NCBI GenBank assembly: GCA_918797485.1
Contig: CAKKNE010000002.1
Span: 5,704,001-5,768,000, forward strand
Length of the DNA stretch: 64,000 bases
Source of the DNA: Pelagomonas calceolata
Lineage: Eukaryota
Direction of reading: 5' to 3'
Part shown: in pieces, positions 1-64,000 of the stretch
Numbering within the stretch: the stretch's first letter is position 1
How the letters are laid out: the number at the start of each line of letters is the position of its first letter
The notes under the pieces: generated by a model
Database searches by the model: none
Told to the model about the DNA's origin: nothing
What the model saw: the letters and a program-made list of their open reading frames with translations, nothing else
Translations under genes and position numbers: made by a program

Positions 1-95
1 GGCGTGTGCCGGGCTCCTGTGAACATACGTCGCGTCGTCGTCGTCCGTCTCCTCCGTCCTGTGAACATTGAAGCTGTGTAAATATAACAAGACAA

Positions 96-1028
96 TTACG
101 TAACAACCGCACGAGTGTTCGCCGGCGCGACGGGCAGCGCGCTCGCCTCGGCGACGGCGGCGGCCCAGAGCCGGTCGACCTGGCCGTCGGGGGCGTCGGC
201 AAGCATCGCGGCGTAAGCCGCGCGGCCTGGTGCCAGCAGCGCCTCGACGCCGCAATCCAGGAGGCCGATGGCGTCGAGCGCGTCCGATAAGTCAGGGGCG
301 ACGGCGTCGGCGAGGCCCCGAACGCCCTTCGCCCGGTCGCGTGGAGCAGGTGCGGGCGGCGGCTTGGGTGCGGCGGCTTCGAAGAGCACATCGGTCCGCA
401 AGACCAACTTGGTGCCGGCGACGACAGGAGCACCGCTATGCCATAGGTCGTGCTCGAAGAGCACGACGCGGCCGCGGGCCGGCGCGACGGCGGCGAAGCG
501 TTTCGCTTCCGTAGTGTCCTCGTAGAGCGTCGCGCCGCCCTCGAAGTTATCCGCATCGTTGAGATAGAGCAACACAGTAACAAGGGACCGGTGACGACCA
601 CAGTCTGTTGGCACTTCGCGGTCAAAATGACTTTCGAAGCGGTCGCCGGGCCGGTAGCGGAGCAGCCTCAAACGCTCGTTGAGGCCAAAGGGTTCGCCTA
701 GGCCGCGCGCCGCCGCCCACGCGGCCACCGCCGCGCCGCCGCCGCCGGCGAGCAGCGATTGCCACAGCCGCTCCGCGAAACCGGGATCGCGCCAGGCGGC
801 CAGTTGGTAGCGGCGCGGGTTCTGTAGTGCCACGGCCGCGCCCGTCTTCGACGCCTCGTTGTCCGCGGCTTGCGTAATGTATTTCAGAGCGGGCGCGCCG
901 CGCGCCACGAGCGCAGCGCAGTCGGCGGCGTCGACGACGCTATCTACATAGACGCACAAGCATTCATTCGTTGGCCGGCCGTCGCGATGAATGCGTGCTG
1001 GCAGGCTGACACTGTGGGCGGACTGCAT
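96..1028 (-). CDS. 2-oxoglutarate/Fe(II)-dependent dioxygenase (prolyl 4-hydroxylase-like)
   Basis: 310-aa ORF with LNERLRLLRY..GDRFESHFD (HxD), TVLLYLND..FEGGAT, and VVLFEHDLWHSG..V.AGTK.VLRTD (distal His and 2OG-binding Lys/Arg). Confidence 0.85.
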   Translation of the reverse strand: MQSAHSVSLPARIHRDGRPTNECLCVYVDSVVDAADCAALVARGAPALKYITQAADNEASKTGAAVALQNPRRYQLAAWRDPGFAERLWQSLLAGGGGAAVAAWAAARGLGEPFGLNERLRLLRYRPGDRFESHFDREVPTDCGRHRSLVTVLLYLNDADNFEGGATLYEDTTEAKRFAAVAPARGRVVLFEHDLWHSGAPVVAGTKLVLRTDVLFEAAAPKPPPAPAPRDRAKGVRGLADAVAPDLSDALDAIGLLDCGVEALLAPGRAAYAAMLADAPDGQVDRLWAAAVAEASALPVAPANTRAVVT

Positions 1029-1157
1029 ACTCTGCGATTACGCAAGCAGTGATCTCAGGACTGCGTTCGCGTGATCGCATGCAGAAATGCTACCGCTGCG
1101 ACCTGTTGGCCGCCCTCCAACAGCAAGGTAGGGTGCATACGCAACTCGGCGTCGCTT

Positions 1158-1178
1158 GCTAGTGTGTCTTACCGCTAG
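1158..1178 (+). promoter_or_regulatory. Recurrent intergenic CTAG...CTAG motif (variant copy)
   Basis: GCTAGTGTGTCTTACCGCTAG, 130 bp upstream of the minus-strand dioxygenase start; matches the motif seen at 9161 and 58771. Confidence 0.5.
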
Positions 1179-1250
1179 AATCGCTGTGGAAAGATCAGAG
1201 CCGAACTCAATTTATCAGGGGGGAACAGAGGGGAAGGTCGAGCCCTGGCT

Positions 1251-3491
1251 TCAGAGGACCTCTTGGTCGCCCTGATGGATGCGGCACCACTCCGTGAACA
1301 GGCGCAGGTACTCCTGGCGGAGCTGGACCGTTCGGCGGCGGAGCACCATCGGGTGCGAGCGCTGCTGGAGCGCGGCGCGCGCCGCGAGGGCCCGGCGGCG
1401 GCGGCGCTCCGCGGAGCGGCGCAGGCGCTCCGTGCGCGGCAGCCGGCGGTACGGCGTCTCCGGCTGCATGGCGGGCCCGGCGGGCCGTGGCCGCAACGTC
1501 GGCCCCGTCGTGCGCGGCGGCGGCGTCTGCGGAGCTTCCTCTGCGGCCGGTGGCTCGGCGCGCGGGCGGCGGCGCGGCGGCGGCGGCGGCGGTGGCGGTT
1601 CGGTCTCCTCCTCCTCGGGCGGGGCAAAGGGCGGCGGCGCGTCGTCGTCCTCCTCGGGCGGCGCGAACGGGGCCGGCGCCTCCTCCTCTTCGACCGGAGC
1701 GGGCGGCGCCGGCGGCGCCTCGTCTTCTTCGACGGGCGCCGGCCGGCGCGGCGCCTTGCGCTTCGCGCGCTTTCTGGGCGTGGGCGGCGGCGCGGTGTAG
1801 ATCTCCGGCGGCGGGCGGCGCGGCCGCGGCGGAGGTCGCGCCGCGTCTTCGACCGGCTGCGCGCGGGGCCGGCGGCGCGGCGTTTTCGGCGCCGGCGGTG
1901 CCTCCTCTTGAACCGGCGCGGGCGGCCGGCGGCGCGGCGGCGGCGGCGGCGCCTCCTCCTCTTCCACCGGTGGGGCGAAGGGCGGCGCCTCCTCGTCGTC
2001 CTCGACCGGTGGGGCGAAGGGCGGCGCCTCGTCGTCCTCGACGACCGGCGCCGGGCGGCGCCGCGGCGCCGGCTTGTCGGGCGTCACGCGCCGCGCGCGC
2101 GGCGGCTTGCGCGGCGTCGCCGGCTTCTTCGTCACGCGGCGCGCGTACTCATCGGCGACGACGCGCGCAAAGTCCGCGGACGTGTACGCGGGCTGCGAGT
2201 TGCGGGAGCGGCGGCGTGGCGGCCCCGCCGGCGCCGGGGCCTTGCGCTTGGAGCGCTTTTTGGGCGTCGGCGCGGGCGGCGGCACGTAGAGCTCCGGCGG
2301 CGGGCGGCGCGGCCGCCGGGGCTTCGTCGCCGGCGTGACGACGGCCGGCGCCTGCGGCGTTGGGACGTCGTCGTCGTCGTCGTCGGCCGCGGGCGGCATG
2401 GGCGCGTCCTCGTCCTGCGTGACGGGTTCGGCCGGCGGAAACCAGCTCGGCGCGGCCGGCGGCGGCGCCGCGTCGTCCTGCGAGACCGGCGTGACGGGCG
2501 GCGGCCCGCGCCCGACGAGCTCGACCGGGTCCGCCCGCTGGTCGAGCGTCACGGTGCGCTCGCCGAGGCCTTGGGGCTGCTCCGGCAGCGGCGCGCCCGT
2601 CTCCATCGTCACGGCGCGCGGCCCGAGGCCCGCGTTCTCCTTGCCCGTGGCCGGCGCCAGTAATGCCTCAGGCACGACCTCCTCCTCTTCAATCTCTTCG
2701 ACGACCTCGCCGCGCAGCAGCGCCCGCATCTCATCCCCACAGGGGCCCGGGTCCGGCTCGTTCTTCTCCTTCTCGAGCCAGGCCTCGTCCCACGCGCCCT
2801 CGACCAGCACCTTGCGCACGCGCCACGACTCCTCGTCCGGCAGGCGCTTCTTCGCGAGCTCTGCCGGCGTCCCCTGCTTGCTCGCATCATCTAAAATCCG
2901 CGCCGACGCCGCGCGCGCCGTCGCCTCCGGATCCGCGCCCGCGTCGAGCATCTCGTCCTCGATCTGCCGGCCCGTCTCGACGACCAGGGACATGACCGTC
3001 ACCGGCCCCGCGTAGGCCGCCGCCACGTGCACGGGCATGCGGTCGAAGGCGTGCTCTCGGGCTTGCAGGTCCCCGCCGTGGCGGATGAGGCAGGCCACGG
3101 CGGCGAAGTTGTCGTACTCCGCCGCGAGATGGAGCGGCGTGAGCCCCGACGGCGTCGCGAGGTTCGGGTCCGCGTTCAGGCCGTCTTCTTCATCGAGTAA
3201 TAACTCGAGCACCGGCGCGAGCTTCGGTCGCACGGAGCAGGAACAGACCAAAGAGAAGACGTCGGCGCCTAAGCGCGCGGCGTCGCGCGGCGGCTGGGGC
3301 TCAATTCCTAGACGACGCCACTCGCCGATGAGCCGGGCGGCTCGCGTCTCGACGTCGTCGGGGCAGCGGTCCACCAAAGCTCTCAATCTCGCGCCGGGCG
3401 GCGCGTCCTTGCTCACCTTGGCTTTCTTGCCGCCGTGGCGCTGGCGCTCGAGGATGGGATCTAATGCTTGGCGTTGGCGGTACATGGCCAT
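1251..3491 (-). CDS. Ankyrin-repeat protein with long Pro/Arg/Glu-rich low-complexity C-terminus
   Basis: GLTPLHLAAEYDNFAAVACLIRHGGD and RMPVHVAAA ankyrin motifs, followed by internally repeated PPFAPPVE and PPPE(L/I)Y..PPxTPxKRxKRKAP segments. Confidence 0.7.
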   Translation of the reverse strand: MAMYRQRQALDPILERQRHGGKKAKVSKDAPPGARLRALVDRCPDDVETRAARLIGEWRRLGIEPQPPRDAARLGADVFSLVCSCSVRPKLAPVLELLLDEEDGLNADPNLATPSGLTPLHLAAEYDNFAAVACLIRHGGDLQAREHAFDRMPVHVAAAYAGPVTVMSLVVETGRQIEDEMLDAGADPEATARAASARILDDASKQGTPAELAKKRLPDEESWRVRKVLVEGAWDEAWLEKEKNEPDPGPCGDEMRALLRGEVVEEIEEEEVVPEALLAPATGKENAGLGPRAVTMETGAPLPEQPQGLGERTVTLDQRADPVELVGRGPPPVTPVSQDDAAPPPAAPSWFPPAEPVTQDEDAPMPPAADDDDDDVPTPQAPAVVTPATKPRRPRRPPPELYVPPPAPTPKKRSKRKAPAPAGPPRRRSRNSQPAYTSADFARVVADEYARRVTKKPATPRKPPRARRVTPDKPAPRRRPAPVVEDDEAPPFAPPVEDDEEAPPFAPPVEEEEAPPPPPRRRPPAPVQEEAPPAPKTPRRRPRAQPVEDAARPPPRPRRPPPEIYTAPPPTPRKRAKRKAPRRPAPVEEDEAPPAPPAPVEEEEAPAPFAPPEEDDDAPPPFAPPEEEETEPPPPPPPPRRRPRAEPPAAEEAPQTPPPRTTGPTLRPRPAGPAMQPETPYRRLPRTERLRRSAERRRRRALAARAALQQRSHPMVLRRRTVQLRQEYLRLFTEWCRIHQGDQEVL

Positions 3492-4035
3492 GGTTTTTTA
3501 GCGCTCGGGGGCGCTCCGCGCTGGCCGCGGTGGCGTTTGGCGCGCTAAGTGCTCACCGCACTTCTTTTTGTTACGCGGCGAGGGCGGACCGGAGACACGC
3601 GCGGCGGCTCAGGGCAGTTCTTGTGGTCCTTGAGAACGCGGCGCGCTGGTCCCCGTGTTTGTTGGAGCCTCAGGCGCGTCGCTGCAGCCCTGTCTTTTTT
3701 GGCGCTCCGTGAAGCGCTAAGAGAGCCAAATCGGGTTCGGGGGCGCAGGCCTGCTCAGAGCGACACGCACGCTTGGGGGACACCCGACATTCAAATCTAG
3801 TTGACCAGTGCCGCCTGCGCTAGCGAAAGGAAGCAAAACCGCCGCCGCGCCCCGCGCGGGACGCGCTCTCTCTGTCAATCTGCGAGGATCTCGCCGAGGT
3901 GCGTCGACGGCGCACCCGGCGACGTTCCAGCTTCGAGGAGGGCGCACTTCCCGACGCCATCGACGCGAAGCAACGCCATCGACGCGTCGGCCTCACGAGA
4001 ATGAATCATTGAGTCACTGACACAAGAAATTACGT

Positions 4036-4776
4036 CTATACTACAACCACCATCCAGCTCAGCCACGAGTAGAAGAGGAAGACCGGGTACACCGCGAGCG
4101 CCCGTCTTTTGGAAGGGATGACCTCCTCGACGAACAGCACGGACGCGCGCGTCGCCCAGACCAGCGCCACCGCCGCCGTTACGAAACGCACGAGCCGCGA
4201 CACGCCGACCATGGTCTCGACGACGCCTATGGTTAAGCGAGCGGCACAGACGGGAAACGCGCTGTAGCCTAATACACACACGGATTGTGGTAAGGACAGC
4301 TTCCCTCCCAACAGCTGGGCGTTCACGCTGACTACTATAGCGCCGACCCAGAGCACTACGAAGACCAAAGAAAAGACGACCGCAGCATTCGCATAACTCG
4401 ACCCCGTCGCGAGCGACGTCGCGAGCGTCAGCGAGACTACCAAAGGCCCCCACAAATCCCAGTCCCTCAGATGCTCGATGGTCTCGGACCCCGACGTGTA
4501 GGGCATGAGCACGAGCAGGAGCTTGCCGCCCACATGGCTCGCGTCCCTCCAGAGCGTCTCGCCGACGGTTTCATCTAATGTGCCACTCGTAAAAGCTACG
4601 GGCGGCACGCCGTCGGACCGCGGCAGCTCGCTGCCGAAGCCGCCGCTCATGGACTGTTTTGGCCTCGTTTGTGTAGGGGGGTCGTCGAACGCGTTGTCGT
4701 CATTACTAAAGAAGGCTTCCGCCGCTTCGAGCTCGCCGACGGCGGACTTGATGGAGGGGTCCTCGAAGGCGCTCAT
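4036..4776 (-). CDS. YIPF6: Yip1-family Golgi membrane protein (YIPF6-like)
   Basis: TLDETVGETLWRD, LRDWDLWGPL, NAQLLGGKLS..QSVCVLGYS, RRALAVYPVFLFY; five hydrophobic segments. Confidence 0.85.
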   Translation of the reverse strand: MSAFEDPSIKSAVGELEAAEAFFSNDDNAFDDPPTQTRPKQSMSGGFGSELPRSDGVPPVAFTSGTLDETVGETLWRDASHVGGKLLLVLMPYTSGSETIEHLRDWDLWGPLVVSLTLATSLATGSSYANAAVVFSLVFVVLWVGAIVVSVNAQLLGGKLSLPQSVCVLGYSAFPVCAARLTIGVVETMVGVSRLVRFVTAAVALVWATRASVLFVEEVIPSKRRALAVYPVFLFYSWLSWMVVVV

Positions 4777-5069
4777 CGTTTCGTCGCGAGCGCTGCGGAT
4801 TTTTTTGTGCTTTTTTTTTGCCTGCTGGGCTCTCCTTGGTGAGATGTCCTATGCTGCAGGAGTTTGTGCTACGCTGGCGCAGCTCTCGCTGGGATGCTGC
4901 CTGTCACAGCGTGTGCCTGTGTCGTCCTCGCAATGCCTGCCTTGGGCCTCGAGCAGCCGACGCCTCTCGATGGAGGCTCGGTGGGGGTCACCAGTCCTTG
5001 CGATTCTTGCTCGCGTGCGCACGGGATACGTCGCTAGATGCGAAGACCCAGCGGAGTCCTCTCGCGCGG

Positions 5070-5092
5070 GCTAGCGTACATAATCACACTAG
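5070..5092 (-). promoter_or_regulatory. Recurrent intergenic CTAG...CTAG motif (diverged copy)
   Basis: Reverse complement reads CTAGTGTGATTATGTACGCTAGC; lies between the divergent YIPF6-like and trigger factor genes. Confidence 0.4.
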
Positions 5093-5245
5093 TAAGTCGA
5101 CGCACTGCAACCCCTTGAGCGCTGCTTGAGCGACGTGCCTCGACGTTTGCTACGCGTCGGAGGCCGTTGAAGAGTCCAGTGAGTGAGTGCACTGCCGCGT
5201 GACGCCGGCTCGCCAAGCGCACTCGTAGCGCAAACAAGCAGAGCG

Positions 5246-6790
5246 ATGGCACGCCGGGTTGTGCTGCTCGCGGCCGGCGCCGTGGCGTTCTCGCCAAGCG
5301 CGCCGCTGGCGCAACCCAGATTAAGGCTAAGCGCCACGGCGACCGACGTCGAGACGGACAAGGAGGAGTCCTGCGTCTCCTTCACCGTGCCGGTCCCGGC
5401 CTCGCTCACGAAGGCCGCGTACAAAACAGCCGCCGGCGAGATGGCGCAAACCAGAAAAATTCCGGGCTGGCGCCAGAAGGACTGGAAGAAGGTGCCCATT
5501 GGGGTGGTTGCTGGCGCGGTCGGTGCCCAGACTCTGAAGAGCTTGGCCATCGAGAAGCTCACGGAGACGGAAGTACATAGCGCGATCACGGGACTCGGTG
5601 TCGAAGTCGTCGGCCAGGCCCAGCTCGTCGGCGACGTCGAGGAGATCATGCAGACGTTCACGCCGGGCGAGCCGTGGGACATGCGCGTGAAGATCGACAT
5701 TTGGCCGGAGGCCGTCTGGTCGCAGCCCTGGGACGACGGGACGTTGGCCGTTGAAGTGGAAAGAGAAGCCAAGGACCAGTCGACGCGAGACAAGGCCCTG
5801 GAGGCCCTTCGAGAGAGGTATTGTGATATTGAGGACGCGCCTGCCGACCACGTCGCGCGGGAAGGTGATGTTGCGATGGTCGACATCGATGGGTATTTGA
5901 GAGATGAAAACGGGAACCGAGCGGGCGAGTTACCGATCCAGGGCGCCGTCGGCGGGGACGACCTGGAGTTGATCCTCGAGCCGGGCAAGTTCTTACCTGG
6001 CGTGGTGGAAGCTTTGATCGGCAAGAAGGCCGGCGAAAAAGTCACGGTGCCCGTGGACTTCCCGGAATCGCGACAGTATCGCGAGGAGCAGCCGTTGGCC
6101 GGCGTCAAGGCTGGCTTCGACGTCACGATTAATGCCGTACGGTTACGGTCCTTGCCGGAACTCAATGACGCGTTCGCGGGGAAGATCCGACCTGGGTTGA
6201 CATTGGATGAACTCAAACAGGAGGTCGAGAACACGGTCGGCGGCCAGGAGGAGGACAAGACCACGGATACGGTTCATAAGGAGCTCGAGAAGGCTTTAGC
6301 TGAAAGGTTGACGTCTCAACTACCGGAAGCTCTCGTAGTAGAGTCGGCCAAGCAGCGCTTCGCCGTCATGCTCGCGGAGATGCGCAACAGTGGGACGGAC
6401 GACGCGGCCCTGAAGCAGATGATCTCGCCCGAGGGCTTCCAGAAGTACCTGAAGGTCGTGCGGCCCAAGGTCGTTACTGAGTTACGAGGAAAATTAGCCG
6501 TCGAGTCCATCGGCCGCTCCATCGGTGTCCAAGCCGACGAGCAGCAGGTCGAGGAGCAGATGGAGCTCGTGAAGCGCCAGTACGAGCAGCAGGAGGCCGA
6601 TAGTGGGGCCGCGTTCAACGAGGAGAAGGCGCGCGAGAAGGTCACCTACGAACTACAGCGAGTGGCCGTGCTCGACAAGGTCCGAGATCAGGCGAAGATC
6701 ACCTACGTCGACGCGTTGTCGCCGGAGGAGACGGCGCGGAAGATGGGCATCGACGTCGACAACCTGCCGCCCGAGGTGCAGCTCGGCTAG
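5246..6790 (+). CDS. tig: Plastid-targeted trigger factor (ribosome-associated chaperone/PPIase)
   Basis: Signal peptide ending AVA-FSP (ASAFAP-like bipartite signal); IPGWR ribosome-binding loop variant; FKBP-like domain (GDVAMVDIDG, FLPGVVEALIGKKAGE, V.FP); LPELNDAFA. Confidence 0.85.
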   Translation: MARRVVLLAAGAVAFSPSAPLAQPRLRLSATATDVETDKEESCVSFTVPVPASLTKAAYKTAAGEMAQTRKIPGWRQKDWKKVPIGVVAGAVGAQTLKSLAIEKLTETEVHSAITGLGVEVVGQAQLVGDVEEIMQTFTPGEPWDMRVKIDIWPEAVWSQPWDDGTLAVEVEREAKDQSTRDKALEALRERYCDIEDAPADHVAREGDVAMVDIDGYLRDENGNRAGELPIQGAVGGDDLELILEPGKFLPGVVEALIGKKAGEKVTVPVDFPESRQYREEQPLAGVKAGFDVTINAVRLRSLPELNDAFAGKIRPGLTLDELKQEVENTVGGQEEDKTTDTVHKELEKALAERLTSQLPEALVVESAKQRFAVMLAEMRNSGTDDAALKQMISPEGFQKYLKVVRPKVVTELRGKLAVESIGRSIGVQADEQQVEEQMELVKRQYEQQEADSGAAFNEEKAREKVTYELQRVAVLDKVRDQAKITYVDALSPEETARKMGIDVDNLPPEVQLG

Positions 6791-6931
6791 GCTCTTTGTT
6801 TCCCTCCCCTGGTTTAAAGGAACGCTAGTTTACATGGTGGGGGGAGCGGAAGTCTACCCGGTCAACTTCGCGTGCGGGGGGGGGTGAGCTTACCAGACGC
6901 GGCGCCTTGCGTCCGGTCGGGCTTGGAGAAC

Positions 6932-7349
6932 CTAGAGCGTGGAGCACGAAGGAATCTCCGTCCCGGGATCAACACCACCGTAGGGAGGATTAAAGTCTTC
7001 GGGGACCAGACCCTCGCCGGAGCAGCAGGCGCACTTGAGCGCTGTAGAAGAGACCTGTGCACAATCAACCAGTGAGTCCGTGATTTAGCAGCGGCAGAGA
7101 CGCGCCGTGACAGTTTTTGATTTATGCACTGGTAGAGACCGGCGGGTCGACGGTATCGTCCGCCCATATGATTTGAATACAGAGTCCGGGTTCGCCGTGG
7201 CTGCTTTCGCAGGCTTCACCCAACTCGTTGCAATCCGCATTGTAGTTCAACGGCTCAAAGGCCGACACAATCTCGCACTCGTCGCGTTGCGTGCCGCCGA
7301 AGCCGTAGGCGGTGCCGAGGCAGAGGGCGAGAATGAGGGCGCGAGCCAT
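6932..7349 (-). CDS. Small secreted cysteine-rich protein, 110 aa, two exons (7349-7140, 7054-6932) split by an introner
   Basis: Signal peptide MARALILALCLGTAYG. Removing intron 7139-7055 (GT...CACAG) bypasses the TAA at 7122 and continues ...DPP|VSSTALKCACCSGEGLVPEDFNPPYGGVDPGTEIPSCSTL*. Confidence 0.6.
7055..7131. mobile_element. Introner copy D (77 bp, degenerate); predicted intron 7055-7139 on the minus strand
   Basis: Ends CTGTGCACAATCAA / TTGATTTATGCACTG; TSD GAAGAGAC (7047-7054) vs GTAGAGAC (7132-7139), 7/8 match; subterminal AATCAACCAGTGAGTC and ACGCGCCGT shared with the other copies. Confidence 0.75.
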
Positions 7350-7756
7350 ATTTTCGGGTTGCCTGCGACCGGGATGAGGGTTTGACCACGCGTCCTGTCC
7401 GGCAACACGCCTCTGTTGTCGTGCCCCCCTCAGGCCCCTCTCCAACCACTGAACGGCGCGCGAACGCGCTGAATTGTATCGTGGCCGATCGCGGTCGACC
7501 CGAAGATAGATAGGAGGGTTTTCTATGTTTTGTCAGTACTCTGAAACTCTTGCGTTTGCGTGTTTTGGGCACTACACTCGTCGAGCAAAGCTGTGAAATG
7601 CTATTAACGTGCGGGCTTTTAACGCGACGTACTTCCCCCCCCCCCCCCCCAATACCGCTCTGCGGCCAATAGGACGGATGCATGCAGGCCAGGAGGCGGG
7701 CGCGTCGTCGGGCGCCCGGACTCGCGCGCGCGAAGGTAAACGAAAACACGACTTAC

Positions 7757-9004
7757 TCACCACCGCCGGTACACGCGCAGCGGCGCGCTCCCCCAGGACG
7801 CGTCCACGCGGACCTCGCCGACTTTCGTGAAGGGGGGCCGGTCGTCGAGGTGCGCGCTGAAGTCGACGACCGTCGCGTCCGAGTCGAGGCTCGCCTCGAG
7901 GACCTCGGCGTAGGCGTCGCAGAGCTCGGGGCCCCAGCACGACGACGCGACGATTACCAAAGTGGCGCCCCGCACGATGCGGCCGATGTCCGGGTCTCTG
8001 ACATCTAACACGCGAAACGCGCCCGCGTCGACCCCGATTTCAGAATGAGTGATGGCGAGGGACCGCGCGACGGCCACGGCCGGCTCCATCACGTCGACGC
8101 CTTTGACGTCGAAGCCCAGCGCCGCCGCGTAAAAACAAAGCGTGCCGGTCGAGGACCCCAATACCACGCACGCGCCGCCTTTATTACGCGCGTCCTCCAG
8201 GCAGGGCGCCGCTAGTAATGAACAGAAGGCGGCGAACGACGTCGTGCCGAAGGACAGCGCCTCGCGCTCGTGCCTTCCTTCACCGCCGCCCGTCGCCCCC
8301 GTCAGCCGGAGCTGCTCAAAAAATAAAGCGCGCTGGAACGTCCACGACCGCTCCAAAACGCGGTGCTGCTCGATCAACGCACCCAGCGCCTCGAGCGCCG
8401 CCGCCCGCGCCGGCAGCCGCGCGGCGAGCCACGCGGCGCAGCGCGCGTCGCGCGCCGCGCGGCGCCGCCGCGCCGCCGCGACGTCCACGAGCTCGAGCGG
8501 CGCGAGGCGCCGCTCCAGCTGCGCCGTCGTCCGCCGCAGCCGCCGGTACGCGCGGCTCCGCTCGCCCGTCATGATTGTGTCGAGTTCCTTCCTCACATCA
8601 AGCCGCGCGTCGAGCGCCGCCCGCGCGACGACCTTGCAGCGCGCGCGGACGTTGCAGAACGGGTCTTCGCTCGCGCGCCGCGCCGTCGCCGCGACGCCCG
8701 ACAGCCGGTCCAGGAGCCGCTCCAAGGGCCGCAGCGCCTGTTCACCTTTCGGCGCCGGCGGCCGCGGCTTCGGCGGCGGCGCGGCGGCCTTCGCGGCCTC
8801 CTTCTTATATTCGAACGCCATGCGCACGCGTGCCTGGCGTCGCCGCTTGATGCTCATGACGACGGCGACCATCCGCGCCGGATCGTCGGCCGCGCCTTTC
8901 AGGATGGCGAGCTCCTCCGGTGCCGTCTGGGCAGCTTTTCTGGCCCTCGTGTCGGGCTCGGGGGCGACCTTGGGCTCGGCCTCCAGAGACGGTTCGGGCT
9001 CCAT
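7757..9004 (-). CDS. Coiled-coil protein with C-terminal class I SAM-dependent methyltransferase-like domain
   Basis: C-terminal LSFGTT, VVLGSSTGTLCFYAA, VKGVDV, FRVLDV, VRVDASW resemble Rossmann methyltransferase motifs. Start placed at the ATG of MEPEP. Confidence 0.6.
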   Translation of the reverse strand: MEPEPSLEAEPKVAPEPDTRARKAAQTAPEELAILKGAADDPARMVAVVMSIKRRRQARVRMAFEYKKEAAKAAAPPPKPRPPAPKGEQALRPLERLLDRLSGVAATARRASEDPFCNVRARCKVVARAALDARLDVRKELDTIMTGERSRAYRRLRRTTAQLERRLAPLELVDVAAARRRRAARDARCAAWLAARLPARAAALEALGALIEQHRVLERSWTFQRALFFEQLRLTGATGGGEGRHEREALSFGTTSFAAFCSLLAAPCLEDARNKGGACVVLGSSTGTLCFYAAALGFDVKGVDVMEPAVAVARSLAITHSEIGVDAGAFRVLDVRDPDIGRIVRGATLVIVASSCWGPELCDAYAEVLEASLDSDATVVDFSAHLDDRPPFTKVGEVRVDASWGSAPLRVYRRW

Positions 9005-9160
9005 GAGGCGGCAGGAGGGCGGCCGAAGGAATTGCCAAAGCTTGCGAAAAGGCTGCCTCTGCGACGATAGATGCCCGGGGATTTCAAAAGCTTGCAAAAA
9101 GGGCTGCCCCGGCTGCTATTGTTCGCGCTACGGCCGCGGCGAGGCGAAAAGCTCGAGGAT

Positions 9161-9184
9161 GCTAGTGTCTTACAGGCCGCTAGC
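9161..9184 (+). promoter_or_regulatory. Recurrent intergenic motif GCTAGTGTCTTACAGGCCGCTAGC
   Basis: 24-mer identical to 58771-58794; lies between divergently transcribed genes. Confidence 0.6.
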
Positions 9185-9396
9185 TAGCTATTCGCAAAGC
9201 CGACAAAAAAGGGGCTAGCCGTGAAAGCCGCGGCTGTACGGCGGTTCGAATATAATACGTGCTTGTACTTGTGCTACGCACAGCCTTGTACAAAAGCACG
9301 CTGCGCAAGAGCCAGCGAAAGCACCTGCACAGCTCCACAGCCTCCACTGGCGCTCGCGGGTCTCCGGCGAGATAGCAAAAAGTCGCATCAAACGCA

Positions 9397-10263
9397 ATGG
9401 CCTCCTTCGCCGCCGCCTTCGCCGACGTCGCGCCAATCGAGCAGGACGACGGCCCGGCGCCCGTCTGCGCGATCGCGTACGCGCCGGAGTACGCGCGACT
9501 GATGGGCTTCTTCCGAGCTATTCTAGAAAGTAACGAGCGGAGCCCGAGGGTGCTGGAATTAACAGCTGCTTTAGCGGAGCACAATGCCGCCCACTATACC
9601 GTGTGGCACGTCCGCCGAGAATGCTTGTGGGCGCTGGCTTCGAATGATGCCAGCATCCTTACGGACGAGTTGCGCTACTCCGCGGAAGTAGCCAGAGAGA
9701 ACCCGAAAAATTATCAGATCTGGTACCACCGACGCGCATTGGTGGAAAAGATCGGGCAGGCCGCGGCGGCCGACGAGCTCGCATTGATCTCTACCGCGTT
9801 GCGAGACGACGCGAAGAACTACCACGCGTGGTCGAACCGCCTCTGGGTCCTCAAGACGTATGGTGGATGGGCCGGCGAGCTCGAATTTTGCACGGCTTTG
9901 CTCGATGCGGACGTCTACAACAACTCGGCCTGGAACCACTTGTATCAAGTCAAGGCGCAGCTGGGCTGCGACCCAGTGGAAGAGGTCCGTTCGACGCTGG
10001 AACGTTTAAATCATGCGCGCGAGAACGAATCCGCGTGGGTCTATGCGCTGGCCTTCGCGAAGTCTGATGAACGCGCGGCCGCGGCGCTGCTGGCGCACTG
10101 CGAAGGCGCTGAGGGCGTCCGATCTCAAATGGCGCTCGTGGAATTACTAAAGACGAGCGACCCGGGGCGCGCCTCTACAATCGCGCGGCGCCTCGCCGAG
10201 CTCGACGCGACGCGGGCGAGGTACTGGCGGCGGCGCGCGGAGGGGCTGGGTAATGGCACGTGA
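9397..10263 (+). CDS. FNTA: Protein farnesyltransferase/geranylgeranyltransferase type-1 alpha subunit
   Basis: PIEQDDGPAPVCAIAY; PPTA repeats NAAHYTVWHVRR, NPKNYQIWYHRR, DAKNYHAWSNR, DVYNNSAWNH, NESAWVY; C-terminal LD.TRARYW. Confidence 0.92.
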   Translation: MASFAAAFADVAPIEQDDGPAPVCAIAYAPEYARLMGFFRAILESNERSPRVLELTAALAEHNAAHYTVWHVRRECLWALASNDASILTDELRYSAEVARENPKNYQIWYHRRALVEKIGQAAAADELALISTALRDDAKNYHAWSNRLWVLKTYGGWAGELEFCTALLDADVYNNSAWNHLYQVKAQLGCDPVEEVRSTLERLNHARENESAWVYALAFAKSDERAAAALLAHCEGAEGVRSQMALVELLKTSDPGRASTIARRLAELDATRARYWRRRAEGLGNGT

Positions 10264-10375
10264 GATTTGAGAACCGTGATAGCCGTCGTCGCCTCCTCGG
10301 GAGCCAACACCCGGGGCGAACGGCGTATGGCCCACGGTATGGGGGCCCTAGCTCTAAGCAAAGAACGGACTAGGA

Positions 10376-13300
10376 CTAGGTACTTACGGGCGCCGGCGGC
10401 AGCGACCCATCGCCCGAGGGCATAAAATAGCCCGCCGCCTCGAGCGTCGACGCGTAGTGGTCCACGAGCCTCTGTAATTCTTGCGCCCGGGCATGCTGCC
10501 TAGCAACGACGGCCGGGTCCGGCCCCTTGTTGTCCCGCGCTCGTTCTTTCAATTGCATTTCCATCCTGTCCACTTGACTCCGCAACCTTCGATTACTCTC
10601 ACGCTGCCGCGTGATCTCTCTTATGAGAGCCATGTTGTTGGTCATCTGGCGCATGTTTTCCGCGGCCCTTTCATCCGCATCTCTCCGATAGTTCTCCTGC
10701 AGATCACTCAACATCCGTTTGAGATTGTCCTCGAGCCGCGCGAACTCCTCCTTGACACCTTTATCGACGCCCTCCCCACTATCGGCTTCGACGTACTGCG
10801 CGTGCTTCGCATATAACTCCTCCACACCTTTTTTGAGTTTCTCGGGGTCCTGGATGTCGTCCGCGCAGCAATGGAGTTCGGCCTTGAACCTTCTAATCAA
10901 AGATTGTTGATCCCCAATGACTCTCCTACCTTTCAAGATGCTTTTCTGGGTCGAATCGATCTTCGTCCGCAGTGTCCCAATCATGTTATCTAACTGGGCA
11001 TTCGACGCGTGATACTTTTCCAGTTCCCCATCCATATCTTTCACTTTACCCTTCATGGTAGAAATCTCCGCTTCCCGCGGCTCGATCTGCCTTTTGAGCT
11101 CTTTTATTTTATAATCCAAGACAAACTTAAATTTCTCCAATTCTTGGTTCTTCTTTTTCAGTTCATAAATCTTCTTCTCCCGGACGCCTATTTGATCATC
11201 TCGACTCTTAATAACTTCCTTCTCCTCGGCGATCTCCTTCTCGAGGGCCCGCATCGTCGCCTTCAGGTCCTCGGCCGTCTCGACCCTTTGTTTAATCTCC
11301 TCGGCGTGTTCCTCGAGCTGCTGGTTGATGACCGTGAACTTCTTCTTCATGATGCCGTTCTCTCCTTTGTAGCGTAGAGAGGCTTCTCTTTCGTCCGCGA
11401 GCTTCGCGTCGTACTTGCCTCTCAAGTTTTGAATCTCGACGTCGATGTCGTCGTCTAATTGAGATCTAGCTTCTAAGTGCTCCTTCCTTAAAGTCTCCCT
11501 TTGAGCTTCCAAATTCGCCCGCCTATTCTTATCCTCGGTCAACTTGCGTTCAAAGTCCTGCTGCAGCTCCGAAACATACGCCATATGATTTTCTTGTAAG
11601 GTACTCCGACGCTCGTCCCAGCGCTTTCTCGACATTTCCCGCTCTTTCTCGAGCTGGCCGTACCTCTCCACTTCGAGCATGATCTTTTGTTGGTAGGCAT
11701 TTTCTAGTTCTTGGAGAGCATGTCTATGGGTATCCTCCATGCGCCCGATGCGCTGCTCGCACTCGTCCGCGACCTCCTCTTTTTCTTCCCCGAGCAGTTG
11801 GTAACGCATGCGTTCCGCCTCGCGGTCTTGCTGGTACTTCTCGCCCACCTCCTTGAGCTTCTCGGACGAGGACATGTCCTTGAGTCTGAGTTGATACTCG
11901 TTGTGGAGCTGTAATTCTTCTAACTTGGACCGTTTCTCCTGGATGGCGAAGCGTCGCTCCTCCAGATCGGTTTTGGTCGCCATGACCTCGGAAGCGTATT
12001 TCAAGCCGCCAATCGCCTTGTCTTGTAATCCAGTCCTCTCGGCCTTTTCTACTTCGGCTTTCACGTCAAACACCAAGATGGAACCGTCTGAACCAGAACA
12101 GGCGAGCACACGGCCGTCCCTCGTACTTCTCAGACGAGTCATCTCCGCACCGACGGCGGCGTACTCCAGAAAGTCACCGGTCAAAGGGTGCGCGTACGCT
12201 CGCAAACTCCCGGGCTTGCCCTGATTACACGTACCCGCGTAGATCGTATCGTCTTTCAGTACTAAATGACCTAACAATGAGCCTTGCCCGTCCAATTGTT
12301 TCGTGGGCGTGATGTCCGGCCGCGCGAACTCCTTCAGTATGTTATCCGACCCCACAGAAAAGATCGCATCCTTGGCTACCACAACATCTAAGTACGCCGA
12401 TCCCTTCTGGACGAACTCCCCGAGCCTCTTCCCGTCGGCCCACTCCCAGACATATATGGCGCCGTCGGCGCCTCCGGTGGCTAATGTAGAGTCGCCGTCG
12501 CCGAACCTCAGACTCTTGACCTTCGAGCTATGGCCTCGCAAATCAGCTAACTTCGACCCATCATAGAAATCATAGACCGAAACGGCGGTACCGTTCGCCG
12601 CCGCGAAAAATTGCCCGCCCTCCGAGAAGCGCACCTCCCTGCATTGCTTGACGTTTATTTCTCTGTAGACCCTCAGATCGTCGACCAACAAATGGGCCAA
12701 CCTTATCTTGTCGTTAAATCCAATGGCGCAATGCAGACCGGACGGGTGGAAGGCGATGGACAGCGGGTCCTCGGCGAAGGCTTTGACGAGTTCCGCCTCT
12801 CTTGTGACATAATTCCACGTTCGTACAGTTTTGTCTTCGCCGCACGTTATGATTAATGGTTTTCTAGCGCAGACATCTAGACCCGTAACGGCTCCTCGGA
12901 AATGGGAAGGCATGACCAAGTCCGGCTCCTTGCGTTTGCCGCCGCCGGCGTCTTCTAGTGATATAATAGAGCACTGCCGATCACTCGTGACGCAGGCGCA
13001 CTCGAGCTCGTCCGGTCTATTCGTGAGGGAGATGACGGGCGACGTCGAGATGGAAACCACAAAGTTCGGGGCGAATAACGTACAAAGGTCGTCCGACGCA
13101 CCGGGGCCGAACGCGTGCACGCTGCCCAACTGGGAGCCGCAGACCAGCCCGCGCGCGAGCGGCGCCACGCTCGCCACGCCGCCCTCGACCTCAATGTCGA
13201 GTTTACACGCGTACTGGCAGGCCTCGTAGATGAGTAGCGCACCCGTGGACGTGCCGGCGACGACGCGATGCTCGGAGTGCGTCAGCCAGCAGTGGCACCG

Positions 13301-13915
13301 TAGTTCTCCTTCTATGACTTCGGTGCAGGGCGGCAACGGTCTTAATTCCTCAGCGGCGCCCTCGCTCGGCGCCCCCGCGCGGCAGAATCGCAGACCGTCG
13401 CCCGCCAAGCAGGAGACGACCCGGTCTAGTGGCGAGTGCCTCAAATCAACATACGTAGACGCGTTCGGCTCCACCAACGACGTAGTGGCGAGGACCTTAC
13501 CTGAGGAACAGGACCACGACGCGAGCACCAGCGCCTTCGAACCGAGCGCCAGCACATTGTCATCATCTAAACCAAAACATAAAGCTTCGTAGGCCGAGCA
13601 GGCGACGTCGGGTCTTTCTAGAGTTTTCTTCCTTCGTAGAGTCGCAACATCATAAACTTTGACTGTCGCGCGGTCCGCGGCCTCGGCGACCGCAACACTC
13701 AGCCGCGACGGCGACAGGGCTATCGACGTGAAGCCCCCGCCGCCGTCGGCCGACCCGGCCACGAACCTCTGGGAGTTCTTGTCCCACTGGCTTCGCGCGC
13801 CGTAGAGGACGACGGCGTGGCCCGCCGTGTATATCAATGTTTCGTTGTCCGTCCAGCCGGCGCAGCCTCCTATATTTGTGTTCAGGCCCCAGGCGTGGCG
13901 GTGGGCGAGCGCCAT
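10376..13915 (-). CDS. CFAP57: Cilia- and flagella-associated protein 57 (WD40 repeats plus coiled coil)
   Basis: 1179 aa; VTGLDVCARKPLIITCGEDKTVRTWNY, IAFHPSGLH, EYQLRLKDM, YKGENGIMKKKF, REKKIYELKKKNQELEKFKFVLDYKIKELKRQIEPRE. Confidence 0.92.
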   Translation of the reverse strand: MALAHRHAWGLNTNIGGCAGWTDNETLIYTAGHAVVLYGARSQWDKNSQRFVAGSADGGGGFTSIALSPSRLSVAVAEAADRATVKVYDVATLRRKKTLERPDVACSAYEALCFGLDDDNVLALGSKALVLASWSCSSGKVLATTSLVEPNASTYVDLRHSPLDRVVSCLAGDGLRFCRAGAPSEGAAEELRPLPPCTEVIEGELRCHCWLTHSEHRVVAGTSTGALLIYEACQYACKLDIEVEGGVASVAPLARGLVCGSQLGSVHAFGPGASDDLCTLFAPNFVVSISTSPVISLTNRPDELECACVTSDRQCSIISLEDAGGGKRKEPDLVMPSHFRGAVTGLDVCARKPLIITCGEDKTVRTWNYVTREAELVKAFAEDPLSIAFHPSGLHCAIGFNDKIRLAHLLVDDLRVYREINVKQCREVRFSEGGQFFAAANGTAVSVYDFYDGSKLADLRGHSSKVKSLRFGDGDSTLATGGADGAIYVWEWADGKRLGEFVQKGSAYLDVVVAKDAIFSVGSDNILKEFARPDITPTKQLDGQGSLLGHLVLKDDTIYAGTCNQGKPGSLRAYAHPLTGDFLEYAAVGAEMTRLRSTRDGRVLACSGSDGSILVFDVKAEVEKAERTGLQDKAIGGLKYASEVMATKTDLEERRFAIQEKRSKLEELQLHNEYQLRLKDMSSSEKLKEVGEKYQQDREAERMRYQLLGEEKEEVADECEQRIGRMEDTHRHALQELENAYQQKIMLEVERYGQLEKEREMSRKRWDERRSTLQENHMAYVSELQQDFERKLTEDKNRRANLEAQRETLRKEHLEARSQLDDDIDVEIQNLRGKYDAKLADEREASLRYKGENGIMKKKFTVINQQLEEHAEEIKQRVETAEDLKATMRALEKEIAEEKEVIKSRDDQIGVREKKIYELKKKNQELEKFKFVLDYKIKELKRQIEPREAEISTMKGKVKDMDGELEKYHASNAQLDNMIGTLRTKIDSTQKSILKGRRVIGDQQSLIRRFKAELHCCADDIQDPEKLKKGVEELYAKHAQYVEADSGEGVDKGVKEEFARLEDNLKRMLSDLQENYRRDADERAAENMRQMTNNMALIREITRQRESNRRLRSQVDRMEMQLKERARDNKGPDPAVVARQHARAQELQRLVDHYASTLEAAGYFMPSGDGSLPPAPVST

Positions 13916-14710
13916 CCTCTATCGGTCGGCGGGGGGGCTGCCCCGGGCTCGGCGCCGGTGGTGGCTTTGGATCTAGCGCGGCGTGCGCGCGAGGCTGCCT
14001 TCCGCCGCGAGCGCTCTCGCGCAGAGTGCTTGCTCTTCGTCTGGGCCGTGGGCGCGCCTCGACGGCGTAAAAGTGCCGGGCGCTGGGCCGCCTAGCTCTA
14101 GTGCCGGGAGTTACAAGGCCCGTGCGGGTTGCGCCACCGCCGCCCGCGTGCGCCCTCCCGCACGTCGTGGGGCCGGGGCCGCGGCGCCTCCATCAAAAGT
14201 CCGAGGTCCCCGCGACGCCTCGCCCGAGAGCCTCCCCGACGCCCAACCGCCGGGGGACCGCGCGCGGGGGAGGGAACCCAAGCAAGCCTCAGCGACAAAA
14301 GACTTACACCCTACGTAGCGCCACGCGCGGACCTGCGCGCGTGTCGCAGCGATTTTGACCCGCGCCCCCTCGGTAATGGGGACGGCCCCGTTTTGGCGGC
14401 GCGCGCGGGTTGATTAGACGAGCGGTCGCTCTGGCAACCGTTTACATAAAAGTTGGACGTACGACCATATAAGGAGGTCGCCATCTGCTGGGGTTCAGTT
14501 GCGAAGTTGTATCAAGGAGGACGCGGCGCCGCGGACCTGCGCGCGACATATGTTATGGTGAACAACGGACGCCGCGGCTCCACGAACAAGACAAAGGTCG
14601 TCGGAGTTTAATTAAAAACTAAGGCATCACGGTGGATAGAGTCATGTAGTATACAAAATTTCGTCACGCGACAGATGAAAAAAAACGAAGACGCCGCTCC
14701 ACGAACCTCA

Positions 14711-15088
14711 CTAGCTCTCCTCGATGTCCCAGACCACCGCTCTTTCAGCTAACCCCGCTCTTTCTAACTCCAGCACGTCCCGGATGTCCATGCGCGCGGG
14801 ATGCTGCGGCGACGCCTCTCTGGCATCATCGACCTCGCCCAACAACACGATGGAGTCGCCCCGCACGACATACAGGCCCAGCGGCGCGTCGCCGTAGACG
14901 GCGTTCACGCCCTCCTTCGCCGGGATGACGACGCGCCGCTCGACCGCGTCCTCTAGAACAACATTCGAGAACTGGTCGAAGGACCGCATGACGCCCACGA
15001 GGTTGCGGCCGTCCCGCAGAATCACGAGGACGCGCTTGTCCAACTGGTCCACGAGCGACGCCGCCGCGGGCAGCACCAGGCCCGCCAT
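14711..15088 (-). CDS. LSM1: U6 snRNA-associated Sm-like protein LSm1
   Basis: ASLVDQLDKRVLVILRDGRNLVGVMRSFDQFSNVVLEDAVERR...GLYVVRGDSIVLLGEVD (Sm1 and Sm2 motifs). Confidence 0.92.
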   Translation of the reverse strand: MAGLVLPAAASLVDQLDKRVLVILRDGRNLVGVMRSFDQFSNVVLEDAVERRVVIPAKEGVNAVYGDAPLGLYVVRGDSIVLLGEVDDAREASPQHPARMDIRDVLELERAGLAERAVVWDIEES

Positions 15089-15471
15089 GCGCTCGCACCG
15101 CTGCTTCCGTGCACGGCTCGCGGTGCTGCGAGGCCAGCCGGCACAGCGGTATCTCTCAACACGATCCGACGCTGCGGAGCGCACGCAGGTGCGCCAAAAA
15201 ACGCGCCGCCGCCGCGCGAGGCAGCCAAAAAACCCGTTTAGTAGCTTTGCTTTTTTGGCGTGTTTTTGCTCCTATCCCTCGCGGGGGCGCCTCGGCCGCG
15301 CTCCAACCGCTCCCGAGCCCTCAAAACCAAATGCAACCAAATCGATTCCGTCCAAAACGCGCTGTCGGCACAGCGGTCCCAACACCGGTGCTCGTCATCG
15401 GCGGACTCCGAATCACGGTGCAAACCCTGAAATGCTGCCCCCGGGCAGGGATTCGACATGAGCGGCTGCCG

Positions 15472-18400
15472 ATGCTATTAATAAACCTGCTCGCGTGCTG
15501 CGCTGCGCGCGGCGCCGCGGCCGCCGCGGCCGGCGGCGCGCGCGAGCCGCCGATCGGGCGGCGCCTAGACGTTCCGGGCGTGCCGACTCCCTTGCCGACG
15601 ACGAACGCGACCGTAGCCGCAAATGCGACCAATTCTGTAAACGCGACGCCGACGGCCGCGCCGTCCCCTGCACCGACGCCGAACGCGACCGTAGCCGCAA
15701 ATGCGACCAATTCTGTAAACGCGACGCCGACGGCCGCGCCGTCCCCTGCACCGACGCCGAACGCGACCGTAGCCGCAAATGCGACCAATTCTGTAAACGC
15801 GACGCCGACGGCCGCGCCGTCCCCTGCACCGACGCCGAACGCGACCGTAGCCGCAAATGCGACCAATTCTGTAACGCGACGCCGACGGCCGCGCCGCGCC
15901 CCTGCACCGACGCCGAACGCGACCGTAGCCGCAAATGCGACCAATTCTGTAAACGCGACGCCCGACGGCCGCGCCGTCCCTGCACCGACGCCGAACGCGA
16001 CCGTAGCCGCAAATGCGACCAATTCTGTAACGCGACGCCGACGGCCGCGCCGTCCCTGCACCGACGCCGAACGCGACCGTAGCCGCAAATGCGACCAATT
16101 CTGTAAACGCGACGCCGACGGCCGCGCCGTCCCCTGCACCGACGCCGAACGCGACCGTAGCCGCAAATGCGACCAATTCTGTAAACGCGACGCCGACGGC
16201 CGCGCCGTCCCCTGCACCGACGCCGAACGCGACCGTAGCCGCAAATGCGACCAATTCTGTAAACGCGACGCCGACGGCCGCGCCGTCCCCTGCACCGACG
16301 CCGAACGCGACCGTAGCCGCAAATGCGACCAATTCTGTAAACGCGACGCCGACGGCCGCGCCGTCCCCTGCACCGACGCCGAACGCGACCGTAGCGCAAA
16401 TGCGACCAATTCTGTAACGCGACGCCGACGGCGCGCCGTCCCTGCACCGACGCCGAACGCGACCGTAGCCGCAAATGCGACCAATTCTGTAAACGCGACG
16501 CCGACGGCCGCGCCGTCCCCTGCACCGACGCCGAACGCGACCGTAGCCGCAAATGCGACCAATTCTGTAAACGCGACGCCGACGGCCGCGCCGTCCCCTG
16601 CACCGACGCCGAACGCGACCGTAGCCGCAAATGCGACCAATTCTGTAAACGCGACGCCGACGGCCGCGCCGTCTGCTGTACCGACGCCGGTGCCGACCCC
16701 TCCGCCCTCGCTCTCGCCGACGCTCACGTCGGCGCCGACGGCGCACGAGTACGAGGACAACCTCGTGGCCTACTACCCGATGACGCACGGCAAGCTGGAC
16801 GACGCCCACACGAAATTCCACGGCAAGGCATGGAGGCCCGAGCAACCTGACGTTCCCGATTCCATGATGGTTGCCGCGGATCTGCGGCAGACCGACGCGC
16901 GCGACGGTCCCCAGGGCGACGCGGTGGCGCTCAACAAGAGCTTTTACGAGTACATCGAGCTGCCCGACAACGTGACGAGGTCCATCTCCGGGGACCGGCC
17001 GAGGACGGTCTGTCTCTGGGCGCGGATCGACAAGTGGAAGAACGCCCGGATCTTCGAGTACGGCAGAAAGGCGCCCCAGGGAGAGCTGTTCGGCCTGCGC
17101 ACCTGGAACGTCCCGGGCGAGTTTGCGGTCGAAGCGCCATGGAACGTTCGGAACCATTGGGACAATCGAAACGTCAACCTGAGCACGAACGTCAGCATAA
17201 CGCAGGCGCCGACGCCATCGCCGACGACGCCTCAGCCGACGCTGGAACCAGGCATGAGCCGCCGACTTGACGCCACCGGCGAGACTACGGCGGCCCCCAC
17301 GCCGCAGAGCCCGTGGGTGGAAACGTGGCACCACTACTGCGTGACGTACGCCGCGGAGCCGCACCCGAAGGAGAAGGATCGGTACCTCCCAGGGAACGTG
17401 ACCCTCTACGTGGACGGCCGCAAGGAGGGGTTCTGGAAGAACGCGACCGTCAACACGAGCCTCGGCTCGCCGCTCTACATCGGCGCGGACATCCACGGCT
17501 CCAAAACGCTCGATGGGGCCGTGGACGAGGTGTACGTCTACGACAAGGCTCTGGAGGCCTGGCAGGTCGAGGTGCTCCACGGCATCCTCAGTCCGCCGCC
17601 GACGGCCGCGCCGTCTGCTGTACCGACGCCGGTGCCGACCCCTCCGCCCTCGCTCTCGCCGACGCTCACGTCGGCGCCGACGACGCACGAGTACGAGGAC
17701 AACCTCGTGGCCTACTACCCGATGACGCACGGCAAGCTGGACGACGCCCACACGAAATTCCACGGCAAGGCATGGAGGCCCGAGCAACCTGACGTTCCCG
17801 ATTCCATGATGGTTGCCGCGGATCTGCGGCAGACCGACGCGCGCGACGGTCCCCAGGGCGACGCGGTGGCGCTCAACAAGAGCTTTTACGAGTACATCGA
17901 GCTGCCCGACAACGTGACGAGGTCCATCTCCGGGGACCGGCCGAGGACGGTCTGTCTCTGGGCGCGGATCGACAAGTGGAAGAACGCCCGGATCTTCGAG
18001 TACGGCAGAAAGGCGCCCCAGGGAGAGCTGTTCGGCCTGCGCACCTGGAACGTCCCGGGCGAGTTTGCGGTCGAAGTGCCATGGAACGTTCGGAACCATT
18101 GGGACAATCGAAACGTCAACCTGAGCACGAACGTCAGCATAACGCAGGCGCCCGACGCCATCGCCGACGACGCTCAGCCGACGCTGGAACCAGGCATGAG
18201 CCGCCGACTTGACGCCACCGGCGAGACTACGGCGGCCCCCACGCCGCAGAGCCCGTGGGTGGAAACGTGGCACCACTACTGCGTGACGTACGCCGCGGAG
18301 CCGCACCCGAAGGAGAAGGATCGGTACCTCCCAGGGAACGTGACCCTCTACGTGGACGGCCGCAAGGAGGGGTTCTGGAAGAACGCGACCGTCAACACGA

Positions 18401-21400
18401 GCCTCGGCTCGCCGCTCTACATCGGCGCGGACATCCACGGCTCCAAAACGCTCGATGGGGCCGTGGGACGAGGTGTACGTCACGACAAGGCTCTGGAGCC
18501 TGGCAGGTCGAGGTGCTCCACGGCATCCTCAGTCCGCCGCCGACGGCGCGCCGTCTGCTGTACCGACGCCGGTGCCGACCCCTCCGCCCTCGCTCGCCGA
18601 CGCTCACGTCGGCGCCGACGACGACGCCAGTACGAGGACAACCTCGTGGCCTACTACCCGATGACGCACGGCAAGCTGGACGACGCCCACACGAAATTCC
18701 ACGGCAAGGCATGGAGGCCCGAGCAACCTGACGTTCCCGATTCCATGATGGTTGCCGCGGATCTGCGGCAGACCGACGCGCGCGACGGTCCCGAGGGCGC
18801 CGCGGTGGCGCTCAACAAGAGCTTTTACGAGTACATCGAGCTGCCCGACAACGTGACGAGGTCCATCTCCGGGGACCGGCCGAGGACGGTCTGTCTCTGG
18901 GCGCGGATCGACAAGTGGAAGAACGCCCGGATCTTCGAGTACGGCAGAAAGGCGCCCCAGGGAGAGCTGTTCGGCCTGCGCACCTGGAACGTCCCGGGCG
19001 AGTTTGCGGTCGAAGTGCCATGGAACGTTCGGAACCATTGGGACAATCGAAACGTCAACCTGAGCACGAACGTCAGCATAACGCAGGCGCCGACGCCATC
19101 GCCCCGCGCCTCAGCCGACGCTGGAACCAGGCATGAGCCGCCGACTTGACGCCACCGGCGAGACTACGGCGGCCCCCACGCCGCAGAGCCCGTGGGTGGA
19201 AACGTGGCACCACTACTGCGTGGACGACGCCGCGGAGCCGCACCCGAAGGGAGGAAGGATCGGTACCTCCCAGGGAACGTGACCCTACGTGGACGGCCGC
19301 AAGGAGGGGTTCTGGAAGAACGCGACCGTCAACACGAGCCTCGGCTCGCCGCTCTACATCGGCGCGGACATCCCGCCCAAAACGCTCGATGGGGCCGTGG
19401 ACGAGGTGTACGCGTCTACGACAAGGCTCTGGCGCCTGGCAGGTCGAGGTGCTCCACGGCATCCTCAGTCCGCCGCCGACGGCCGCGCCGTCTGCTGTAC
19501 CGACGCCGGTGCCGACCCCTCCGCCCTCGCTCTCGCCGACGCTCACGCCGGCGCCGACGACGCCGCCAGTACGAGGACAACCTCGTGGCCTACTACCCGA
19601 TGACGCACGGCAAGCTGGACGACGCCCACACGAAATTCCACGGCAAGGCATGGAGGCCCGAGCAACCTGGCGTTCCCGATTCCATGATGGTTGCCGCGGA
19701 TCTGCGGCAGACCGACGCGCGCGACGGTCCCCAGGGCGACGCGGTGGCGCTCAACAAGAGCTTTTACGAGTACATCGAGCTGCCCGACAACGTGACGAGG
19801 TCCATCTCCGGGGACCGGCCGAGGACGGTCTGTCTCTGGGCGCGGATCGACAAGTGGAAGAACGCCCGGATCTTCGAGTACGGCAGAAAGGCGCCCCAGG
19901 GAGAGCTGTTCGGCCTGCGCACCTGGAACGTCCCGGGCGAGTTTGCGGTCGAAGCGCCATGGAACGTTCGGAACCATTGGGACAATCGAAACGTCAACCT
20001 GAGCACGAACGTCAGCATAACGCAGGCGCCGACGCCATCGCCGACGACGCCTCAGCCGACGCTGGAACCAGGCATGAGCCGCCGACTTGACGCCACCGGC
20101 GAGACTACGGCGGCCCCCACGCCGCAGAGCCCGTGGGTGGAAACGTGGCACCACTACTGCGTGACGTACGCCGCGGAGCCGCACCCGAAGGAGAAGGATC
20201 GGTACCTCCCAGGGAACGTGACCCCCACGTGGACGGCCGCAAGGAGGGGTTCTGGAAGAACGCGACCGTCAACACGAGCCTCGGCTCGCCGCTCTACATC
20301 GGCGCGGACATCCCGCCCAAAACGCTCGATGGGGCCGTGGGACGAGGTGTACGTCTACGACAAGGCTCTGGAGGCCTGGCAGGTCGAGGTGCTCCACGGC
20401 ATCCTCAGTCCGCCGCCGACGGCCGCGCCGTCTGCTGTACCGACGCCGGTGCCGACCCCTCCGCCCTCGCGCTCGCCGACGCTCACGCCGGGCGCCGACG
20501 ACGCACGAGTACGAGGACAACCTCGTGGCCTACTACCCGATGACGCACGGCAAGCTGGACGACGCCCACACGAAATTCCACGGCAAGGCATGGAGGCCCG
20601 AGCAACCTGACGTTCCCGATTCCATGATGGTTGCCGCGGATCTGCGGCAGACCCGCGCGCGACGGTCCCGAGGGCGCCGCGGTGGCGCTCAACAAGAGCT
20701 TTACAGTACATCGAGCTGCCCGACAACGTGACGAGGTCCATCTCCGGGGACCGGCCGAGGACGGTCTGTCTCTGGGCGCGGATCGACAAGTGGAAGAACG
20801 CCCGGATCTTCGAGTACGGCAGAAAGGCGCCCCAGGGAGAGCTGTTCGGCCTGCGCACCTGGAACGTCCCGGGCGAGTTTGCGGTCGAAGTGCCATGGAA
20901 CGTTCGGAACCATTGGGACAATCGAAACGTCAACCTGAGCACGAACGTCAGCATAACGCAGGCGCCGACGCCATCGCCGACGACGCCTCAGCCGACGCTG
21001 GAACCAGGCATGAGCCGCCGACTTGACGCCACCGGCGAGACTACGGCGGCCCCCACGCCGCAGAGCCCGTGGGTGGAAACGTGGCACCACTACTGCGTGA
21101 CGTACGCCGCGGAGCCGCACCCGAAGGAGAAGGATCGGTACCTCCCAGGGAACGTGACCCTCTACGTGGACGGCCGCAAGGAGGGGTTCTGGAAGAACGC
21201 GACCGTCAACACGAGCCTCGGCTCGCCGCTCTACATCGGCGCGGACATCCACGGCTCCAAAACGCTCGATGGGGCCGTGGACGAGGTGTACGTCTACGAC
21301 AAGGCTCTGGAGGCCTGGCAGGTCGAGGTGCTCCACGGCATCCTCAGTCCGCCGCCGACGGCCGCGCCGTCTGCTGTACCGACGCCGGTGCCGACCCCTC

Positions 21401-24400
21401 CGCCCTCGCTCTCGCCGACGCTCACGTCGGCGCCGACGACGCACGAGTACGAGGACAACCTCGTGGCCTACTACCCGATGACGCACGGCAAGCTGGACGA
21501 CGCCCACACGAAATTCCACGGCAAGGCATGGAGGCCCGAGCAACCTGACGTTCCCGATTCCATGATGGTTGCCGCGGATCTGCGGCAGACCGACGCGCGC
21601 GACGGTCCCCAGGGCGACGCGGTGGCGCTCAACAAGAGCTTTTACGAGTACATCGAGCTGCCCGACAACGTGACGAGGTCCATCTCCGGGGACCGGCCGA
21701 GGACGGTCTGTCTCTGGGCGCGGATCGACAAGTGGAAGAACGCCCGGATCTTCGAGTACGGCAGAAAGGCGCCCCAGGGAGAGCTGTTCGGCCTGCGCAC
21801 CTGGAACGTCCCGGGCGAGTTTGCGGTCGAAGTGCCATGGAACGTTCGGAACCATTGGGACAATCGAAACGTCAACCTGAGCACGAACGTCAGCATAACG
21901 CAGGCGCCGACGCCATCGCCGACGACGCCTCAGCCGACGCTGGAACCAGGCATGAGCCGCCGACTTGACGCCACCGGCGAGACTACGGCGGCCCCCACGC
22001 CGCAGAGCCCGTGGGTGGAAACGTGGCACCACCGCGTGCGTGACGCCGCGGAGCCGCACCCGAAGGAGAAGGATCGGTACCTCCCAGGGAACGTGACCCA
22101 CGTGGACGGCCGCAAGGAGGGGTTCTGGAAGAACGCGACCGTCAACACGAGCCTCGGCTCGCCGCTCTACATCGGCGCGGACATCCACGGCTCCAAAACG
22201 CTCGATGGGGCCGTGGACGAGGTGTACGTCTACGACAAGGCTCTGGAGGCCTGGCAGGTCGAGGTGCTCCACGGCATCCTCAGTCCGCCGCCGACGGCCG
22301 CGCCGTCTGCTGTACCGACGCCGGTGCCGACCCCTCCGCCCTCGCTCTCGCCGACGCTCACGTCGGCGCCGACGACGCACGAGTACGAGGACAACCTCGT
22401 GGCCTACTACCCGATGACGCACGGCAAGCTGGACGACGCCCACACGAAATTCCACGGCAAGGCATGGAGGCCCGAGCAACCTGACGTTCCCGATTCCATG
22501 ATGGTTGCCGCGGATCTGCGGCAGACCGACGCGCGCGACGGTCCCGAGGGCGCCGCGGTGGCGCTCAACAAGAGCTTTTACGAGTACATCGAGCTGCCCG
22601 ACAACGTGACGAGGTCCATCTCCGGGGACCGGCCGAGGACGGTCTGTCTCTGGGCGCGGATCGACAAGTGGAAGAACGCCCGGATCTTCGAGTACGGCAG
22701 AAAGGCGCCCCAGGGAGAGCTGTTCGGCCTGCGCACCTGGAACGTCCCGGGCGAGTTTGCGGTCGAAGTGCCATGGAACGTTCGGAACCATTGGGACAAT
22801 CGAAACGTCAACCTGAGCACGAACGTCAGCATAACGCAGGCGCCGACGCCATCGCCGACGACGCCTCAGCCGACGCTGGAACCAGGCATGAGCCGCCGAC
22901 TTGACGCCACCGGCGAGACTACGGCGGCCCCCACGCCGCAGAGCCCGTGGGTGGAAACGTGGCACCACTACTGCGTGACGTACGCCGCGGAGCCGCACCC
23001 GAAGGAGAAGGATCGGTACCTCCCAGGGAACGTGACCCTCTACGTGGACGGCCGCAAGGAGGGGTTCTGGAAGAACGCGACCGTCAACACGAGCCTCGGC
23101 TCGCCGCTCTACATCGGCGCGGACATCCACGGCTCCAAAACGCTCGATGGGGCCGTGGACGAGGTGTGCGTCACGACAAGGCTCTGGGCGCCTGGCAGGT
23201 CGAGGTGCTCCACGGCATCCTCAGTCCGCCGCCGACGGCGCGCCGTCTGCTGTACCGACGCCGGTGCCGACCCCTCCGCCCTCGCTCGCCCGGCTCACGT
23301 CGGCGCCGACGACGCACGAGTACGAGGACAACCTCGTGGCCTACTACCCGATGACGCACGGCAAGCTGGACGACGCCCACACGAAATTCCACGGCAAGGC
23401 ATGGAGGCCCGAGCAACCTGACGTTCCCGATTCCATGATGGTTGCCGCGGATCTGCGGCAGACCGACGCGCGCGACGGTCCCCAGGGCGACGCGGTGGCG
23501 CTCAACAACAGCAAGTACGAGTACATCGAGCTGCCCGACAACGTGACGAGGTCCATCTCCGGGGACCGGCCGAGGACGGTCTGCCTCTGGGCGCGGATCG
23601 ACAAGTGGACGAACAAAGCCCGGATCTTCGAGTACGGCAGAAAGGCGCCCCAGGGACAGCTGTTCGGCCTGCGCACCTGGAACGTCCCGGGCGCGCTTAC
23701 GGTCGAAGTGCCATGGAACGTTCGGAACCATTGGGACAATCGAATCAACGTCGTCCTGAGCAGGAACGTCAGCATGACGCCGGTGCCGACGTCAATTCCG
23801 ACATCTCTGCCGACCGAATCGACGGCACCAGAGCGCCGCCGCCGACTTGACGCCACCGACAGCGACAGCGACAACGCCGCCGCCGGCGCCACGCCGTCGG
23901 ACCCGTGGGTGGAAACGTGGCACCACTACTGCGTGACGTACGCCGCGGAGCCGCACCCGAAGGAGAAGGATCGGTACCTCCCAGGGAACGTGACCCTCTA
24001 CGTGGACGGCCGCAAGGAGGGGTTCTGGAAGAACGCGACCGTCAACACGAGCCTCGGCTCGCCGCTCTACATCGGCGCGGACATCCACGGCTCCGAAACG
24101 CTAGATGGGGCCGTGGACGAGGTGTACGTCTACGACAAGGCTCTGGAGGCCTGGCAGGTCGAGGTGCTCCACGGCATCCTCAGTCCGCCGCCGACGGCCG
24201 CGCCGTCTGCTGTACCGACGCCGGTGCCGACCCCTCTGCCGTCGGCCCCGCCGACGATCTCGCTTCCCCCGACGGCGCACGCCTACGAGTACGGCCTCGT
24301 GGCGTACTACCCGATGGACGAGGGCTCGCTGGCGGACGCCCACGACGGCGCCCACGCCGGCCGGGGCTGCAACGCCGCGGCCTGCGAGCCCGAGCAGACC

Positions 24401-27400
24401 CTGGCCACCACGCTCGCGCGCGACGTCGTCCAGGACGCGGTGGCGCTCGACGCGACCGCGAACCAGTTCATCCGGCTGCCGTACGCCACAACGGTGCCCA
24501 TCTCCGAGGATAACCCGCGGACCGTCTGCCTCTGGGCCCGGATCGACGCGTGGGCGGACAACGCCCGGCTCTTCGAGTACGGTAAGGGTCCGACGCAGCG
24601 CTTCGGCCTGCGCACCTACAAGACCCCGGGGCGCTTCTCGGTCATTTCGCACGATCCGAAGCGGCCGAGCACGAACGTCACGGTCGACCTCAACGCCAGC
24701 CGCCTCGTCGCGCCGCGGCCGACGCCGCGGCCGACGATACGAGGCCGCCGCCTCGACGGCACCGGCGAGACGCCGTTCCCTACGGCGGCCCCCACGCCGA
24801 ACCCCACAGCGACCCCCACAACGCCGCCGAACCCCTGGGTGGCCACGTGGCACCACTACTGCGTGACGTACGCCGCGGACCGCGCGAAGCGCAATCGGGC
24901 GAACGTGACCTTCTACGTGGACGGCGTCGCGGAGAAGACCTGGAACGCGACCGTCAACACGAGCGCGTCGCCGCTCTTCATCGGCGCGGACGTCCTCGGA
25001 ACGCACACGCTCGCCGGCGCCGTCGACGAAGTATATGTATATGAGAAGGCGCTGGACGCCTGGCAGGTCGGCGTGCTCTACGGCATCGTCAGCCCGCCGC
25101 CGACGGCCGTGCCCACCGGCGCCCCGACGAGCGCGCCGACGGGCCTCCCGACGCCGCAGCCGAGCCCGGCCCCGACGTCGCACCCGTCGGCCTCGCCCGC
25201 GCCGTCGCGCTACTTCCTCGAGGCCGCGCTCGTCGCGCACTACGGCATGGACGGCGGCGTCGCCGTCGACGACCACGGCCCCTTCGGCAACGCGACCTAC
25301 GTCGAGGGCCGGACGCGCAAGGACACGGCCCTCGACGGCACGGACGCCCTGAACGTGACGGGCGCGCGGAAGGGCGTGCGCCTGCCCGCCGGCGTCACGC
25401 GCCGCATCCTCGGGGGGCGCGAGCGGGGGGTCTGCCTCTGGGCGCGCGTCGACAAGTGGCGCAAGGCCGCGCTCTTCGGCTACGGGGCGGCCGCCACCGG
25501 AGGAAGCGCCACGGGCGCGCCTGGTAAACCGGAGGCCTTCGGCCTCGCCGTCGACGACGACGTAGGTTTCGTCGCTTTGGACTTCGGCGACGGCTATCCC
25601 GTAAAGGCGGAGGTCCCCGCGCGCGCCGGCCAGTGGCACCACTACTGCCTCGTTTATGATGACGGGAACGCCACGCTCTACTACGATAGCGTCATTCAGA
25701 AGACGACGAAGATCGCGCTCAACACGAGCAACAGCTCGCAGTTCCACCTCGGCGCGGGTTTGGATGGGGCCGACGCTCTGGATGGTTCCATCGACGAGGT
25801 TTATATCTACGAGGAGGCCCTGACCCAGGACGCCATCGATTTAATCTACTCGCGCGTGACGAGCCCGCCTTCCTCGGTGCCGTCGCCGGAGCCGTCCTCG
25901 ATGCCGTCGCGGGCACCAACGTCGCTGCCGACGGGCGTCCCGACGTCAGCGCCTTCACCAATGCCGTCGTCCATGCCGACGACGGCCGTGCCCACGTCTA
26001 AGCCGTCGGCGCCCCCGACGGCCGCGCCGACGCCGGCGACGCCCGAGCCCACGGGCGCGCCCAGCGAGGCGCCGTCGGCCATGCCGACGGTCGAGGGCTT
26101 GGGTGTGGCGGGCACGTTGAGGGCCGTGGCGCTGCCGCAGGCTTGTGACGATGCGGCGTTCTTAGGGGCCGTCGAGGCCGCGCTCGTCGCCGCGACGAAC
26201 GCGTCGCGCGCCGACGTGCGCTGTGTTGGATATGCCTGGACGCGGTCCGATTTATATTGGGGGCGGCGCCTCCAGGGCAGCGAGGGCGAGGGCGGGAAGC
26301 TCCCGGAGACGGCGGTCCCGACGAGCGTGCCCACTTCCAATCCTTCGGCGCTGCCGTCGCCGAAGCCGTCGCGCGGGCCGACGGCCGTGCCCACGTCAAT
26401 ACCTTCACCCGTACCGACGGCGTCGCCGGCGCCCACGAGCCTCGAGGCCTTCGAGCTCGACTACCGCGTCCACGCGAGCTACGCGCGGCACCCCGCCATC
26501 CGGGCGGAGACCTTCGACGACGAGGTCAAGACCATGATCAACGCGGCGATCGAGCGGGGCGTTTTTGTGGACGTGTTTAACAAAGAGAAGGTCACGGCCG
26601 AGGTCCAGACCGTGGAGACCGCGGCCATCTACCGGACGGTGGCGCCGTCGCCGGCGCCGTCGTTAGCTCCAACCACAACAGGCTATAGACTCGCCGGCAT
26701 CCTCTCCGCCGAGGTCGTGGGCGGCGACGAGGGCTTCGTCGAGGCCCCCATCGAGACGCTCGTCAACCTCACGAAGCCTCTGATCGTCAAGCTCAAGACG
26801 CGGCCGAGCGCCGACGTGGCCGTGACGTTGACGGCGGCCGGCACGGGCAGCGCGCTCCGCTTTTATGAGGAGGATTCAAAACGGCCGGGCTTCGCGCTCG
26901 CGTCCGACCCTGGTAGTACGACGTCCACGAAGACCATTCCGTCAAATACGACAACTCTCACGGTCATCGCCGGGGCGCTGCGGGACCGGGTCAACTCGGG
27001 GACGAGCTTCAGCCAGACCGTTGAGATCAGTCTCGATTCGGAAGACCCGAACTATTGTTGCGGGCGGCACACGGCCTCGTTTGAGCTCGAGGTCGGCGAC
27101 GTGGACACGTCGCTTATTAGTACGGGCAAGTTCCTGTCCAAAGTTCCGCCCGTGACGTCCGGGGACGGTGGTGCTACGACCATGAAGCTCGACGAGAACG
27201 CCGCGACGTACCAGTTCACGGTCTCGCTGACCTCGAAGCCCTTCCACCGCGTCGGGCTCGAGGTGCTGGGCGACGTCGACGCGTTTTCGGACATTACGTA
27301 TGGCGACGTCGACGAGCGGGTCTACAATCCGGAGCGGTTAGTTTTTGTGGATCCCGACGACTGGGCCGCGCCGGTGACCTGGAGCTTCCACATTGAAGAC

Positions 27401-30400
27401 GACGACGTCTTGGACGGGAACCGGAACTACAAGGTCCAGTTGAGGGCCGTCAGCAACGACACGAACTACGATGGGGTCACGTCGGCGACGCTGACGTGTG
27501 TTGTGCTGGAGGACGACGTCGCCTTCGCCACCGTGTCCGGCAAGAAGCTCACGGTCGGCGCGGGCGTCGACGGGCCGACGTTCGGCGACGGCTACTCCAT
27601 CACGCTGTCGGCGCCGCCCAAGGCCGACGTCTTCGTCGCGCTTGATATCGACGACGCCAAGGTGAAGGTAAATCCTAGATCACTGGTCTTCACGCCCAGT
27701 AATTGGGACCCCCAGGCCGTCGAGGTGAACGCGTCGCTCTACAAAGGCGAGAACAATACGTATATCATGGATTCGCGCATGGCTTTACTGACGCACACCA
27801 TGACGTCGGAAGATACCTTCTTCGACGGCATCGAGGTGGCGAGCGTCGACGTCGCCGTCGAGTTCTCGGCCGACAGCGTGCCGCCCCCGAAACTCGAGGA
27901 GGTGCGGTTCCTGGACGAGGGCAATGGATTAAATGTCCGCTTCGACTCGGCGACGAACCAGGTGGACGGCGCGTGGGACATCGACTGCGCTAAATTATTC
28001 AAGTACGACGAGTACCAGTTCGGCACGGAGGCGACTTGTAGCTGGTACAACCACACGGTCCTCAAGGTGACGTTCTCGAGCGGCGCGTCGATCGTCCCCT
28101 TCGACTACGTGAACGCGACGAAGGACAACGCGGTCTACCTCGTCGGTGGCGTCCTGAAGACGAACATCGCCGGCGCGACGTTAACGTCCGTCTCGCAGTA
28201 CGCCGAGGCCCAGAAGCCCTGGAACCCCGTCGCGCCGTCGATCAGCATCACGGCCCCGTTATCCGTTGGCGTCTGCGACGGCATCTCCCTGGACGCGCGC
28301 GGCGCGACGGGCGGCGGCAGTCGCGCCCTAACTTATGAATGGGGCGTTTTGACGGACTGGGACGCGGAAACGACCGAGGAGGCCGATTCCGTGATTGCGT
28401 TGCAAGAGAAGCTCGTGACCACCTCCACGGTCATCTCGCTGGGCTTTGGCGACCTATTAGCTGGAAGGGCCTACACGTTTCTCATTGCAGCAAAGAACTA
28501 CCTGGGCGAGACGACGACGGCCTTCGCGACCGTCAATAAACTAGGCTCGCCCTCACCCATGGTCCTCTTCCAGGAGAGTCAGATCGCTATGGTCCGCTCC
28601 GACGCGAAGACCTTGAAATTGGACGTGGCTCTACCGAATTTAACGTGCACGGACATGAACGTGTCCTCGACGGCCCTAGGCTTCGTCTGGCGCGCCTGGC
28701 GGTTGGACGGCGCGTCGTATGTGCGGGATGTTCCCCTCTTGTCAGAGTACACGGCGAACCCCGTAAGTTGCCGCCTGCCGAAGGATGCGTTGAATGCGCA
28801 GACGACCTATTGGTTTGAGGTGACCGTGGGTTTCGCGGACACGATGACCATCAACAACACGGCCGCGACGACCGTAAACGTCGGCGCCCAGGCGTTGGTC
28901 GCGTCCATCGCGGGCGGCGTCGAGCAGGCCGTGGCCATCGGTGACACCGTCGAGTTGGACGGGAGCCTGTCCGTGGACCCCGACGAGAATGACGCCGAGG
29001 GACCGCTCCAGTACCTCTGGAACTGTTCAAGAATAGTCGACGTGACCCTCGAGACGGGCGAGATCCAACGGCGTCTCGTCCACGACAAGTCGCTGCTGGC
29101 GCCCGTCGACGCGACGGCCGCGATCCTCGCGTTCGTGCCGGACACGACGAGCGGCTGGACCGGCGGGGCCACCTACGAGTTTACGCTGCTCGTATCAAGG
29201 GGCACGAGGACGGCCACCTACTCCATCCTCCTCTTCATCAGCGCGGACCGGTACATGCCGCGCGCGACGGTGACTGATTTTGATGAAAATCTGAAGTACA
29301 ACCCCACGGCGGACACGTACGCCGCCGTCTACTTCGAGGCGACGTCGCCCGACCCCGATAGGTACTGCTGCGACTCGGTCTGGGAGGTCGAGGGCGAGAC
29401 CATCAACCTCTTGGCGAAGGACGCGGCCGCGGCGTCGCCCATGCTTATTAATCTAGGCCTGACGCGGGCCAACGCCGTGTACCGCCTGAAGCTGACGGTC
29501 ACGGATGGCATCGGGTCCACGTCTTCCAGTGTCGTCTCGCTGACGACGAACGGCCCGCCGACGTCGGGCACGATGGCCGTCACGCCCTACCGAGGCACGG
29601 CTCTGCAAACGGAGTTCGAGTTTCTGCTGGACGCCTGGTCCGACGACCCCGACGACTACCCGCTGACCTACACCTATGGCTACCGCCAGCGCCTGAGCTG
29701 GGGGTCTTCGAGAAGGCGGCTGCAGCGGGGCGGTGCCAGTCGCGGTAGACGCTCCGCAGAACTGGCACCGCTCACACCTTTGGTGGCGGACCAGTACGCG
29801 AGCGCGTGGTTCTACACGACGCTCCCGAAGGCGGACAACATCAACATCACGTGCGTCGGGCGCGTCTTCGACCGCTACCTGAGTTTCGCGGAGGCCTACG
29901 CGCCGGCTCGCGTCGACGCTCTGGAAATGTCGACGGAGGATTTGTCGGCGTTCGCCGGCGATCTGCTCTCGGCCACGGCGGACACGGGCGACGGGGAAGC
30001 TTCCCTATCTCTCATCTCGAACGTGGCGTCGGTGATTGGTGGGGACGAAGAAACGGATGTGAATGGTACTGTCATCGAGAAGACGCCCGAGCAGTTAGCG
30101 GCGGAGCAGGCCCTGATCGACAACCTGTTTGCCGCGACCATAGCGGCCGCGAGTCAGGTCGGCACGGGGACGTCCGCCGCGGCCACATCTCAAGTTTTGA
30201 GCACGGTGTCGACGCTGAGCGCGAACCCCGAAACCTTATCGGAGGACTCGCAGAGCGGCGCGCTGGGTTTGATGTCTTCCGTCGTCGGTGGAGCGTCGTC
30301 GCAAGGTATCGACCCGGACACGGCCGCGTCCACGGCCTCGACGGTGTCCTCGCTCTTGGACGCGTCGCTGTTCAGCGGCGGCGGCGACGCGGACACGGAG

Positions 30401-33400
30401 CTGGGCGGCCAGATGGCGGGCACCGTCGGCGGTTTAGCGACGGCGATGATCGCCAAGGCGTATGGGGGCCAATCGCAAAGTGTGGTCAGCGACAACCTGG
30501 AATTGACGGCATTCAGGACGGACTGCGGGACGCGCGACTCGGCCTTCGGGCTGTCGACGGGCGGCGGCGTCACGGGCATGCCCGCGTCCGCCATGGACTC
30601 GGCGGGCGGCGGGTCGTGCGACGCGGCCGCGAGGAGACGGGGGCGGACGCGGCGGCGCTTACAAGATGATGATATTGCCGATGTTGATGTGAAAGTCGCA
30701 CAACTCAAGAACGTCTACGCCTCAGAGAGCGACAGCACGAATTCTGATCTAGTGCAGATCGAGATGGGCGCCGGCGGTTCGACCGTGAAGGTCGATGGAC
30801 TCGACGAACCCATCGTCCTCGTCATTGGCTTCGAGGCCTACGACCGCACGCTCGCGCCGGGCTTCGAGCCCGAAAAGGTCATCGACACGTGCTACAACCG
30901 GTCGCAAATCCTCAACGTGAACTGCTCGGTGCCCACGACGTTCAACTGCTCTATACCACAATTCATCGAGACGCAGTTCGGCAACAAGACGTTGTTAGCG
31001 CCAAAAAAGACGGGCGAGCCCTGCCCCGGCTCGCCGAAGGGCGAGCCGGTCGCTGTTACGGTGACCTGCCCCGGCAAGAAGCCCGAGTGCACGTTCTGGG
31101 ACCACAACAGGTCGGCGTGGGGCGGCGACGGCTGTCGGGTCGTGAACTACACGGGCTACAACGTGACCTGCGCCTGTACGCACTTGACGGACTTCGCGGG
31201 GAGTACGGGGCCCGTGGGTTCGACGGCCGGCGCCGTCGTCTCGACGTTACTATCGATGAATTTGGCGGACCTGCTGGAGGCGCTCGTCGTCCTGATCACA
31301 TTACTTGTTTGTTTGGGTTTCTTCGCTTTCTTGTACGCGAACGGCCAGTTCCAGGACGCGCAGGACGAAAAACATAGGAACCAGCTAAGGGATCGCGTCC
31401 TGCCGAAGGATGCGTTGCAAGCCGCGTCGCGGCCCGAAGTCATCTCGAGGGCGACGCAGAAGATCGCCATCGCCGCGGCCTTTAAGGCGAAGGACACGCG
31501 GCCCTGGTTGTTAGCTCCCTCCACTTATAGAGCGTACCAGCGGAAAGTGAGGCCGGTCAAGAACTGGGTCGCGACGGCCTTCCACGGCTTCGTGACGGCG
31601 ATGCGCCGCGAGCACAAGATCCTGCAGATCTTCTACCTGCCGGACGGGACGTTTACGCGGTCGGAGCGAGCCACGGTGTTGTGTGTTTTGGTCTTTTCTA
31701 CTTTGTTGGCCAATGCCTTCATACTGTCGGTCTACTCACATGCTCACATAGAAATACCAATCATAAACTGGAAGGTCCACGCCGCGAGCGAAGACCCGGT
31801 GAACGCCCAGATCGCGGGCGTCATCTTCAGTACCTTTTCCGCCCTCGTCGCGACGGGGACGTATCTATTGTTTGCATTCTTTTTCCAGAAGACGGGGGAA
31901 CCGACGGAAGAAGTGGATCACTTTTTGGGCGTGCCGGACGATAACCTGGACAAGGAGAATCGCGGTAGAGTGGCTCGTAGGCGAGAAGTACTAGCTGCCA
32001 TCGCCGAGTACGAGAACGCGTTAAATGCGCAGAAGCAGGTACCTAGGTTAGATAGAGAGGACCTCGAGAATAGCATTCATTACCACCCCAATGAAGAACT
32101 AGGGACTGCGCACCAGATGACGCAGCGCGAGCGCGTCGAGTTCGGGCAGCGCTGTTTGCGACGGAAGGAGGACGCGAGGAATGCTGTGGCTTTTAGGTAT
32201 CGCGCCGTCGCGAAGGCCCACCTCAAGTTCAACAACTACTCGAAGAAATGCGCGGAACGGCGCAAGGAGAAGGATAAGAAGGCCCTGCAGCACGACCGGT
32301 CGCTCTTGGCTCGGATCCTACCGTCGTGGCTCTATGTCTTCCTGGCGCCGAAGCCGCCGCCGCTCCATGTCTTGACTTTGGACGAGCGAGCTCTGTTCGA
32401 GGCGGAGGAGGAGGAGCTGAAGACCTTACCCTGGGACGCGAAGCTCGCTTTTAAGGCCCACGTGTCGCCGCTACGGCAGGCCATCAAGGTGCGACACAAG
32501 TCCTCGTGGTCCCCCGGGTGGAACAAGGTGTTTTTCGGCATGGCGGCGTTATGGAGTCTCTTCTGCGCCGTGATGGTCTTCGGTTTCTCCGTGCAACTGA
32601 ACAAGTGCGCGACCTGCGAGCGCCAGGACTTCTGGGTCTGCAAGGAGTGGGACGAGTGCGACAACCCGCCCTGCAGTTGTCTGCACACGCGGCCGAACGG
32701 CGCGGTCATTAACGACGGGACGGACCCGCCCAACCTACCGGCCTGGGCCGTGACGGACTGGGCCGCGAAGAAGGATCGGAACATATGCCGGTCGCCGGAG
32801 ACGTTTCTGCCGTGCGACTCCGCGCCGTCCACGTGTTACAACCTAAAGGAGTGCGAGGACCTCGCGAAGAAGGCCACGAAGCTGACCATGTGCGAGAAGG
32901 AGCGTTTGAAATGTTTCAGGATGACGGCTCGGCAGCGGAGCGGCGCCGCCGCGGTCGCCGCGCACGTCAAGCAGCTCCAGACGCTCGCCCCGAGCTGGGC
33001 GCCGGCGGACGTCGCGGACGCCGAGGCGCGCCGCGATGCCCTGAAGGACGAGGACACGGCGTGTCCCACGACGTGCGGCGCGAGCGTCTGCCCGCACACG
33101 CTGGCGCACTACTGCGGCAGTGCGGGCGCGAACGGCGGCAGCGTGGCGTGGCTGACGCAGGCTCTGATGTCCATCATCATCTCGCTGTTCATTTCCAATT
33201 CCATCTCGATCCTGATGAGCAAGGGCGTCCTACCGGCCTTTGCGCGGTTCTACGTTGGTAGAAGGGCCAAGGACCAGAAGGGAGCGCCGCCCGAAAAGAG
33301 GGGCATCATGGGCGTGTCCAACCGCGTGGACGAGACGGCGAAAAGAATCAGAGCCAAGTACGGCGCCAAGCCCGGCAAGGACTTTATGGATCGGCAGGCG

Positions 33401-34069
33401 CAGGACGATATCGAAGAGGAGGAGCTTACCGTAACTGAGTCAGAGAGCGACGACGATTTGGGTCCTAGTCCGGCAGAGCTAAGACTGGCGGCGGCGCGAC
33501 GGCGCGCGGCCATGGAGGCGCGCGTCGCATCAAAGAATGACGAGGACCCGATGCCTTATGTGGTGGAGCCTCCGTCGGCGCAATTCACGGCGCGCGACCC
33601 CTGGTCGAACTTTGAACCTCTCCATCTCAATAACATGAGGGTCGACATGCACGTGCAATGCGAGCATGCGACGCAGTGGCCGCGGCCGGACGCGCAGGAG
33701 ACCATCGCGAAGCCCCAGGTCTGGAAGTGCCCCTGCGGCGCGGCCGTCGGCCTGCCTCTCAGGAGAGACCATCTGAGGTACGACTGCGCGCCCTACCGCG
33801 ACTCGTTCGAGAACGCGACCCGCAAGTGGTTGGCAGCAAGGGACCCGGAGACGGGCGGCGCGGCGGTCCAGCGCGTCTCCATGATTGCGGCCTGCGGCGC
33901 CGGCGAGGCGCTCTGTGCTCTTGCTGTTAATAGGAAAGAGTCCGTGGCGCAGCGCAAGTTGCAAGCGGAGGACTATAGGGACGAGATGGAGCTCGCCGCG
34001 GAGGTGATTGCTGCGGAAGATTTACTGGAGCGGTGGCACGCCGGTGCAGGCGCCCTGTCCCCGAAGTAA
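15472..34069 (+). CDS. Giant (~6,200 aa) polycystin-1/REJ-like GPS receptor with tandem LamG-like domains; apparent frameshifts inside the repeat arrays
   Basis: Signal peptide MLLINLLACCAARG, then 26-aa NAT-rich repeats, 10 LamG-like units (WHHYCVTY, LYVDG, LDGAVDEVYVYDKAL), Calx-beta/Ig-like units (LVFTPSNWD), REJ (SVGVCDGISLDA, NGPPTSG..V.P..G.ALQTEF), GPS (CTFWD..W..DGC..VTCACTHLTDFA) and several TM segments. ORFs 15109, 19192, 20728 and 23147 are joined across small indels confined to the repeats. Confidence 0.75.
15604..16672 (+). repeat. Coding tandem repeat, 14 x 78 bp (PNATVAANATNSVNATPTAAPSPAPT)
   Basis: AATTCTGT recurs 14 times at ~78-bp spacing from 15631 to 16639. Confidence 0.95.
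16747..23317 (+). repeat. Coding tandem repeat, 7 near-identical ~942-bp units (314-aa LamG-like domain plus P/T linker), followed by 3 progressively diverged units to ~25860
   Basis: Unit start (G/C)AGTACGAGGACAACCTCGTGGCC at 16747, 17689, 18628, 19567, 20507, 21445, 22381 and 23318. Confidence 0.95.
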
Positions 34070-34418
34070 CATATGTTTGTTAGAATTACTACCTACCAAA
34101 ACTCCGCCGCTCCAGCGCATCATGCCACCGCTCCCGCAGCGACGCGTTCACGACGCCGCCGACGCTGAATGCGGGGATGATGCGCAGCATCCTTAACGTC
34201 ACGGTCTCGGGGTACGTCTCGCGCAGCGTTGCGCGGGCGCCCTGTCCCCGAAGTAAACATATGTTTGTTAGAATTACTACCTACCAAAACTCCGCCGCTC
34301 CAGCGCATCATGCCACCGCTCCCGCAGCGACGCGTTCACGACGCCGCCGACGGAGAACGCCGGGATGATGCGCAGCATCCTTAACGTCACGGTCTCGGGG
34401 TACGTCTCGCGCAGCGTT
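34049..34418. repeat. Tandem duplication (~187-bp unit) of the junction between two convergent gene ends
   Basis: GGCGCCCTGTCCCCGAAGTAA...GCGCAGCGTT at 34049-34230 and again at 34236-34418. Confidence 0.9.
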
Positions 34419-35086
34419 TGTAAATGCGCCGCGACGCCGCCGCCCGTGTTGTTGTAGACCGCCAGGCCGAGTAGATGCAAGGGCGTGGAAAATAACTGCG
34501 AGACGACCGGCGTGGTCAGGCGCGTCGCGAGCGACGTCTGGGCCGGCGTCAGCGGCAGATTGTAGTCGTCCACGGCCTTGGTGATCGCCGGCGTGACCAA
34601 CGGCGGCAGCGTGAACACGAAGGCCATGGCCAGCACGTCCCTCGAAAAGAATAGACCGTAGGACGGCAGCGGCATTCCCTTGGCCGCGACCACGCCGTAC
34701 ATGCGCGCGAACGCCCGATCCTTGGCGATGCCGGTTGACATGTTGCCGATTGTTGATGCTGCCAATACGGGGAGTGCCGGCTTTATTCCTAGGTATACGG
34801 ATAAAGTGTGGGCAGCATTTGCACCAGCATATGTAGCGCTGTACACCAACATGAGCCACTTCGTCGGCGTACTGCGAATATTGCGTATGGGCTGCTTGAT
34901 CAGTTGGCCGAGGCCCTCGAACATCGCCGGCCAGAGCCGCTGCGCGCCGGCCGCGTTGCGCGTGATGGCCCGGTCCATGGCCGTCACGACGGGGGACACC
35001 GCGACGCTCGCGGCCGCGGCCGCGACGCAGTCGCCCGCGAGGCGCAGGACGACGGAGCCGCCCGGTTTTTGCTGCGGCTCCGGCAT
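34277..35086 (-). CDS. Mitochondrial-carrier-like conserved membrane protein
   Basis: SPVVTAMDRAI, VYSATY..AN, KDRAFARMYG, RDVLAMAFVFTLPP, QLFSTPLHLLGL..YN, LRIIPAFSVGGVVN; Px[D/E]-like helix pattern. Family assignment is approximate. Confidence 0.6.
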   Translation of the reverse strand: MPEPQQKPGGSVVLRLAGDCVAAAAASVAVSPVVTAMDRAITRNAAGAQRLWPAMFEGLGQLIKQPIRNIRSTPTKWLMLVYSATYAGANAAHTLSVYLGIKPALPVLAASTIGNMSTGIAKDRAFARMYGVVAAKGMPLPSYGLFFSRDVLAMAFVFTLPPLVTPAITKAVDDYNLPLTPAQTSLATRLTTPVVSQLFSTPLHLLGLAVYNNTGGGVAAHLQTLRETYPETVTLRMLRIIPAFSVGGVVNASLRERWHDALERRSFGR

Positions 35087-35423
35087 GGCTGCACGCACTG
35101 CGCGCTCGCGCTATCGCGCTGTCGCGCTGGCTGCGCGGCGTCGCGCTGGAGTCGCCTTGGAGAGCGCCTAAAGGAGAGCAGTTGGCTCTAAGCTGTCACT
35201 AAGGTGCCGTGTCCATCGATAAACGTTCGAACCGCCTGCAGCCGCAGCAATGCACTGGTTTTTGGCCGTAGTAGCCTAGAGCAGCTTAGTTTTACGAAGA
35301 GTTTGTTCAGGCTTGCGTCGAACCCCGCATTTCGCAGGCTGATTGCAAGAGCCCGGAACGCGTGGTGCACCGGGACAGGCGCAGCCGTCTATTGCAGACG
35401 GGAGCGATCCGAGGCAAGCATCG

Positions 35424-35445
35424 GCTAGCGTTAAGACACTCTAGC
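35424..35445 (-). promoter_or_regulatory. Recurrent intergenic CTAG...CTAG motif (variant copy)
   Basis: Reverse complement reads GCTAGAGTGTCTTAACGCTAGC; between divergent genes. Confidence 0.5.
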
Positions 35446-35577
35446 TCTCTCGCATCACATGAGAGTGAGAGCAAAGTGCTTGCAAACAGCCATATAGGAC
35501 ATCGTTCGGTCCCAGCACAAGAGGGGAGAGGTAGAAATTGTCTATAGCGTAAGCCCTCGGCCCACAAATCAGCAATC

Positions 35578-36606
35578 ATGCGAGCCACGCGCCGCCTCGT
35601 CCGCGGCCTCTCAGCAGCAGCACAAAGCACGCCGCCGGCGCGGCCCGAGGTCACCTTCAGCATGGAGGGTAGAGCCGTCGACGTCATGGGCACGTGCCCG
35701 GTTCTGAAGGTGGAGACGACGGCGTCGTGCCTCGACGTCGCGGCGACGTTAACCAAACAAAAACGCCACGCCGCGGTCGTCGTCGACGACAACGGCGAGC
35801 TCGCCGGTCTATTATCGGAGCGGGACTTCCTCACGAAACTGAGCCTGGACAAGGGCGCCGCATCAAGCACGTCAGCGGCCCAAATCATGACGCCAAAAGA
35901 AGAGTTAGTCCTCGGTTCAGGCGCGTGCTCCGTGGATCGAGTAGTGAGAAGGATGCGCAAGGAACGCATCTCGTCGTTCCCCTTACTTGATGATGAGACA
36001 GGAGAAGTGTTAGCCGTGATCCACAAGGGGCACATCGCGCGGCAAATTTTTGATGCCCTGAACCAGGAGAACGAGGGTCCAAGTGTGGGCGACATGCTGG
36101 ACTGGCACGCGGAGAAGGCGCGCGAGGGCGACGTGAGAGGGTGTTCGACATCATTACCGCCCTACGCGTCGTTGGCCGAAGCTGTGGACCTCATGCGCGA
36201 CGCAGGGTCAGGATCGTTATCGATCTTCGCGCCACCTCTCGCAACACACTCGCACTTCGTCATGACGACGTCCTTCGGCCTCTTTACGGAGCGGGAGTAC
36301 GTGGCATCGTTACCATTACTTGAGTCTAGGTATGCGGATGATGTGGAGCTTTTCGAGGTCGCGCGTTTTAGTAGGGGCAAGTCCAAGTCGACGATGCGCA
36401 CGATCCACGACGCCGACGACGTCGTGCGGGTGCGGCCGGAGTCGATCACGGCCGTGGAACGGGCGACGCCGGTCCGCGATTGTTTGTCACTGATGCTGGG
36501 CAACGATTTGTTATACGCGCCGGTTACGGAGAACAAGAAGCCCATCGACGTTGTCAGTTTGCGAGATATCAACCTGTACCTCGCGCCGACGGACGGGCAG
36601 ACTTGA
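35578..36606 (+). CDS. CBS-domain protein, probably mitochondrial
   Basis: Arg-rich presequence MRATRRLVRGLSAAA; CBS motifs VVVDDNGELAGLLSERDFL, IMTP, GLFTEREY, VVSLRDI. Confidence 0.8.
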   Translation: MRATRRLVRGLSAAAQSTPPARPEVTFSMEGRAVDVMGTCPVLKVETTASCLDVAATLTKQKRHAAVVVDDNGELAGLLSERDFLTKLSLDKGAASSTSAAQIMTPKEELVLGSGACSVDRVVRRMRKERISSFPLLDDETGEVLAVIHKGHIARQIFDALNQENEGPSVGDMLDWHAEKAREGDVRGCSTSLPPYASLAEAVDLMRDAGSGSLSIFAPPLATHSHFVMTTSFGLFTEREYVASLPLLESRYADDVELFEVARFSRGKSKSTMRTIHDADDVVRVRPESITAVERATPVRDCLSLMLGNDLLYAPVTENKKPIDVVSLRDINLYLAPTDGQT

Positions 36607-36758
36607 GTAATTTTTTCGTCGTCGTCTTCGTCCCGTGTCCACCGGACGCGTAGTGATAGCCTCGAGTCACATCGCGGTTGCGTGTGTGGATTGATTATTT
36701 TCGATTATTCACGCTTCTAGCACTGGTTGGGGGCCCTTGGTATATATATCTATGATTC

Positions 36759-36782
36759 CTAGTGTCTTTACAGGCCGCTAGC
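36759..36782 (+). promoter_or_regulatory. Recurrent intergenic CTAG...CTAG motif
   Basis: CTAGTGTCTTTACAGGCCGCTAGC, ~320 bp upstream of the ERD2-like start. Confidence 0.6.
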
Positions 36783-37102
36783 AAGCTCAATTTGCAGCTC
36801 CAGCCATTGGAGATTGCGACGCGCTCGCGGTAATCAGCAAACGCAGCGACAGCTTGCATCGCTTATTGCGCGCACAACCTCTCGCCGGCGGCGCCGACGC
36901 TCTGTCGTGCTCATACTTTGTTTCCGGGAAAGCACGCCAGACGCGTGTCGCTGCTGCTCAAAGTAGCGCGGCGAGGCACCGCGGCGGCGAATAGCTTGCG
37001 CATCAACCCATCACGCAGCCGCCACAGCCGCGGCAAGACGCGTGTCGCTGACGCCATCTCCATCACGTAGCCGGCGCACGCCGCCGTAAACACCTGATTA
37101 CC

Positions 37103-38151
37103 ATGAAGGGCCACGGCGACGGCGGCATCGCCGGCATCGCGGCGAACGTCAAGAAGTCCAACATGCTGGCGCCCTGGCTAGCGTTTGGCATGCTATCTCT
37201 CGTGGTCTATGGCGCTTTTTCGGATGGTGACTTTTCGTTTCTGCTGACGTATGCGTCGCTGACAAGATGTTTTGCGGTGACGCTCTTAGTTGCTCAATTG
37301 CAACAGTCCAAGTCGGCGTCGGGCATCAGTTCGAAGACATTGCAATGCTACGTCTGCGTGTTTGCATCCCGTTTATTGAGCATCTTGCGCCACGAGGGCT
37401 ACCTCCCCTACGACCGGTCGGGCGACTGGATCTACCACTGCATCGAGGTGGGCGCCTTCCTCGCGACGCTTGCGGCGTTGGCGCTCGTGCACGGCCCGTA
37501 TTCATCAACTTATGATATTACGGCGGACGGCTTCGGCGCGCCGGGCGTGCCCTCGAATTTAGGAGCGTTGGTGCTCATCGTGCCGGCCTTTGTTGTAGCA
37601 TTACTAGTACACCCGGGGCTCAACAAGGACGTGCTGAGCGACGCGAGCTGGACCTACGCCATGTATTTGGAGAGTTTTGCGGTCCTGCCCTGTGTGGAAA
37701 TCAACCAGTGCGTCGGGTGCGGCCGTCCTGGCTCCGTCGAGCGGTGAGGAACCGACATCGCCACGCCATCGAGCAGGCGTCGCGTCGATGGCGTGGAGGA
37801 CGACGCGATGATTCAGCACGAACGCGCCGTAAAATTTTGATTTCCACACAGGTCCTGCCGCAGCTCTACCTCTTCCAGAAGCAAGCCAGACGCGTCGCGA
37901 CGGTGGATTATCTGGTGGGGCACTTCGTCGCGGCGCTGGGCTTATCAAGGGTGGTGGAGATGGGTTTCTGGATGAACTCGTTTCATGAATTAGCGGACCG
38001 CAACGGCAACCGCCACGTCGGCGTCCTGGTCTTGGTCGCACAGATGGTGCACCTCGTGATCATGGGCGACTTCTTCTACTTCTACCTCCGGTCCGTGAAG
38101 AAGGGCCTGCCCATCCAGCTGCCCTCGCCCTCGTCGGCGAACATGGTCTAG
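37103..38151 (+). CDS. ER lumen protein-retaining (KDEL/HDEL) receptor-like protein, 292 aa, two exons (37103-37681, 37852-38151)
   Basis: KSASGISSKTLQCY and WTYAMYLESFA|VLPQLYLFQK. The conserved ESxAxLPQL motif is restored only by removing intron 37682-37851. Confidence 0.88.
37690..37851. mobile_element. Introner copy B (162 bp); intron 37682-37851 on the plus strand
   Basis: Perfect 15-bp TIRs CTGTGTGGAAATCAA / TTGATTTCCACACAG; perfect TSD GTCCTGCC at 37682-37689 and 37852-37859. Confidence 0.93.
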
Positions 38152-38223
38152 TTTACTAAGGAGGCGTAGTCTTTACTTGCCAGATGGGAAGGGTCTCGAT
38201 CGATCGAGGGCGGGGCACGCGCC

Positions 38224-38451
38224 TCAGAAGCAGCTGAAGCAGCCCTTCTTCTGGGCCCGCTCGCTCTCGAGCTCCGCCCACTTGCCGTCGGCCACCTGAA
38301 CGATGCCCGGCTCCTCGTTCTCGAACGCCGTCCGCGCCTCGGCGTTCGAGAAGAGGAAGAGCTTCTCGTCGAGCACGACGTAGACGTCCGGATCCACCGT
38401 CACGAGCTTGCCCTTCGAGACTGCGTAGGCGCAGTAGCCGCCGTACTGCGG
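38224..38451 (-). pseudogene. 5'-truncated YHS-domain-associated protein fragment (missing from the ORF track)
   Basis: Manual translation gives PQYGGYCAYAVSKGKLVTVDPDVYVVLDEKLFLFSNAEARTAFENEEPGIVQVADGKWAELESERAQKKGCFSCF*. An in-frame TAA lies ~6 codons upstream and there is no ATG. Confidence 0.65.
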
Positions 38452-38471
38452 TCGCGAACGCCGGGTTTATT

Positions 38472-38810
38472 GTGTATCGACCCTTCGACGCGGAGGTGCA
38501 GGAGTTATTGCGGAATTGGCGCCGCGTCTACGACCTCGGCTACGCGAAGAAGGTCAGCGTCGACCAGCCGTCGCTCTGGATCGCCCAGCGCAACACGCCG
38601 AACCTGCGGATCCAGGTCCTCGACGTGACGATGTCCTGCCGCGTCCACGACAGCTTCTCGCAGTGTGGGCGCTTCTCGGCGCGGCCCGCGAACTTCGTCA
38701 CGGAGCACACGCGGCGCGCGAAGGCCTGCGTGCTGATCCATGGGCATAACTTGTCGGCGTCGCCGGCGCGGCGCCCGCATCGGTCGGGGAAAGTATCGCC
38801 CGCCGAATAA
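38472..38810 (+). pseudogene. 5'-truncated coding fragment, possibly glycosyltransferase-like C-terminus
   Basis: Coding-like GC3 pattern; ELLRNWRRVY...DQPSLW resembles the DQxxL motif of nucleotide-diphospho-sugar transferases. No ATG (GTG start only) and no room for a promoter. Confidence 0.35.
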
Positions 38811-38825
38811 CTTAGTATACGAAAC

Positions 38826-39665
38826 TTACGCCGTCGCCGTCGCCTCCAACAAAAGCGAGAAGTAGAAGTTCTGCGACGTCAGGTGCGAGCGGTCGACCTT
38901 GAAGCCGTTCTTCGCGAGCGCCGCGACGACGTCCTCCTCCTTGTGCAGGTACGCGCGCGTGGCCTTGGACGGGCCCGGGAACAAGCTACCGACCTTCTTG
39001 AGCACGGCGAGCTGCGGCGTTTTGGGAGCGAAGGACACGTAGATCTTGTCCTTCGAGAGCGCGCAGAGCTTGTCGACCAACCCAACCATCTTGTCCGTGG
39101 GGTAGTGGATCATCACATCAATACAGGAGACCGTGTCGTACTCTCCATTGACATTCTCCATGTCTGAAGTCTCGAACGTCGCCGTGGTGATACCCGCGGC
39201 CGCCGCGCGCTTCGACGCTTCGGTGGCCATGGCGTTCGAGATGTCCGAGGCCGACACGGTCGCGCCCTTCTGGGCTAGCGGGATGGCCAGCGAGCCCACG
39301 CCGCAGCCCAGGTCGCAGACCGTCCTCCCGTCGGCCTCGGCCCAGCTCAGCACCTTATCAATGGTCTGCGCGTGGCCGTCGCGGATTTCCTGCTGGACAC
39401 CATTGACATCATCCGACTCGGAGTAGATCTTGTTCCACCGCCCGAAGCCCTCCTCGCCGTTAAAGTAGCGCTCGACCTCCGTCTTGTCGTCGATGTCCCG
39501 GTTGTCCTCGGCGAGGAGCACGGCGAGGCCGCCGCCGACGGCCAGCGCCCCTAGGCCCTCGACGACGCCCAGCGCCTGCAGCTTCGTCGCTGGCCTCCTC
39601 GTTTGTGCGGGCGCTTGCAGCGCTGACGCGGCCGCGACGCAGGCGAGTATCCTCATGGCCGCCAT
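38826..39665 (-). CDS. chlM: Magnesium-protoporphyrin IX O-methyltransferase, plastid-targeted
   Basis: Bipartite signal AAASA-LQAP; DKTEVERYFNG.GFGRWNKIYS, VQQEIRDGHAQT, VCDLGCGVGSLAIPLA, CIDVMIHYP, FAPKT, FPGPSKATRAYLH. Confidence 0.95.
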   Translation of the reverse strand: MAAMRILACVAAASALQAPAQTRRPATKLQALGVVEGLGALAVGGGLAVLLAEDNRDIDDKTEVERYFNGEEGFGRWNKIYSESDDVNGVQQEIRDGHAQTIDKVLSWAEADGRTVCDLGCGVGSLAIPLAQKGATVSASDISNAMATEASKRAAAAGITTATFETSDMENVNGEYDTVSCIDVMIHYPTDKMVGLVDKLCALSKDKIYVSFAPKTPQLAVLKKVGSLFPGPSKATRAYLHKEEDVVAALAKNGFKVDRSHLTSQNFYFSLLLEATATA

Positions 39666-40057
39666 GGTAGCAGTAACACGTGTGACGTGTAGCTGCCGTG
39701 CAACCGCTTTATGAGCAGCAAGCACGGGTACGCACTAAATCCTTAAGCAAACGCAGCAACCGCGTCGGCTCCGAGGCGAGGTGGACGAGATAAAGAGGCT
39801 CGCAAACGCAATCAACTCAAGGGAGGATATGACGGGTTTATTTTGATCGGCAACAGCATGCATGCGGCGTGGCCAGGGGTCTAGTACGCCCCGTGGACGG
39901 ATGGGGCTGCTTTGCGCCCCATGCGCGGATGCTCGCTACCACCGCGCGGCCCGCGGGCGCGGCAAACCGCTTCTGTTCTGGCCCAGGCCAGGCGCACGAC
40001 TAGAAATAAATCACACACTAAAAAAGAAATCACACAAAGTCAGCTTAGAGACATAGA

Positions 40058-41528
40058 TCACTCGGCGCTCCCGTCGATGCCCACGGCGGCGTCGGCCGCT
40101 TCGCGGATTTGAGCGACCACTTCTTCATCGTTGAGCGCTAGGCAGACGGCCTGCATCTCGCGGTAGGAGCGCTTCGCCCCGCGCGGGGCGCCCGGATCGG
40201 CGACATGGAACGCGTAGAAGCGGTAGAGCGCGCACGCGTAGGCGTTCGCCTCCATCAGGCCCGGGAGCGCCGCCGCCTCGGCCTTCGTGAAGCCGAGGCA
40301 AACCGAGGCTGACCGCGGCCGGCCACCCTCGGGCGAGAGGCTCTCTAGCAGCACTGCCCGCCGGCGCCCGCGCGAGTAGGCCACCAGCATCTTGCGCAGG
40401 CACCTGTGTGGAAATCAACCAGTGCGTCGGGTGCACCCGACAATTCTTCACTAAGTCATTTCTCCGCGATGACGCGGCCGTGCTGGATCGGTCGAGCGGT
40501 GAGGAACCGGCATCACCACGCCATCGAGCAGGCGTCGCGTCGATGGCGTGGAGGATGACGCGGCGATCCAGCACGAACGCGCCGTAAAATTTTGATTTCC
40601 ACACAGGCAGGCACTCGACCTTGAGCGCCGCGCGCTGGGGCGTGCTCGACGCGAGCCGCACGGAATCTACGACGGAATCGTGGAGGAAACAGGCCCCAAC
40701 CGCCGCCGACGCGACGTCGAAGACCAGCGGGCCGCGCCCGACGTCCTCCCAATCCACGAACGTAGAGATCCCGGTCGCCATGGAGTGCAACAGGTTGTCC
40801 GGATACGGGTCCCCGTGGAGCACGCCGGCTGGCAGCTTCGCCGACGCGTCCCGGAGCGCCTGGCGGCAGCGCTCCAGGCGCCCGCCGTCGACGAGCGCCC
40901 ACCGCACGAAGCCCGTCGGCTCCGCGGGCTCCCACGGCCGACCCGCGCCGACGTACACGTCGAGCGGCGCCGCGCACCGGGCGTAGCGCTCGATCCAGCC
41001 GTCGCCCTCGATCGCGGGCAGGTCGTCGTCGTCGTCGACCGGCGACGCATGCACAGCGGCGAGCGCGGCTCCCACCAATTCGCAGGCGGCACTCTCGGGC
41101 AGCTCGCCGTCGTCCACCAGCAGGTTGCAGGCCCGGCCCGGCGCGAGCGCCATGGCCACGGCGCAGGCCGGGCGCCCCGTCGTCGTCGTGCAGTCGACCG
41201 CGTTCAGCGACCGCAGCGCCGGCGCGACGCCGGGCGAGGCCTTCGCCAGTCTCGACAGCACGTCGAGCTGCACGTCGGCGAGTTCGCGGCAGTCGTCGCC
41301 GACGCACGCTTTGAGGACCACGGGCGGCCCATCTCGTAAAACGCAGCGGTAGTTCGCGGCGCAGGCCCCGTTCGTCAGCTTGACGGCGAGCTCCGGCGCT
41401 CCTAAACCCAGCCGCACGAGCACGCGCGCGATCTCTTGGCCGCTCAATTCCGCGGCGTCGACAGCGGACTTATCGAACGCTCCCAAGGCCTGGAGCCGGT
41501 CGGCTGCTGCTTCGACGTGTCCTGACAT
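40058..41528 (-). CDS. Aminoglycoside phosphotransferase / homoserine kinase type II-like kinase, 419 aa, two exons (41528-40615, 40403-40058)
   Basis: G...ANY, VLK, LAAVH, LPAGVLHGDPYPDNLL (Brenner motif), FVDWED. Removing 40614-40404 gives LKVE|CLRKMLVAYSRG, joining ORF 40058-40390. Confidence 0.8.
40404..40606. mobile_element. Introner copy A (203 bp, longest); intron 40404-40614 on the minus strand
   Basis: Perfect TIRs identical to copy B; perfect TSD GCAGGCAC at 40396-40403 and 40607-40614 (GTGCCTGC on the coding strand). Confidence 0.93.
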
Positions 41529-41688
41529 GGCTCTTTTGTCTCTGTGTTGTGTGTTTTGGCCGGAGCAGCGAGCTCGCTGCGCGTGCTATTGCTGCGAGAT
41601 TGTGACTGTTTTGCCTCACGCCCAATAAAAGATGCGTTCGTGAGCCGTGTGCGCGCGCCGAGGCCCAAGCCAGCGGAGAGCGTGAGCA

Positions 41689-41712
41689 GCTAGCGGCATG
41701 TAAGACACTAGC
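41689..41712 (-). promoter_or_regulatory. Recurrent intergenic CTAG...CTAG motif
   Basis: Reverse complement reads GCTAGTGTCTTACATGCCGCTAGC (1 mismatch to the 9161 copy), 160 bp upstream of the kinase start. Confidence 0.6.
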
Positions 41713-42380
41713 AAGCACTCGGAACGCGCATGCAGCTGTTTGAGTATCGCTCCGTTCGCTAACGGTCCAAAGAGATCAATGGGACACGTACTGGGGGCCA
41801 AAAAAGGAATTTTTTTAATTCGCGGCCGAGGGCGCCCGTCGGTCTATGGCGGCCGCGCCGGTGGAATCCTGTCCATCCCTGCCCAAGAGGTCTCCCTGGG
41901 GTCGCTTAGGGTCGGTACTATACACGCGCAATCGCCTACACCGCATGCGCCGGCGCTTCAATCATTTTTGGCCGATTTCTCTCAGCAGACCACTCGGTTT
42001 AGCCATCTTTTGGCCATGGTTTGCTTCCAGAGCTCCCCGAGAGCAATAGGTTGCTGCGTCGATGGCGTGTGCGGTACAGTCGCTTACCCACTACCAGACC
42101 TACCTCGAGAGACTTCCAGGAGCCGATCTGCCCCTGAAAAAAGTGTGTAATTTGGACCCGATGTCGCCCCGTTCCCGTCGGATTGGAGAACGTTGCGGTG
42201 GGCACATCAAACTACATTAGGCACGTCGAGCAGACGCAGCTCGCGGCCAGAAAAATTATCTTACGATTTTTGCGGCGGTGCGGCGGCGGCGCGCCCTAGT
42301 TTAGCGCGTTGTGTGTAAGCGCGGAGTTTTATTCTTCTGCGCGTGGGGGTATGTGCTACTCTATAGTATAAGTAACTCGC

Positions 42381-45300
42381 TTAGAAGTGCGGCGTCTTGA
42401 ACTTCCAGACGCCGCTCACGGGATCAAAGTCCACCAGCGACGCGCCCATCCGCTTCGTCGCCTTTTCGACGCGGCGCGACCACTTCGCGCACTCCGCCTC
42501 GGAAGCGTCCGCGCCGGGCCCGACGTTCAGCAGCGTGACGATGGCCGGCCGGTTCAGCTTCGAGCCGACGGCCGGCTTGGAGGCGTCGTCGTCGTCGTAG
42601 ACCTCGACCTCGGGCGGGCCGTCGCGCTCGCAGATGCGCACGTCCCTATCTAAGTCAACACCGCGGACGTCGACGCGGCCGAGCCACTCGACGCGGCCAA
42701 AGTCGGGCCGCTCCACGGCGAAGGCGTGCACCGCGGCCAGCTCGTCGTCCGACAGTCGTTCGAGGATGGCCATCGACGGCTCGGTCACGAAGCCGACCTT
42801 CACGAGCTTGGGGGCGTTCGGGTTGATGCCCTCGGACGACAGCGGGTCGACGACCGGCGACAGCACCGACTGTCGCTCGCTAGGCGGCGACCGCGCGGCG
42901 TCCGTCGAGCCGGCGACCGAGCTGCGTGGCGTCGGCTGGCCGTGCTCGTGGAAGACACGGTCCAATTGCTGCGTCGGCGTCGGCGCGGACCCAAAGGGCG
43001 ACAGCGTCAGCGGCGCGCGGGTCGTGCGCGCCGTCGTCGGCGGCTCGGACTCGGCCGCGCCAAATAATGGGGGAGGTGCCGGCGCGGGCGACGGCGACGG
43101 CGCGCCGGCGGCGAGCGCTGGCGACGGCGCGCCGGCGAGCGCGAGCGGCGCGACACCTTGCCGCGGCGGCGCGGGCAGCGCCGGGACCGCGGCCGCCTCC
43201 TTCTCGAACGGCCTCGACGACCGCCGTGTCGGCGACGACCGCGCCTCCGCGTCGAGGACGAGGCGGCGGTGGCCCAGGCCCAAATAGGCCGCGGGCGACG
43301 GCCGGCCCACCGAGACCGCGGGCGACCCGGCGAGCGAGGGCCGTGCCGCTCTCGAGGGCGTGTCGTGGCGGGACCGCGGCGGCGCGCGCGCCGCGGGCGA
43401 GTAGGTCGTCGGCCCGGCCAGCGCGGCGTCGAGCGCCCGTCGCCCGGCATCGGACGTGCGCCGCGCGGCCCCGTTCTGGAGCGTGTCGAGGCGGACCGCG
43501 GCGCCGTCGGCGACGCGGTCGGCGGCCTTGGCCGTCGCGTCGGCCTCCGAGACGCCGACCACGGACGGCCCGAGCCGCGCTTCGAGCGCCGCGGACCGCT
43601 GCGCGAGCGCTGCAACGCTGCCATCGGCGCCGGCGCCGTAGGGGGATGTAACCAGCGACTGCTGCTGCTGCTGCGCGCCGAGGGGGCTCGCCGCGGCGCC
43701 GAAGAGGCCGCCGCCCGTCGAGGGCGCGCCAAAGGCTCCTGTAGGTGAGCTTCCGAACAACCCGCCGCCGGGTGCGGGCGCCGGCGTCGAGCCAAACAGT
43801 CCGCCGGCCGCGGGCGCCGGCGCGCCGAACAGACCTCCCCCGGCAGGTTTCGCGCCGAATAGGCCGCCCGACGTCGCCGTGCCGCCCAGGGAGAACGCCC
43901 CGGGCGCCGGCGCCGGTGTCGACCCGAAGAGGCCCCCAGGCGCGGGCGCCGGCGCGCCGAACAGGCCTCCCGCGGGCTTCGGGGCCCCAAAAAGCCCGCC
44001 GCTCGCCGCGGGTGCGCCGAAGGCCCCCGGGGCGGGGGCTGGCGTCGAGCCGAACAGTCCACCGGCCGGCGCCGGGGCGCTCCCGAACAAGCCGCCGGGC
44101 GCGGGCGCCGGCGCGCCAAAGAGACCTCCCGGCTTCGGGGCGCCGAATGCTGGCGCTGCGGCACCAAAAGCGCCGGGGGCAGGCGCCGGAGTAGACCCGA
44201 AGAGGCCGCCGGGCGCCGGCGCGGGGGCGCCGAACAGGCCGGGTGCCGGCGCCGGGGCCCCAAATAAGCCTCCTCCGGGGGCTGGCGCAGGCGCTCCGAA
44301 TAGGCCACCCGCAGGGGCCGCCGCGGGCGCGCCGAACGCGGGCGCGGCGCCGAACGCGCCTGGCGCGGGAGCGGGCGCGCCGAACAAACCGCCGCCCGCG
44401 GGCTTTGGGGCGCCGAATAAACCCCCGCCGGTGGTCGTATTGGTTGCTCCAAAAGCAGGTGCGGCGCCAAACGCGCCGGGCGCGGGCGCGGGCGTACTTC
44501 CGAACAGCCCCGTCCCTGCAGGTTTGGCGCCGAAGAGCCCGCCGGCAGCTGGAGCCCCGAATGCGCCTGGGGCTGGTGCGGCGGCTCCAAACAGCCCACC
44601 CGCCGGCGCGGGCGCGGGCGCACCGAACGGCGACGTCGTCGTCGTCGCGCCGAACGTCGACCCAAACGCGCCTGGCGCTGGCGCCGGAGTGCTTCCGAAG
44701 AGTCCTCCAGCCGCGGGAGCGGGTGCGCCGAATGCGGGCGCGCCGAAGGCTCCCGGCGCGGGCGCGGGCGCCCCAAACGGCGACGAAGTCGTAGTCGCGC
44801 CGAAGGCGCCGGTCGTCGGCGAGCTCCCGAAACCGCCCGCAGCCGGCGCGGCGCCGCCCCTTCCTTTATTGCCCTGCTTGTAGTCCTCGAGGCGCAGCTC
44901 CTCGAAGGACTTGGCCCGGTAGGCGGGGTTCGTCGTGATGCAGTGGTAGACCATCTCCATGCGCTTGCCGGACGTGTTCTGCTCCTGGTCGCGGTGCGGC
45001 TGGTAGGGCGGCTGGCCCGTGCCGGGCTGCGCCTGCTGCGCCGCGCCGAAGGCCCCACCAGTTGTTTGGCCGAAAGGCGATGCCTTTTGCTGGGTCGCGC
45101 CAAACGGGGAGGTGGTCTGCCCGAACGCAGACGTCGTCGTCGACCCGAACGCAGAGGGAGCGGCGGCGGGCGCGCCGAATAAGCCAGTGGCGTTGGACGG
45201 CTGCGTCGCGCCGAAGGCGCTCGTCGTCGTCGACCCGAAGGCGCTCGTCGTCTGCCCGAAGCCTCCGGGCGTCGCGGGCGATCCAAAGAGCCCTCCAGGC

Positions 45301-45518
45301 GCGGGCGCCGGTGCGCCGAACGGCGTCTTCGCAGGGGCGCCGAAGGCACTCGTCTGCCCGAAGCCGCCCGGTGTCTGGGGCGAGCCAAAGGCAGGCGCGC
45401 TCGTCGACCCGAATGCGCTGGTTTGTTGTTGTTGCGGCGGGAAACCGCCGAAGGCGTTCGTGGTTGTTGACGCGCCAAACGTCGGCTGGCTCGGTGTGCC
45501 AAAGGCGCCGAACGACAT
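42381..45518 (-). CDS. NUP98: Nucleoporin Nup98 (FG/GLFG repeats, GLEBS, autoproteolytic domain)
   Basis: Many GLFG and AFG repeats; GLEBS YHCITTNPAYRAKSFEELRLEDYKQG; C-terminal TEPS...FGRVEW..VDVRGVDLD...KPAVGSKLNRPAIVTL...GVWKFKTPHF*. Confidence 0.92.
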   Translation of the reverse strand: MSFGAFGTPSQPTFGASTTTNAFGGFPPQQQQTSAFGSTSAPAFGSPQTPGGFGQTSAFGAPAKTPFGAPAPAPGGLFGSPATPGGFGQTTSAFGSTTTSAFGATQPSNATGLFGAPAAAPSAFGSTTTSAFGQTTSPFGATQQKASPFGQTTGGAFGAAQQAQPGTGQPPYQPHRDQEQNTSGKRMEMVYHCITTNPAYRAKSFEELRLEDYKQGNKGRGGAAPAAGGFGSSPTTGAFGATTTSSPFGAPAPAPGAFGAPAFGAPAPAAGGLFGSTPAPAPGAFGSTFGATTTTSPFGAPAPAPAGGLFGAAAPAPGAFGAPAAGGLFGAKPAGTGLFGSTPAPAPGAFGAAPAFGATNTTTGGGLFGAPKPAGGGLFGAPAPAPGAFGAAPAFGAPAAAPAGGLFGAPAPAPGGGLFGAPAPAPGLFGAPAPAPGGLFGSTPAPAPGAFGAAAPAFGAPKPGGLFGAPAPAPGGLFGSAPAPAGGLFGSTPAPAPGAFGAPAASGGLFGAPKPAGGLFGAPAPAPGGLFGSTPAPAPGAFSLGGTATSGGLFGAKPAGGGLFGAPAPAAGGLFGSTPAPAPGGGLFGSSPTGAFGAPSTGGGLFGAAASPLGAQQQQQSLVTSPYGAGADGSVAALAQRSAALEARLGPSVVGVSEADATAKAADRVADGAAVRLDTLQNGAARRTSDAGRRALDAALAGPTTYSPAARAPPRSRHDTPSRAARPSLAGSPAVSVGRPSPAAYLGLGHRRLVLDAEARSSPTRRSSRPFEKEAAAVPALPAPPRQGVAPLALAGAPSPALAAGAPSPSPAPAPPPLFGAAESEPPTTARTTRAPLTLSPFGSAPTPTQQLDRVFHEHGQPTPRSSVAGSTDAARSPPSERQSVLSPVVDPLSSEGINPNAPKLVKVGFVTEPSMAILERLSDDELAAVHAFAVERPDFGRVEWLGRVDVRGVDLDRDVRICERDGPPEVEVYDDDDASKPAVGSKLNRPAIVTLLNVGPGADASEAECAKWSRRVEKATKRMGASLVDFDPVSGVWKFKTPHF

Positions 45519-46175
45519 GGTGGCGGCTAGCGTTTGCGCGCGCTGCGCTTTCTGCTACCTCTGCGCAGCGCGCTGAGGTCCGGGCGCGGCGATCGCGTGC
45601 GCGGGCGCGCTTTAACCAGGCGGAGAGGCCAGCGGGCGCGGCCTCTGGTTTTCAGCCGCGGCGCGGCGGCGTTGCAGCGCAGCTTGCGAGCCGCTTGTAT
45701 GGCGTGCTGTGGTGTGCTGGAATACTCCGCAACGTTTATTACGCGAGCCCAGTGTGTGGGCAAAAACCGGGCGGCGGCGACAGCCACTTTTGGGCCTAAT
45801 TCGGGTTTTCGAAGCCGGAGCGATCCGTGCTCGGGCGTGACCCAAGGAGGAGTCCCTCGCCGGCCATGACCACGCTTCGAGTAGTCTGCGCGAGCACGGC
45901 CGCGACACTAGGCATCCAGCGGCACTAGCCTCGGGAGGGAGCAACGCCGACCAAAACAAGCGCCGCGGCGCCGTCGGGACGCCATCGAGCCGCTGAGCGT
46001 GCCGTCGTCGGCTGCCTTAGCGACGCCAGTCGGACGCTGGCGGTCATCGAGCCTGCCGCACAACACGGCGGGCTGCCCAACTTAGCCAAGCCTTAGCCTC
46101 AGGGCAGCCAAGAGCGCCGCGCAAGGATTCACACACTTGGAACAAGCAGCAGCGCAAAGGGAGCAAAAGGCCAAC

Positions 46176-48953
46176 ATGTCGAACGCCACGTACAACGGCC
46201 AGTGGGCCGGCGCCATGGCCGAGCTCGCCGAGCAGGTCCACCTCGAGGACCCCACCCTGGAAGCCGAGGAGGGCGCGCCGGAGCCCGAGCCCGTGCGGCC
46301 GACGTCGATCGCCCAGGCCTTCCAGCACTTTGCGTGTTTGTACATCAAGTACCTGCAGATTTTTAGGAAGCTCGAGCGGTGTTACGACGGCATGGTCCAC
46401 CCGCAAAAAAGGTTGGCGGTGCTGAAGGTGCTCGAGTTAGTCATGCAGCGCGTCGTCGAGTTGAAACATTCCCTCGTCAAGTACAGCCCACCGCCGCCGG
46501 TAGTGCAGCAGGACAAGAGCTTCCCCTGGGAGTACGTGAACCTCGACAGTGTCTTGGTCGATCTCAAACTGCCCCCGGAGACGCTCGAAGTGCCGGTACC
46601 AAAATATTTCCGGGAGGACTCGGAACAAGCGCGGAAAGTCCGAGACAAGATCGTGGAAGGCTACATGCAGGTGAAGCACGGTGTCACGGAGATCCCCCTC
46701 GAAAGTTCGGATGGGCAAGACACTAGTGGCTCCATACCGTTAGATAAAGCTATCGAGATCATCCAGCTCAACGAGCGAGGCCGGCAGGGCAAGGAACGAG
46801 CTACATTAGTCAAAGTGCTGCGGGAGGAGGAAAAACGTAGAAAGGCCTACGACGCGGCGCACGGCGGCGCCGAGCTCGACCAGGACGTCGCGTCCATTGA
46901 GATCCAGCGGGCTTTACGTGGATTAGTCGCTCGAAATAGAGCTTCACGACTACGAGACCGTGAGTTAATCTTCCTCGGCATGCGGCCAAGTATCACCGAG
47001 AATGTGGATCGCGAAGCCCAGCTCAAGAATGCCTACATCATGCGCAAGCAGGAACAAAAAGACAACAAGGACGCCTACGAACGCGCTTTGGAGGACATGA
47101 AGGAGGTCGTGTACAACGACGAGGGGCCCGACATGAAGCGCGAACTCGAGGGGGAGCGCACCGAGTGGCTCGCGGATGCGATCCTCGAGGAGGACACGAC
47201 GGGCATCAAGCCGGCCGAACTCGCGGATGAAGGCAAAAAGCCACGGGAGCGCGGCGGCAAGAAGAAGGCGCGGGAACGGGGCCTCATGCCCGAGTCCATG
47301 CAAGAATTTTACGACGACAAGTATCCGGAACCGGTCGAGGAGGAGCCCGAGGCCGACCCCAAAGCCGACAAGGGGGCCAAGAAGGACGACAAGGGTAAAG
47401 GTAAAGGCAAGAAGGACGAACCGGAAGAGGAGGAGTTACCTTTGTTGCAGGAGAAGCGCGACTTGACCTCGAAGATGTTCGAGACCACGGAACACTATCA
47501 AAATGAATGGGAGGACTTCAACGAGGAGGACAACTTCGCGCAGAAGCACGACGTGGAGCTCGTGAAGAATGAAATTAGGGATGGTGTGAAACTACAAATC
47601 CGCGACGAGGTCGACGAGATGTTTAGGGATCAACTCAAAAAGCTCAAACAGGAGCTCGGCCAGAATTTCGCGAAGCCGCCCAAGGCCAAGAAAATCAAGC
47701 CTAGCAAGAAGAACGCCAAAGGTGAAAAAATAAAGTTCAAGAAGCTCACGGGCGACAAGAACAAAGAAATCGCGGGCCTTAGTGTGGAGGAGACTCTTGT
47801 TAAATTAGTGGATCACGGGTTGGTCAACTCCTACAAACCGCGCAAGATCTCGGATTTGGTCGGCGATTTCAACTACCTGGGTACGGTTCGTCAATCGTGC
47901 GAGCCGCCCCAAGGCGAAGAATGGCAGCCGGCCGATCCAAGCATGCAGCAGTTACGAGCTGCTATTACCGAATATTGTATCCTACCTCTTGGTTCACAAC
48001 GAGTGGCCACGGCCATGCGCGGCGACCAGCACGGCGACGTACCTGATAGCTCATACGAGCCTGTTAGATCGATACTGTTATACGGTCCCAAGGGTAGCGG
48101 CAAGACGGCCATGGTCGAAGCGATCGCTCATGAATTGGGTGCGCTGCTCATCAACATCTCCCCCGCCAAGGTCAAGGGCAAGTTCGGAGAAAATAAGAAG
48201 GCTCCCGCGATCCTTCCTCACCTCATCTGCAAGGTCGCGACGGACCCGGCCTTCAGCCCCGTCATCGTCTACATGGACGACGCGCACGAGTACATGGTGG
48301 GAAAAAAATTTGATAAACAGGGTCCCGGGCGCTTCTGCAAGGAGTTCCAGAACTACAAGAAGTCCTTTTTCACGCGGAAGAAGAACGGCGGCTTCTTCAC
48401 GGTGTCAGCGAAGAAGGGCCCGCAGCCGTGCCCGCCCGACGACAAGAATTGCCCGAACGGGACCTTCGACGCTCGCATCTTATTTATCGGGTGTACGTCT
48501 CAGCCCGAGTTAGCGGACCCGAAACAAACGAAGCTCTTCTTCGACAAGATGCTCTACTTTCCGTACCCCGACCACGCGTCGCGCTACATGCTCTGGAAGC
48601 GGACCATCGCGGAGCAGTTGAAGGGCTCTCCCGTCAACAGTGTGGGAGATCTATCGACGCTCGCGCACGTTTCTGAAGGATTCTCGGCGGGCGCCATTAT
48701 ATCTTGCGTGAAGAAGACGCTCACGAAGCGACGGGTGGAACGGTTGAGCAAAAGGCCCTTCGAGTCGTCCGAGTTCCTGAACCCTTTGGCGAGGGCGGCC
48801 GCCGAAAAGCAGCTCAGCTACCAGGACGACCACAAGGCCTTCCTCAAGTTCACGAGTGAGGTCGCGTCGACGCTCGCGACCGAGAAGAAGAACCTGGAGA
48901 TCATCAAGGCGGGCGGCGATCCGAACGCGAAGAAGAAAGGTAAAAAGAAGTGA
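46176..48953 (+). CDS. IQCA1: IQ and AAA domain protein, dynein regulatory complex subunit 11
   Basis: LYIKYLQIFRKLERCYDGMVHPQKR, IQLNERGRQG, IQ-like IQRALRG, ITEYCILPLGS, Walker A LLYGPKGSGKT. Confidence 0.9.
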   Translation: MSNATYNGQWAGAMAELAEQVHLEDPTLEAEEGAPEPEPVRPTSIAQAFQHFACLYIKYLQIFRKLERCYDGMVHPQKRLAVLKVLELVMQRVVELKHSLVKYSPPPPVVQQDKSFPWEYVNLDSVLVDLKLPPETLEVPVPKYFREDSEQARKVRDKIVEGYMQVKHGVTEIPLESSDGQDTSGSIPLDKAIEIIQLNERGRQGKERATLVKVLREEEKRRKAYDAAHGGAELDQDVASIEIQRALRGLVARNRASRLRDRELIFLGMRPSITENVDREAQLKNAYIMRKQEQKDNKDAYERALEDMKEVVYNDEGPDMKRELEGERTEWLADAILEEDTTGIKPAELADEGKKPRERGGKKKARERGLMPESMQEFYDDKYPEPVEEEPEADPKADKGAKKDDKGKGKGKKDEPEEEELPLLQEKRDLTSKMFETTEHYQNEWEDFNEEDNFAQKHDVELVKNEIRDGVKLQIRDEVDEMFRDQLKKLKQELGQNFAKPPKAKKIKPSKKNAKGEKIKFKKLTGDKNKEIAGLSVEETLVKLVDHGLVNSYKPRKISDLVGDFNYLGTVRQSCEPPQGEEWQPADPSMQQLRAAITEYCILPLGSQRVATAMRGDQHGDVPDSSYEPVRSILLYGPKGSGKTAMVEAIAHELGALLINISPAKVKGKFGENKKAPAILPHLICKVATDPAFSPVIVYMDDAHEYMVGKKFDKQGPGRFCKEFQNYKKSFFTRKKNGGFFTVSAKKGPQPCPPDDKNCPNGTFDARILFIGCTSQPELADPKQTKLFFDKMLYFPYPDHASRYMLWKRTIAEQLKGSPVNSVGDLSTLAHVSEGFSAGAIISCVKKTLTKRRVERLSKRPFESSEFLNPLARAAAEKQLSYQDDHKAFLKFTSEVASTLATEKKNLEIIKAGGDPNAKKKGKKK

Positions 48954-49148
48954 TGGCGGCTAAGTACTTTTCTGTCATTCTCGCGACCTATATCCCGGGG
49001 GCTTTGCGCGTCGGCGTCGCCTGGCGTCGACTGCGTCGCGGTACATGGGTCACGTCTATGTCCACCTCGACGCTGTCTCGAGAGCCGACGCCGTCGCAGG
49101 AACGACGTTGCGTCGATGGCGTGAGGGCCGCGCGCGGCTCTAAATGCC

Positions 49149-49919
49149 TTAGGATATGCTACTTATGTCTCCGACGACCTCGTCGTCGCCCTTGTCGTCG
49201 AAGAAGTCGTCGTCGAGGCGGCTCGCGGCCTTGGCGTCGAGGCTCTCCCGCCGCTCCGCGTGCTCCCCCTCGTTAGCGAGCATGCCCTGGACCGCGTCCT
49301 GGAGGAAGATGTCGCAGTCGTAGTCCCGCCACGTCCGCTGCAGGTCCGCGGGCAGCGTGCCCCAGGATACGCCCGGCGAGACCGCGTGGTCGGTCCGCCA
49401 CTTTCTACAAGCCTCGCGCCGTTCCTCCGTCGGCGGCAGGTCGACGACGCGGTCGTCTTCTGGACTTTCTTCGGCGCTCGTCTCGCCGTAGCGGTCGTCG
49501 CCGCCGCCCTCGGCCAAGACGTCGTCCTTGTAGACGTCGTCGCCGAAGGTCGTGGAACCTTCATCCGGACTGCTGTCGCCGAAGACGGGCATCGGCGGCG
49601 CGTGGTCCTCGGCGAGGTGCGCCACGATGGCCGCCGCTTCCGCGTGGCACTCCTTCTTTAGCTCCCGCAGATCCATCATTTTCGTGATGCCGAAGCGGTC
49701 TTCCAGGCCCATGATGACCTCGTGCAGGAGCGCCGCGTTCTCCCGGGCCTCGACCTCCATGGCCTCGAGGCGGCGCTCCAGCGCGACGCGCCGCGACGTC
49801 GCGGAGCCCGGATCGTAGCCGCCGCAGCCGTGGTTGTACTTCAGGTTCACTAATACCAGAACCACGCAGAGCGCCGTGAAGAGCGTCTCCAAGATTATTA
49901 TCGAGAGGTTGCGGGCCAT
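49149..49919 (-). CDS. Hypothetical type II membrane protein with coiled coil and small Cys/Trp domain
   Basis: N-terminal TM (IIILETLFTALCVVLVLV), coiled coil, and CRKWRTDHAVSPGVSWGTLPADLQRTWRDYDCD. Confidence 0.6.
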   Translation of the reverse strand: MARNLSIIILETLFTALCVVLVLVNLKYNHGCGGYDPGSATSRRVALERRLEAMEVEARENAALLHEVIMGLEDRFGITKMMDLRELKKECHAEAAAIVAHLAEDHAPPMPVFGDSSPDEGSTTFGDDVYKDDVLAEGGGDDRYGETSAEESPEDDRVVDLPPTEERREACRKWRTDHAVSPGVSWGTLPADLQRTWRDYDCDIFLQDAVQGMLANEGEHAERRESLDAKAASRLDDDFFDDKGDDEVVGDISSIS

Positions 49920-50102
49920 CTTTCGCTGCGGCTCGCGCTTGCCCAGCAGGTCAGTGGCTCTCCCGGTGCGGAGGGGCTTTGCGCAGCGGGACTTGTGCCG
50001 CCAGCCGGCTATAGTATTGGAAACAGATAAAATACAGCCGCAAATCACTTCAATGGTGCATTCCACCCTGAGTTTGCTAAGCTCCGCAAAAAGCTGTGAT
50101 TA

Positions 50103-50125
50103 CTAGTGTCTTACTGAACGCTGGC
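50103..50125 (+). promoter_or_regulatory. Recurrent intergenic motif (variant copy)
   Basis: CTAGTGTCTTACTGAACGCTGGC between divergent genes starting at 49919 (-) and 50213 (+). Confidence 0.5.
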
Positions 50126-50212
50126 TCGGCGTGAAACGCGGAGCTTCACCGCCTGAGTACTACGCCCGTAGCCCATTTAGGAACCCGCCCAGGGCCTTCA
50201 GAGAGCCCCACC

Positions 50213-51262
50213 ATGACGAAGTTCCTATTGACCACGGCCGGCGTGGCCTCGGTGCTCACGCTGCTCAGCGGAGGCCGAAGGTATCAGTCAGAGTCACATT
50301 TAGCCGCGCGCGACCTTCCCGCCCCCCCAGGCCCCAGGGGACGCCCCAGGCGACCGCTCGAACCTCACAGGCAGCGCCCCTTCCCGAACGACGGCGCCTA
50401 CCTCCGGGCCCTGGCCGACGTCCACGACTACTGCTCCGACGACTTCATGCGCCTCTGCACGTCGCAGGGCACGGAGATGGAGGAGGAGCCCGCCGACGAG
50501 GGACTCGTCGCGCCGGTCCGCCGCCTCGCCACGCTCCTGATTGACGTGCGCGCCGTCGACGCCGACGCCGAGGCCCACGGGCCCTCGCGCCACGCGGCGC
50601 CGCTCCGCCTCGGCCGCGGCCGCGACATGTGCCTTCGTGCCCACCTGTGCATAAATCAAAATTTCACGACGCGTTCCTCCGCGCCACACCTGCTCGATAG
50701 CGTGGCGGTGCCGATTCCTTCGCCACCCGACTCACTGGTTGATTTGCGCACAGGTGCCCACTATGACGAGCTCTCGACGGAGTGCAAGGCGGCTGTGGCC
50801 TTAGTAGACGACGCCGCGGAGGCCATGCCCCACCACGGCATGTGCCCGTTCATGATGTCTCTCTTCTTCGGCGCGCTGATCGGCATGGTCTTCCTCGTGC
50901 GTAAGGTGCGCGCGAAAAAGCAGATCATGAAGAAGATCCTCGAGGCCATCCGCGCGGACACGCAGCTCCAGGCCCTCGTCGAGGCCAAGGCCGGCGTCTC
51001 CGTGCCGGCGCCGTGCAACTGCAAGTGCGGCCTCCACTTCCGCGCCGCCGTGTTCGCGCTCCTCCTCAGCATGTTCGTCGGCGCGCCGCTGGTCATGGTC
51101 GTCTCCCTGATCGGCTGCTGCTGCTGCAAGTGCTGGAAGTGCTGCCGCGGCGGCTGCTGCGCCCCGAAGCCCGACGCGGCGCCGGAGGACTACGCCGCGC
51201 TCTCCGACACCGAGAAGCAGCAGCCCTCGAGCCTCCTCGCCGCGTCGCGCGACGAGAAGTAG
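50213..51262 (+). CDS. Hypothetical membrane protein with GLG1-like Cys motif, two TM segments and Cys-rich tail; predicted intron 50637-50753
   Basis: YCSDDFMRLC ... MCL|RAHYDELSTECK after removing the introner; CCCCKCWKCC tail. Confidence 0.65.
   Translation: MTKFLLTTAGVASVLTLLSGGRRYQSESHLAARDLPAPPGPRGRPRRPLEPHRQRPFPNDGAYLRALADVHDYCSDDFMRLCTSQGTEMEEEPADEGLVAPVRRLATLLIDVRAVDADAEAHGPSRHAAPLRLGRGRDMCLRAHLCINQNFTTRSSAPHLLDSVAVPIPSPPDSLVDLRTGAHYDELSTECKAAVALVDDAAEAMPHHGMCPFMMSLFFGALIGMVFLVRKVRAKKQIMKKILEAIRADTQLQALVEAKAGVSVPAPCNCKCGLHFRAAVFALLLSMFVGAPLVMVVSLIGCCCCKCWKCCRGGCCAPKPDAAPEDYAALSDTEKQQPSSLLAASRDEK
50645..50753. mobile_element. Introner copy C (109 bp); intron 50637-50753 on the plus strand
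   Basis: TIRs CTGTGCATAAATCAA / TTGATTTGCGCACAG (13/15 match); perfect TSD GTGCCCAC at 50637-50644 and 50754-50761; the reverse complement aligns in blocks to copies A and B. Confidence 0.88.
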
Positions 51263-51813
51263 ACACCGACGCTCATCTGAAGCCTACGCCCCATACGCCC
51301 CCTCGTTCCCTGTCCTGATTACGTAAAAAAGATTTTATATGACCCCAGAACCAGCGGCAGACTGATAACATATCCCGGCGATAACCAGGAGACAACAGCA
51401 ACCAAAACAAGCCAGGCTGATCGAGGTTGCCTGGCGTCGTCGAGGCGGCCCGCGAACCCACCGTCCCGTGCCGCCGCCCCGTTTCCTGCGCACGACTACT
51501 TAGGCAGAGAGAAACATTCGATTGAGACTTCGCACGAAGATCACTACCGCGAGACGTCGCGAAGCGCGGACCCGCACTATTTTTCGCAGATCGGATTCGC
51601 CTTCGCCTTCGCCGCGAACGCAAATCAAAAAGGCAGCCCGCGGCTGCAGAAATTGGTCCGCGCGCACGACCGCTGCGCAGAAATTGTTGCGCACAACAAC
51701 CGAAGCCAGGCAAGAAAAGCATGCCCCAAATCCACGCCCACGAGACGCGCGGCGCCGCCGCCTGGACGGCGGCCACGAAGTCTACCAGTAGCGAGGATCA
51801 TATTAAGAGGAGC

Positions 51814-53877
51814 ATGGCCGCCACGTCGTCGCGCTGCGAGGTGCTCCTGGCCATCCGAGAGCAGGGCGGCAACGACGACGAGTCCTACGTCGAGTTACTG
51901 GTCCACGCTTTGAAATGTAGACAGTTATCTGTGAGTAGAGAAGGCAGATACCTACTCGTGACGTGCAAGGGCGACGTGCTAGCAAGGGAAGCGGACGCTT
52001 GTAAATTGGTGAAGACGAGACGGAGCGATAAGAGGGTGGAGGTCTTTGTTGACAGGGACGGGGCGAGATTGCGGTACGAGCTCGACGCCGAGGGGTGTTT
52101 GTTCTCGCGGGCCGAAGAAGCGTTATTACTTGAACGAGCGTGTACAAAAGCTACGGTCGAACAGGCCGCGGAAGGTCTCGGAGCGAGGTGGAAGAAGAAA
52201 AGTAGAGACTTGCCGCCGCAAATCGCTCAATTAGCGGAAGACTCTTTACTGGAAGCCTTGAAGCAGACGGGAGTCATCGAAGATTCTGTTATTTTGGGCA
52301 TCAACACCCAAATGAGCTGGTGGGCGTGGGTGTGTGCGCCCTCACAAAAGATCCACAAGGCCTTCGGGAGCGACGTCGCGTTGTACTTCGCGTGGATGAA
52401 TTTTTTTCAGTTGTGGCTGTTAATACCTTCTTTAGTAGGAGGGTACGTCTACCACCTGAGGATCGAGGAAGGTGTTTCTATTGACGACGACCAGTGGGCC
52501 CCGGTGTATGCTTTAGCGGTGTGCTTGTGGGCGGCGTTGTTCTGCAAGTTTTGGAGTCGTCGTGAAGCTCAAGTAGCCGTGGACCACGGCGACGTTCTAT
52601 TGGCGAGCGACGGTGGTGTGCGGCCGGGCTACCGGGGCGCGCCGCGGCCGTCGCCCGTCACTGGGAAATTGGAGCGGTATTCGCCGCCGATCTATAGGCA
52701 TTTAGCGTACATCCTCTCCATAATCGTGACGGGTTTGATGTTACGCGTCGCTTTATTATGGCATGTGATATCACTAAACCTGCAGGGCTACATCACTTCT
52801 GATTATGTCGGCGAGCAGGACTTTTATCGGGCGGACGTCGCGAAGTATGCCTTAGAGGGTGAAATCTTCGACCCGAAGAGCACGGAATTCTATGGATTGA
52901 AGGCGTTAGTACCTACTTTAATACATGTCGTCGTCGTTAGAATACTGAACCTGATCTACTCGTACGTCGCCGAAGTACTCACGAAACTGGAGAACCACGA
53001 GACGCAGAGCATGCACAACAACGCGTTACTTGTCAAACGCTTCATTTTCGAGGCCGTCGATGCCTACGCTGGGTTGGTCTTCCTAGGGTTCGTGCGACGG
53101 GATGTGGTAAGATTGCGCCAGGAGCTCATCGCTATATATTGTGTGGACACAGCAAGAAGGGTCTTCCAGGAGGCCTTGTTACCTTTATGTATCACAGCCA
53201 TAACATCCCTAAGAAACAAGGACACAACCGCTAAGAGGAAGAAAAATGACGACTTCCGCTCGATGACCTTGAACCGGACGAAGTCCAACATCGATACACG
53301 GGCGGAGAAGGAGCTCGCGAAGCCTGTATATGAGCCCTTCGACGACTACCTCGAGATGGTCATCGAGTTTGGATATGTATGTCTCTTTGCCTCGGTGTTC
53401 CCGCTCGGGGCGTTATTGTCATTCGTGGCGAATTTTGTCGAGGTGCGGTCGGACTTGTTCAAGATCCTTTACGTGTATAGGAGGCCGTCGCCGAAACGCG
53501 CTCGTACTATCGGCGCGTGGGCTCCTATCTTGAGGGGTTTGGTCTACGTCGCGATCGCCTCGAACGCCTTCCTCTTTGCTTTTGGTTCTGAACAGATGGT
53601 GCGCTGGTTCCCGCAATACTTCGACCGCGTTTCATTAAGGAAGGCGGGCTTCTCGAAGGACTACGCGAAGAAGGTGGCGCGCGAGGGCGGCGAGAAGAGC
53701 GCCGCGGAGGCCCAGGCGGGCAAGGGGCGCGTCGTCGTGTTGGTCGCCGTGGCCCTGGAGCATCTCGTCGTGCTCGCTTGTGTATTGGTGGAATTGGTGA
53801 TCCCGTCCATGGGCGAGGGCACGCGCGTCGAGGTGCAGCGACTGCTCTACGAGCGCGACCGCGCCGCCTCGGCCTAA
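51814..53877 (+). CDS. Anoctamin/TMEM16-family Ca-activated channel or scramblase (ANO8/10-like)
   Basis: FGSDVALYFAWMNFF, FWSRREA, LTKLENHETQS, KRFIFEAV, YEPFDDYLEMVIEFGYVCLFASVFPL, NFVEVRSDLFKI, RRP, IGAW. Confidence 0.9.
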   Translation: MAATSSRCEVLLAIREQGGNDDESYVELLVHALKCRQLSVSREGRYLLVTCKGDVLAREADACKLVKTRRSDKRVEVFVDRDGARLRYELDAEGCLFSRAEEALLLERACTKATVEQAAEGLGARWKKKSRDLPPQIAQLAEDSLLEALKQTGVIEDSVILGINTQMSWWAWVCAPSQKIHKAFGSDVALYFAWMNFFQLWLLIPSLVGGYVYHLRIEEGVSIDDDQWAPVYALAVCLWAALFCKFWSRREAQVAVDHGDVLLASDGGVRPGYRGAPRPSPVTGKLERYSPPIYRHLAYILSIIVTGLMLRVALLWHVISLNLQGYITSDYVGEQDFYRADVAKYALEGEIFDPKSTEFYGLKALVPTLIHVVVVRILNLIYSYVAEVLTKLENHETQSMHNNALLVKRFIFEAVDAYAGLVFLGFVRRDVVRLRQELIAIYCVDTARRVFQEALLPLCITAITSLRNKDTTAKRKKNDDFRSMTLNRTKSNIDTRAEKELAKPVYEPFDDYLEMVIEFGYVCLFASVFPLGALLSFVANFVEVRSDLFKILYVYRRPSPKRARTIGAWAPILRGLVYVAIASNAFLFAFGSEQMVRWFPQYFDRVSLRKAGFSKDYAKKVAREGGEKSAAEAQAGKGRVVVLVAVALEHLVVLACVLVELVIPSMGEGTRVEVQRLLYERDRAASA

Positions 53878-53892
53878 GTTACACATCCCTTA

Positions 53893-55518
53893 TTAGTCCG
53901 GGTCCCAGGGTCGGATGATGTCCCCGTCTTTATAGTCGTCCTTCAGCGCGGCGAGCGCTGCGCCCAAGTCCGGCTTGGCGCCATAGGGGTGCAGCTGCTC
54001 GTCGTCGTCCGAGGAGTCGTCGGACGCGGTCTCCTCCGACTCCGACTCGCTGGAGCTCTCATCGTTGTTTGCGTTGTGATAAAGCACCCGGGCGCCTTGC
54101 ACGCGCATGCTTCCGTCGGGGCCGCGCACGGTTGTGACTGGCACGGCGCCCGGCGCCACCCTTGGTTTGGGCTCGGTGTCCGTGGGCTCGTCGTCGTCGT
54201 GCCGCCGCCGCAGCCGCCGCATGGCGTCCGGGTCCGCCCGAAACAAGTGCGCTGCCAACTCCCTGCCCAGCCGCCGCTCCCTCGCGTCTCGGACCTCCTG
54301 CGGTACGTTCGCCGCGGCCGCGGCCTTAGCCTCGCTCGCTTCGAAGACCTCGGCGTTGTTCCGCAGACACGCTTTGAGGCCCTCGGCGTCATCGACGGCG
54401 AATCGTCTTCCCCCAAGCTCGACGGTCGTGCGGTCCTTCGCTTCCTGTCGAGCCTCGCTCGCTTCCCGCCGGGCCGTCGCGGCGAAGGCGTTCAATTTCA
54501 TGAGCTCTTTCTGAACCTCGCGGGCCGCGTCCTTGACCCGCTGCTCCGCGTCGCGTCGCGCCCTTCGGTCCTCGTTGCCCATCCGCAGCCGCTCGCCGAG
54601 GCGCTTGGCGACGACCTCACCGCTCGCCCCGTCGCCCGGTTTTGCGATGTCATCCAAATCTTCCTCTGTCACGCCGAGGAGCTGCGCGAGGCGCCGCCGC
54701 AGCTCGCGCCCTTGCTCATCTCTGTCCCAGCGCGACTTTTTCTCCTTTTCGCGCGCTTCCAGCGCGTGCCCCAGCATTCCCATCCCTACCCAGGTCGCAA
54801 ACAGGACGATCGCCAGCAGCGCGTAGCGCCCCGTCAGGGCCGCCCACATACCGCGCGGGTCCGGCCACGTCCTGTCGCGCACGCGGCGCACGACCGAGCA
54901 CAGGAGCTGCGTGTAGACGGCGCAGGCGGCCCAGAGCGACCGGCCGATCGACGCTTCCAGTAAACACGTCCCGAAGCCGACGGCCCACAGGTACATCACG
55001 AAGAGCATACAGTACCCCAGCACGGGCCAGTCGTCCCTATCTACGGTCGCCGCGAAGAGGTAGGACGCGACGTACAAACATTGGACCGTGCCGAAGGCCG
55101 TGCCCTTGTTCGCGCCGCTGTCCATGAACGAATACTCGAGGTGCTGGCCCAGGGGCACGATCAGCCAGATCCTCAGTAATAAGGGAACCAAGCCGAACGA
55201 CCGATACAAAAACACGGGGTACGCGAAGATCGAGATCGTCTGGAACCACTGCACGCCCATGAAAAGCAGCTCGATCCAGGGCGGGCAGCCCGCCGGCGTC
55301 CACCATCTCACGCCATTGGTCTTCGGGAGCGCCACGCCGCAGACGAATTCGTCCGGCGGCTCCTGCCGGAATCGTTCCTTCATCTTCTCGTCGCTGTAGT
55401 AGTCGTCGTCGTCGTCCGCGATTCTGTTCAGGCGATGCCGCAGGCCCTCCAGCTCCCTCAGCCGGCCATCATTCACTCTCTCCTGCATTTCTCGCGCGAG
55501 GCGATCTCCGCGGTCCAT
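53893..55518 (-). CDS. Hypothetical multi-pass membrane protein with C-terminal coiled coil
   Basis: 541-aa ORF with several hydrophobic segments, then a charged helical region and an acidic tail. Confidence 0.6.
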   Translation of the reverse strand: MDRGDRLAREMQERVNDGRLRELEGLRHRLNRIADDDDDYYSDEKMKERFRQEPPDEFVCGVALPKTNGVRWWTPAGCPPWIELLFMGVQWFQTISIFAYPVFLYRSFGLVPLLLRIWLIVPLGQHLEYSFMDSGANKGTAFGTVQCLYVASYLFAATVDRDDWPVLGYCMLFVMYLWAVGFGTCLLEASIGRSLWAACAVYTQLLCSVVRRVRDRTWPDPRGMWAALTGRYALLAIVLFATWVGMGMLGHALEAREKEKKSRWDRDEQGRELRRRLAQLLGVTEEDLDDIAKPGDGASGEVVAKRLGERLRMGNEDRRARRDAEQRVKDAAREVQKELMKLNAFAATARREASEARQEAKDRTTVELGGRRFAVDDAEGLKACLRNNAEVFEASEAKAAAAANVPQEVRDARERRLGRELAAHLFRADPDAMRRLRRRHDDDEPTDTEPKPRVAPGAVPVTTVRGPDGSMRVQGARVLYHNANNDESSSESESEETASDDSSDDDEQLHPYGAKPDLGAALAALKDDYKDGDIIRPWDPD

Positions 55519-55893
55519 CTGTGTGGGGCGACGCGCCTTTGCCTTGTGCTGTCGATTTTGCCTTGGGTTTGGTCGGCTGCCCCAGCAGTACCCGTGAAAC
55601 TCGTGTGCTTGAAGCTGCCCACAACAAACACGTAGGCTGCCCACAGGCTGTGTTGAGCTACAACACGGGGCGCCGTCGCGTCGAAGCTGGAGAACCTAGT
55701 ATGTCTATTGACACTAGCTCGATGCAGCTCGCTTTTGCATTGCAGCGCTCCTCACACTATATATCAGCAGTTGTGAGCACGCAGGAGTGGGTTTTCGTTG
55801 CATTGAAAAGCGATCCTGTGAGTTGTGGTCGAATCGAGCGAAGACCTAGCAAGCAAACACTCATCTGCCCTGCACACTGCTGCAGCGCATAAA

Positions 55894-56694
55894 ATGCGGC
55901 CGCTATTGACGCTCGCCGCAGCAATGCTCCAAAGCTCTCGTGCGCTGCAGCCCCTCGTGCAGCGCTGCTGCGCGGAATCGCTCGCGGGCTGCGCCGGCGG
56001 CCTCGCGAAGCAGCTCGCCGTCTACCCGCTCGACCGGGCCGCGACGCGATTGGAAACCAAGAAGGGCACCAAAGCCACGAACGTACAACAAGCCTACCGC
56101 GGCGCCGGCGTGTTGATGCTCTTCGCGCTGCCCTACGCCATCGCGTTCCACGTGCCGTTCGTCCTCGTCGAGAACGCGCTGCCCGTCGGCGACGCGGCCG
56201 CCCGAGCGTCTATCGCGGGCTTCCTGGCCGCGCTCGCCGCGGCGCCCGTTGGCGTGCCCGCGGAGGCCTGCAAGCGCCGCGTCCAGCTCGGCGCGCCCGT
56301 GAAAGAAGCATTGGGTGGCGGCCGGTCGCTCTACGACGGCTTCTGGGCGACGGCGGCGCGCAACGTGCCTTATAATGCGGCGGCCTTCGGGGCCTATCGT
56401 TTTTTAGAAAGGCGAAGCGTCTCTCCACTTTTATGTGGCGTCGGCGCGGGCGTGGCCTGCGCGGTCGCGACGCACCCCTTCGATGTGGTGGATGCGCGGC
56501 AGCAGACGGCGCGGACGTCCGCTTCCGCGGCGCCGCCGCCGAGCTTCTTCGCCCTGGAGACGTGGGCGTCGCTCGCGCGGGATCCCGGCGCGTTAATAAG
56601 GGGCCTCCTGCCGCGCGTTTTTGCATTGGCGCCGGGCACGTGGCTGTTTTTTGCGGTTTTTCGGCCCGTGCGGGATAGGTTAATGTCTGTATGA
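55894..56694 (+). CDS. Mitochondrial carrier family protein (SAM-carrier-like) with signal-peptide-like N-terminus
   Basis: Three Px[D/E]xx[K/R]x[R/K] motifs: YPLDRAATR, VPAEACKRR, HPFDVVDAR. Also LYDGFWATAARNVPY. Confidence 0.85.
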   Translation: MRPLLTLAAAMLQSSRALQPLVQRCCAESLAGCAGGLAKQLAVYPLDRAATRLETKKGTKATNVQQAYRGAGVLMLFALPYAIAFHVPFVLVENALPVGDAAARASIAGFLAALAAAPVGVPAEACKRRVQLGAPVKEALGGGRSLYDGFWATAARNVPYNAAAFGAYRFLERRSVSPLLCGVGAGVACAVATHPFDVVDARQQTARTSASAAPPPSFFALETWASLARDPGALIRGLLPRVFALAPGTWLFFAVFRPVRDRLMSV

Positions 56695-56704
56695 ATTACG
56701 AGGC

Positions 56705-57982
56705 CTAGTCTGTACCGGGAAGCCCCAGGAACTGCGTCAGCGAGTCGCCCCTCCGATGACTCCGCGTCGCGCGCGTCGCCGACTGGAGCTCGTCGGCCGG
56801 CAACGCTATTACAAGATCAACGTTCCGCGCTACTAAAATCCCGGTCCTTCGGTCGCGCAGCTCCCGGGCCCAGCGCACGGCGTCAACAGCTTTCGGGCCG
56901 CCGAAGAAGCGAGGCACCGCCCCGCATCCGATAAAGTCGATTAGATAAGGTGCGAACGCGTGCGATAGAGGCACGCGCCAGTCGGACGAAGCCCGCGATA
57001 ATATACTGCACTCGTTCCTTTCTAGGATCTGGATCAACCTCTCGACGTCCGTGTATTGCTTCTGGTCCTCGACCAGATGGGCGTCGTAGGCCCGCAACAG
57101 CTCCTCGGCGCCGTGTGGATGCAGCTCCGTCTTGCCTGAAAAAGTGATGGGCAGATAGGCCGTCCCGCGCGGCTTGCCTATCCTCCTCAACCCGTCCGCG
57201 AGGATCTCGGGTCTTACCAGATCGGCGAAGGCGCTGCCACACACTAAATCAAAGGAGCCGAAGGCGTCCGCGTCGAGCGCATCTCCACAAACCACGGCTA
57301 TTGAACATCGCACTCCTCCTATATCACAGATCCCGTGTCTCAATCTTTCAAAACTCCGAGAGGCGAGCGGGTCCGCGTCCGCGGGCCACGGCGTGTTTTG
57401 GATCTGGAGCTTGGCGAGACCCTCGGCCAGGGCGTCGCGGTCCCTATCGACGGCCAGGTATTCGAAGGTCGCGAAGCCGGCGGCTTTCACGGCTTTCGCT
57501 ATCACCGGTAACAAGGAGAGCGTCCCAGCTCCCAGGTCGACGCACCGCGGCGGATTACCAGTCGCGAGGCGCTCCGTTAGCACGGCGAGGGCCTCTTCAG
57601 AACGGGACGCATCATCAATAGCCGCCTTCTCCCGAAAATAGGCGAGGCGGTCCACGGGCGACGCGGCACAGCACCCCAGGGCCGCGAGCGCCGCTCTCCT
57701 CACGTCGCCGTTCTGAATAGAGACGGTGCGCGCGAAGGCCTCGCGCGCGGGCGCGCGCGACGACAACAAAATGCCTTTGGGCCGGGGCATGTCGACGGCC
57801 GCCGCGGCGCCGCTCACCTGGATGTCGATGGGCCGCCAGCCGCAGGGCAGGGCGTCGAGCGGCCACGTCCCTTGCGCGTGCGTGACGCCGTCTCGTTCGT
57901 TTCCGCGCAGCGGCGTTGTGTTCAGGTCGTGGCTGTCTATTAAGAGTTGGTCGTCGTCATTTGCGAGCAGGTGGGCGGCCAT
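56705..57982 (-). CDS. Class I SAM-dependent methyltransferase-like protein
   Basis: KAAIDDASRS, CVDLGAGTLS (motif I), YLAVDRD, GDAL, FDLVCGSAFADLV, YLPITFSGKT, SDW. Confidence 0.7.
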   Translation of the reverse strand: MAAHLLANDDDQLLIDSHDLNTTPLRGNERDGVTHAQGTWPLDALPCGWRPIDIQVSGAAAAVDMPRPKGILLSSRAPAREAFARTVSIQNGDVRRAALAALGCCAASPVDRLAYFREKAAIDDASRSEEALAVLTERLATGNPPRCVDLGAGTLSLLPVIAKAVKAAGFATFEYLAVDRDRDALAEGLAKLQIQNTPWPADADPLASRSFERLRHGICDIGGVRCSIAVVCGDALDADAFGSFDLVCGSAFADLVRPEILADGLRRIGKPRGTAYLPITFSGKTELHPHGAEELLRAYDAHLVEDQKQYTDVERLIQILERNECSILSRASSDWRVPLSHAFAPYLIDFIGCGAVPRFFGGPKAVDAVRWARELRDRRTGILVARNVDLVIALPADELQSATRATRSHRRGDSLTQFLGLPGTD

Positions 57983-58187
57983 TTGTGGTCTGGCACTCGC
58001 GAGCGACTGAGGAGAGGCCTGGCAGCACAGCCGAGTGCAATCCGCGATGCGGAGAAGAAGAGCTGGAGAAACAGTGTCTGGTGCAACCGTTGGTCCTGAA
58101 GAGTGCTGGCGCACTTGGAACAAGTTTTTTGTGCAATCACAAGGCCTACTCGCGCTATGCCAAAGCGTTTTTGCCGCGGATTAATCC

Positions 58188-58209
58188 GCTAGCGGAGTAA
58201 GACACTAGC
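58188..58209 (-). promoter_or_regulatory. Recurrent intergenic CTAG...CTAG motif
   Basis: Reverse complement reads GCTAGTGTCTTACTCCGCTAGC; between divergent genes. Confidence 0.6.
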
Positions 58210-58343
58210 AACAAAGCAAGCTAAGGCTGCCAAGCATAAAACAGGGCGGACGGCGCGCTATTGTTGCCTTAGCGACAACTGCTCGCCGCCGAGTTGCCTC
58301 TAGCACCGCTGTCCAAAGTACAGCTGCGTCCAGCATCGCTACG

Positions 58344-58688
58344 ATGACAGCGAGCTCAAATGGGAGTGGTGCGGCAGACAGCGGAGGAGAGGCGCCCGCG
58401 AACACCGTGCAAGTAGGGGGCTGGACGCTCAGCGCTGATCTGTCGCCGGAGGCGATGGCGCAGGTTCAGGGCTTGATCAGCGGCATGCAAAACGAGTCGT
58501 CGGGCCCCGCGCGGCAGGCGGTCGAGCGGCCCGACGGCAGTATAGAGTTTCCAGAGCGGAGCGACGATGATAAGGCCGCGGCGGACGCGGCCTTCGCGAA
58601 GCTAGTCGCGCAACATCCGGGTGCGCGCGAGCTTTGCCCCGGCGTGTACGCCGTGCCGCCCGACGCCGTCGTGCGCGACGCCGAGTAA
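58344..58688 (+). CDS. Small hypothetical protein, 114 aa
   Basis: ATG-initiated ORF with coding-like codon use, flanked by two copies of the promoter motif. Confidence 0.45.
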   Translation: MTASSNGSGAADSGGEAPANTVQVGGWTLSADLSPEAMAQVQGLISGMQNESSGPARQAVERPDGSIEFPERSDDDKAAADAAFAKLVAQHPGARELCPGVYAVPPDAVVRDAE

Positions 58689-58770
58689 GATGTTCGACGA
58701 AAGACGAGTAGCACGCACCACCGGATGCACACAATGCCTAGGCTGGAGAGGCGTCGCACCGGACCTGCTT

Positions 58771-58794
58771 GCTAGTGTCTTACAGGCCGCTAGC
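58771..58794 (+). promoter_or_regulatory. Recurrent intergenic motif GCTAGTGTCTTACAGGCCGCTAGC
   Basis: Identical to 9161-9184; 157 bp upstream of the sulfotransferase ATG. Confidence 0.6.
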
Positions 58795-58950
58795 TCGTCG
58801 GCCGCCCGCGAAAGACCTTTAGACGCTGCTTTAGACGCTGCAAGCGCGCGTTCTAAACTCACTGGATCTATCCTCTCCCGCGCACCATCCGTTTTGTGCC
58901 GCGGCCCACCGCTAGGAGACCAGCAGTCGCTGCCCATCACCTCTGAAGAG

Positions 58951-60009
58951 ATGATGAAGCGCGGCGCATTAATCGCAACACTGCTGGCCAGAGCCGCGGC
59001 GGATTGTACGATAGACGACACGACGCCCGTCACAATAATAGCGGGCGCCAGCCACGCCGGCGCCGACACGCTCCACGATTCGTTACGAAAGGCCTTGGCC
59101 CTGCCGGACCGGAAGCGCAACGAGGTCCACCATTTTAATGATGTAGCTTCTTATGGGAAGGGCAACGACCATTATTGGCAGAGCTTGGGCTGCACCGGCC
59201 AAGTAATGGTCGACGAAAGCCCGGGCTACCTCGCGCATAGCGTCGCACTGTTGAGGGCCGCGTCCCAAGTTCCTAGAGCGCGCTGGGTCGTGTTACTGCG
59301 GGAGCCCGTGGAGCGCGCGCTGTCGCACTTCATGCACCTGCCCCGGAAACAGGGCGGCGGCCAGGGCTCTCTGAAAGGTTTTATGGAGGCCATTGAGGAG
59401 GAACGGTCCTGCATCGACGCGGCCTTGCACGCGCGCGCGGCCCACGGCCACGCCGACATCACGCACGAGTCGGGAGACGCCCTCTACCCGCGCCTGGCGG
59501 CGAGGTATGCTTTTGAGCACTGCGCGGATCATCTGCCAGGGGGCGGGCGCCAAGCTAGGGCTCATGGGTCAGCACATTTCGGCAAGGAGCACGGGCTGCT
59601 GTCCTTATCTTTATATGCTCCTCAGCTTGAGCATGCAGCTAGGATGGCCTCGAAGATGGACCTCGCGAGTCCCTTGGTCGTCGTCTCGTCCAAGGCGTTC
59701 CACGACGACGCCGCCGGCACCGTGTCTGCCATTGTGGGAGCGTTGGGTTTAGGCTTAGGTAAAACGAGCAACGCGGCGCCGGCGTTCGTGGACCGGCGGA
59801 CGGAGCTGGACGCGGCCGCGGTGGAGGCGCTTGACTTATTATTTGAGCATCCGAACTGCGCGCTCGCCGCCGTCGTCAACAACCGGACGCTCGTGCCGCA
59901 TGCTATTGGATTGGAGCACGACGCGGCGTGGCTTCCCTTAGATATGAAGTGCAACGCGCACGGCAAGGCCGTGCACCCGCAGCCGCGCGTCGACCGCGAG
60001 GAGCTCTAG
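58951..60009 (+). CDS. Secretory-pathway sulfotransferase-like protein (heparan sulfate 3-O-sulfotransferase-type fold)
   Basis: Signal peptide; NEVHHFN, DESPGYL, 3'-PB motif VLLREPVERALSHF, SLYAPQLE. The 5'-PSB loop is atypical. Confidence 0.7.
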   Translation: MMKRGALIATLLARAAADCTIDDTTPVTIIAGASHAGADTLHDSLRKALALPDRKRNEVHHFNDVASYGKGNDHYWQSLGCTGQVMVDESPGYLAHSVALLRAASQVPRARWVVLLREPVERALSHFMHLPRKQGGGQGSLKGFMEAIEEERSCIDAALHARAAHGHADITHESGDALYPRLAARYAFEHCADHLPGGGRQARAHGSAHFGKEHGLLSLSLYAPQLEHAARMASKMDLASPLVVVSSKAFHDDAAGTVSAIVGALGLGLGKTSNAAPAFVDRRTELDAAAVEALDLLFEHPNCALAAVVNNRTLVPHAIGLEHDAAWLPLDMKCNAHGKAVHPQPRVDREEL

Positions 60010-60253
60010 GTGTCCCTGATTAAGTCTTTTTTACGTCACGGTGCTAGGATCAGTGGCGGCGGGCGCGCGCCGCGTCTTTCATCACGGAATACCTCCTTCT
60101 GGAATCCTCGTAACGTGCGGGGCGAAAAAACAACTCACGTCGCGGCGATGGCGCGATCAGGGCTATATTGTTACGGTGATAGGACTAGCGGGCGCAGCCC
60201 CTGGGGAAAGACATCGCACATCGCCGATTCCTCAAATACGGCTCCGGCGTGGA

Positions 60254-60276
60254 GCTAGCGGCTGTAACACACTAGC
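60254..60276 (-). promoter_or_regulatory. Recurrent intergenic CTAG...CTAG motif
   Basis: Reverse complement reads GCTAGTGTGTTACAGCCGCTAGC; 175 bp upstream of the CDC50 ATG. Confidence 0.55.
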
Positions 60277-60450
60277 AATCGCTTTGCTTTTGCAAGCTTG
60301 CAAACTACCTTGCAAGCGGCCGGAGCGACGCGCGAAGGGCAGCTCCAAAAGCTGCTAGAGCTCCTCCCGGGTCGAACGCGAAGGGCAGCCCCGTCCTCCC
60401 GGGCAGGCGTGCGCCGGAAAAAAACAGCTCGCGGCGGCGGCGGCGGCGGC

Positions 60451-61845
60451 ATGGCGGCCGACGGCCTGTCGGCCCTGTGCTGCGCGGTCTGCGGCTACGG
60501 CTTCCTCGTGACCATGTGGCGCTGCCCGAAGGGCACGGGCGCGTACCAGCAGCAGCGGCTCCCGGCGTGGTTCCCGGTGCTCACGCCCATCGCCTACGTG
60601 GGCGTCTTCCTGCTCGTGGGCTGCGCGTTTCTCGTGGCCGTGAGCGGGGTCGTGGACACCCCAGAGGTGATGAGGCAACGGTACGACCCCAACTGGACGC
60701 CGGACGGCGTCGCCTGCGCGCTCGGCGCGACGTGCCAGGTCAAGTTTGAACTAAAGGAGGACATGGAGGCGCCCGTCTACGTCTACTACGAGATCGAGAA
60801 CTTCTACCAGAACCACCGCGACTACCTCAAGTCCATGTACTGGCCCCAACTACACTGGCTGAATACCAAAGATAAGTGCGAGTCTGACGACTGCGTGAAC
60901 AAGGACAACATTAACAAGGGGGAATACAATTATAATAGGGAGTACTGGGAGGAACTACTGAAGAGCAACTGCAAGCCCCTCTGGAAGGATAAAGGAAGGC
61001 ACCTGTCGCCGTGCGGCGTCGTCCCGAACACCATGTTCGACGACACCATACGACTTAACTCAATACGGACGACGCCGGGCATCACCATGCGCGAGGACAA
61101 GATCGCGTGGAAGTCTGATGTGAACAATGTGTTCCAGCAGCCGTTGGGCTTCGACTACGCGGTCCTCCCCCCGGAAGCGGACACGTCCGACGCCTGCTTC
61201 GGCACGCCCGGAACGGCCTGCGACGCGGCCATCTGCAACTTATACTTACCGACGCGCAAGGACGCGAAACGGGACTTCGAGGACAAGACGTCGTCAGACA
61301 ACTACAAGGAGTTCTGGAAGAAGGCGGATCTCGAGAGGTGCTTCGGGTATACCTGTAAGGGCGCGCCCGTCGACGCGAAGCGGAGCCTCGACGTCCCCTT
61401 CGGGGAAATTTGCAAAGCCGGCGAGAAGGCCGTGTTTGTGTACCCCGACCCCGACAAGTACCAGTACCTCTACGAGACGTTTCCGGAAGTGATCTCTCCA
61501 TTAGTAGGTGTGGAGAGCGAAAGATTTGCGGTCTGGATGAAGATCGCCGCGTTGCCGACCTTCCGGAAGCTGTACGGGCGCATCAACACTGACCTGAAGA
61601 AGGGCGATACATTGGCTTTTGATATTGACTCGCGCTTCGACGTCGACGCGTTCTCGGGCAAGAAGGCCATCGTCGTCGCGACGGCGGCGTCCTTCGAGAA
61701 CACGTTCCTGCTCTGGGCCTTCGTGACCGTCGCGTGCGTGTGCCTCGCGGTCGCGGTCTTCTTCGGGCTCGTCCAGGCCTTCGCGCCGCGGGTCATGGGC
61801 AAGGTGCGCTACTCCTGCCTCAACCCCAGACCCAAGGACGCGTGA
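60451..61845 (+). CDS. CDC50: CDC50/LEM3 family P4-ATPase flippase beta subunit
   Basis: YQQQRLPAWFPVLTP, PVYVYYEIENFYQNHRDYLKS, PCG..PNTMFDDT, IAWKSD, ERFAVWMKIAALPTFRKLYGRI; two TM segments. Confidence 0.92.
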   Translation: MAADGLSALCCAVCGYGFLVTMWRCPKGTGAYQQQRLPAWFPVLTPIAYVGVFLLVGCAFLVAVSGVVDTPEVMRQRYDPNWTPDGVACALGATCQVKFELKEDMEAPVYVYYEIENFYQNHRDYLKSMYWPQLHWLNTKDKCESDDCVNKDNINKGEYNYNREYWEELLKSNCKPLWKDKGRHLSPCGVVPNTMFDDTIRLNSIRTTPGITMREDKIAWKSDVNNVFQQPLGFDYAVLPPEADTSDACFGTPGTACDAAICNLYLPTRKDAKRDFEDKTSSDNYKEFWKKADLERCFGYTCKGAPVDAKRSLDVPFGEICKAGEKAVFVYPDPDKYQYLYETFPEVISPLVGVESERFAVWMKIAALPTFRKLYGRINTDLKKGDTLAFDIDSRFDVDAFSGKKAIVVATAASFENTFLLWAFVTVACVCLAVAVFFGLVQAFAPRVMGKVRYSCLNPRPKDA

Positions 61846-61869
61846 GCACTAAGTTTGAGATCCATAGTA

Positions 61870-63567
61870 TTATACAGGGGGGTGTTGCGCGTCCTCGGCG
61901 CCGTCTAACCGTAAAACGACGGCCGAGCACGTAAAGCCCGCGACGTGGGCCTCGCCCTCGGCGACCGTGCCACCGCCCCTTTCTCTAAAGGGCGGCGGGC
62001 CGATCTCGCCGTTGCAGAAGCAGCCGACTAAAGGCAGGTTCCTCCTACCAGCTCTCAACGCCAGCGAGTCGCGGTTCGGCTTCAAATTGTGGAACCGCGC
62101 GCCTCTTCCAGAGCACGTGAACACTAGGCCGCCGAGCACGCTGAGCGTCTCGTCGAGGCCCGACCGCAGCGGCAATGCTCTAGCACCGCGAGATTTGCTC
62201 TCCAGCCGTAACGCGACACGACTGGCTTCGGCGGCGGCCTCGAGTTCTGAGACCGACGCGTCTGGCTCCAATGTGAGCCAGGCGCACCACGCGCCCTCGT
62301 CGACGTCGCCGTCCAACGCTAAGGAACCATCGTCGTCCAGATGCTGCGGTGTGAGTAAATTGTAGCCGTCGGTCGGCGCCTCGTCCTCGCCATCATAAGG
62401 TCTCACCCCAAAATATAAAGGCCGTGGCATGCGCCCCTGCGCGACGAACTGCTGCACTTCTCTCAATGAGGCCCCTGGAGACACATGAGTCGCTTCCACA
62501 GCTTCAAAGGGCGCTTCCTTGTTGTACCTCGACGCCTTGACTACTAGCGAGTCAGCCTTGCCCATGGTGACGGCGTGGCCCGGGCAGATTCCCACGCGCC
62601 ACGTCGACACGTCCGCCGCTTTGTAGACGTGGGGGCCCACGATCGCGGCGCCTCTGCTGACAGCGCTTGATGCCCGCGTCTGGCCCGCTATACTTAGTAC
62701 AAGACAGCCCGCTCCACTATCATCGCTGAGGTCCGGCCTTATTATGTCTCCATCATCTACAAGCAAAGCGCCGCCCATCCCGACGTTTCTCGCTCCCAAC
62801 AACCCGCCGGAAACCGCACACGGCGGGAACCCGGCCTTCGTCCAGGCCTCCCGGTTATCTTGGACTTTCTGCAACGCCGCGTGGGCCGCTCTTTGATCTT
62901 CACTTAATACCAGCATCAATCGAGGCGCGTGCTCGGGGCCGTCCTCGGGCCCGGGTAATTTACCCACGACTTCCTGGGGCGGCGCGTGGGGGTCGCCGAA
63001 GGGCGGCACGTACAGCGAGGACAGTCTAGCGCCGCCGTCCAGCCGGATCAGACCGAGGGAGATGGCGCCGTGCTCGTCGCGGGGCTCGACCTCGTCCACC
63101 ACAGACTGTGTCGCACCTAACACACCGGGAGCCGCGCCCCCCAGCAACACCGTCGAGGCTGGTAAAACGCTCCGGAGGGCCTCCCTAAGATCAGCCAGGC
63201 GCCCTGCCCAGCCTCCAGAAGCAAAGAGCACGGCAATGTGCGGCGGCGCCGGCGGCTTGATCTCGTTGATGAGCTGTTTGACCGTCGTCTTGATATCTGG
63301 TATTTGTTCTTGCTTGGGCCGCGGTTCTTCTTCCTTGCCCATGCGCTCCCGCGCGCGCCGCAGTAAAAAGCCGCCGATGCGCCGCGCCGCGCTTTCTAAT
63401 CTAGCGGGCAGCGCCACGGGCGCGGCGCCTCTTTTCAAAGCAGTGAGAAAGTAGGGCCGCGCCGCGCGGCTCCGCGCGGCCGCGCCCAGGATCTTGGCCG
63501 TCGGCGCCGCCTTGCTGCCGTTGCCGACGTAGCTTAAGATGACCTCCCAGAGGAGCTCGTCGTCCAT
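61870..63567 (-). CDS. FIST-domain protein (FBXO22-like FIST_N/FIST_C)
   Basis: LLGGAAPGVLG; C-terminal GGLVFTCSGRGARFH...RD...PLVGCFCNGEIGP...GFTCS. Confidence 0.8.
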   Translation of the reverse strand: MDDELLWEVILSYVGNGSKAAPTAKILGAAARSRAARPYFLTALKRGAAPVALPARLESAARRIGGFLLRRARERMGKEEEPRPKQEQIPDIKTTVKQLINEIKPPAPPHIAVLFASGGWAGRLADLREALRSVLPASTVLLGGAAPGVLGATQSVVDEVEPRDEHGAISLGLIRLDGGARLSSLYVPPFGDPHAPPQEVVGKLPGPEDGPEHAPRLMLVLSEDQRAAHAALQKVQDNREAWTKAGFPPCAVSGGLLGARNVGMGGALLVDDGDIIRPDLSDDSGAGCLVLSIAGQTRASSAVSRGAAIVGPHVYKAADVSTWRVGICPGHAVTMGKADSLVVKASRYNKEAPFEAVEATHVSPGASLREVQQFVAQGRMPRPLYFGVRPYDGEDEAPTDGYNLLTPQHLDDDGSLALDGDVDEGAWCAWLTLEPDASVSELEAAAEASRVALRLESKSRGARALPLRSGLDETLSVLGGLVFTCSGRGARFHNLKPNRDSLALRAGRRNLPLVGCFCNGEIGPPPFRERGGGTVAEGEAHVAGFTCSAVVLRLDGAEDAQHPPV

Positions 63568-64000
63568 CTTTGTTGCGCGCCTGCTTGGGCTGGATGCTCT
63601 CTAATGCAGTATGGCTTCGTTTGTAACGCACAGGCCTCGGCGCAAGGCGAGATGTTGGCCACCGCTTGTCTGTGAGTCGAGTTGTTGGACGAACAAGGCT
63701 GACTGCCGTGCGTATCCCGCGGCGCGTCAAAAACAATGCCGCCTGCGGGCTGGGCTGCTTTTTTGCATAATTTGCTAAAAGTTGCTAAAATTTCTGCATC
63801 ACAAACGTCCTCGCGGGGTGACCACGGATAGCGAGCGACCCCTCGGAGGTCCCTCGTCTTTTAGCGCCTTTTGGCAGCGCGAGGCAGGGCCCGATAGCGC
63901 CGTCTCTGGCACTTGGCCCGGGCCCGCGGCCGCGGTGCCGGGCGTGCGAAGCTTGCGTCCCACTGGACGCCGTCGTCGCGAAGTCGCGAAGGGCTGCACC

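What the first reader, a model, noticed from the sequence alone, without database searches (positions are those of the whole stretch)
1158..60276. Conserved ~22-24-bp bipartite motif GCTAGTGTCTTAC-N-CGCTAGC in most promoter regions
Seen: at least 10 copies, at 1158, 5070, 9161, 35424, 36759, 41689, 50103, 58188, 58771 and 60254. Copies 9161 and 58771 are identical over 24 nt and 41689 differs by one base. Weaker variants occur near 3797, 14098 and 55696. There is one copy per intergenic region, in either orientation, about 90-320 bp upstream of a start codon and often central in divergent promoters. I saw none in coding sequence or convergent spacers. The two CTAG palindromes lie about two helical turns apart. 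Inference: a lineage-specific, orientation-independent core promoter or nucleosome-positioning element for a general DNA-binding factor. I do not recognise it as a described element.
Basis: partly seen in the sequence, partly recalled or inferred. Interest (0 to 1): 0.8.

Follow-up and report, generated by a model that had tools for sequence, protein, structure and literature searches.

The report
Reversible promoter element of Pelagomonas alga
A 30-letter DNA signal sits in about four in ten promoters of the ocean alga Pelagomonas calceolata, in either orientation and often just before where transcripts begin, and is likely the landing site of an unidentified protein that opens these promoters.

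Summary
Real and genome-wide. All ten copies are at the stated places (0 expected in shuffles). The window is Pelagomonas calceolata, and 122+ further copies came from marine metagenomes. The full element is about 30 bp: TGCTT-GCTAGTGTCTTAC-(2-5 nt, mostly AGGC)-CGCTAGC-T. It occurs in 10 of 19 promoter-containing gaps of the window and 7 of 24 in unselected metagenome flanks, against 0 of 34 convergent gaps and 0 in 153 kb of predicted coding DNA. 'Most promoters' is therefore about 40%. The CTAGs lie 16-19 bp apart, not two turns. Stranded RNA reads begin 20-26 nt beyond the element's edge at three strong copies of both orientations; a fourth gave 115-129 nt. Substitutions avoid the CTAG cores. 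There is no target-site duplication, flanking homology or stable hairpin, which argues against a transposon remnant. Syntenic pinin promoters carry it at the same offset in opposite orientations. Best reading: the site of a lineage-specific general promoter factor, working like yeast Reb1/Abf1 but at the TATA position; the binder is unidentified. I found no description in ten literature searches.

The parts
1158..1179 (+). Element copy (22-nt core) in a tandem gap, 129 nt upstream of a 2OG-Fe(II) oxygenase gene on the - strand
5070..5093 (-). Element copy (24 nt) in the divergent gap Yip1 / trigger factor; Yip1 RNA 5' ends lie 115-129 nt away
9161..9184 (+). Element copy (24 nt, modal sequence) in a divergent gap before the prenyltransferase alpha gene
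9207..9207 (+). RNA 5'-end pile-up, 23 nt past the 9161 copy (listed in 2 of 4 runs)
35424..35445 (-). Element copy (22 nt) in a divergent gap before the CBS-domain gene
36758..36782 (+). Element copy (25 nt) in a tandem gap, 320 nt before the ER lumen receptor gene
41689..41712 (-). Element copy (24 nt) in a tandem gap, 160 nt before the phosphotransferase (APH) gene; homology to L004 starts at this copy and runs 95 nt on one side only
50102..50125 (+). Element copy (24 nt) in a divergent gap
55695..55718 (+). Borderline copy in a divergent gap; - strand RNA 5' ends at 55658-55667 (28-37 nt away) and at 55615
58188..58209 (-). Element copy (22 nt) in a divergent gap
58231..58235 (+). RNA 5'-end pile-up in all 4 runs (one sample), 22-26 nt past the 58188 copy
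58344..58688 (+). Small expressed gene (114 aa, no Pfam match; poly(A) end at about 58702) that separates the 58188 and 58771 promoters
58771..58794 (+). Element copy (24 nt, modal sequence; the full 30-mer with leader spans 58766-58795) in a tandem gap
58814..58817 (+). RNA 5'-end pile-up, 20-23 nt past the 58771 copy (listed in 1 of 4 runs)
60254..60276 (-). Element copy (23 nt) in a tandem gap, 174 nt before the CDC50 gene

Best explanation
The element is a 30-bp promoter signal found in about 40% of Pelagomonas calceolata promoters in either orientation, and it is likely the binding site of a lineage-specific general promoter factor that would clear nucleosomes and set transcription starts about 20-26 nt beyond its edge. 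Shown: the sequence, its restriction to gaps with a gene start, orientation symmetry, position-specific conservation of the two CTAG cores, a core length of 22-25 nt, and RNA 5' ends 20-26 nt from three strong copies. Inferred: protein readout by two CTAG-reading modules joined flexibly (a dimer or tandem domains), plus contacts on the TCTTAC middle and the TGCTT leader; nucleosome clearance; and service to one or both flanking genes. The protein's identity is a guess. An AP2-type domain is my first candidate (about 0.25), because GCTAGC is a described ApiAP2 site and the species has AP2-domain genes.
For: Context: 0 of 80 metagenome seed copies lie in predicted CDS and 71 of 80 have a predicted gene start within 700 nt. 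Unselected flanks: 7 of 24 promoter gaps, 0 of 26 convergent gaps, 0 in 153 kb CDS (Fisher p=0.003). Orientation: gene starts lie on the leader side 56 times and on the tail side 52 times, medians 173 and 192 nt, p=0.09. TSS anchoring: 5' ends lie 22-26, 20-23 and 23 nt from the edge, while the distance to the ATG varies 134-212 nt; one copy is on the - strand and two on the + strand. No TATA-like word within 60 nt of 5 of 5 mapped ends. Constraint: of 25 mismatches in 27 copies not selected for a perfect match, 17 fall on the two outermost bases and 2 on the eight CTAG bases (chi-square p about 1e-10). Homologous promoters keep the element at 96% while the 45 nt beside it are 51-67% alike, against 45% for random sequence (both partners were selected for the element). 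The syntenic pinin promoters L021 and L049 hold it at the same offset in opposite orientations, and so does L092 against L055, L091 and L037. Reb1 positions nucleosomes regardless of motif orientation (PMC8163841, passages).
Against: No binding or chromatin data exist here. The 5' ends come from ordinary poly(A) RNA-seq of one sample, and similar pile-ups occur inside genes (57575, 57626, 5730, 6006, 6313). withheld 13 further rows. At 5070 the ends lie 115-129 nt away, and at 55695 one cluster lies 80 nt away. Genes without a clear copy are expressed at similar depth and can have sharp 5' ends (ankyrin gene, 3688-3698), so the element is not required for transcription. In L047 it is degraded although the flanks are about 85% like those of L122. 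The element carries about 27 bits without its middle block against about 14 needed to find some 4,500 sites, and mismatches are over-dispersed among copies (variance 3.35 against 2.14; 0 of 2000 permutations reach it). Both points hint at copying as well as selection. Convergent gaps are short: by hand, about 4.7 copies were expected in their 4.5 kb at the promoter rate, and none was seen.
Confidence: 0.7

Rival explanations
1. The element is a promoter site that also acts as a recombination joint: thousands of near-identical 30-mers are copied or recombined between promoters, which homogenises the sequence and swaps gene-plus-half-promoter modules.
For: About twice the information needed. One modal 24-mer makes up 27 of 129 seed copies. 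Mismatches are over-dispersed. In 6 comparisons homology is one-sided and ends 0, 0, about 26, 61, 80 and 91 nt from the element (window 41689/L004, L034/L059, window 60254/L076, L092/L055, L037/L091, L021/L049). Both orientation flips come with unrelated DNA on the far side.
Against: Homology runs through the element in 4 pairs (L008/L069, L055/L091, L047/L122, L126/L128). Promoter DNA diverges fast anyway. Several shared blocks are dispersed repeats or paralogues, not orthologues. Leader and spacer quality are uncorrelated (rho 0.03, p=0.71), and the exact 30-mer occurs 1 time in 80 against 0.85 expected under independence.
Confidence: 0.13
2. It is a promoter-associated replication origin or origin-licensing element, like the G/C-rich origin class of Pichia pastoris.
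For: Long, information-rich, intergenic and next to transcription starts; such origins exist (PMC3945215, abstract).
Against: One copy per 6 kb in the window is far denser than fired origins usually are (own knowledge). Its restriction to gaps with a gene start and the offset to 5' ends fit transcription better.
Confidence: 0.06
3. It is a neutral footprint or remnant of a promoter-seeking transposon (MITE end, CTAG-duplicating insertion, or Helitron 3' end).
For: Sharp borders, a modal master-like sequence, CTAG at both ends, and two close double copies (L045, L086).
Against: No target-site duplication: the best excess was 10 against 2.7 of 151 copies among 1,120 offset combinations. No conservation beyond the 5-nt leader. 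Of 143 left halves, the 4 flagged as solo were longer or variant full copies, and 1 of 53 right halves was truly alone. Decay is strongly non-uniform.
Confidence: 0.05
4. It works as DNA or RNA structure (a 7-bp hairpin or cruciform) rather than by protein readout of sequence.
For: GCTAGTG and CGCTAGC can pair, and a flexible loop would explain the 22-25 nt length (one search shows the stem in 4 of 6 folds).
Against: Folding z-scores run from -1.93 to +1.03 in 6 folds. Of 14 copies changed at the outer pair, 1 is compensatory, 2 are wobbles and 11 break it. The loop sequence is conserved. The element lies upstream of the mapped RNA 5' ends.
Confidence: 0.04

Closest known systems
Yeast general regulatory factor sites (Reb1, Abf1, Rap1)
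   Same: Sequence-specific site in a large share of promoters, including bidirectional ones; orientation of the motif does not matter (PMC8163841, passages; PMC5052057, abstract and opening).
   Different: About 30 bp with a 16-19 bp variable distance between half-sites and about twice the information needed; it lies only 20-26 nt from RNA 5' ends at three copies; the sequence is unlike the yeast motifs as I recall them; no protein shown.
TATA box and oomycete INR core promoter elements
   Same: Fixed position just upstream of transcription starts (about -45 to -21), in a stramenopile; the INR spans the start site in Phytophthora (PMC3597505, passages).
   Different: Works in both orientations, is G/C-rich and bipartite, has no TATA word, and does not overlap the start; 'CTAG' has 0 occurrences in the main text of the Phytophthora motif paper.
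ApiAP2 sites GCTAGC (Toxoplasma AP2XI-5) and TAGCTA (Plasmodium AP2-O)
   Same: The right half is an exact GCTAGC in 17 of 27 unselected copies (counted); both are described promoter sites (PMC6631176, passages); the P. calceolata annotation lists 17 AP2-domain rows in a file cut when stored.
   Different: Those are 6-bp sites of stage or cell-cycle regulators in apicomplexans; this is a 30-bp two-part element in housekeeping and other promoters. A hexamer match is a lead, not a test.
Pichia pastoris G/C-rich origin motif
   Same: Long motif associated with transcription starts (PMC3945215, abstract).
   Different: Far higher density here; origin activity untested.
Long housekeeping-promoter motifs of animals (ZNF143/THAP11, DREF, M1BP, RFX X-box with variable spacer)
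   Same: Long or two-part sites near starts of housekeeping and bidirectional promoters (recalled, no call).
   Different: Different sequences and lineages; not compared here.

Membership tests
General regulatory factor site (Reb1/Abf1/Rap1 kind) | Same site in a large share of promoters, absent from coding and convergent DNA | tested here: met
   17 of 43 promoter gaps, 0 of 34 convergent gaps, 0 in 153 kb CDS
General regulatory factor site (Reb1/Abf1/Rap1 kind) | Orientation-independent action | tested here: met
   56 against 52 gene starts per side; 5' ends at the same offset for both strands; flipped at syntenic pinin promoters
General regulatory factor site (Reb1/Abf1/Rap1 kind) | Fixed distance to the transcription start or +1 nucleosome | tested here: inconclusive
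   20-26 nt at 3 strong copies, 28-37 at a weak one, 115-129 at a fourth strong one; RNA-seq ends of one sample, not CAGE
General regulatory factor site (Reb1/Abf1/Rap1 kind) | Bound protein that creates a nucleosome-depleted region | not testable with these tools
   Needs footprinting, MNase or pull-down
TATA box | TATAWA sequence, one orientation | tested here: not met
   No TATA word upstream of 5 of 5 mapped ends; both orientations used
TATA box | Position 25-35 nt upstream of the start | tested here: inconclusive
   Element centre 31.5-36.5 nt from 5' ends at 3 copies, not at 2 others
MITE / non-autonomous DNA transposon | Target-site duplication | tested here: not met
MITE / non-autonomous DNA transposon | Terminal inverted repeats around a shared internal sequence of tens to hundreds of bases | tested here: not met
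   Only a 7-bp imperfect repeat around 8-11 nt; no longer elements with these ends among the held loci
MITE / non-autonomous DNA transposon | Uniform neutral decay of copies | tested here: not met
   17 of 25 mismatches on 2 of 15 positions
Helitron 3' end | Insertion between A and T or T and T, so that the terminal CTAG (recalled) is followed by T | tested here: not met
   Right CTAG position followed by C in 20 of 27, left CTAG preceded by G in 17 of 27; target rule from PMC10288648, passages
Helitron 3' end | Subterminal hairpin and homology extending upstream | tested here: not met
ApiAP2 / AP2-domain binding site | GCTAGC core and AP2-domain proteins in the organism | tested here: met
ApiAP2 / AP2-domain binding site | Binding by an AP2 domain | not testable with these tools
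   No genome or binding data held
Promoter-associated replication origin | Origin activity or ORC binding | not testable with these tools
   none
Known RNA family | Rfam match or tRNA | tested here: not met
   0 Rfam matches at gathering score and 0 tRNAs in the window

The most novel reading that the evidence does not exclude
Pelagomonas has replaced the TATA box at thousands of genes with a reversible 30-bp element that fixes transcription starts on either side and doubles as a plug-and-socket joint for recombination. Gene modules can then be duplicated or swapped at the element and land with a working promoter, while recurrent copying keeps the element near one master sequence.
Probability: 0.17. 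Interest if true: 0.82.

Novelty: new variant of a known kind. Interest (0 to 1): 0.58.

Why it matters
Core promoter logic in stramenopile algae is poorly charted in the papers I could search. This gives a concrete, long, easily scored element in several thousand promoters of an abundant open-ocean alga (about 4,500 by extrapolation from 17 of 43 gaps and the published gene count). It predicts transcription starts, should improve gene annotation and the binning of Pelagomonas contigs in metagenomes, offers a ready part for expression constructs, and makes the search for the alga's general promoter factor a one-oligonucleotide pull-down. A TATA-position element that works in both orientations with a variable half-site distance is unusual and would be structurally interesting.

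Tried and rejected
The title pattern with one N: 0 matches. Whole-genome scan: no genome is held for this window, so copy number is extrapolated. Viral contigs: 0 matches with two patterns. Prokaryote genomes: 6 matches in 596 Gb, all within 2.2 kb of a contig end; two of them are the same locus in a bacterial and an archaeal bin, and 105 kb fetched around five of them held one further weak copy. I read them as contaminating algal DNA and drew no support from them. A first gene predictor was over-fitted and was dropped; its replacement recovered all right-half window genes on the right strand when trained on the left half. Target-site duplication, extended hairpin and solo ends: negative. Window 60254 against L076 looked like an orthologous flip but the shared block is a dispersed repeat, so it is not counted as orthology. 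Earlier findings of the scan: none. Three papers whose ids I recalled were not held. Presence in Aureococcus or other pelagophyte genera could not be tested; 4 of 7 locus proteins found in the collection clustered with named P. calceolata proteins, and 3 of the 10 submitted were not in it.
Full report
Observation. The title pattern with one N finds nothing, but all ten listed copies are in the sequence. With a two-block consensus they have 0-2 mismatches, a level never reached in 20 block-wise dinucleotide shuffles. A matrix trained only on metagenome copies separates the ten (21.1-41.2) from every other window site (14.6 or less) and from shuffled promoter gaps (99th percentile 17.0, maximum 24.7 in 475). 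That training set was itself fetched with a window-derived pattern, so it is only partly independent. The CTAGs start 16-19 bp apart. The variants at 3797 and 14098 cannot be told from chance, and 55696 is borderline.

Organism and spread. A window protein is 100% identical to a protein labelled Pelagomonas calceolata, and five of six looked-up ORFs are NCBI proteins on a 6.14-Mb contig, which confirms those start codons. The 128 loci fall into 119 unrelated groups. Proteins of L005, L009 and L022 cluster with P. calceolata proteins (4 of 7 found, 10 submitted). Homologous locus pairs are 67-95% alike, so the element spans diverged Pelagomonas lineages or gene families. Other genera were not testable.

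Anatomy. Flank profiles of 128 copies show a leader (T 0.46, G 0.60, C 0.50, T 0.72, T 0.80), a trailing T (0.57) and no strong preference beyond. The unspecified spacer still prefers AGGC (28 of 82 24-mers). Core lengths in 27 copies not selected for a perfect match were 22 (7), 23 (3), 24 (11) and 25 (6); none of the selected copies was 21 although the pattern allowed it.

Genomic context. With a gene predictor checked on held-out window genes, 0 of 80 seed copies lie in coding DNA and 71 of 80 have a gene start within 700 nt: 28 divergent, 20 tandem, 23 with one side unknown. Three fell in predicted convergent gaps, 2 had only a 3' end and 4 were unclassified. L081-L128 were left out of this count because only short flanks were held. 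In flank gaps not containing the seed, copies with 3 or fewer mismatches were in 5 of 12 divergent, 2 of 12 tandem and 0 of 26 convergent gaps, and 0 in 153 kb of predicted CDS. In the window the counts are 5 of 8, 5 of 11 and 0 of 8, three of the eight convergent gaps being too short to hold a copy; some window gene models are my own reading. Gene starts lie equally on both sides of the element (56 against 52).

Transcription starts. Four stranded poly(A) runs of one sample were laid on 54900-61500 and 1-14800. RNA 5' ends pile up 22-26 nt from the 58188 copy (4 runs), 20-23 nt from 58771 (1 run) and 23 nt from 9161 (2 runs), while the distance from element to start codon varies from 134 to 212 nt. 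The weak 55695 copy gave 28-37 nt and one cluster at 80 nt; the 5070 copy gave 115-129 nt. No cluster was listed for 1158 or 60254. The other four copies were not covered. Similar pile-ups occur inside genes, 13 rows were not shown, and such ends can lie downstream of true starts. Loose read ends at 58765 and 58794 come from other loci that share only the 30-mer, which confirms more identical copies in the same organism. Genes without a clear copy are expressed at similar depth.

Selection or remnant. In the 27 unselected copies, ten of which are the window's own, 17 of 25 mismatches hit the two outermost bases and 2 hit the eight CTAG bases. There is no target-site duplication, no family of solo ends, no unusual folding energy and no compensatory change to speak of. 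This points to protein readout under purifying selection. Two results do not fit simple independent selection: the information content is about twice what site-finding needs, and mismatches are over-dispersed among copies. Against copying, leader and spacer quality are uncorrelated and the exact 30-mer is no commoner than independence predicts.

Homologous promoters. L008/L069, L055/L091 and L034/L059 keep the element at 96% amid neighbouring DNA that is 51-67% alike; both partners were selected for it. L021 and L049 are syntenic: they share the pinin gene and the end of the next conserved gene, and the element sits at the same offset after allowing for a short duplication in the leader region, but on opposite strands, each with its own leader. 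L092 is flipped against L055, L091 and L037, which appear to be paralogous. In L047 the element is shortened and degraded. In six comparisons homology stops 0-91 nt from the element and the far side is unrelated; in four it runs through.

Mechanism. Most likely a lineage-specific factor with two flexibly joined CTAG-reading modules binds the element, keeps the promoter open, and sets starts about 20-26 nt beyond the edge facing a gene (inferred, 0.7). It would work like Reb1, which positions nucleosomes regardless of motif orientation (PMC8163841, passages), but it occupies the TATA position; no TATA word was found at 5 of 5 mapped ends. GCTAGC is a described ApiAP2 site (PMC6631176, passages), and the species' annotation lists 17 AP2-domain rows, so an AP2 protein is my first guess. 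Rivals are a recombination joint (0.13), an origin element (0.06), a neutral transposon remnant (0.05) and a hairpin (0.04).

Novelty. Ten searches of the held library found no description. The 12-mer and its reverse complement occur in one unrelated paper, seen as a listing only. The P. calceolata genome paper has 0 occurrences of 'motif', 'promoter' or 'intergenic' in its main text (passages) and no motif description in the supplement rows shown, one file being unreadable and one cut. The pelagophyte pangenome preprint has 0 occurrences of 'motif' or 'promoter' in its main text; its supplements were not seen. Subscription papers, including work on Aureococcus nucleosomes and introners that I recall but could not open, may bear on this. 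Verdict: a real, probably undescribed promoter element; a new variant of a known kind; interest 0.58.

Noticed in passing
window 60166-60233; L022, L044, L072, L076 (twice): A dispersed 70-100 bp repeat beginning TGTTACGGTGCTAGGACTAG lies between a gene's 3' end and the element in six tandem gaps, always reading in the sense of the upstream gene. It may be a small mobile element end or a terminator or insulator.
   Followed up: partly
L005, L009, L022, L047, L065, L086, L095, L098, 5-40 nt from the element's tail: A second companion motif with the core GCGGGAGCCCTGG, often towards a neighbouring gene's 3' end.
   Followed up: partly
window 9098, 13934, 46071, 60384 and metagenome promoters: The quasi-palindrome GGGCWGCCC is the top enriched 9-mer upstream of genes (20 of 148 regions against 1.0 expected; 0.93 per kb against 0.05 in CDS), in 17 of 99 promoters with the element and 3 of 49 without.
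   Followed up: partly
window 37689-37852, 40400-40608, 50637-50758: Related insertions of up to about 200 nt inside genes, also in L005, L011, L028, L029, L068 and L079; they fit the introner-length introns mentioned for this species. Splicing was not checked.
   Followed up: no
window 15331-34069: A very long gene with 78-bp and about 940-bp tandem units whose lengths break the frame, followed by laminin G, REJ and GPS domains: polycystin-like; the frameshifts may be assembly errors.
   Followed up: no
window 34050-34430: A tandem duplication of about 190 bp at the junction of two convergent genes, repeating the 3' end of the 34277-35086 gene.
   Followed up: no
window 14293-15088 (- strand): An expressed gene (Sm/LSm-like by recall, not scanned) with two alternative GT-AG introns at its 3' end sharing one donor (joints 14330 and 14534 to 14705).
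   Followed up: no
L126:100-390 and L128:250-540: The promoter around the element is identical over about 290 nt while the adjoining predicted gene differs at many sites.
   Followed up: no
L045:303-427 and L086:301-388: Two copies of the element within about 100 nt, facing each other in L045 and in tandem in L086.
   Followed up: no

Follow-up and report, generated by a model that had tools for sequence, protein, structure and literature searches.

A giant Pelagomonas calceolata membrane protein resembling the receptor half of polycystin-1, without PLAT domain or channel

We report a giant membrane protein of Pelagomonas calceolata that, in our judgement, is probably the front half of polycystin-1 (PC1) without PLAT domain or channel and likely senses contact as a receptor that cleaves itself. 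The parts of the protein, their order, the homology of its membrane helices to PC1 TM1-5 and its expression are documented by sequence, fold comparison and reads. Compared with the preliminary description of the locus, which was made from the DNA letters, what is new is a wide channel-less class of such proteins, the apparent TRAF-type identity of the tail and the RRL sites in the ectodomain loops.

The gene lies in a stretch of 64,000 nucleotides (hereafter the window; contig CAKKNE010000002.1, positions 5,704,001 to 5,768,000), which is gene-dense eukaryotic DNA of 50-80% GC with housekeeping and plastid-type genes. In window coordinates, its features are as follows:

15472..34069, + strand: whole gene, about 6,200 amino acids, no intron seen in 23321-34230
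15472..15567, + strand: probable signal peptide (hydropathy) and short pro-piece ending in RRL (15559)
15595..16689, + strand: 78-bp array, 14.1 copies, 26-aa P/T/N/A stalk unit with many N-glycosylation sequons
16750..23320, + strand: LamG units 1-7, 98-99.7% identical outside gaps, an RRL-bearing loop in each
23321..25855, + strand: LamG units 8, 9 and 10, diverging, with P/T linkers
26090..26644, + strand: small alpha/beta domain, split by RRL (26264) and a P/T insert; model mostly below pLDDT 50
26672..27874, + strand: three Ig-like beta-sandwiches (Calx-beta or MSP/PapD-like), from predicted structure
27845..30016, + strand: conserved beta domain, PKD-like units and REJ module (Pfam REJ 28670-30016)
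29930..31204, + strand: GAIN domain, with helical subdomain A, beta subdomain B and GPS; RRL in a flexible loop (30653)
31181..31189, + strand: H-L|T autoproteolysis motif, H nearly invariant in a 45-row alignment
31283..33268, + strand: membrane domain of five helices, a homologue of polycystin-1 TM1-5
31283-31366, 31658-31735 and 31796-31894, + strand: TM1, TM2 and TM3
31952..32293, + strand: long helical hairpin, predicted from the model and cytosolic, within the TM3-TM4 loop
32519-32611 and 33134-33268, + strand: TM4 and TM5
32612..33133, + strand: predicted extracellular TM4-TM5 loop with 16 cysteines; low pLDDT, sidedness from helix count
33728..33787, + strand: CxC..HxxxxC zinc finger; in alignments it falls on the final finger of the relatives' TRAF-type arrays
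33800..34042, + strand: conserved helical C-terminal domain, weakly UBA-like

The best reading of the locus is one transcribed gene with assembly errors in its repeat. Four plus-strand frames from the list of open reading frames cover 14992-34069, and the last of them runs for 3,677 aa without interruption from LamG unit 8 to the stop, through 11 kb of unique sequence. With the start placed at the ATG at 15472, picked by the hydrophobic N-terminus of its product, the length of about 6,200 aa is the sum of 426 aa before unit 1, 7 x 314 aa and 3,582 aa for the stretch that begins with unit 8 and ends at the stop. A syntenic orthologue (L001) keeps the frame open for 3,631 aa, as far as its contig extends; it is 67-84% identical to the gene by region, with many synonymous changes. 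Among named relatives, the closest belong to Aureococcus anophagefferens (43-47% across the membrane region) and Pelagophyceae CCMP2097. Stranded polyA RNA over 23321-34230 comes from the plus strand and covers 29/30 and 30/30 bins, no intron joints were found in the RNA reads over this interval, and RNA ends cluster near 34060. Together these data bear out the single gene of about 6,200 aa that the preliminary description had claimed. That description had named two findings that would speak against it, transcripts from separate genes and real frameshifts in an unexpressed locus. Where examined, the RNA went against separation; RNA is present, and the unit-3 indels are missing from reads and contigs.

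The assembly contains 26 indel events in LamG units 2-7 and none in unit 1, with further slips in the 78-bp array. We checked unit 3, which holds 7 of the 26 events, against two polyA RNA runs (about 6% of each was read) and contigs from two DNA runs; both RNA runs derive from one sample, a share of their reads belongs to a paralogue, and the assembly itself may have been built from one of the DNA runs. At five listed unit-3 sites, the reads without the assembly's indel numbered 20/20, 46/46, 36/36, 36/37 and 35/36. The values at other listed sites were lower (32/40 and 41/55), partly through one change being aligned in two ways. If one copy in eight truly carried the indel, the 46/46 result would have p ~0.002, a value somewhat weakened by the paralogue reads. 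The DNA contigs of both runs, from two studies, show the in-frame form of unit 3. Because the indels are missing from nearly all RNA reads and from the DNA contigs, the seven tested frameshifts of unit 3 are assembly errors. Introns behind the frame breaks were ruled out, since the reads show no joints and mend the frame by 1-3 bases. Contig depth was 1,257-1,590 in the repeat vs 154-196 in unique sequence in the first DNA run and 3,963-5,885 vs 496-612 in the second, that is, about 7-8 times the unique depth or slightly above in both, depth not being the same as copy number. RNA reads also bridge the stalk array to the LamG linker (with loose ends at 19474) and one unit to the next. Separately, an extra A at 31002 in 5/10 RNA reads would break the frame ahead of the GPS; conserved slippage at this position was ruled out, as the orthologue's sequence differs there.

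The ectodomain follows the order that had been proposed for it, with a signal peptide, a mucin-like stalk, ten LamG-like domains with P/T linkers and a REJ module. The N-terminus is hydrophobic, the P/T/N-rich stalk is the 78-bp array, and all ten units match Pfam Laminin_G_3. Units 1-7 are near-identical copies of 936-942 bp (936-969 bp for units 1-8), unit 8 stands at about 92% DNA identity, and units 9 and 10 have 49% and 30% amino acid identity to unit 1. A PDB sequence search with LamG unit 1 returned no match. The small alpha/beta domain, which may be SEA-like by its pattern, had no fold match with its low-confidence model, and none was found for the domain preceding REJ. The REJ module itself matches Pfam with E 1.6e-40. 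The proposed Calx-beta/Ig-like units held in part: the three Ig-like sandwiches stand, and Calx-beta is one of two candidate assignments for them; no Calx-beta Pfam match was found in them, and the likeness to the Calx-beta domain NCX CBD1 (Z 9.7) is level with that to MSP/PapD folds (Z ~10).

RRL motifs recur throughout this ectodomain: the motif follows the signal peptide, the LamG units carry it in a shared loop, and it is also present in the small alpha/beta domain, REJ and the flexible GAIN loop. The ectodomain part of the long frame holds 6, against 0.45 expected from shuffles, and there are 0 in 593 cytosolic residues, though these are twice as Arg-rich. Sites of this type are kept in relatives. 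According to passages of PMC5525289, diatom proteins lose RXL/RRL pro-domains to a protease, and in the silaffins and Sin1 described there the motif likewise follows soon after the signal peptide; in contrast to those pro-domains, the motif in our gene also recurs within LamG, REJ and GAIN loops. By this analogy, the RRL sites are predicted cleavage sites in ectodomain loops.

Downstream, the GPS (Pfam E 3.2e-8) carries the intact H-L|T motif that had been noted. The "several" membrane segments of the preliminary description are exactly five, by hydropathy and by an AlphaFold2 model built on the 45-row alignment (pLDDT 78.8), and the cysteine-rich loop lies between TM4 and TM5. These five helices are homologous to polycystin-1 TM1-5. 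With a profile of the post-GPS, TM-only region, human polycystin-1 gave the sole matches under E 0.05 (E 3.5e-5); a profile of the GAIN+TM family reached PC1 across TM2-3 and TM4-5 with E 5e-18, its upstream part matching the GAIN domains of adhesion GPCRs. In VIA-align comparisons, residues 44-429 of the model superpose on GAIN domains (Z 22.9 for the ADGRB2 GAIN, rmsd 5.7, 279 aligned) and residues 428-1108 on PC1 3063-3621 (Z 17.3, rmsd 4.6, 219 aligned), so that the polycystin resemblance seen in the letters is upheld by profile and fold. A Foldseek search with the whole model recovered GAIN and ranked PC1 44th (E 0.6), and a single-sequence PDB search of GAIN+TM returned GPS matches and not PC1. 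The absence of a PLAT domain and a pore was also confirmed. PLAT had no Pfam match, and the TM1-TM2 gap of about 95 residues, which the model shows as entirely helical, is too small to accommodate it; neither the channel half nor TOP was found, the chain stopping about 270 aa past TM5 without a hydrophobic stretch. There was likewise no Pfam match to 7tm_2, and the model shows five PC1-type helices instead of a class B 7TM bundle.

The cytosolic tail consists of a zinc finger and a helical domain. Of the CxH/CxC..HxxxxC cluster described earlier, the CxC..HxxxxC part is conserved and the CxH is not kept in relatives. Five relatives with long finger arrays match Pfam zf-TRAF, and the gene's finger appears to be the last of these TRAF-type arrays, with a weak score of its own: it has no Pfam match, scores E 0.023 against a TRAF-repeat profile (4.7e-6 for one relative, L003), and in a loose alignment the tail meets the RNF125 zinc finger at E 0.39 at best. 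The UBA likeness of the helical domain is weak as well. Counting 1WJ7, which we take to be a UBA domain, among UBA-type PDB entries, the best match has E 0.61, and UBA_HOIP appears in 1/11 members (E 9e-4). An Atlas search with the tail gave no usable match. The module of finger and helical domain is the region most conserved against the orthologue (91%), and it is kept from pelagophytes to Chrysoparadoxa; Phytophthora members have fingers and leave the tail profile unmatched.

The GAIN+5TM design is common to other pelagophytes, Chrysoparadoxa, Phytophthora and giant viruses, with Aureococcus, Chrysoparadoxa and Phytophthora among the named members. We gathered relatives by word-index searches (5 and 8 matches) and HMMER (best 150 of 291 matches). 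Among the 161 collected proteins, the TM2 block occurs in 70 and GPS, TM2 and TM5 together in 29, counts to be read with the TM blocks being built partly from the same rows. No hydrophobic stretch follows TM5 in 27 of the 29, and one does in 2; three of the 29 represent a single gene in different strain versions, the tails of five are no longer than 34 aa and possibly cut, and a channel-less query favours channel-less matches at the top. No PLAT or polycystin channel family was found in any of 68 proteins scanned (relatives and others, some matched by GPS only). RhoGAP, RINGv or EF-hand domains sit in the cytosolic loops of other family members, and there are also single-helix anchors (L005, L010) that bear the Ig-REJ-GAIN cassette. 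In IMG/VR, all 13 loci found have a GPS followed by 450-520 aa of the five-helix type; nine are labelled GVMAG, and their neighbours include helicase, topoisomerase, glycosyltransferase and collagen genes. A search of IMG/VR with L026, a protein of the viral type, brought up no close match. In a midpoint-rooted tree of 32 of the 45 rows, with PC1 left out and weak deep nodes, the viral-type rows form one clade (support 1.0) apart from the pelagophyte clade; a viral origin of the gene was rejected on account of this separation.

These parts suggest how a receptor of this kind might work. From GAIN biochemistry, cleavage at H-L|T would leave the membrane part carrying an ectodomain of 5,200 aa through non-covalent contacts, and a secretory-pathway protease may nick the RRL loops as the ectodomain matures. 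The ten LamG domains on their glycosylated stalk would recognise a ligand repeated on a surface, in all likelihood a glycan as expected from the family, with avidity set by copy number. The roles suggested in the preliminary description, mating or encounters with viruses and grazers, are speculative. Pull or shedding could then free the stalk peptide to act on the five-helix bundle. For PC1, the stalk has been proposed to act on TOP (excerpts of PMC9672506); TOP is absent here, which counts against the same route. Because TOP is missing, the stalk peptide would perhaps work through the cysteine-rich TM4-TM5 loop. Output, the weakest step, might run through the cytosolic tail, with its TRAF-type finger and UBA-like domain, as protein or ubiquitin scaffolding with no ion flux through the protein's own chain.

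We weighed three other explanations against the self-cleaving receptor. It is unlikely that the protein is the receptor subunit of a split polycystin which, with a separate PKD2-type channel, forms a PC1/PC2-like calcium sensor, possibly flagellar. PC1 associates with PC2 by way of its final six helices together with a coiled coil at the C terminus, and both are missing from the gene; among 30 window ORFs scanned, the sole channel gene is an anoctamin 17 kb away, and giant viruses have the five-helix form alone. In support of such a sensor, PC1 is described as partnering PC2 (excerpts of PMC9672506), and low light co-enriches polycystin, cation-channel, ConA-like lectin and dynein domains in Pelagomonas calceolata, as stated in bioRxiv 10.64898/2026.09.29.755320.

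A structural adhesin or cell coat, in which the helices only anchor and GAIN or RRL cuts free a lectin-rich decoy or glycocalyx piece without signalling, strikes us as quite improbable. The single-helix anchors of the same cassette and the recent expansion of the near-identical LamG array and stalk would suit it; the high conservation of the tail module against the orthologue, its retention as far as Chrysoparadoxa and the RhoGAP, RINGv and EF-hand domains of other members argue against it. We give very little credence to a decaying or mis-assembled locus with real frameshifts or an artefactual repeat count, where the gene would be the 3' part only. This would account for the 26 indel events and for an RNA depth that is 3'-skewed, being much higher after 31329 and falling to 0 and 0.16 at 25141-25504. 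However, the tested indels are missing from reads and contigs, reads cross the stalk-LamG and unit-unit junctions, the depth ratio suits 7-8 copies, and the orthologue is intact.

Returning to the contact receptor, the protein shares with the polycystin-1 family (PC1/PKD1, PKD1L1-3, PKDREJ and the 11-TM SpREJ3-6) REJ, GAIN with H-L|T, the stalk, the TM1-5 fold and a lectin-like and Ig-like ectodomain. It differs in having no PLAT, TOP or six-helix channel half, and in its own LamG array, cysteine-rich TM4-TM5 loop and zinc-finger tail. It thus resembles the receptor half of polycystin-1, and we do not file it as a PKD1 member because PLAT and the channel are lacking. Adhesion GPCRs (ADGRL, ADGRB, ADGRG6) share the GAIN fold and GPS, but their membrane part is 7TM in place of five PC1-type helices. 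Published REJ-GPS proteins short of the full 11 helices include sea-urchin SpREJ1, 2, 7, 8 and 9, with 1, 2 or 6 TM (PMC1934368); compared by description, none is presented there as combining a zinc-finger tail and five helices of the PC1 type with the lack of PLAT. In a stramenopile, Ectocarpus Esi0130_0068 is a male-gamete-specific candidate recognition protein of 1,427 aa (excerpts of PMC4700764). It shares REJ, GPS and several helices with our gene and differs, again by description, in its size, its 6-7 predicted helices and its lack of a lectin domain; it may or may not belong to the GAIN+5TM class. In searches of open-licence PMC and bioRxiv papers, whose supplements could name these genes, we found no description of the GAIN+5TM class, a TRAF-tailed REJ protein or GAIN in giant viruses.

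Our findings bear on gene annotation, on polycystins and on plankton biology. The gene is an example of one whose annotation will be split by assembly errors in the repeats. Studies of polycystin-1 signalling focus on PLAT, TOP, the C-tail and the channel half; a conserved, expressed, natural GAIN+TM1-5 protein without any of these makes the role of TM1-5 testable and is relevant to the origin of PKD1. As a tentative idea, which we consider possible rather than likely, GAIN with five helices may be an ancient stand-alone receptor class, to which animal PC1 later added PLAT and a TRPP channel. One stramenopile branch would couple this core to TRAF-type fingers plus a UBA-like domain; signals from a lectin array on its self-cleaving stalk would then pass through ubiquitin scaffolding, and giant viruses would have their own branch. 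If true, this would offer a natural minimal system for the function of PC1 TM1-5 without a channel, and represent a ubiquitin-scaffold sensing route not described for algae. For plankton biology, the gene gives one pelagophyte a concrete candidate for a contact receptor, with a putative ligand-binding array that has recently been amplified.

At the 5' end of the main gene, an out-of-frame ATG lies at window position 15458, 14 bases upstream of the proposed start at 15472, and a second upstream ATG, in frame with the gene, lies near 15331. Within the LamG array, some RNA reads at 18631-19569 and 23321-24800 carry 7-11 linked differences together with loose ends, and these reads point to at least one additional expressed LamG-array paralogue in the same organism. 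Further downstream, in a run of six A at 31002, an additional A is present in 3/5 and 2/5 RNA reads from one sample and in neither of the two DNA runs. If present in the transcript, it would shift the frame immediately upstream of the GPS; it may represent an allele, slippage or a library error.

Two features were placed at the 3' end:

34049-34418: 188-bp tandem duplication spanning the main gene's stop and the convergent gene's 3' end
34280-35050, minus strand: convergent gene, analyzed by Pfam scan and comparison with L001, the syntenic orthologous locus

The duplication junction was found in one DNA run, and L001 holds the sequence in single copy. The Pfam scan of the convergent gene returned no match, and its DNA is about 80% conserved relative to L001.

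The GAIN+5TM core recurs in other proteins. In an Aureococcus paralogue (P0004, locus L004) it bears FG-GAP repeats and one LamG, and giant-virus and virus-like contigs (L030-L042, L009, L012, L017, L026) also encode it, in some cases headed by CUB or C-type lectin domains. Among the relatives P0092, P0110, P0055, P0153 and P0069, modules are inserted among the TM helices:

In the PLAT slot between TM1 and TM2: RINGv
After TM1: EF-hands
After TM2: RhoGAP

With RINGv, RhoGAP and EF-hands found there, the cytosolic loops of these relatives accept exchangeable modules. Two further loci, L005:3-6848 and L010:1-9165, encode the Ig-REJ-GAIN cassette of the main gene, followed by a P/T stalk, an alpha/beta domain bearing the candidate processing motif RRL, and a single helix. 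The Ig-REJ-GAIN ectodomain thus occurs on differing anchors.

What the first reader, a model, noticed from the sequence alone, without database searches (positions are those of the whole stretch)
37682..40614. Introner family: DNA transposons that become precisely spliced introns, in either orientation
Seen: copies at 37690-37851 and 40404-40606 share identical perfect 15-bp TIRs (CTGTGTGGAAATCAA) and each has a perfect 8-bp TSD. The upstream TSD copy starts with GT (donor) and the downstream TIR ends CACAG (acceptor). Splicing therefore removes the element plus one TSD copy and restores the pre-insertion CDS exactly (FA|VLPQL in the KDEL receptor; LKVE|CLRK in the kinase). The two copies sit in opposite orientations relative to their host genes, which works because both TIR ends present CAG. 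Established: this mechanism matches the introner elements described in the pelagophyte Aureococcus. Inference: this is a recently active family generating new introns. The four copies are the only introns I can find among ~30 genes.
Basis: partly seen in the sequence, partly recalled or inferred. Interest (0 to 1): 0.9.

Follow-up and report, generated by a model that had tools for sequence, protein, structure and literature searches.

The report
Known algal transposons that become introns
Short repeated DNA elements sit inside two genes of a marine alga and are absent from the genes' RNA reads, which restores the coding sequence exactly; they are likely transposon insertions removed by splicing, a process already reported in this alga and a relative, so the finding is real but ordinary.

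Summary
Real, but already known. Both copies have perfect 15-bp TIRs and 8-bp TSDs, with GT from the TSD and AG from the TIR. RNA data show both predicted junctions and DNA runs show neither. The spliced KDEL receptor is identical (292/292) to a protein annotated as Pelagomonas calceolata. Metagenome contigs of sister lineages are empty at both sites, and two carry a different insertion with the same TIR 96 bp further along the same gene. Introners are already catalogued for this species: 956 putative elements with TIRs (Guérin 2022) and 11 families, the largest 340 copies, 202 bp, 'co-opt 5' carry 3'' (Gozashti 2025). The either-orientation 8-nt-TSD pattern is credited in print to Aureococcus. 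Corrections: the four copies are not the only introns (an ordinary 90-nt intron is spliced), and current activity is not shown. No autonomous parent was found, and no genome was available. One extra I did not find in print: copy 3 is also skipped in antisense reads, and its TSD reads GT on both strands, but a reverse-transcription artefact is not excluded.

The parts
37690..37851 (+). Introner copy 1, 162 bp, perfect 15-bp TIRs; forward relative to its host gene
37682..37689 (+). Upstream TSD copy of copy 1; its first two bases GT are the splice donor
   Evidence: joint 37680>37851, GT..AG with cut +1
37852..37859 (+). Downstream TSD copy of copy 1, kept in exon 2
37103..38151 (+). ER lumen protein-retaining (KDEL) receptor gene, exons 37103-37681 and 37852-38151, 292 aa when spliced
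   Evidence: PF00810 on both exons; identical to P0087
40404..40606 (+). Introner copy 2, 203 bp, perfect 15-bp TIRs; reversed relative to its minus-strand host
40607..40614 (-). Upstream (host-sense) TSD copy of copy 2, supplying the GT donor
   Evidence: joint 40395>40607 with cut +8
40396..40403 (-). Downstream TSD copy of copy 2, kept in exon 2
40056..41528 (-). APH-family phosphotransferase (kinase-like) gene, 419 aa when spliced
   Evidence: PF01636; 413/419 identical to P0169
50645..50753 (-). Introner copy 3, 109 bp, imperfect TIRs, perfect TSD at 50637-44 and 50754-61 that reads GT on both strands; 117-nt intron, in frame and stop-free if retained
   Evidence: joint 50636>50754
7055..7131 (+). 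Introner copy 4, 77 bp, degenerate; TSD copies 7047-54 and 7132-39 differ at one base; predicted 85-nt intron in a small minus-strand gene; not covered by the RNA lays
50281..50370 (+). Ordinary 90-nt GT-AG intron, not of this family (refutes 'only introns')
   Evidence: 426 and 809 junction reads

Best explanation
The two elements are short repeats with 15-bp inverted ends and 8-bp flanking duplications that are skipped exactly in RNA, and they are most likely non-autonomous cut-and-paste transposons (MITE-type introners) that the spliceosome is inferred to remove. Inferred: a transposase encoded elsewhere cuts the target with an 8-nt stagger and inserts the element, duplicating the 8 bases. 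Shown: both ends of the element read ...CACAG outward, so an AG acceptor lies at the downstream end in either orientation; the upstream duplicate begins with GT; the RNA junction removes the element plus one duplicate and leaves the pre-insertion coding sequence. Inferred: insertions in exons persist only where the target begins with a usable donor. Shown: sister lineages lack these insertions and carry others of the same TIR family in the same genes. The host is Pelagomonas calceolata by protein identity, and the family probably corresponds to the published fam2 (hAT-like) and its relatives.
For: Anatomy. RNA: copy 1 joint in 93 (X21) and 17 (X24) raw reads, all on the host strand, and in contigs X5 and X9; copy 2 joint in contigs X5 (depth 419) and X9 (56); neither joint in DNA runs X2 or X4, and X2 contigs run into the elements with 0 differences. 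The unspliced KDEL frame stops at 37747 (214 aa); the spliced one equals the annotated protein, 292/292. Empty sites: L001, L002, L003 and L006 at site 1, L002 also at site 2. All 5 insertion sites seen at DNA level begin with GT on the host strand. Literature.
Against: All junction evidence is cDNA-based, and a hairpin flanked by 8-nt direct repeats is the same architecture that produced a reverse-transcription artefact in CD19; copy 1 folds with z -3.6. No transposase or autonomous element was found (no genome). The copy 2 joint was not among the rows listed for the raw reads (139 rows hidden) and rests on two contig runs whose RNA label is a guess. The match to published fam2 rests on length and mechanism, not on sequence.
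Confidence: 0.93

Rival explanations
1. The junctions are reverse-transcriptase template switches across the TIR hairpin between the 8-nt direct repeats ('falsitrons'), and the elements are simple MITE insertions that are not spliced in the cell.
For: Same architecture as the CD19 artefact (passages). Strong hairpins: copy 1 z -3.6, copy 3 z -4.3 sense and -3.8 antisense. Antisense reads also skip copy 3.
Against: Retention would truncate the KDEL receptor and frameshift the kinase (211 nt). Template switching does not need GT, yet 5 of 5 DNA-level targets begin with GT on the host strand. Single RNA contigs run through the joined form at all three laid copies. This rival remains serious only for the antisense skipping of copy 3.
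Confidence: 0.04
2. The elements are old introns into which a MITE later inserted, or introns spread by RNA reverse splicing rather than DNA transposition.
For: No transposase found. Reverse splicing has been proposed for fungal elements that lack TSDs and TIRs and recalled for Micromonas.
Against: Similarity ends exactly at the TIR and each flank is a locus-specific 8-bp duplication. Both orientations occur, which reverse splicing into sense RNA does not predict. Orthologues have no intron at these positions.
Confidence: 0.02
3. The boundary is different: a 16-bp TIR that includes the flanking C/G with a 6-bp TSD, so the transposase would not be hAT-like.
For: All 5 DNA-level targets are G......C, which both parsings explain equally.
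Against: Reads from other copies diverge immediately before 40404 (428 in X21, 223 in X24, table 7), so the flanking C is not invariant. An 8-nt TSD is the pattern reported for Aureococcus.
Confidence: 0.05

Closest known systems
Pelagomonas calceolata introner elements (Guérin et al. 2022, PMC9481584, Supplementary Note 3; Gozashti et al. 2025, PMC12130899, supplementary file sd07)
   Same: Same species by protein identity. Reported: intron length peak near 210 bp, 956 putative elements, GT/GC donors, AG acceptor, conserved TIR; fam2 with 340 copies, 202 bp, TIR 13, hAT, 'co-opt 5' carry 3''. Copy 2 is 203 bp and makes a 211-nt intron by that mechanism.
   Different: I could not see the published consensus or logo, so identity is not tested by sequence. 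In the parts I read, the 8-bp TSD, the two orientations and wild presence/absence are not spelled out for this species (TSD columns for fam2 are NA).
Aureococcus anophagefferens introner elements (Huff, Zilberman and Roy 2016; not held, seen only through other papers' passages)
   Same: One splice site carried, the other recruited from the TSD; 8-nt TSD; introns formed in either orientation; about 210 bp.
   Different: Different genus; sequence relationship of the TIRs not tested.
Polarella glacialis ILE classes 6, 8 and 10 (bioRxiv 10.1101/2020.10.14.339549, passages)
   Same: 8-nt TSD supplying the donor; either orientation.
   Different: Dinoflagellate; donors include GA; unrelated as far as tested (not aligned).
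Micromonas introner presence-absence polymorphisms (Simmons et al. 2015, PMC4540971, abstract only)
   Same: Lineage-specific insertions and possible hot spots seen in environmental sequences.
   Different: Green alga; 3-nt TSD for M. pusilla.
hAT-superfamily MITEs
   Same: 8-bp TSD and 10-25-bp TIRs.
   Different: No transposase seen. The TIR starts CT rather than CA/TA (the usual hAT start is recalled, not from a call).

Membership tests
Introner elements, TIR/TSD (Aureococcus) type | Repeated sequence whose similarity reaches the intron boundary and not the exons | tested here: met
   Copies 1 and 2 are 94% identical over 162 aligned bases; copies 3 and 4 are 84-87% to them; flanks unrelated
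Introner elements, TIR/TSD (Aureococcus) type | Removed from RNA at GT-AG ends, restoring the coding sequence | tested here: met
Introner elements, TIR/TSD (Aureococcus) type | One splice site from the element, the other from the TSD | tested here: met
Introner elements, TIR/TSD (Aureococcus) type | Intron formed in either orientation | tested here: met
   Copy 1 and the L001/L006 insertion forward; copies 2, 3 and 4 reversed
Introner elements, TIR/TSD (Aureococcus) type | Orthologous empty sites with a single target copy | tested here: met
   L001, L002, L003, L006 at site 1; L002 at site 2
Introner elements, TIR/TSD (Aureococcus) type | Insertion bias toward nucleosome linkers | not testable with these tools
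   Feature taken; no chromatin data
Published P. calceolata fam2 | Sequence identity to the family consensus | not testable with these tools
   TIR string not found in 12 of 14 supplementary files or in the cut file of PMC9860276; length and mechanism agree
hAT superfamily (non-autonomous) | 8-bp TSD and 10-25-bp TIR | tested here: met
   8 bp and 15 bp; definition
hAT superfamily (non-autonomous) | Autonomous partner with the same ends encoding a hAT transposase | tested here: inconclusive
   No genome; no transposase domain among 26 window ORFs scanned; no paired TIR with TSD in viral or prokaryote contigs
hAT Ac family | Target consensus nTnnnnAn | tested here: inconclusive
   T at position 2 in 5 of 5 but forced by the GT donor; A at position 7 clearly in 1 of 5 and ambiguous in 2; consensus

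The most novel reading that the evidence does not exclude
One insertion (copy 3) is a two-way intron: because both element ends offer CAG and its target reads GT on both strands, the same 117 bases are spliced from the mRNA and from an overlapping natural antisense RNA. More widely, the transposase may prefer palindromic G......C targets (C at position 8 in 5 of 5 sites against 26-27% background), which would pre-adapt the family to make donors on either strand, and wild Pelagomonas lineages are gaining different introns in the same genes.
Probability: 0.4. Interest if true: 0.45.

Novelty: already known. Interest (0 to 1): 0.2.

Why it matters
The mechanism of intron gain from MITE-type transposons matters, but it is established, and this species is already listed as carrying it. 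What the work adds is locus-level confirmation and a usable marker system: abundant ocean Pelagomonas lineages differ in which sites of the same gene are occupied, so insertion age, orientation bias, target preference and fixation could be measured from existing metagenomes. If antisense splicing of copy 3 survives direct RNA sequencing, it would be a neat natural test that one element is read as an intron in both directions.

Tried and rejected
Whole-genome copy count and parent search: no genome is held. Depth of DNA contigs on the elements is far above single-copy flanks, but the tool states this is no copy number, so none is given. Autonomous parent in viral contigs: 0 hits for a 21-base end pattern; 53 single hits for the 15-mer, of which 4 had a loose second end and none a TSD (2-3 of 8 matches); treated as chance. 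Prokaryote genomes: 1 hit, L134, a 35-base family end at the very end of a bacterial MAG contig; read as a chimeric assembly end, not horizontal transfer. X4 ('organism B') was laid in the hope of a different strain, but its listed pieces had 0 differences and low depth, so it gives no polymorphism test. The 73 distant loci (L008-L080, 46-54% protein identity) were scanned for the TIR only; a weak inverted match in L072 was not followed. The region 41688-42070 was checked as a possible longer parent and is not one. Huff et al. 2016 is not held. Supplementary Data 3 and Figure S3 of Guérin 2022 could not be seen (file cut, figure pages without text); they may already state the TSD and orientation details. 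Earlier findings of this scan: none. Paper searches with no hit: introner + antisense + both strands; Pelagomonas + promoter + motif + transcription start. No structure or complex prediction was relevant.
Full report
Observation. The sequence is as described. Copy 1 (37690-37851, 162 bp) and copy 2 (40404-40606, 203 bp) share a perfect 15-bp TIR and each is flanked by a perfect 8-bp duplication. The TIR occurs 6 times at up to 3 mismatches against a shuffle mean of 0.54. The copies are 94% identical over 162 aligned bases. Two older copies lie at 50645-50753 and 7055-7131. In all four, the host-sense upstream duplicate begins with GT and the downstream element end is CACAG. Hosts of copies 1 and 2 are a KDEL receptor (PF00810) and an APH-family phosphotransferase (PF01636).

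Splicing. Of 24 runs listed I laid 7. In stranded poly(A) reads the copy 1 joint (170 skipped, GT..AG) has 93 reads in X21 and 17 in X24, all from the host strand; both runs are one sample and 6-12% of each was read. Contigs of X5 and X9 show the joints of copy 1, copy 2 (211 skipped) and copy 3 (117 skipped); DNA runs X2 and X4 show none of them, and X2 contigs enter all three elements with 0 differences. The copy 2 joint was not among the rows listed for raw reads (139 hidden). Copy 4 was outside both lays. The spliced KDEL receptor equals P0087, named Pelagomonas calceolata CAH0369927.1, at 292 of 292 residues; the spliced kinase matches P0169 at 413 of 419. Against my reading: all this is cDNA, and a hairpin between 8-nt direct repeats produced a false intron in CD19 (PMC8240250, passages). 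The truncation that retention would cause and the GT at 5 of 5 DNA-level targets argue for real splicing in the sense direction.

Empty sites and parallel insertions. Of 80 metagenome loci, seven were close relatives. Six of the seven reach site 1 and all six are contiguous there: L001, L002, L003, L006 (77-93% DNA identity in aligned blocks) and the more distant L004, L005; L007 does not reach it. L002 is also empty at site 2. These four are genomic, since they include intergenic DNA or an unspliced element. L001 and L006 carry a different element (118 and 103 bp) with the same 15-bp TIR about 96 bp downstream in the same gene; its target again begins with GT, and the intron-side duplicate has drifted. 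Among 60 close KDEL proteins examined (7 and 53 listed members of four clusters that hold 134), 44 cover both sites: 26 are contiguous at site 1 and run into TIR-coded residues at the second site, 18 are contiguous at both (some are spliced models, so they do not count as empty alleles), and 0 carry copy 1. These are not independent samples. Of 12 kinase homologues, 5 run into a copy-3-like element at another position and 1 carries copy 2. So the insertions postdate the split from sister lineages, but no empty allele on a near-identical haplotype was seen; present-day activity is not shown.

Mechanism. Shown: element anatomy, junction position, both orientations, empty sites. Inferred: cut-and-paste mobilisation by a transposase in trans with an 8-nt stagger, spliceosomal removal, and selection for targets that begin with a donor. 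An 8-bp TSD and 10-25-bp TIR fit hAT (PMC8961557, passages), but no parent was found: no genome is held, no transposase domain appears among 26 window ORFs, and collection scans gave nothing usable. All 5 DNA-level targets end in C, against 26-27% for GT-starting 8-mers in the window; this was noticed after the fact and the sample is small.

What is known. Guérin et al. 2022 report an intron-length peak near 210 bp and 956 putative introners with GT/GC donors, AG acceptor and conserved TIR in P. calceolata (PMC9481584 passages and supplement 2 part 1; preprint passages). Gozashti et al. 2025 list 11 families for the species, with fam2 at 340 copies, 202 bp, TIR 13, hAT, 'co-opt 5' carry 3'' (PMC12130899 supplement rows; passages). 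Gozashti et al. 2022 mark the species as introner-positive (supplement rows; preprint passages). The Polarella preprint credits the 8-nt-TSD, either-orientation pattern to Aureococcus (passages). Presence-absence polymorphism of introners in environmental sequences is reported for Micromonas (abstract). I saw passages of a review (PMC11282704). Huff et al. 2016 was not held. The published consensus and logo were not visible, so family identity is not tested by sequence. With 16,667 genes at 0.45 introns each, 956 elements are a minority of introns, which agrees with the ordinary 90-nt intron found here at 50281-50370.

Most novel reading. At copy 3 the joint is read from both strands: 24 antisense and 14 sense reads in X21, 21 and 29 in X24, whereas the copy 1 joint and the ordinary intron show 0 wrong-strand reads among 93, 17, 426 and 809. 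An antisense RNA with 5' ends near 51283-51293 overlaps the gene (table 6). The target reads GT on both strands, so a 117-nt GT-AG intron exists in each direction. No empty allele appears in the DNA runs. A template-switch artefact remains open, because the hairpin is strong and copies 1 and 2 lack antisense coverage to serve as controls. A search for introner + antisense + both strands found no paper; most subscription papers are not searched.

Verdict. Observation confirmed, interpretation supported, already known in this species. Interest 0.2.

Noticed in passing
window 5092(-), 9162(+), 36759(+), 41711(-), 50103(+), 58208(-), 58772(+), 60275(-): An oriented motif of about 25 bp (core CTAGTGTCTTAC followed by GCTAGC) occurs 8 times against a shuffle mean of 0.18 (7 core matches against 0.08). 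At three genes with RNA data it lies about 10-40 bases upstream of the RNA 5' end, and it is kept in L001 and L003. It may be a core promoter element; one paper search found nothing.
   Followed up: partly
window 50637-50768: Sense reads across the copy 3 joint are few (14 and 29) compared with the upstream intron of the same gene (426 and 809), and 19 reads end at 50768. The retained form would be in frame without a stop. Partial retention, polymerase stalling at the hairpin or a coverage dip; unresolved.
   Followed up: partly
window 50293-51293, minus strand: An antisense RNA overlaps the plus-strand gene 50213-51262; no convincing ORF seen.
   Followed up: partly
window 15439-16804 and 16652-24485: A 78-bp tandem array followed by about nine near-identical 939-bp repeats inside a very long ORF region; the spacings vary by single bases and break the frame, which may be assembly errors.
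   Followed up: no
window about 32950-33050: About 100 extra bases relative to L002 inside the 3640-aa ORF, with no TIR; in-frame insertion or an ordinary intron, not tested.
   Followed up: no
window 34108-34229 and 34296 onward: The same stretch of L002 aligns to both places, suggesting a short local duplication.
   Followed up: no
window 3954-3989, 42055-42069, 49106-49123: Short matches (15-18 bp) to the element's internal hairpin sequence in intergenic or 3' regions; possibly relics or chance.
   Followed up: partly
L134 2639-2673: 35 bases of the family's end at the very end of a bacterial MAG contig; likely a chimeric assembly end.
   Followed up: yes
L072 7314-7343: Weak inverted match to the TIR in a distant locus.
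   Followed up: no
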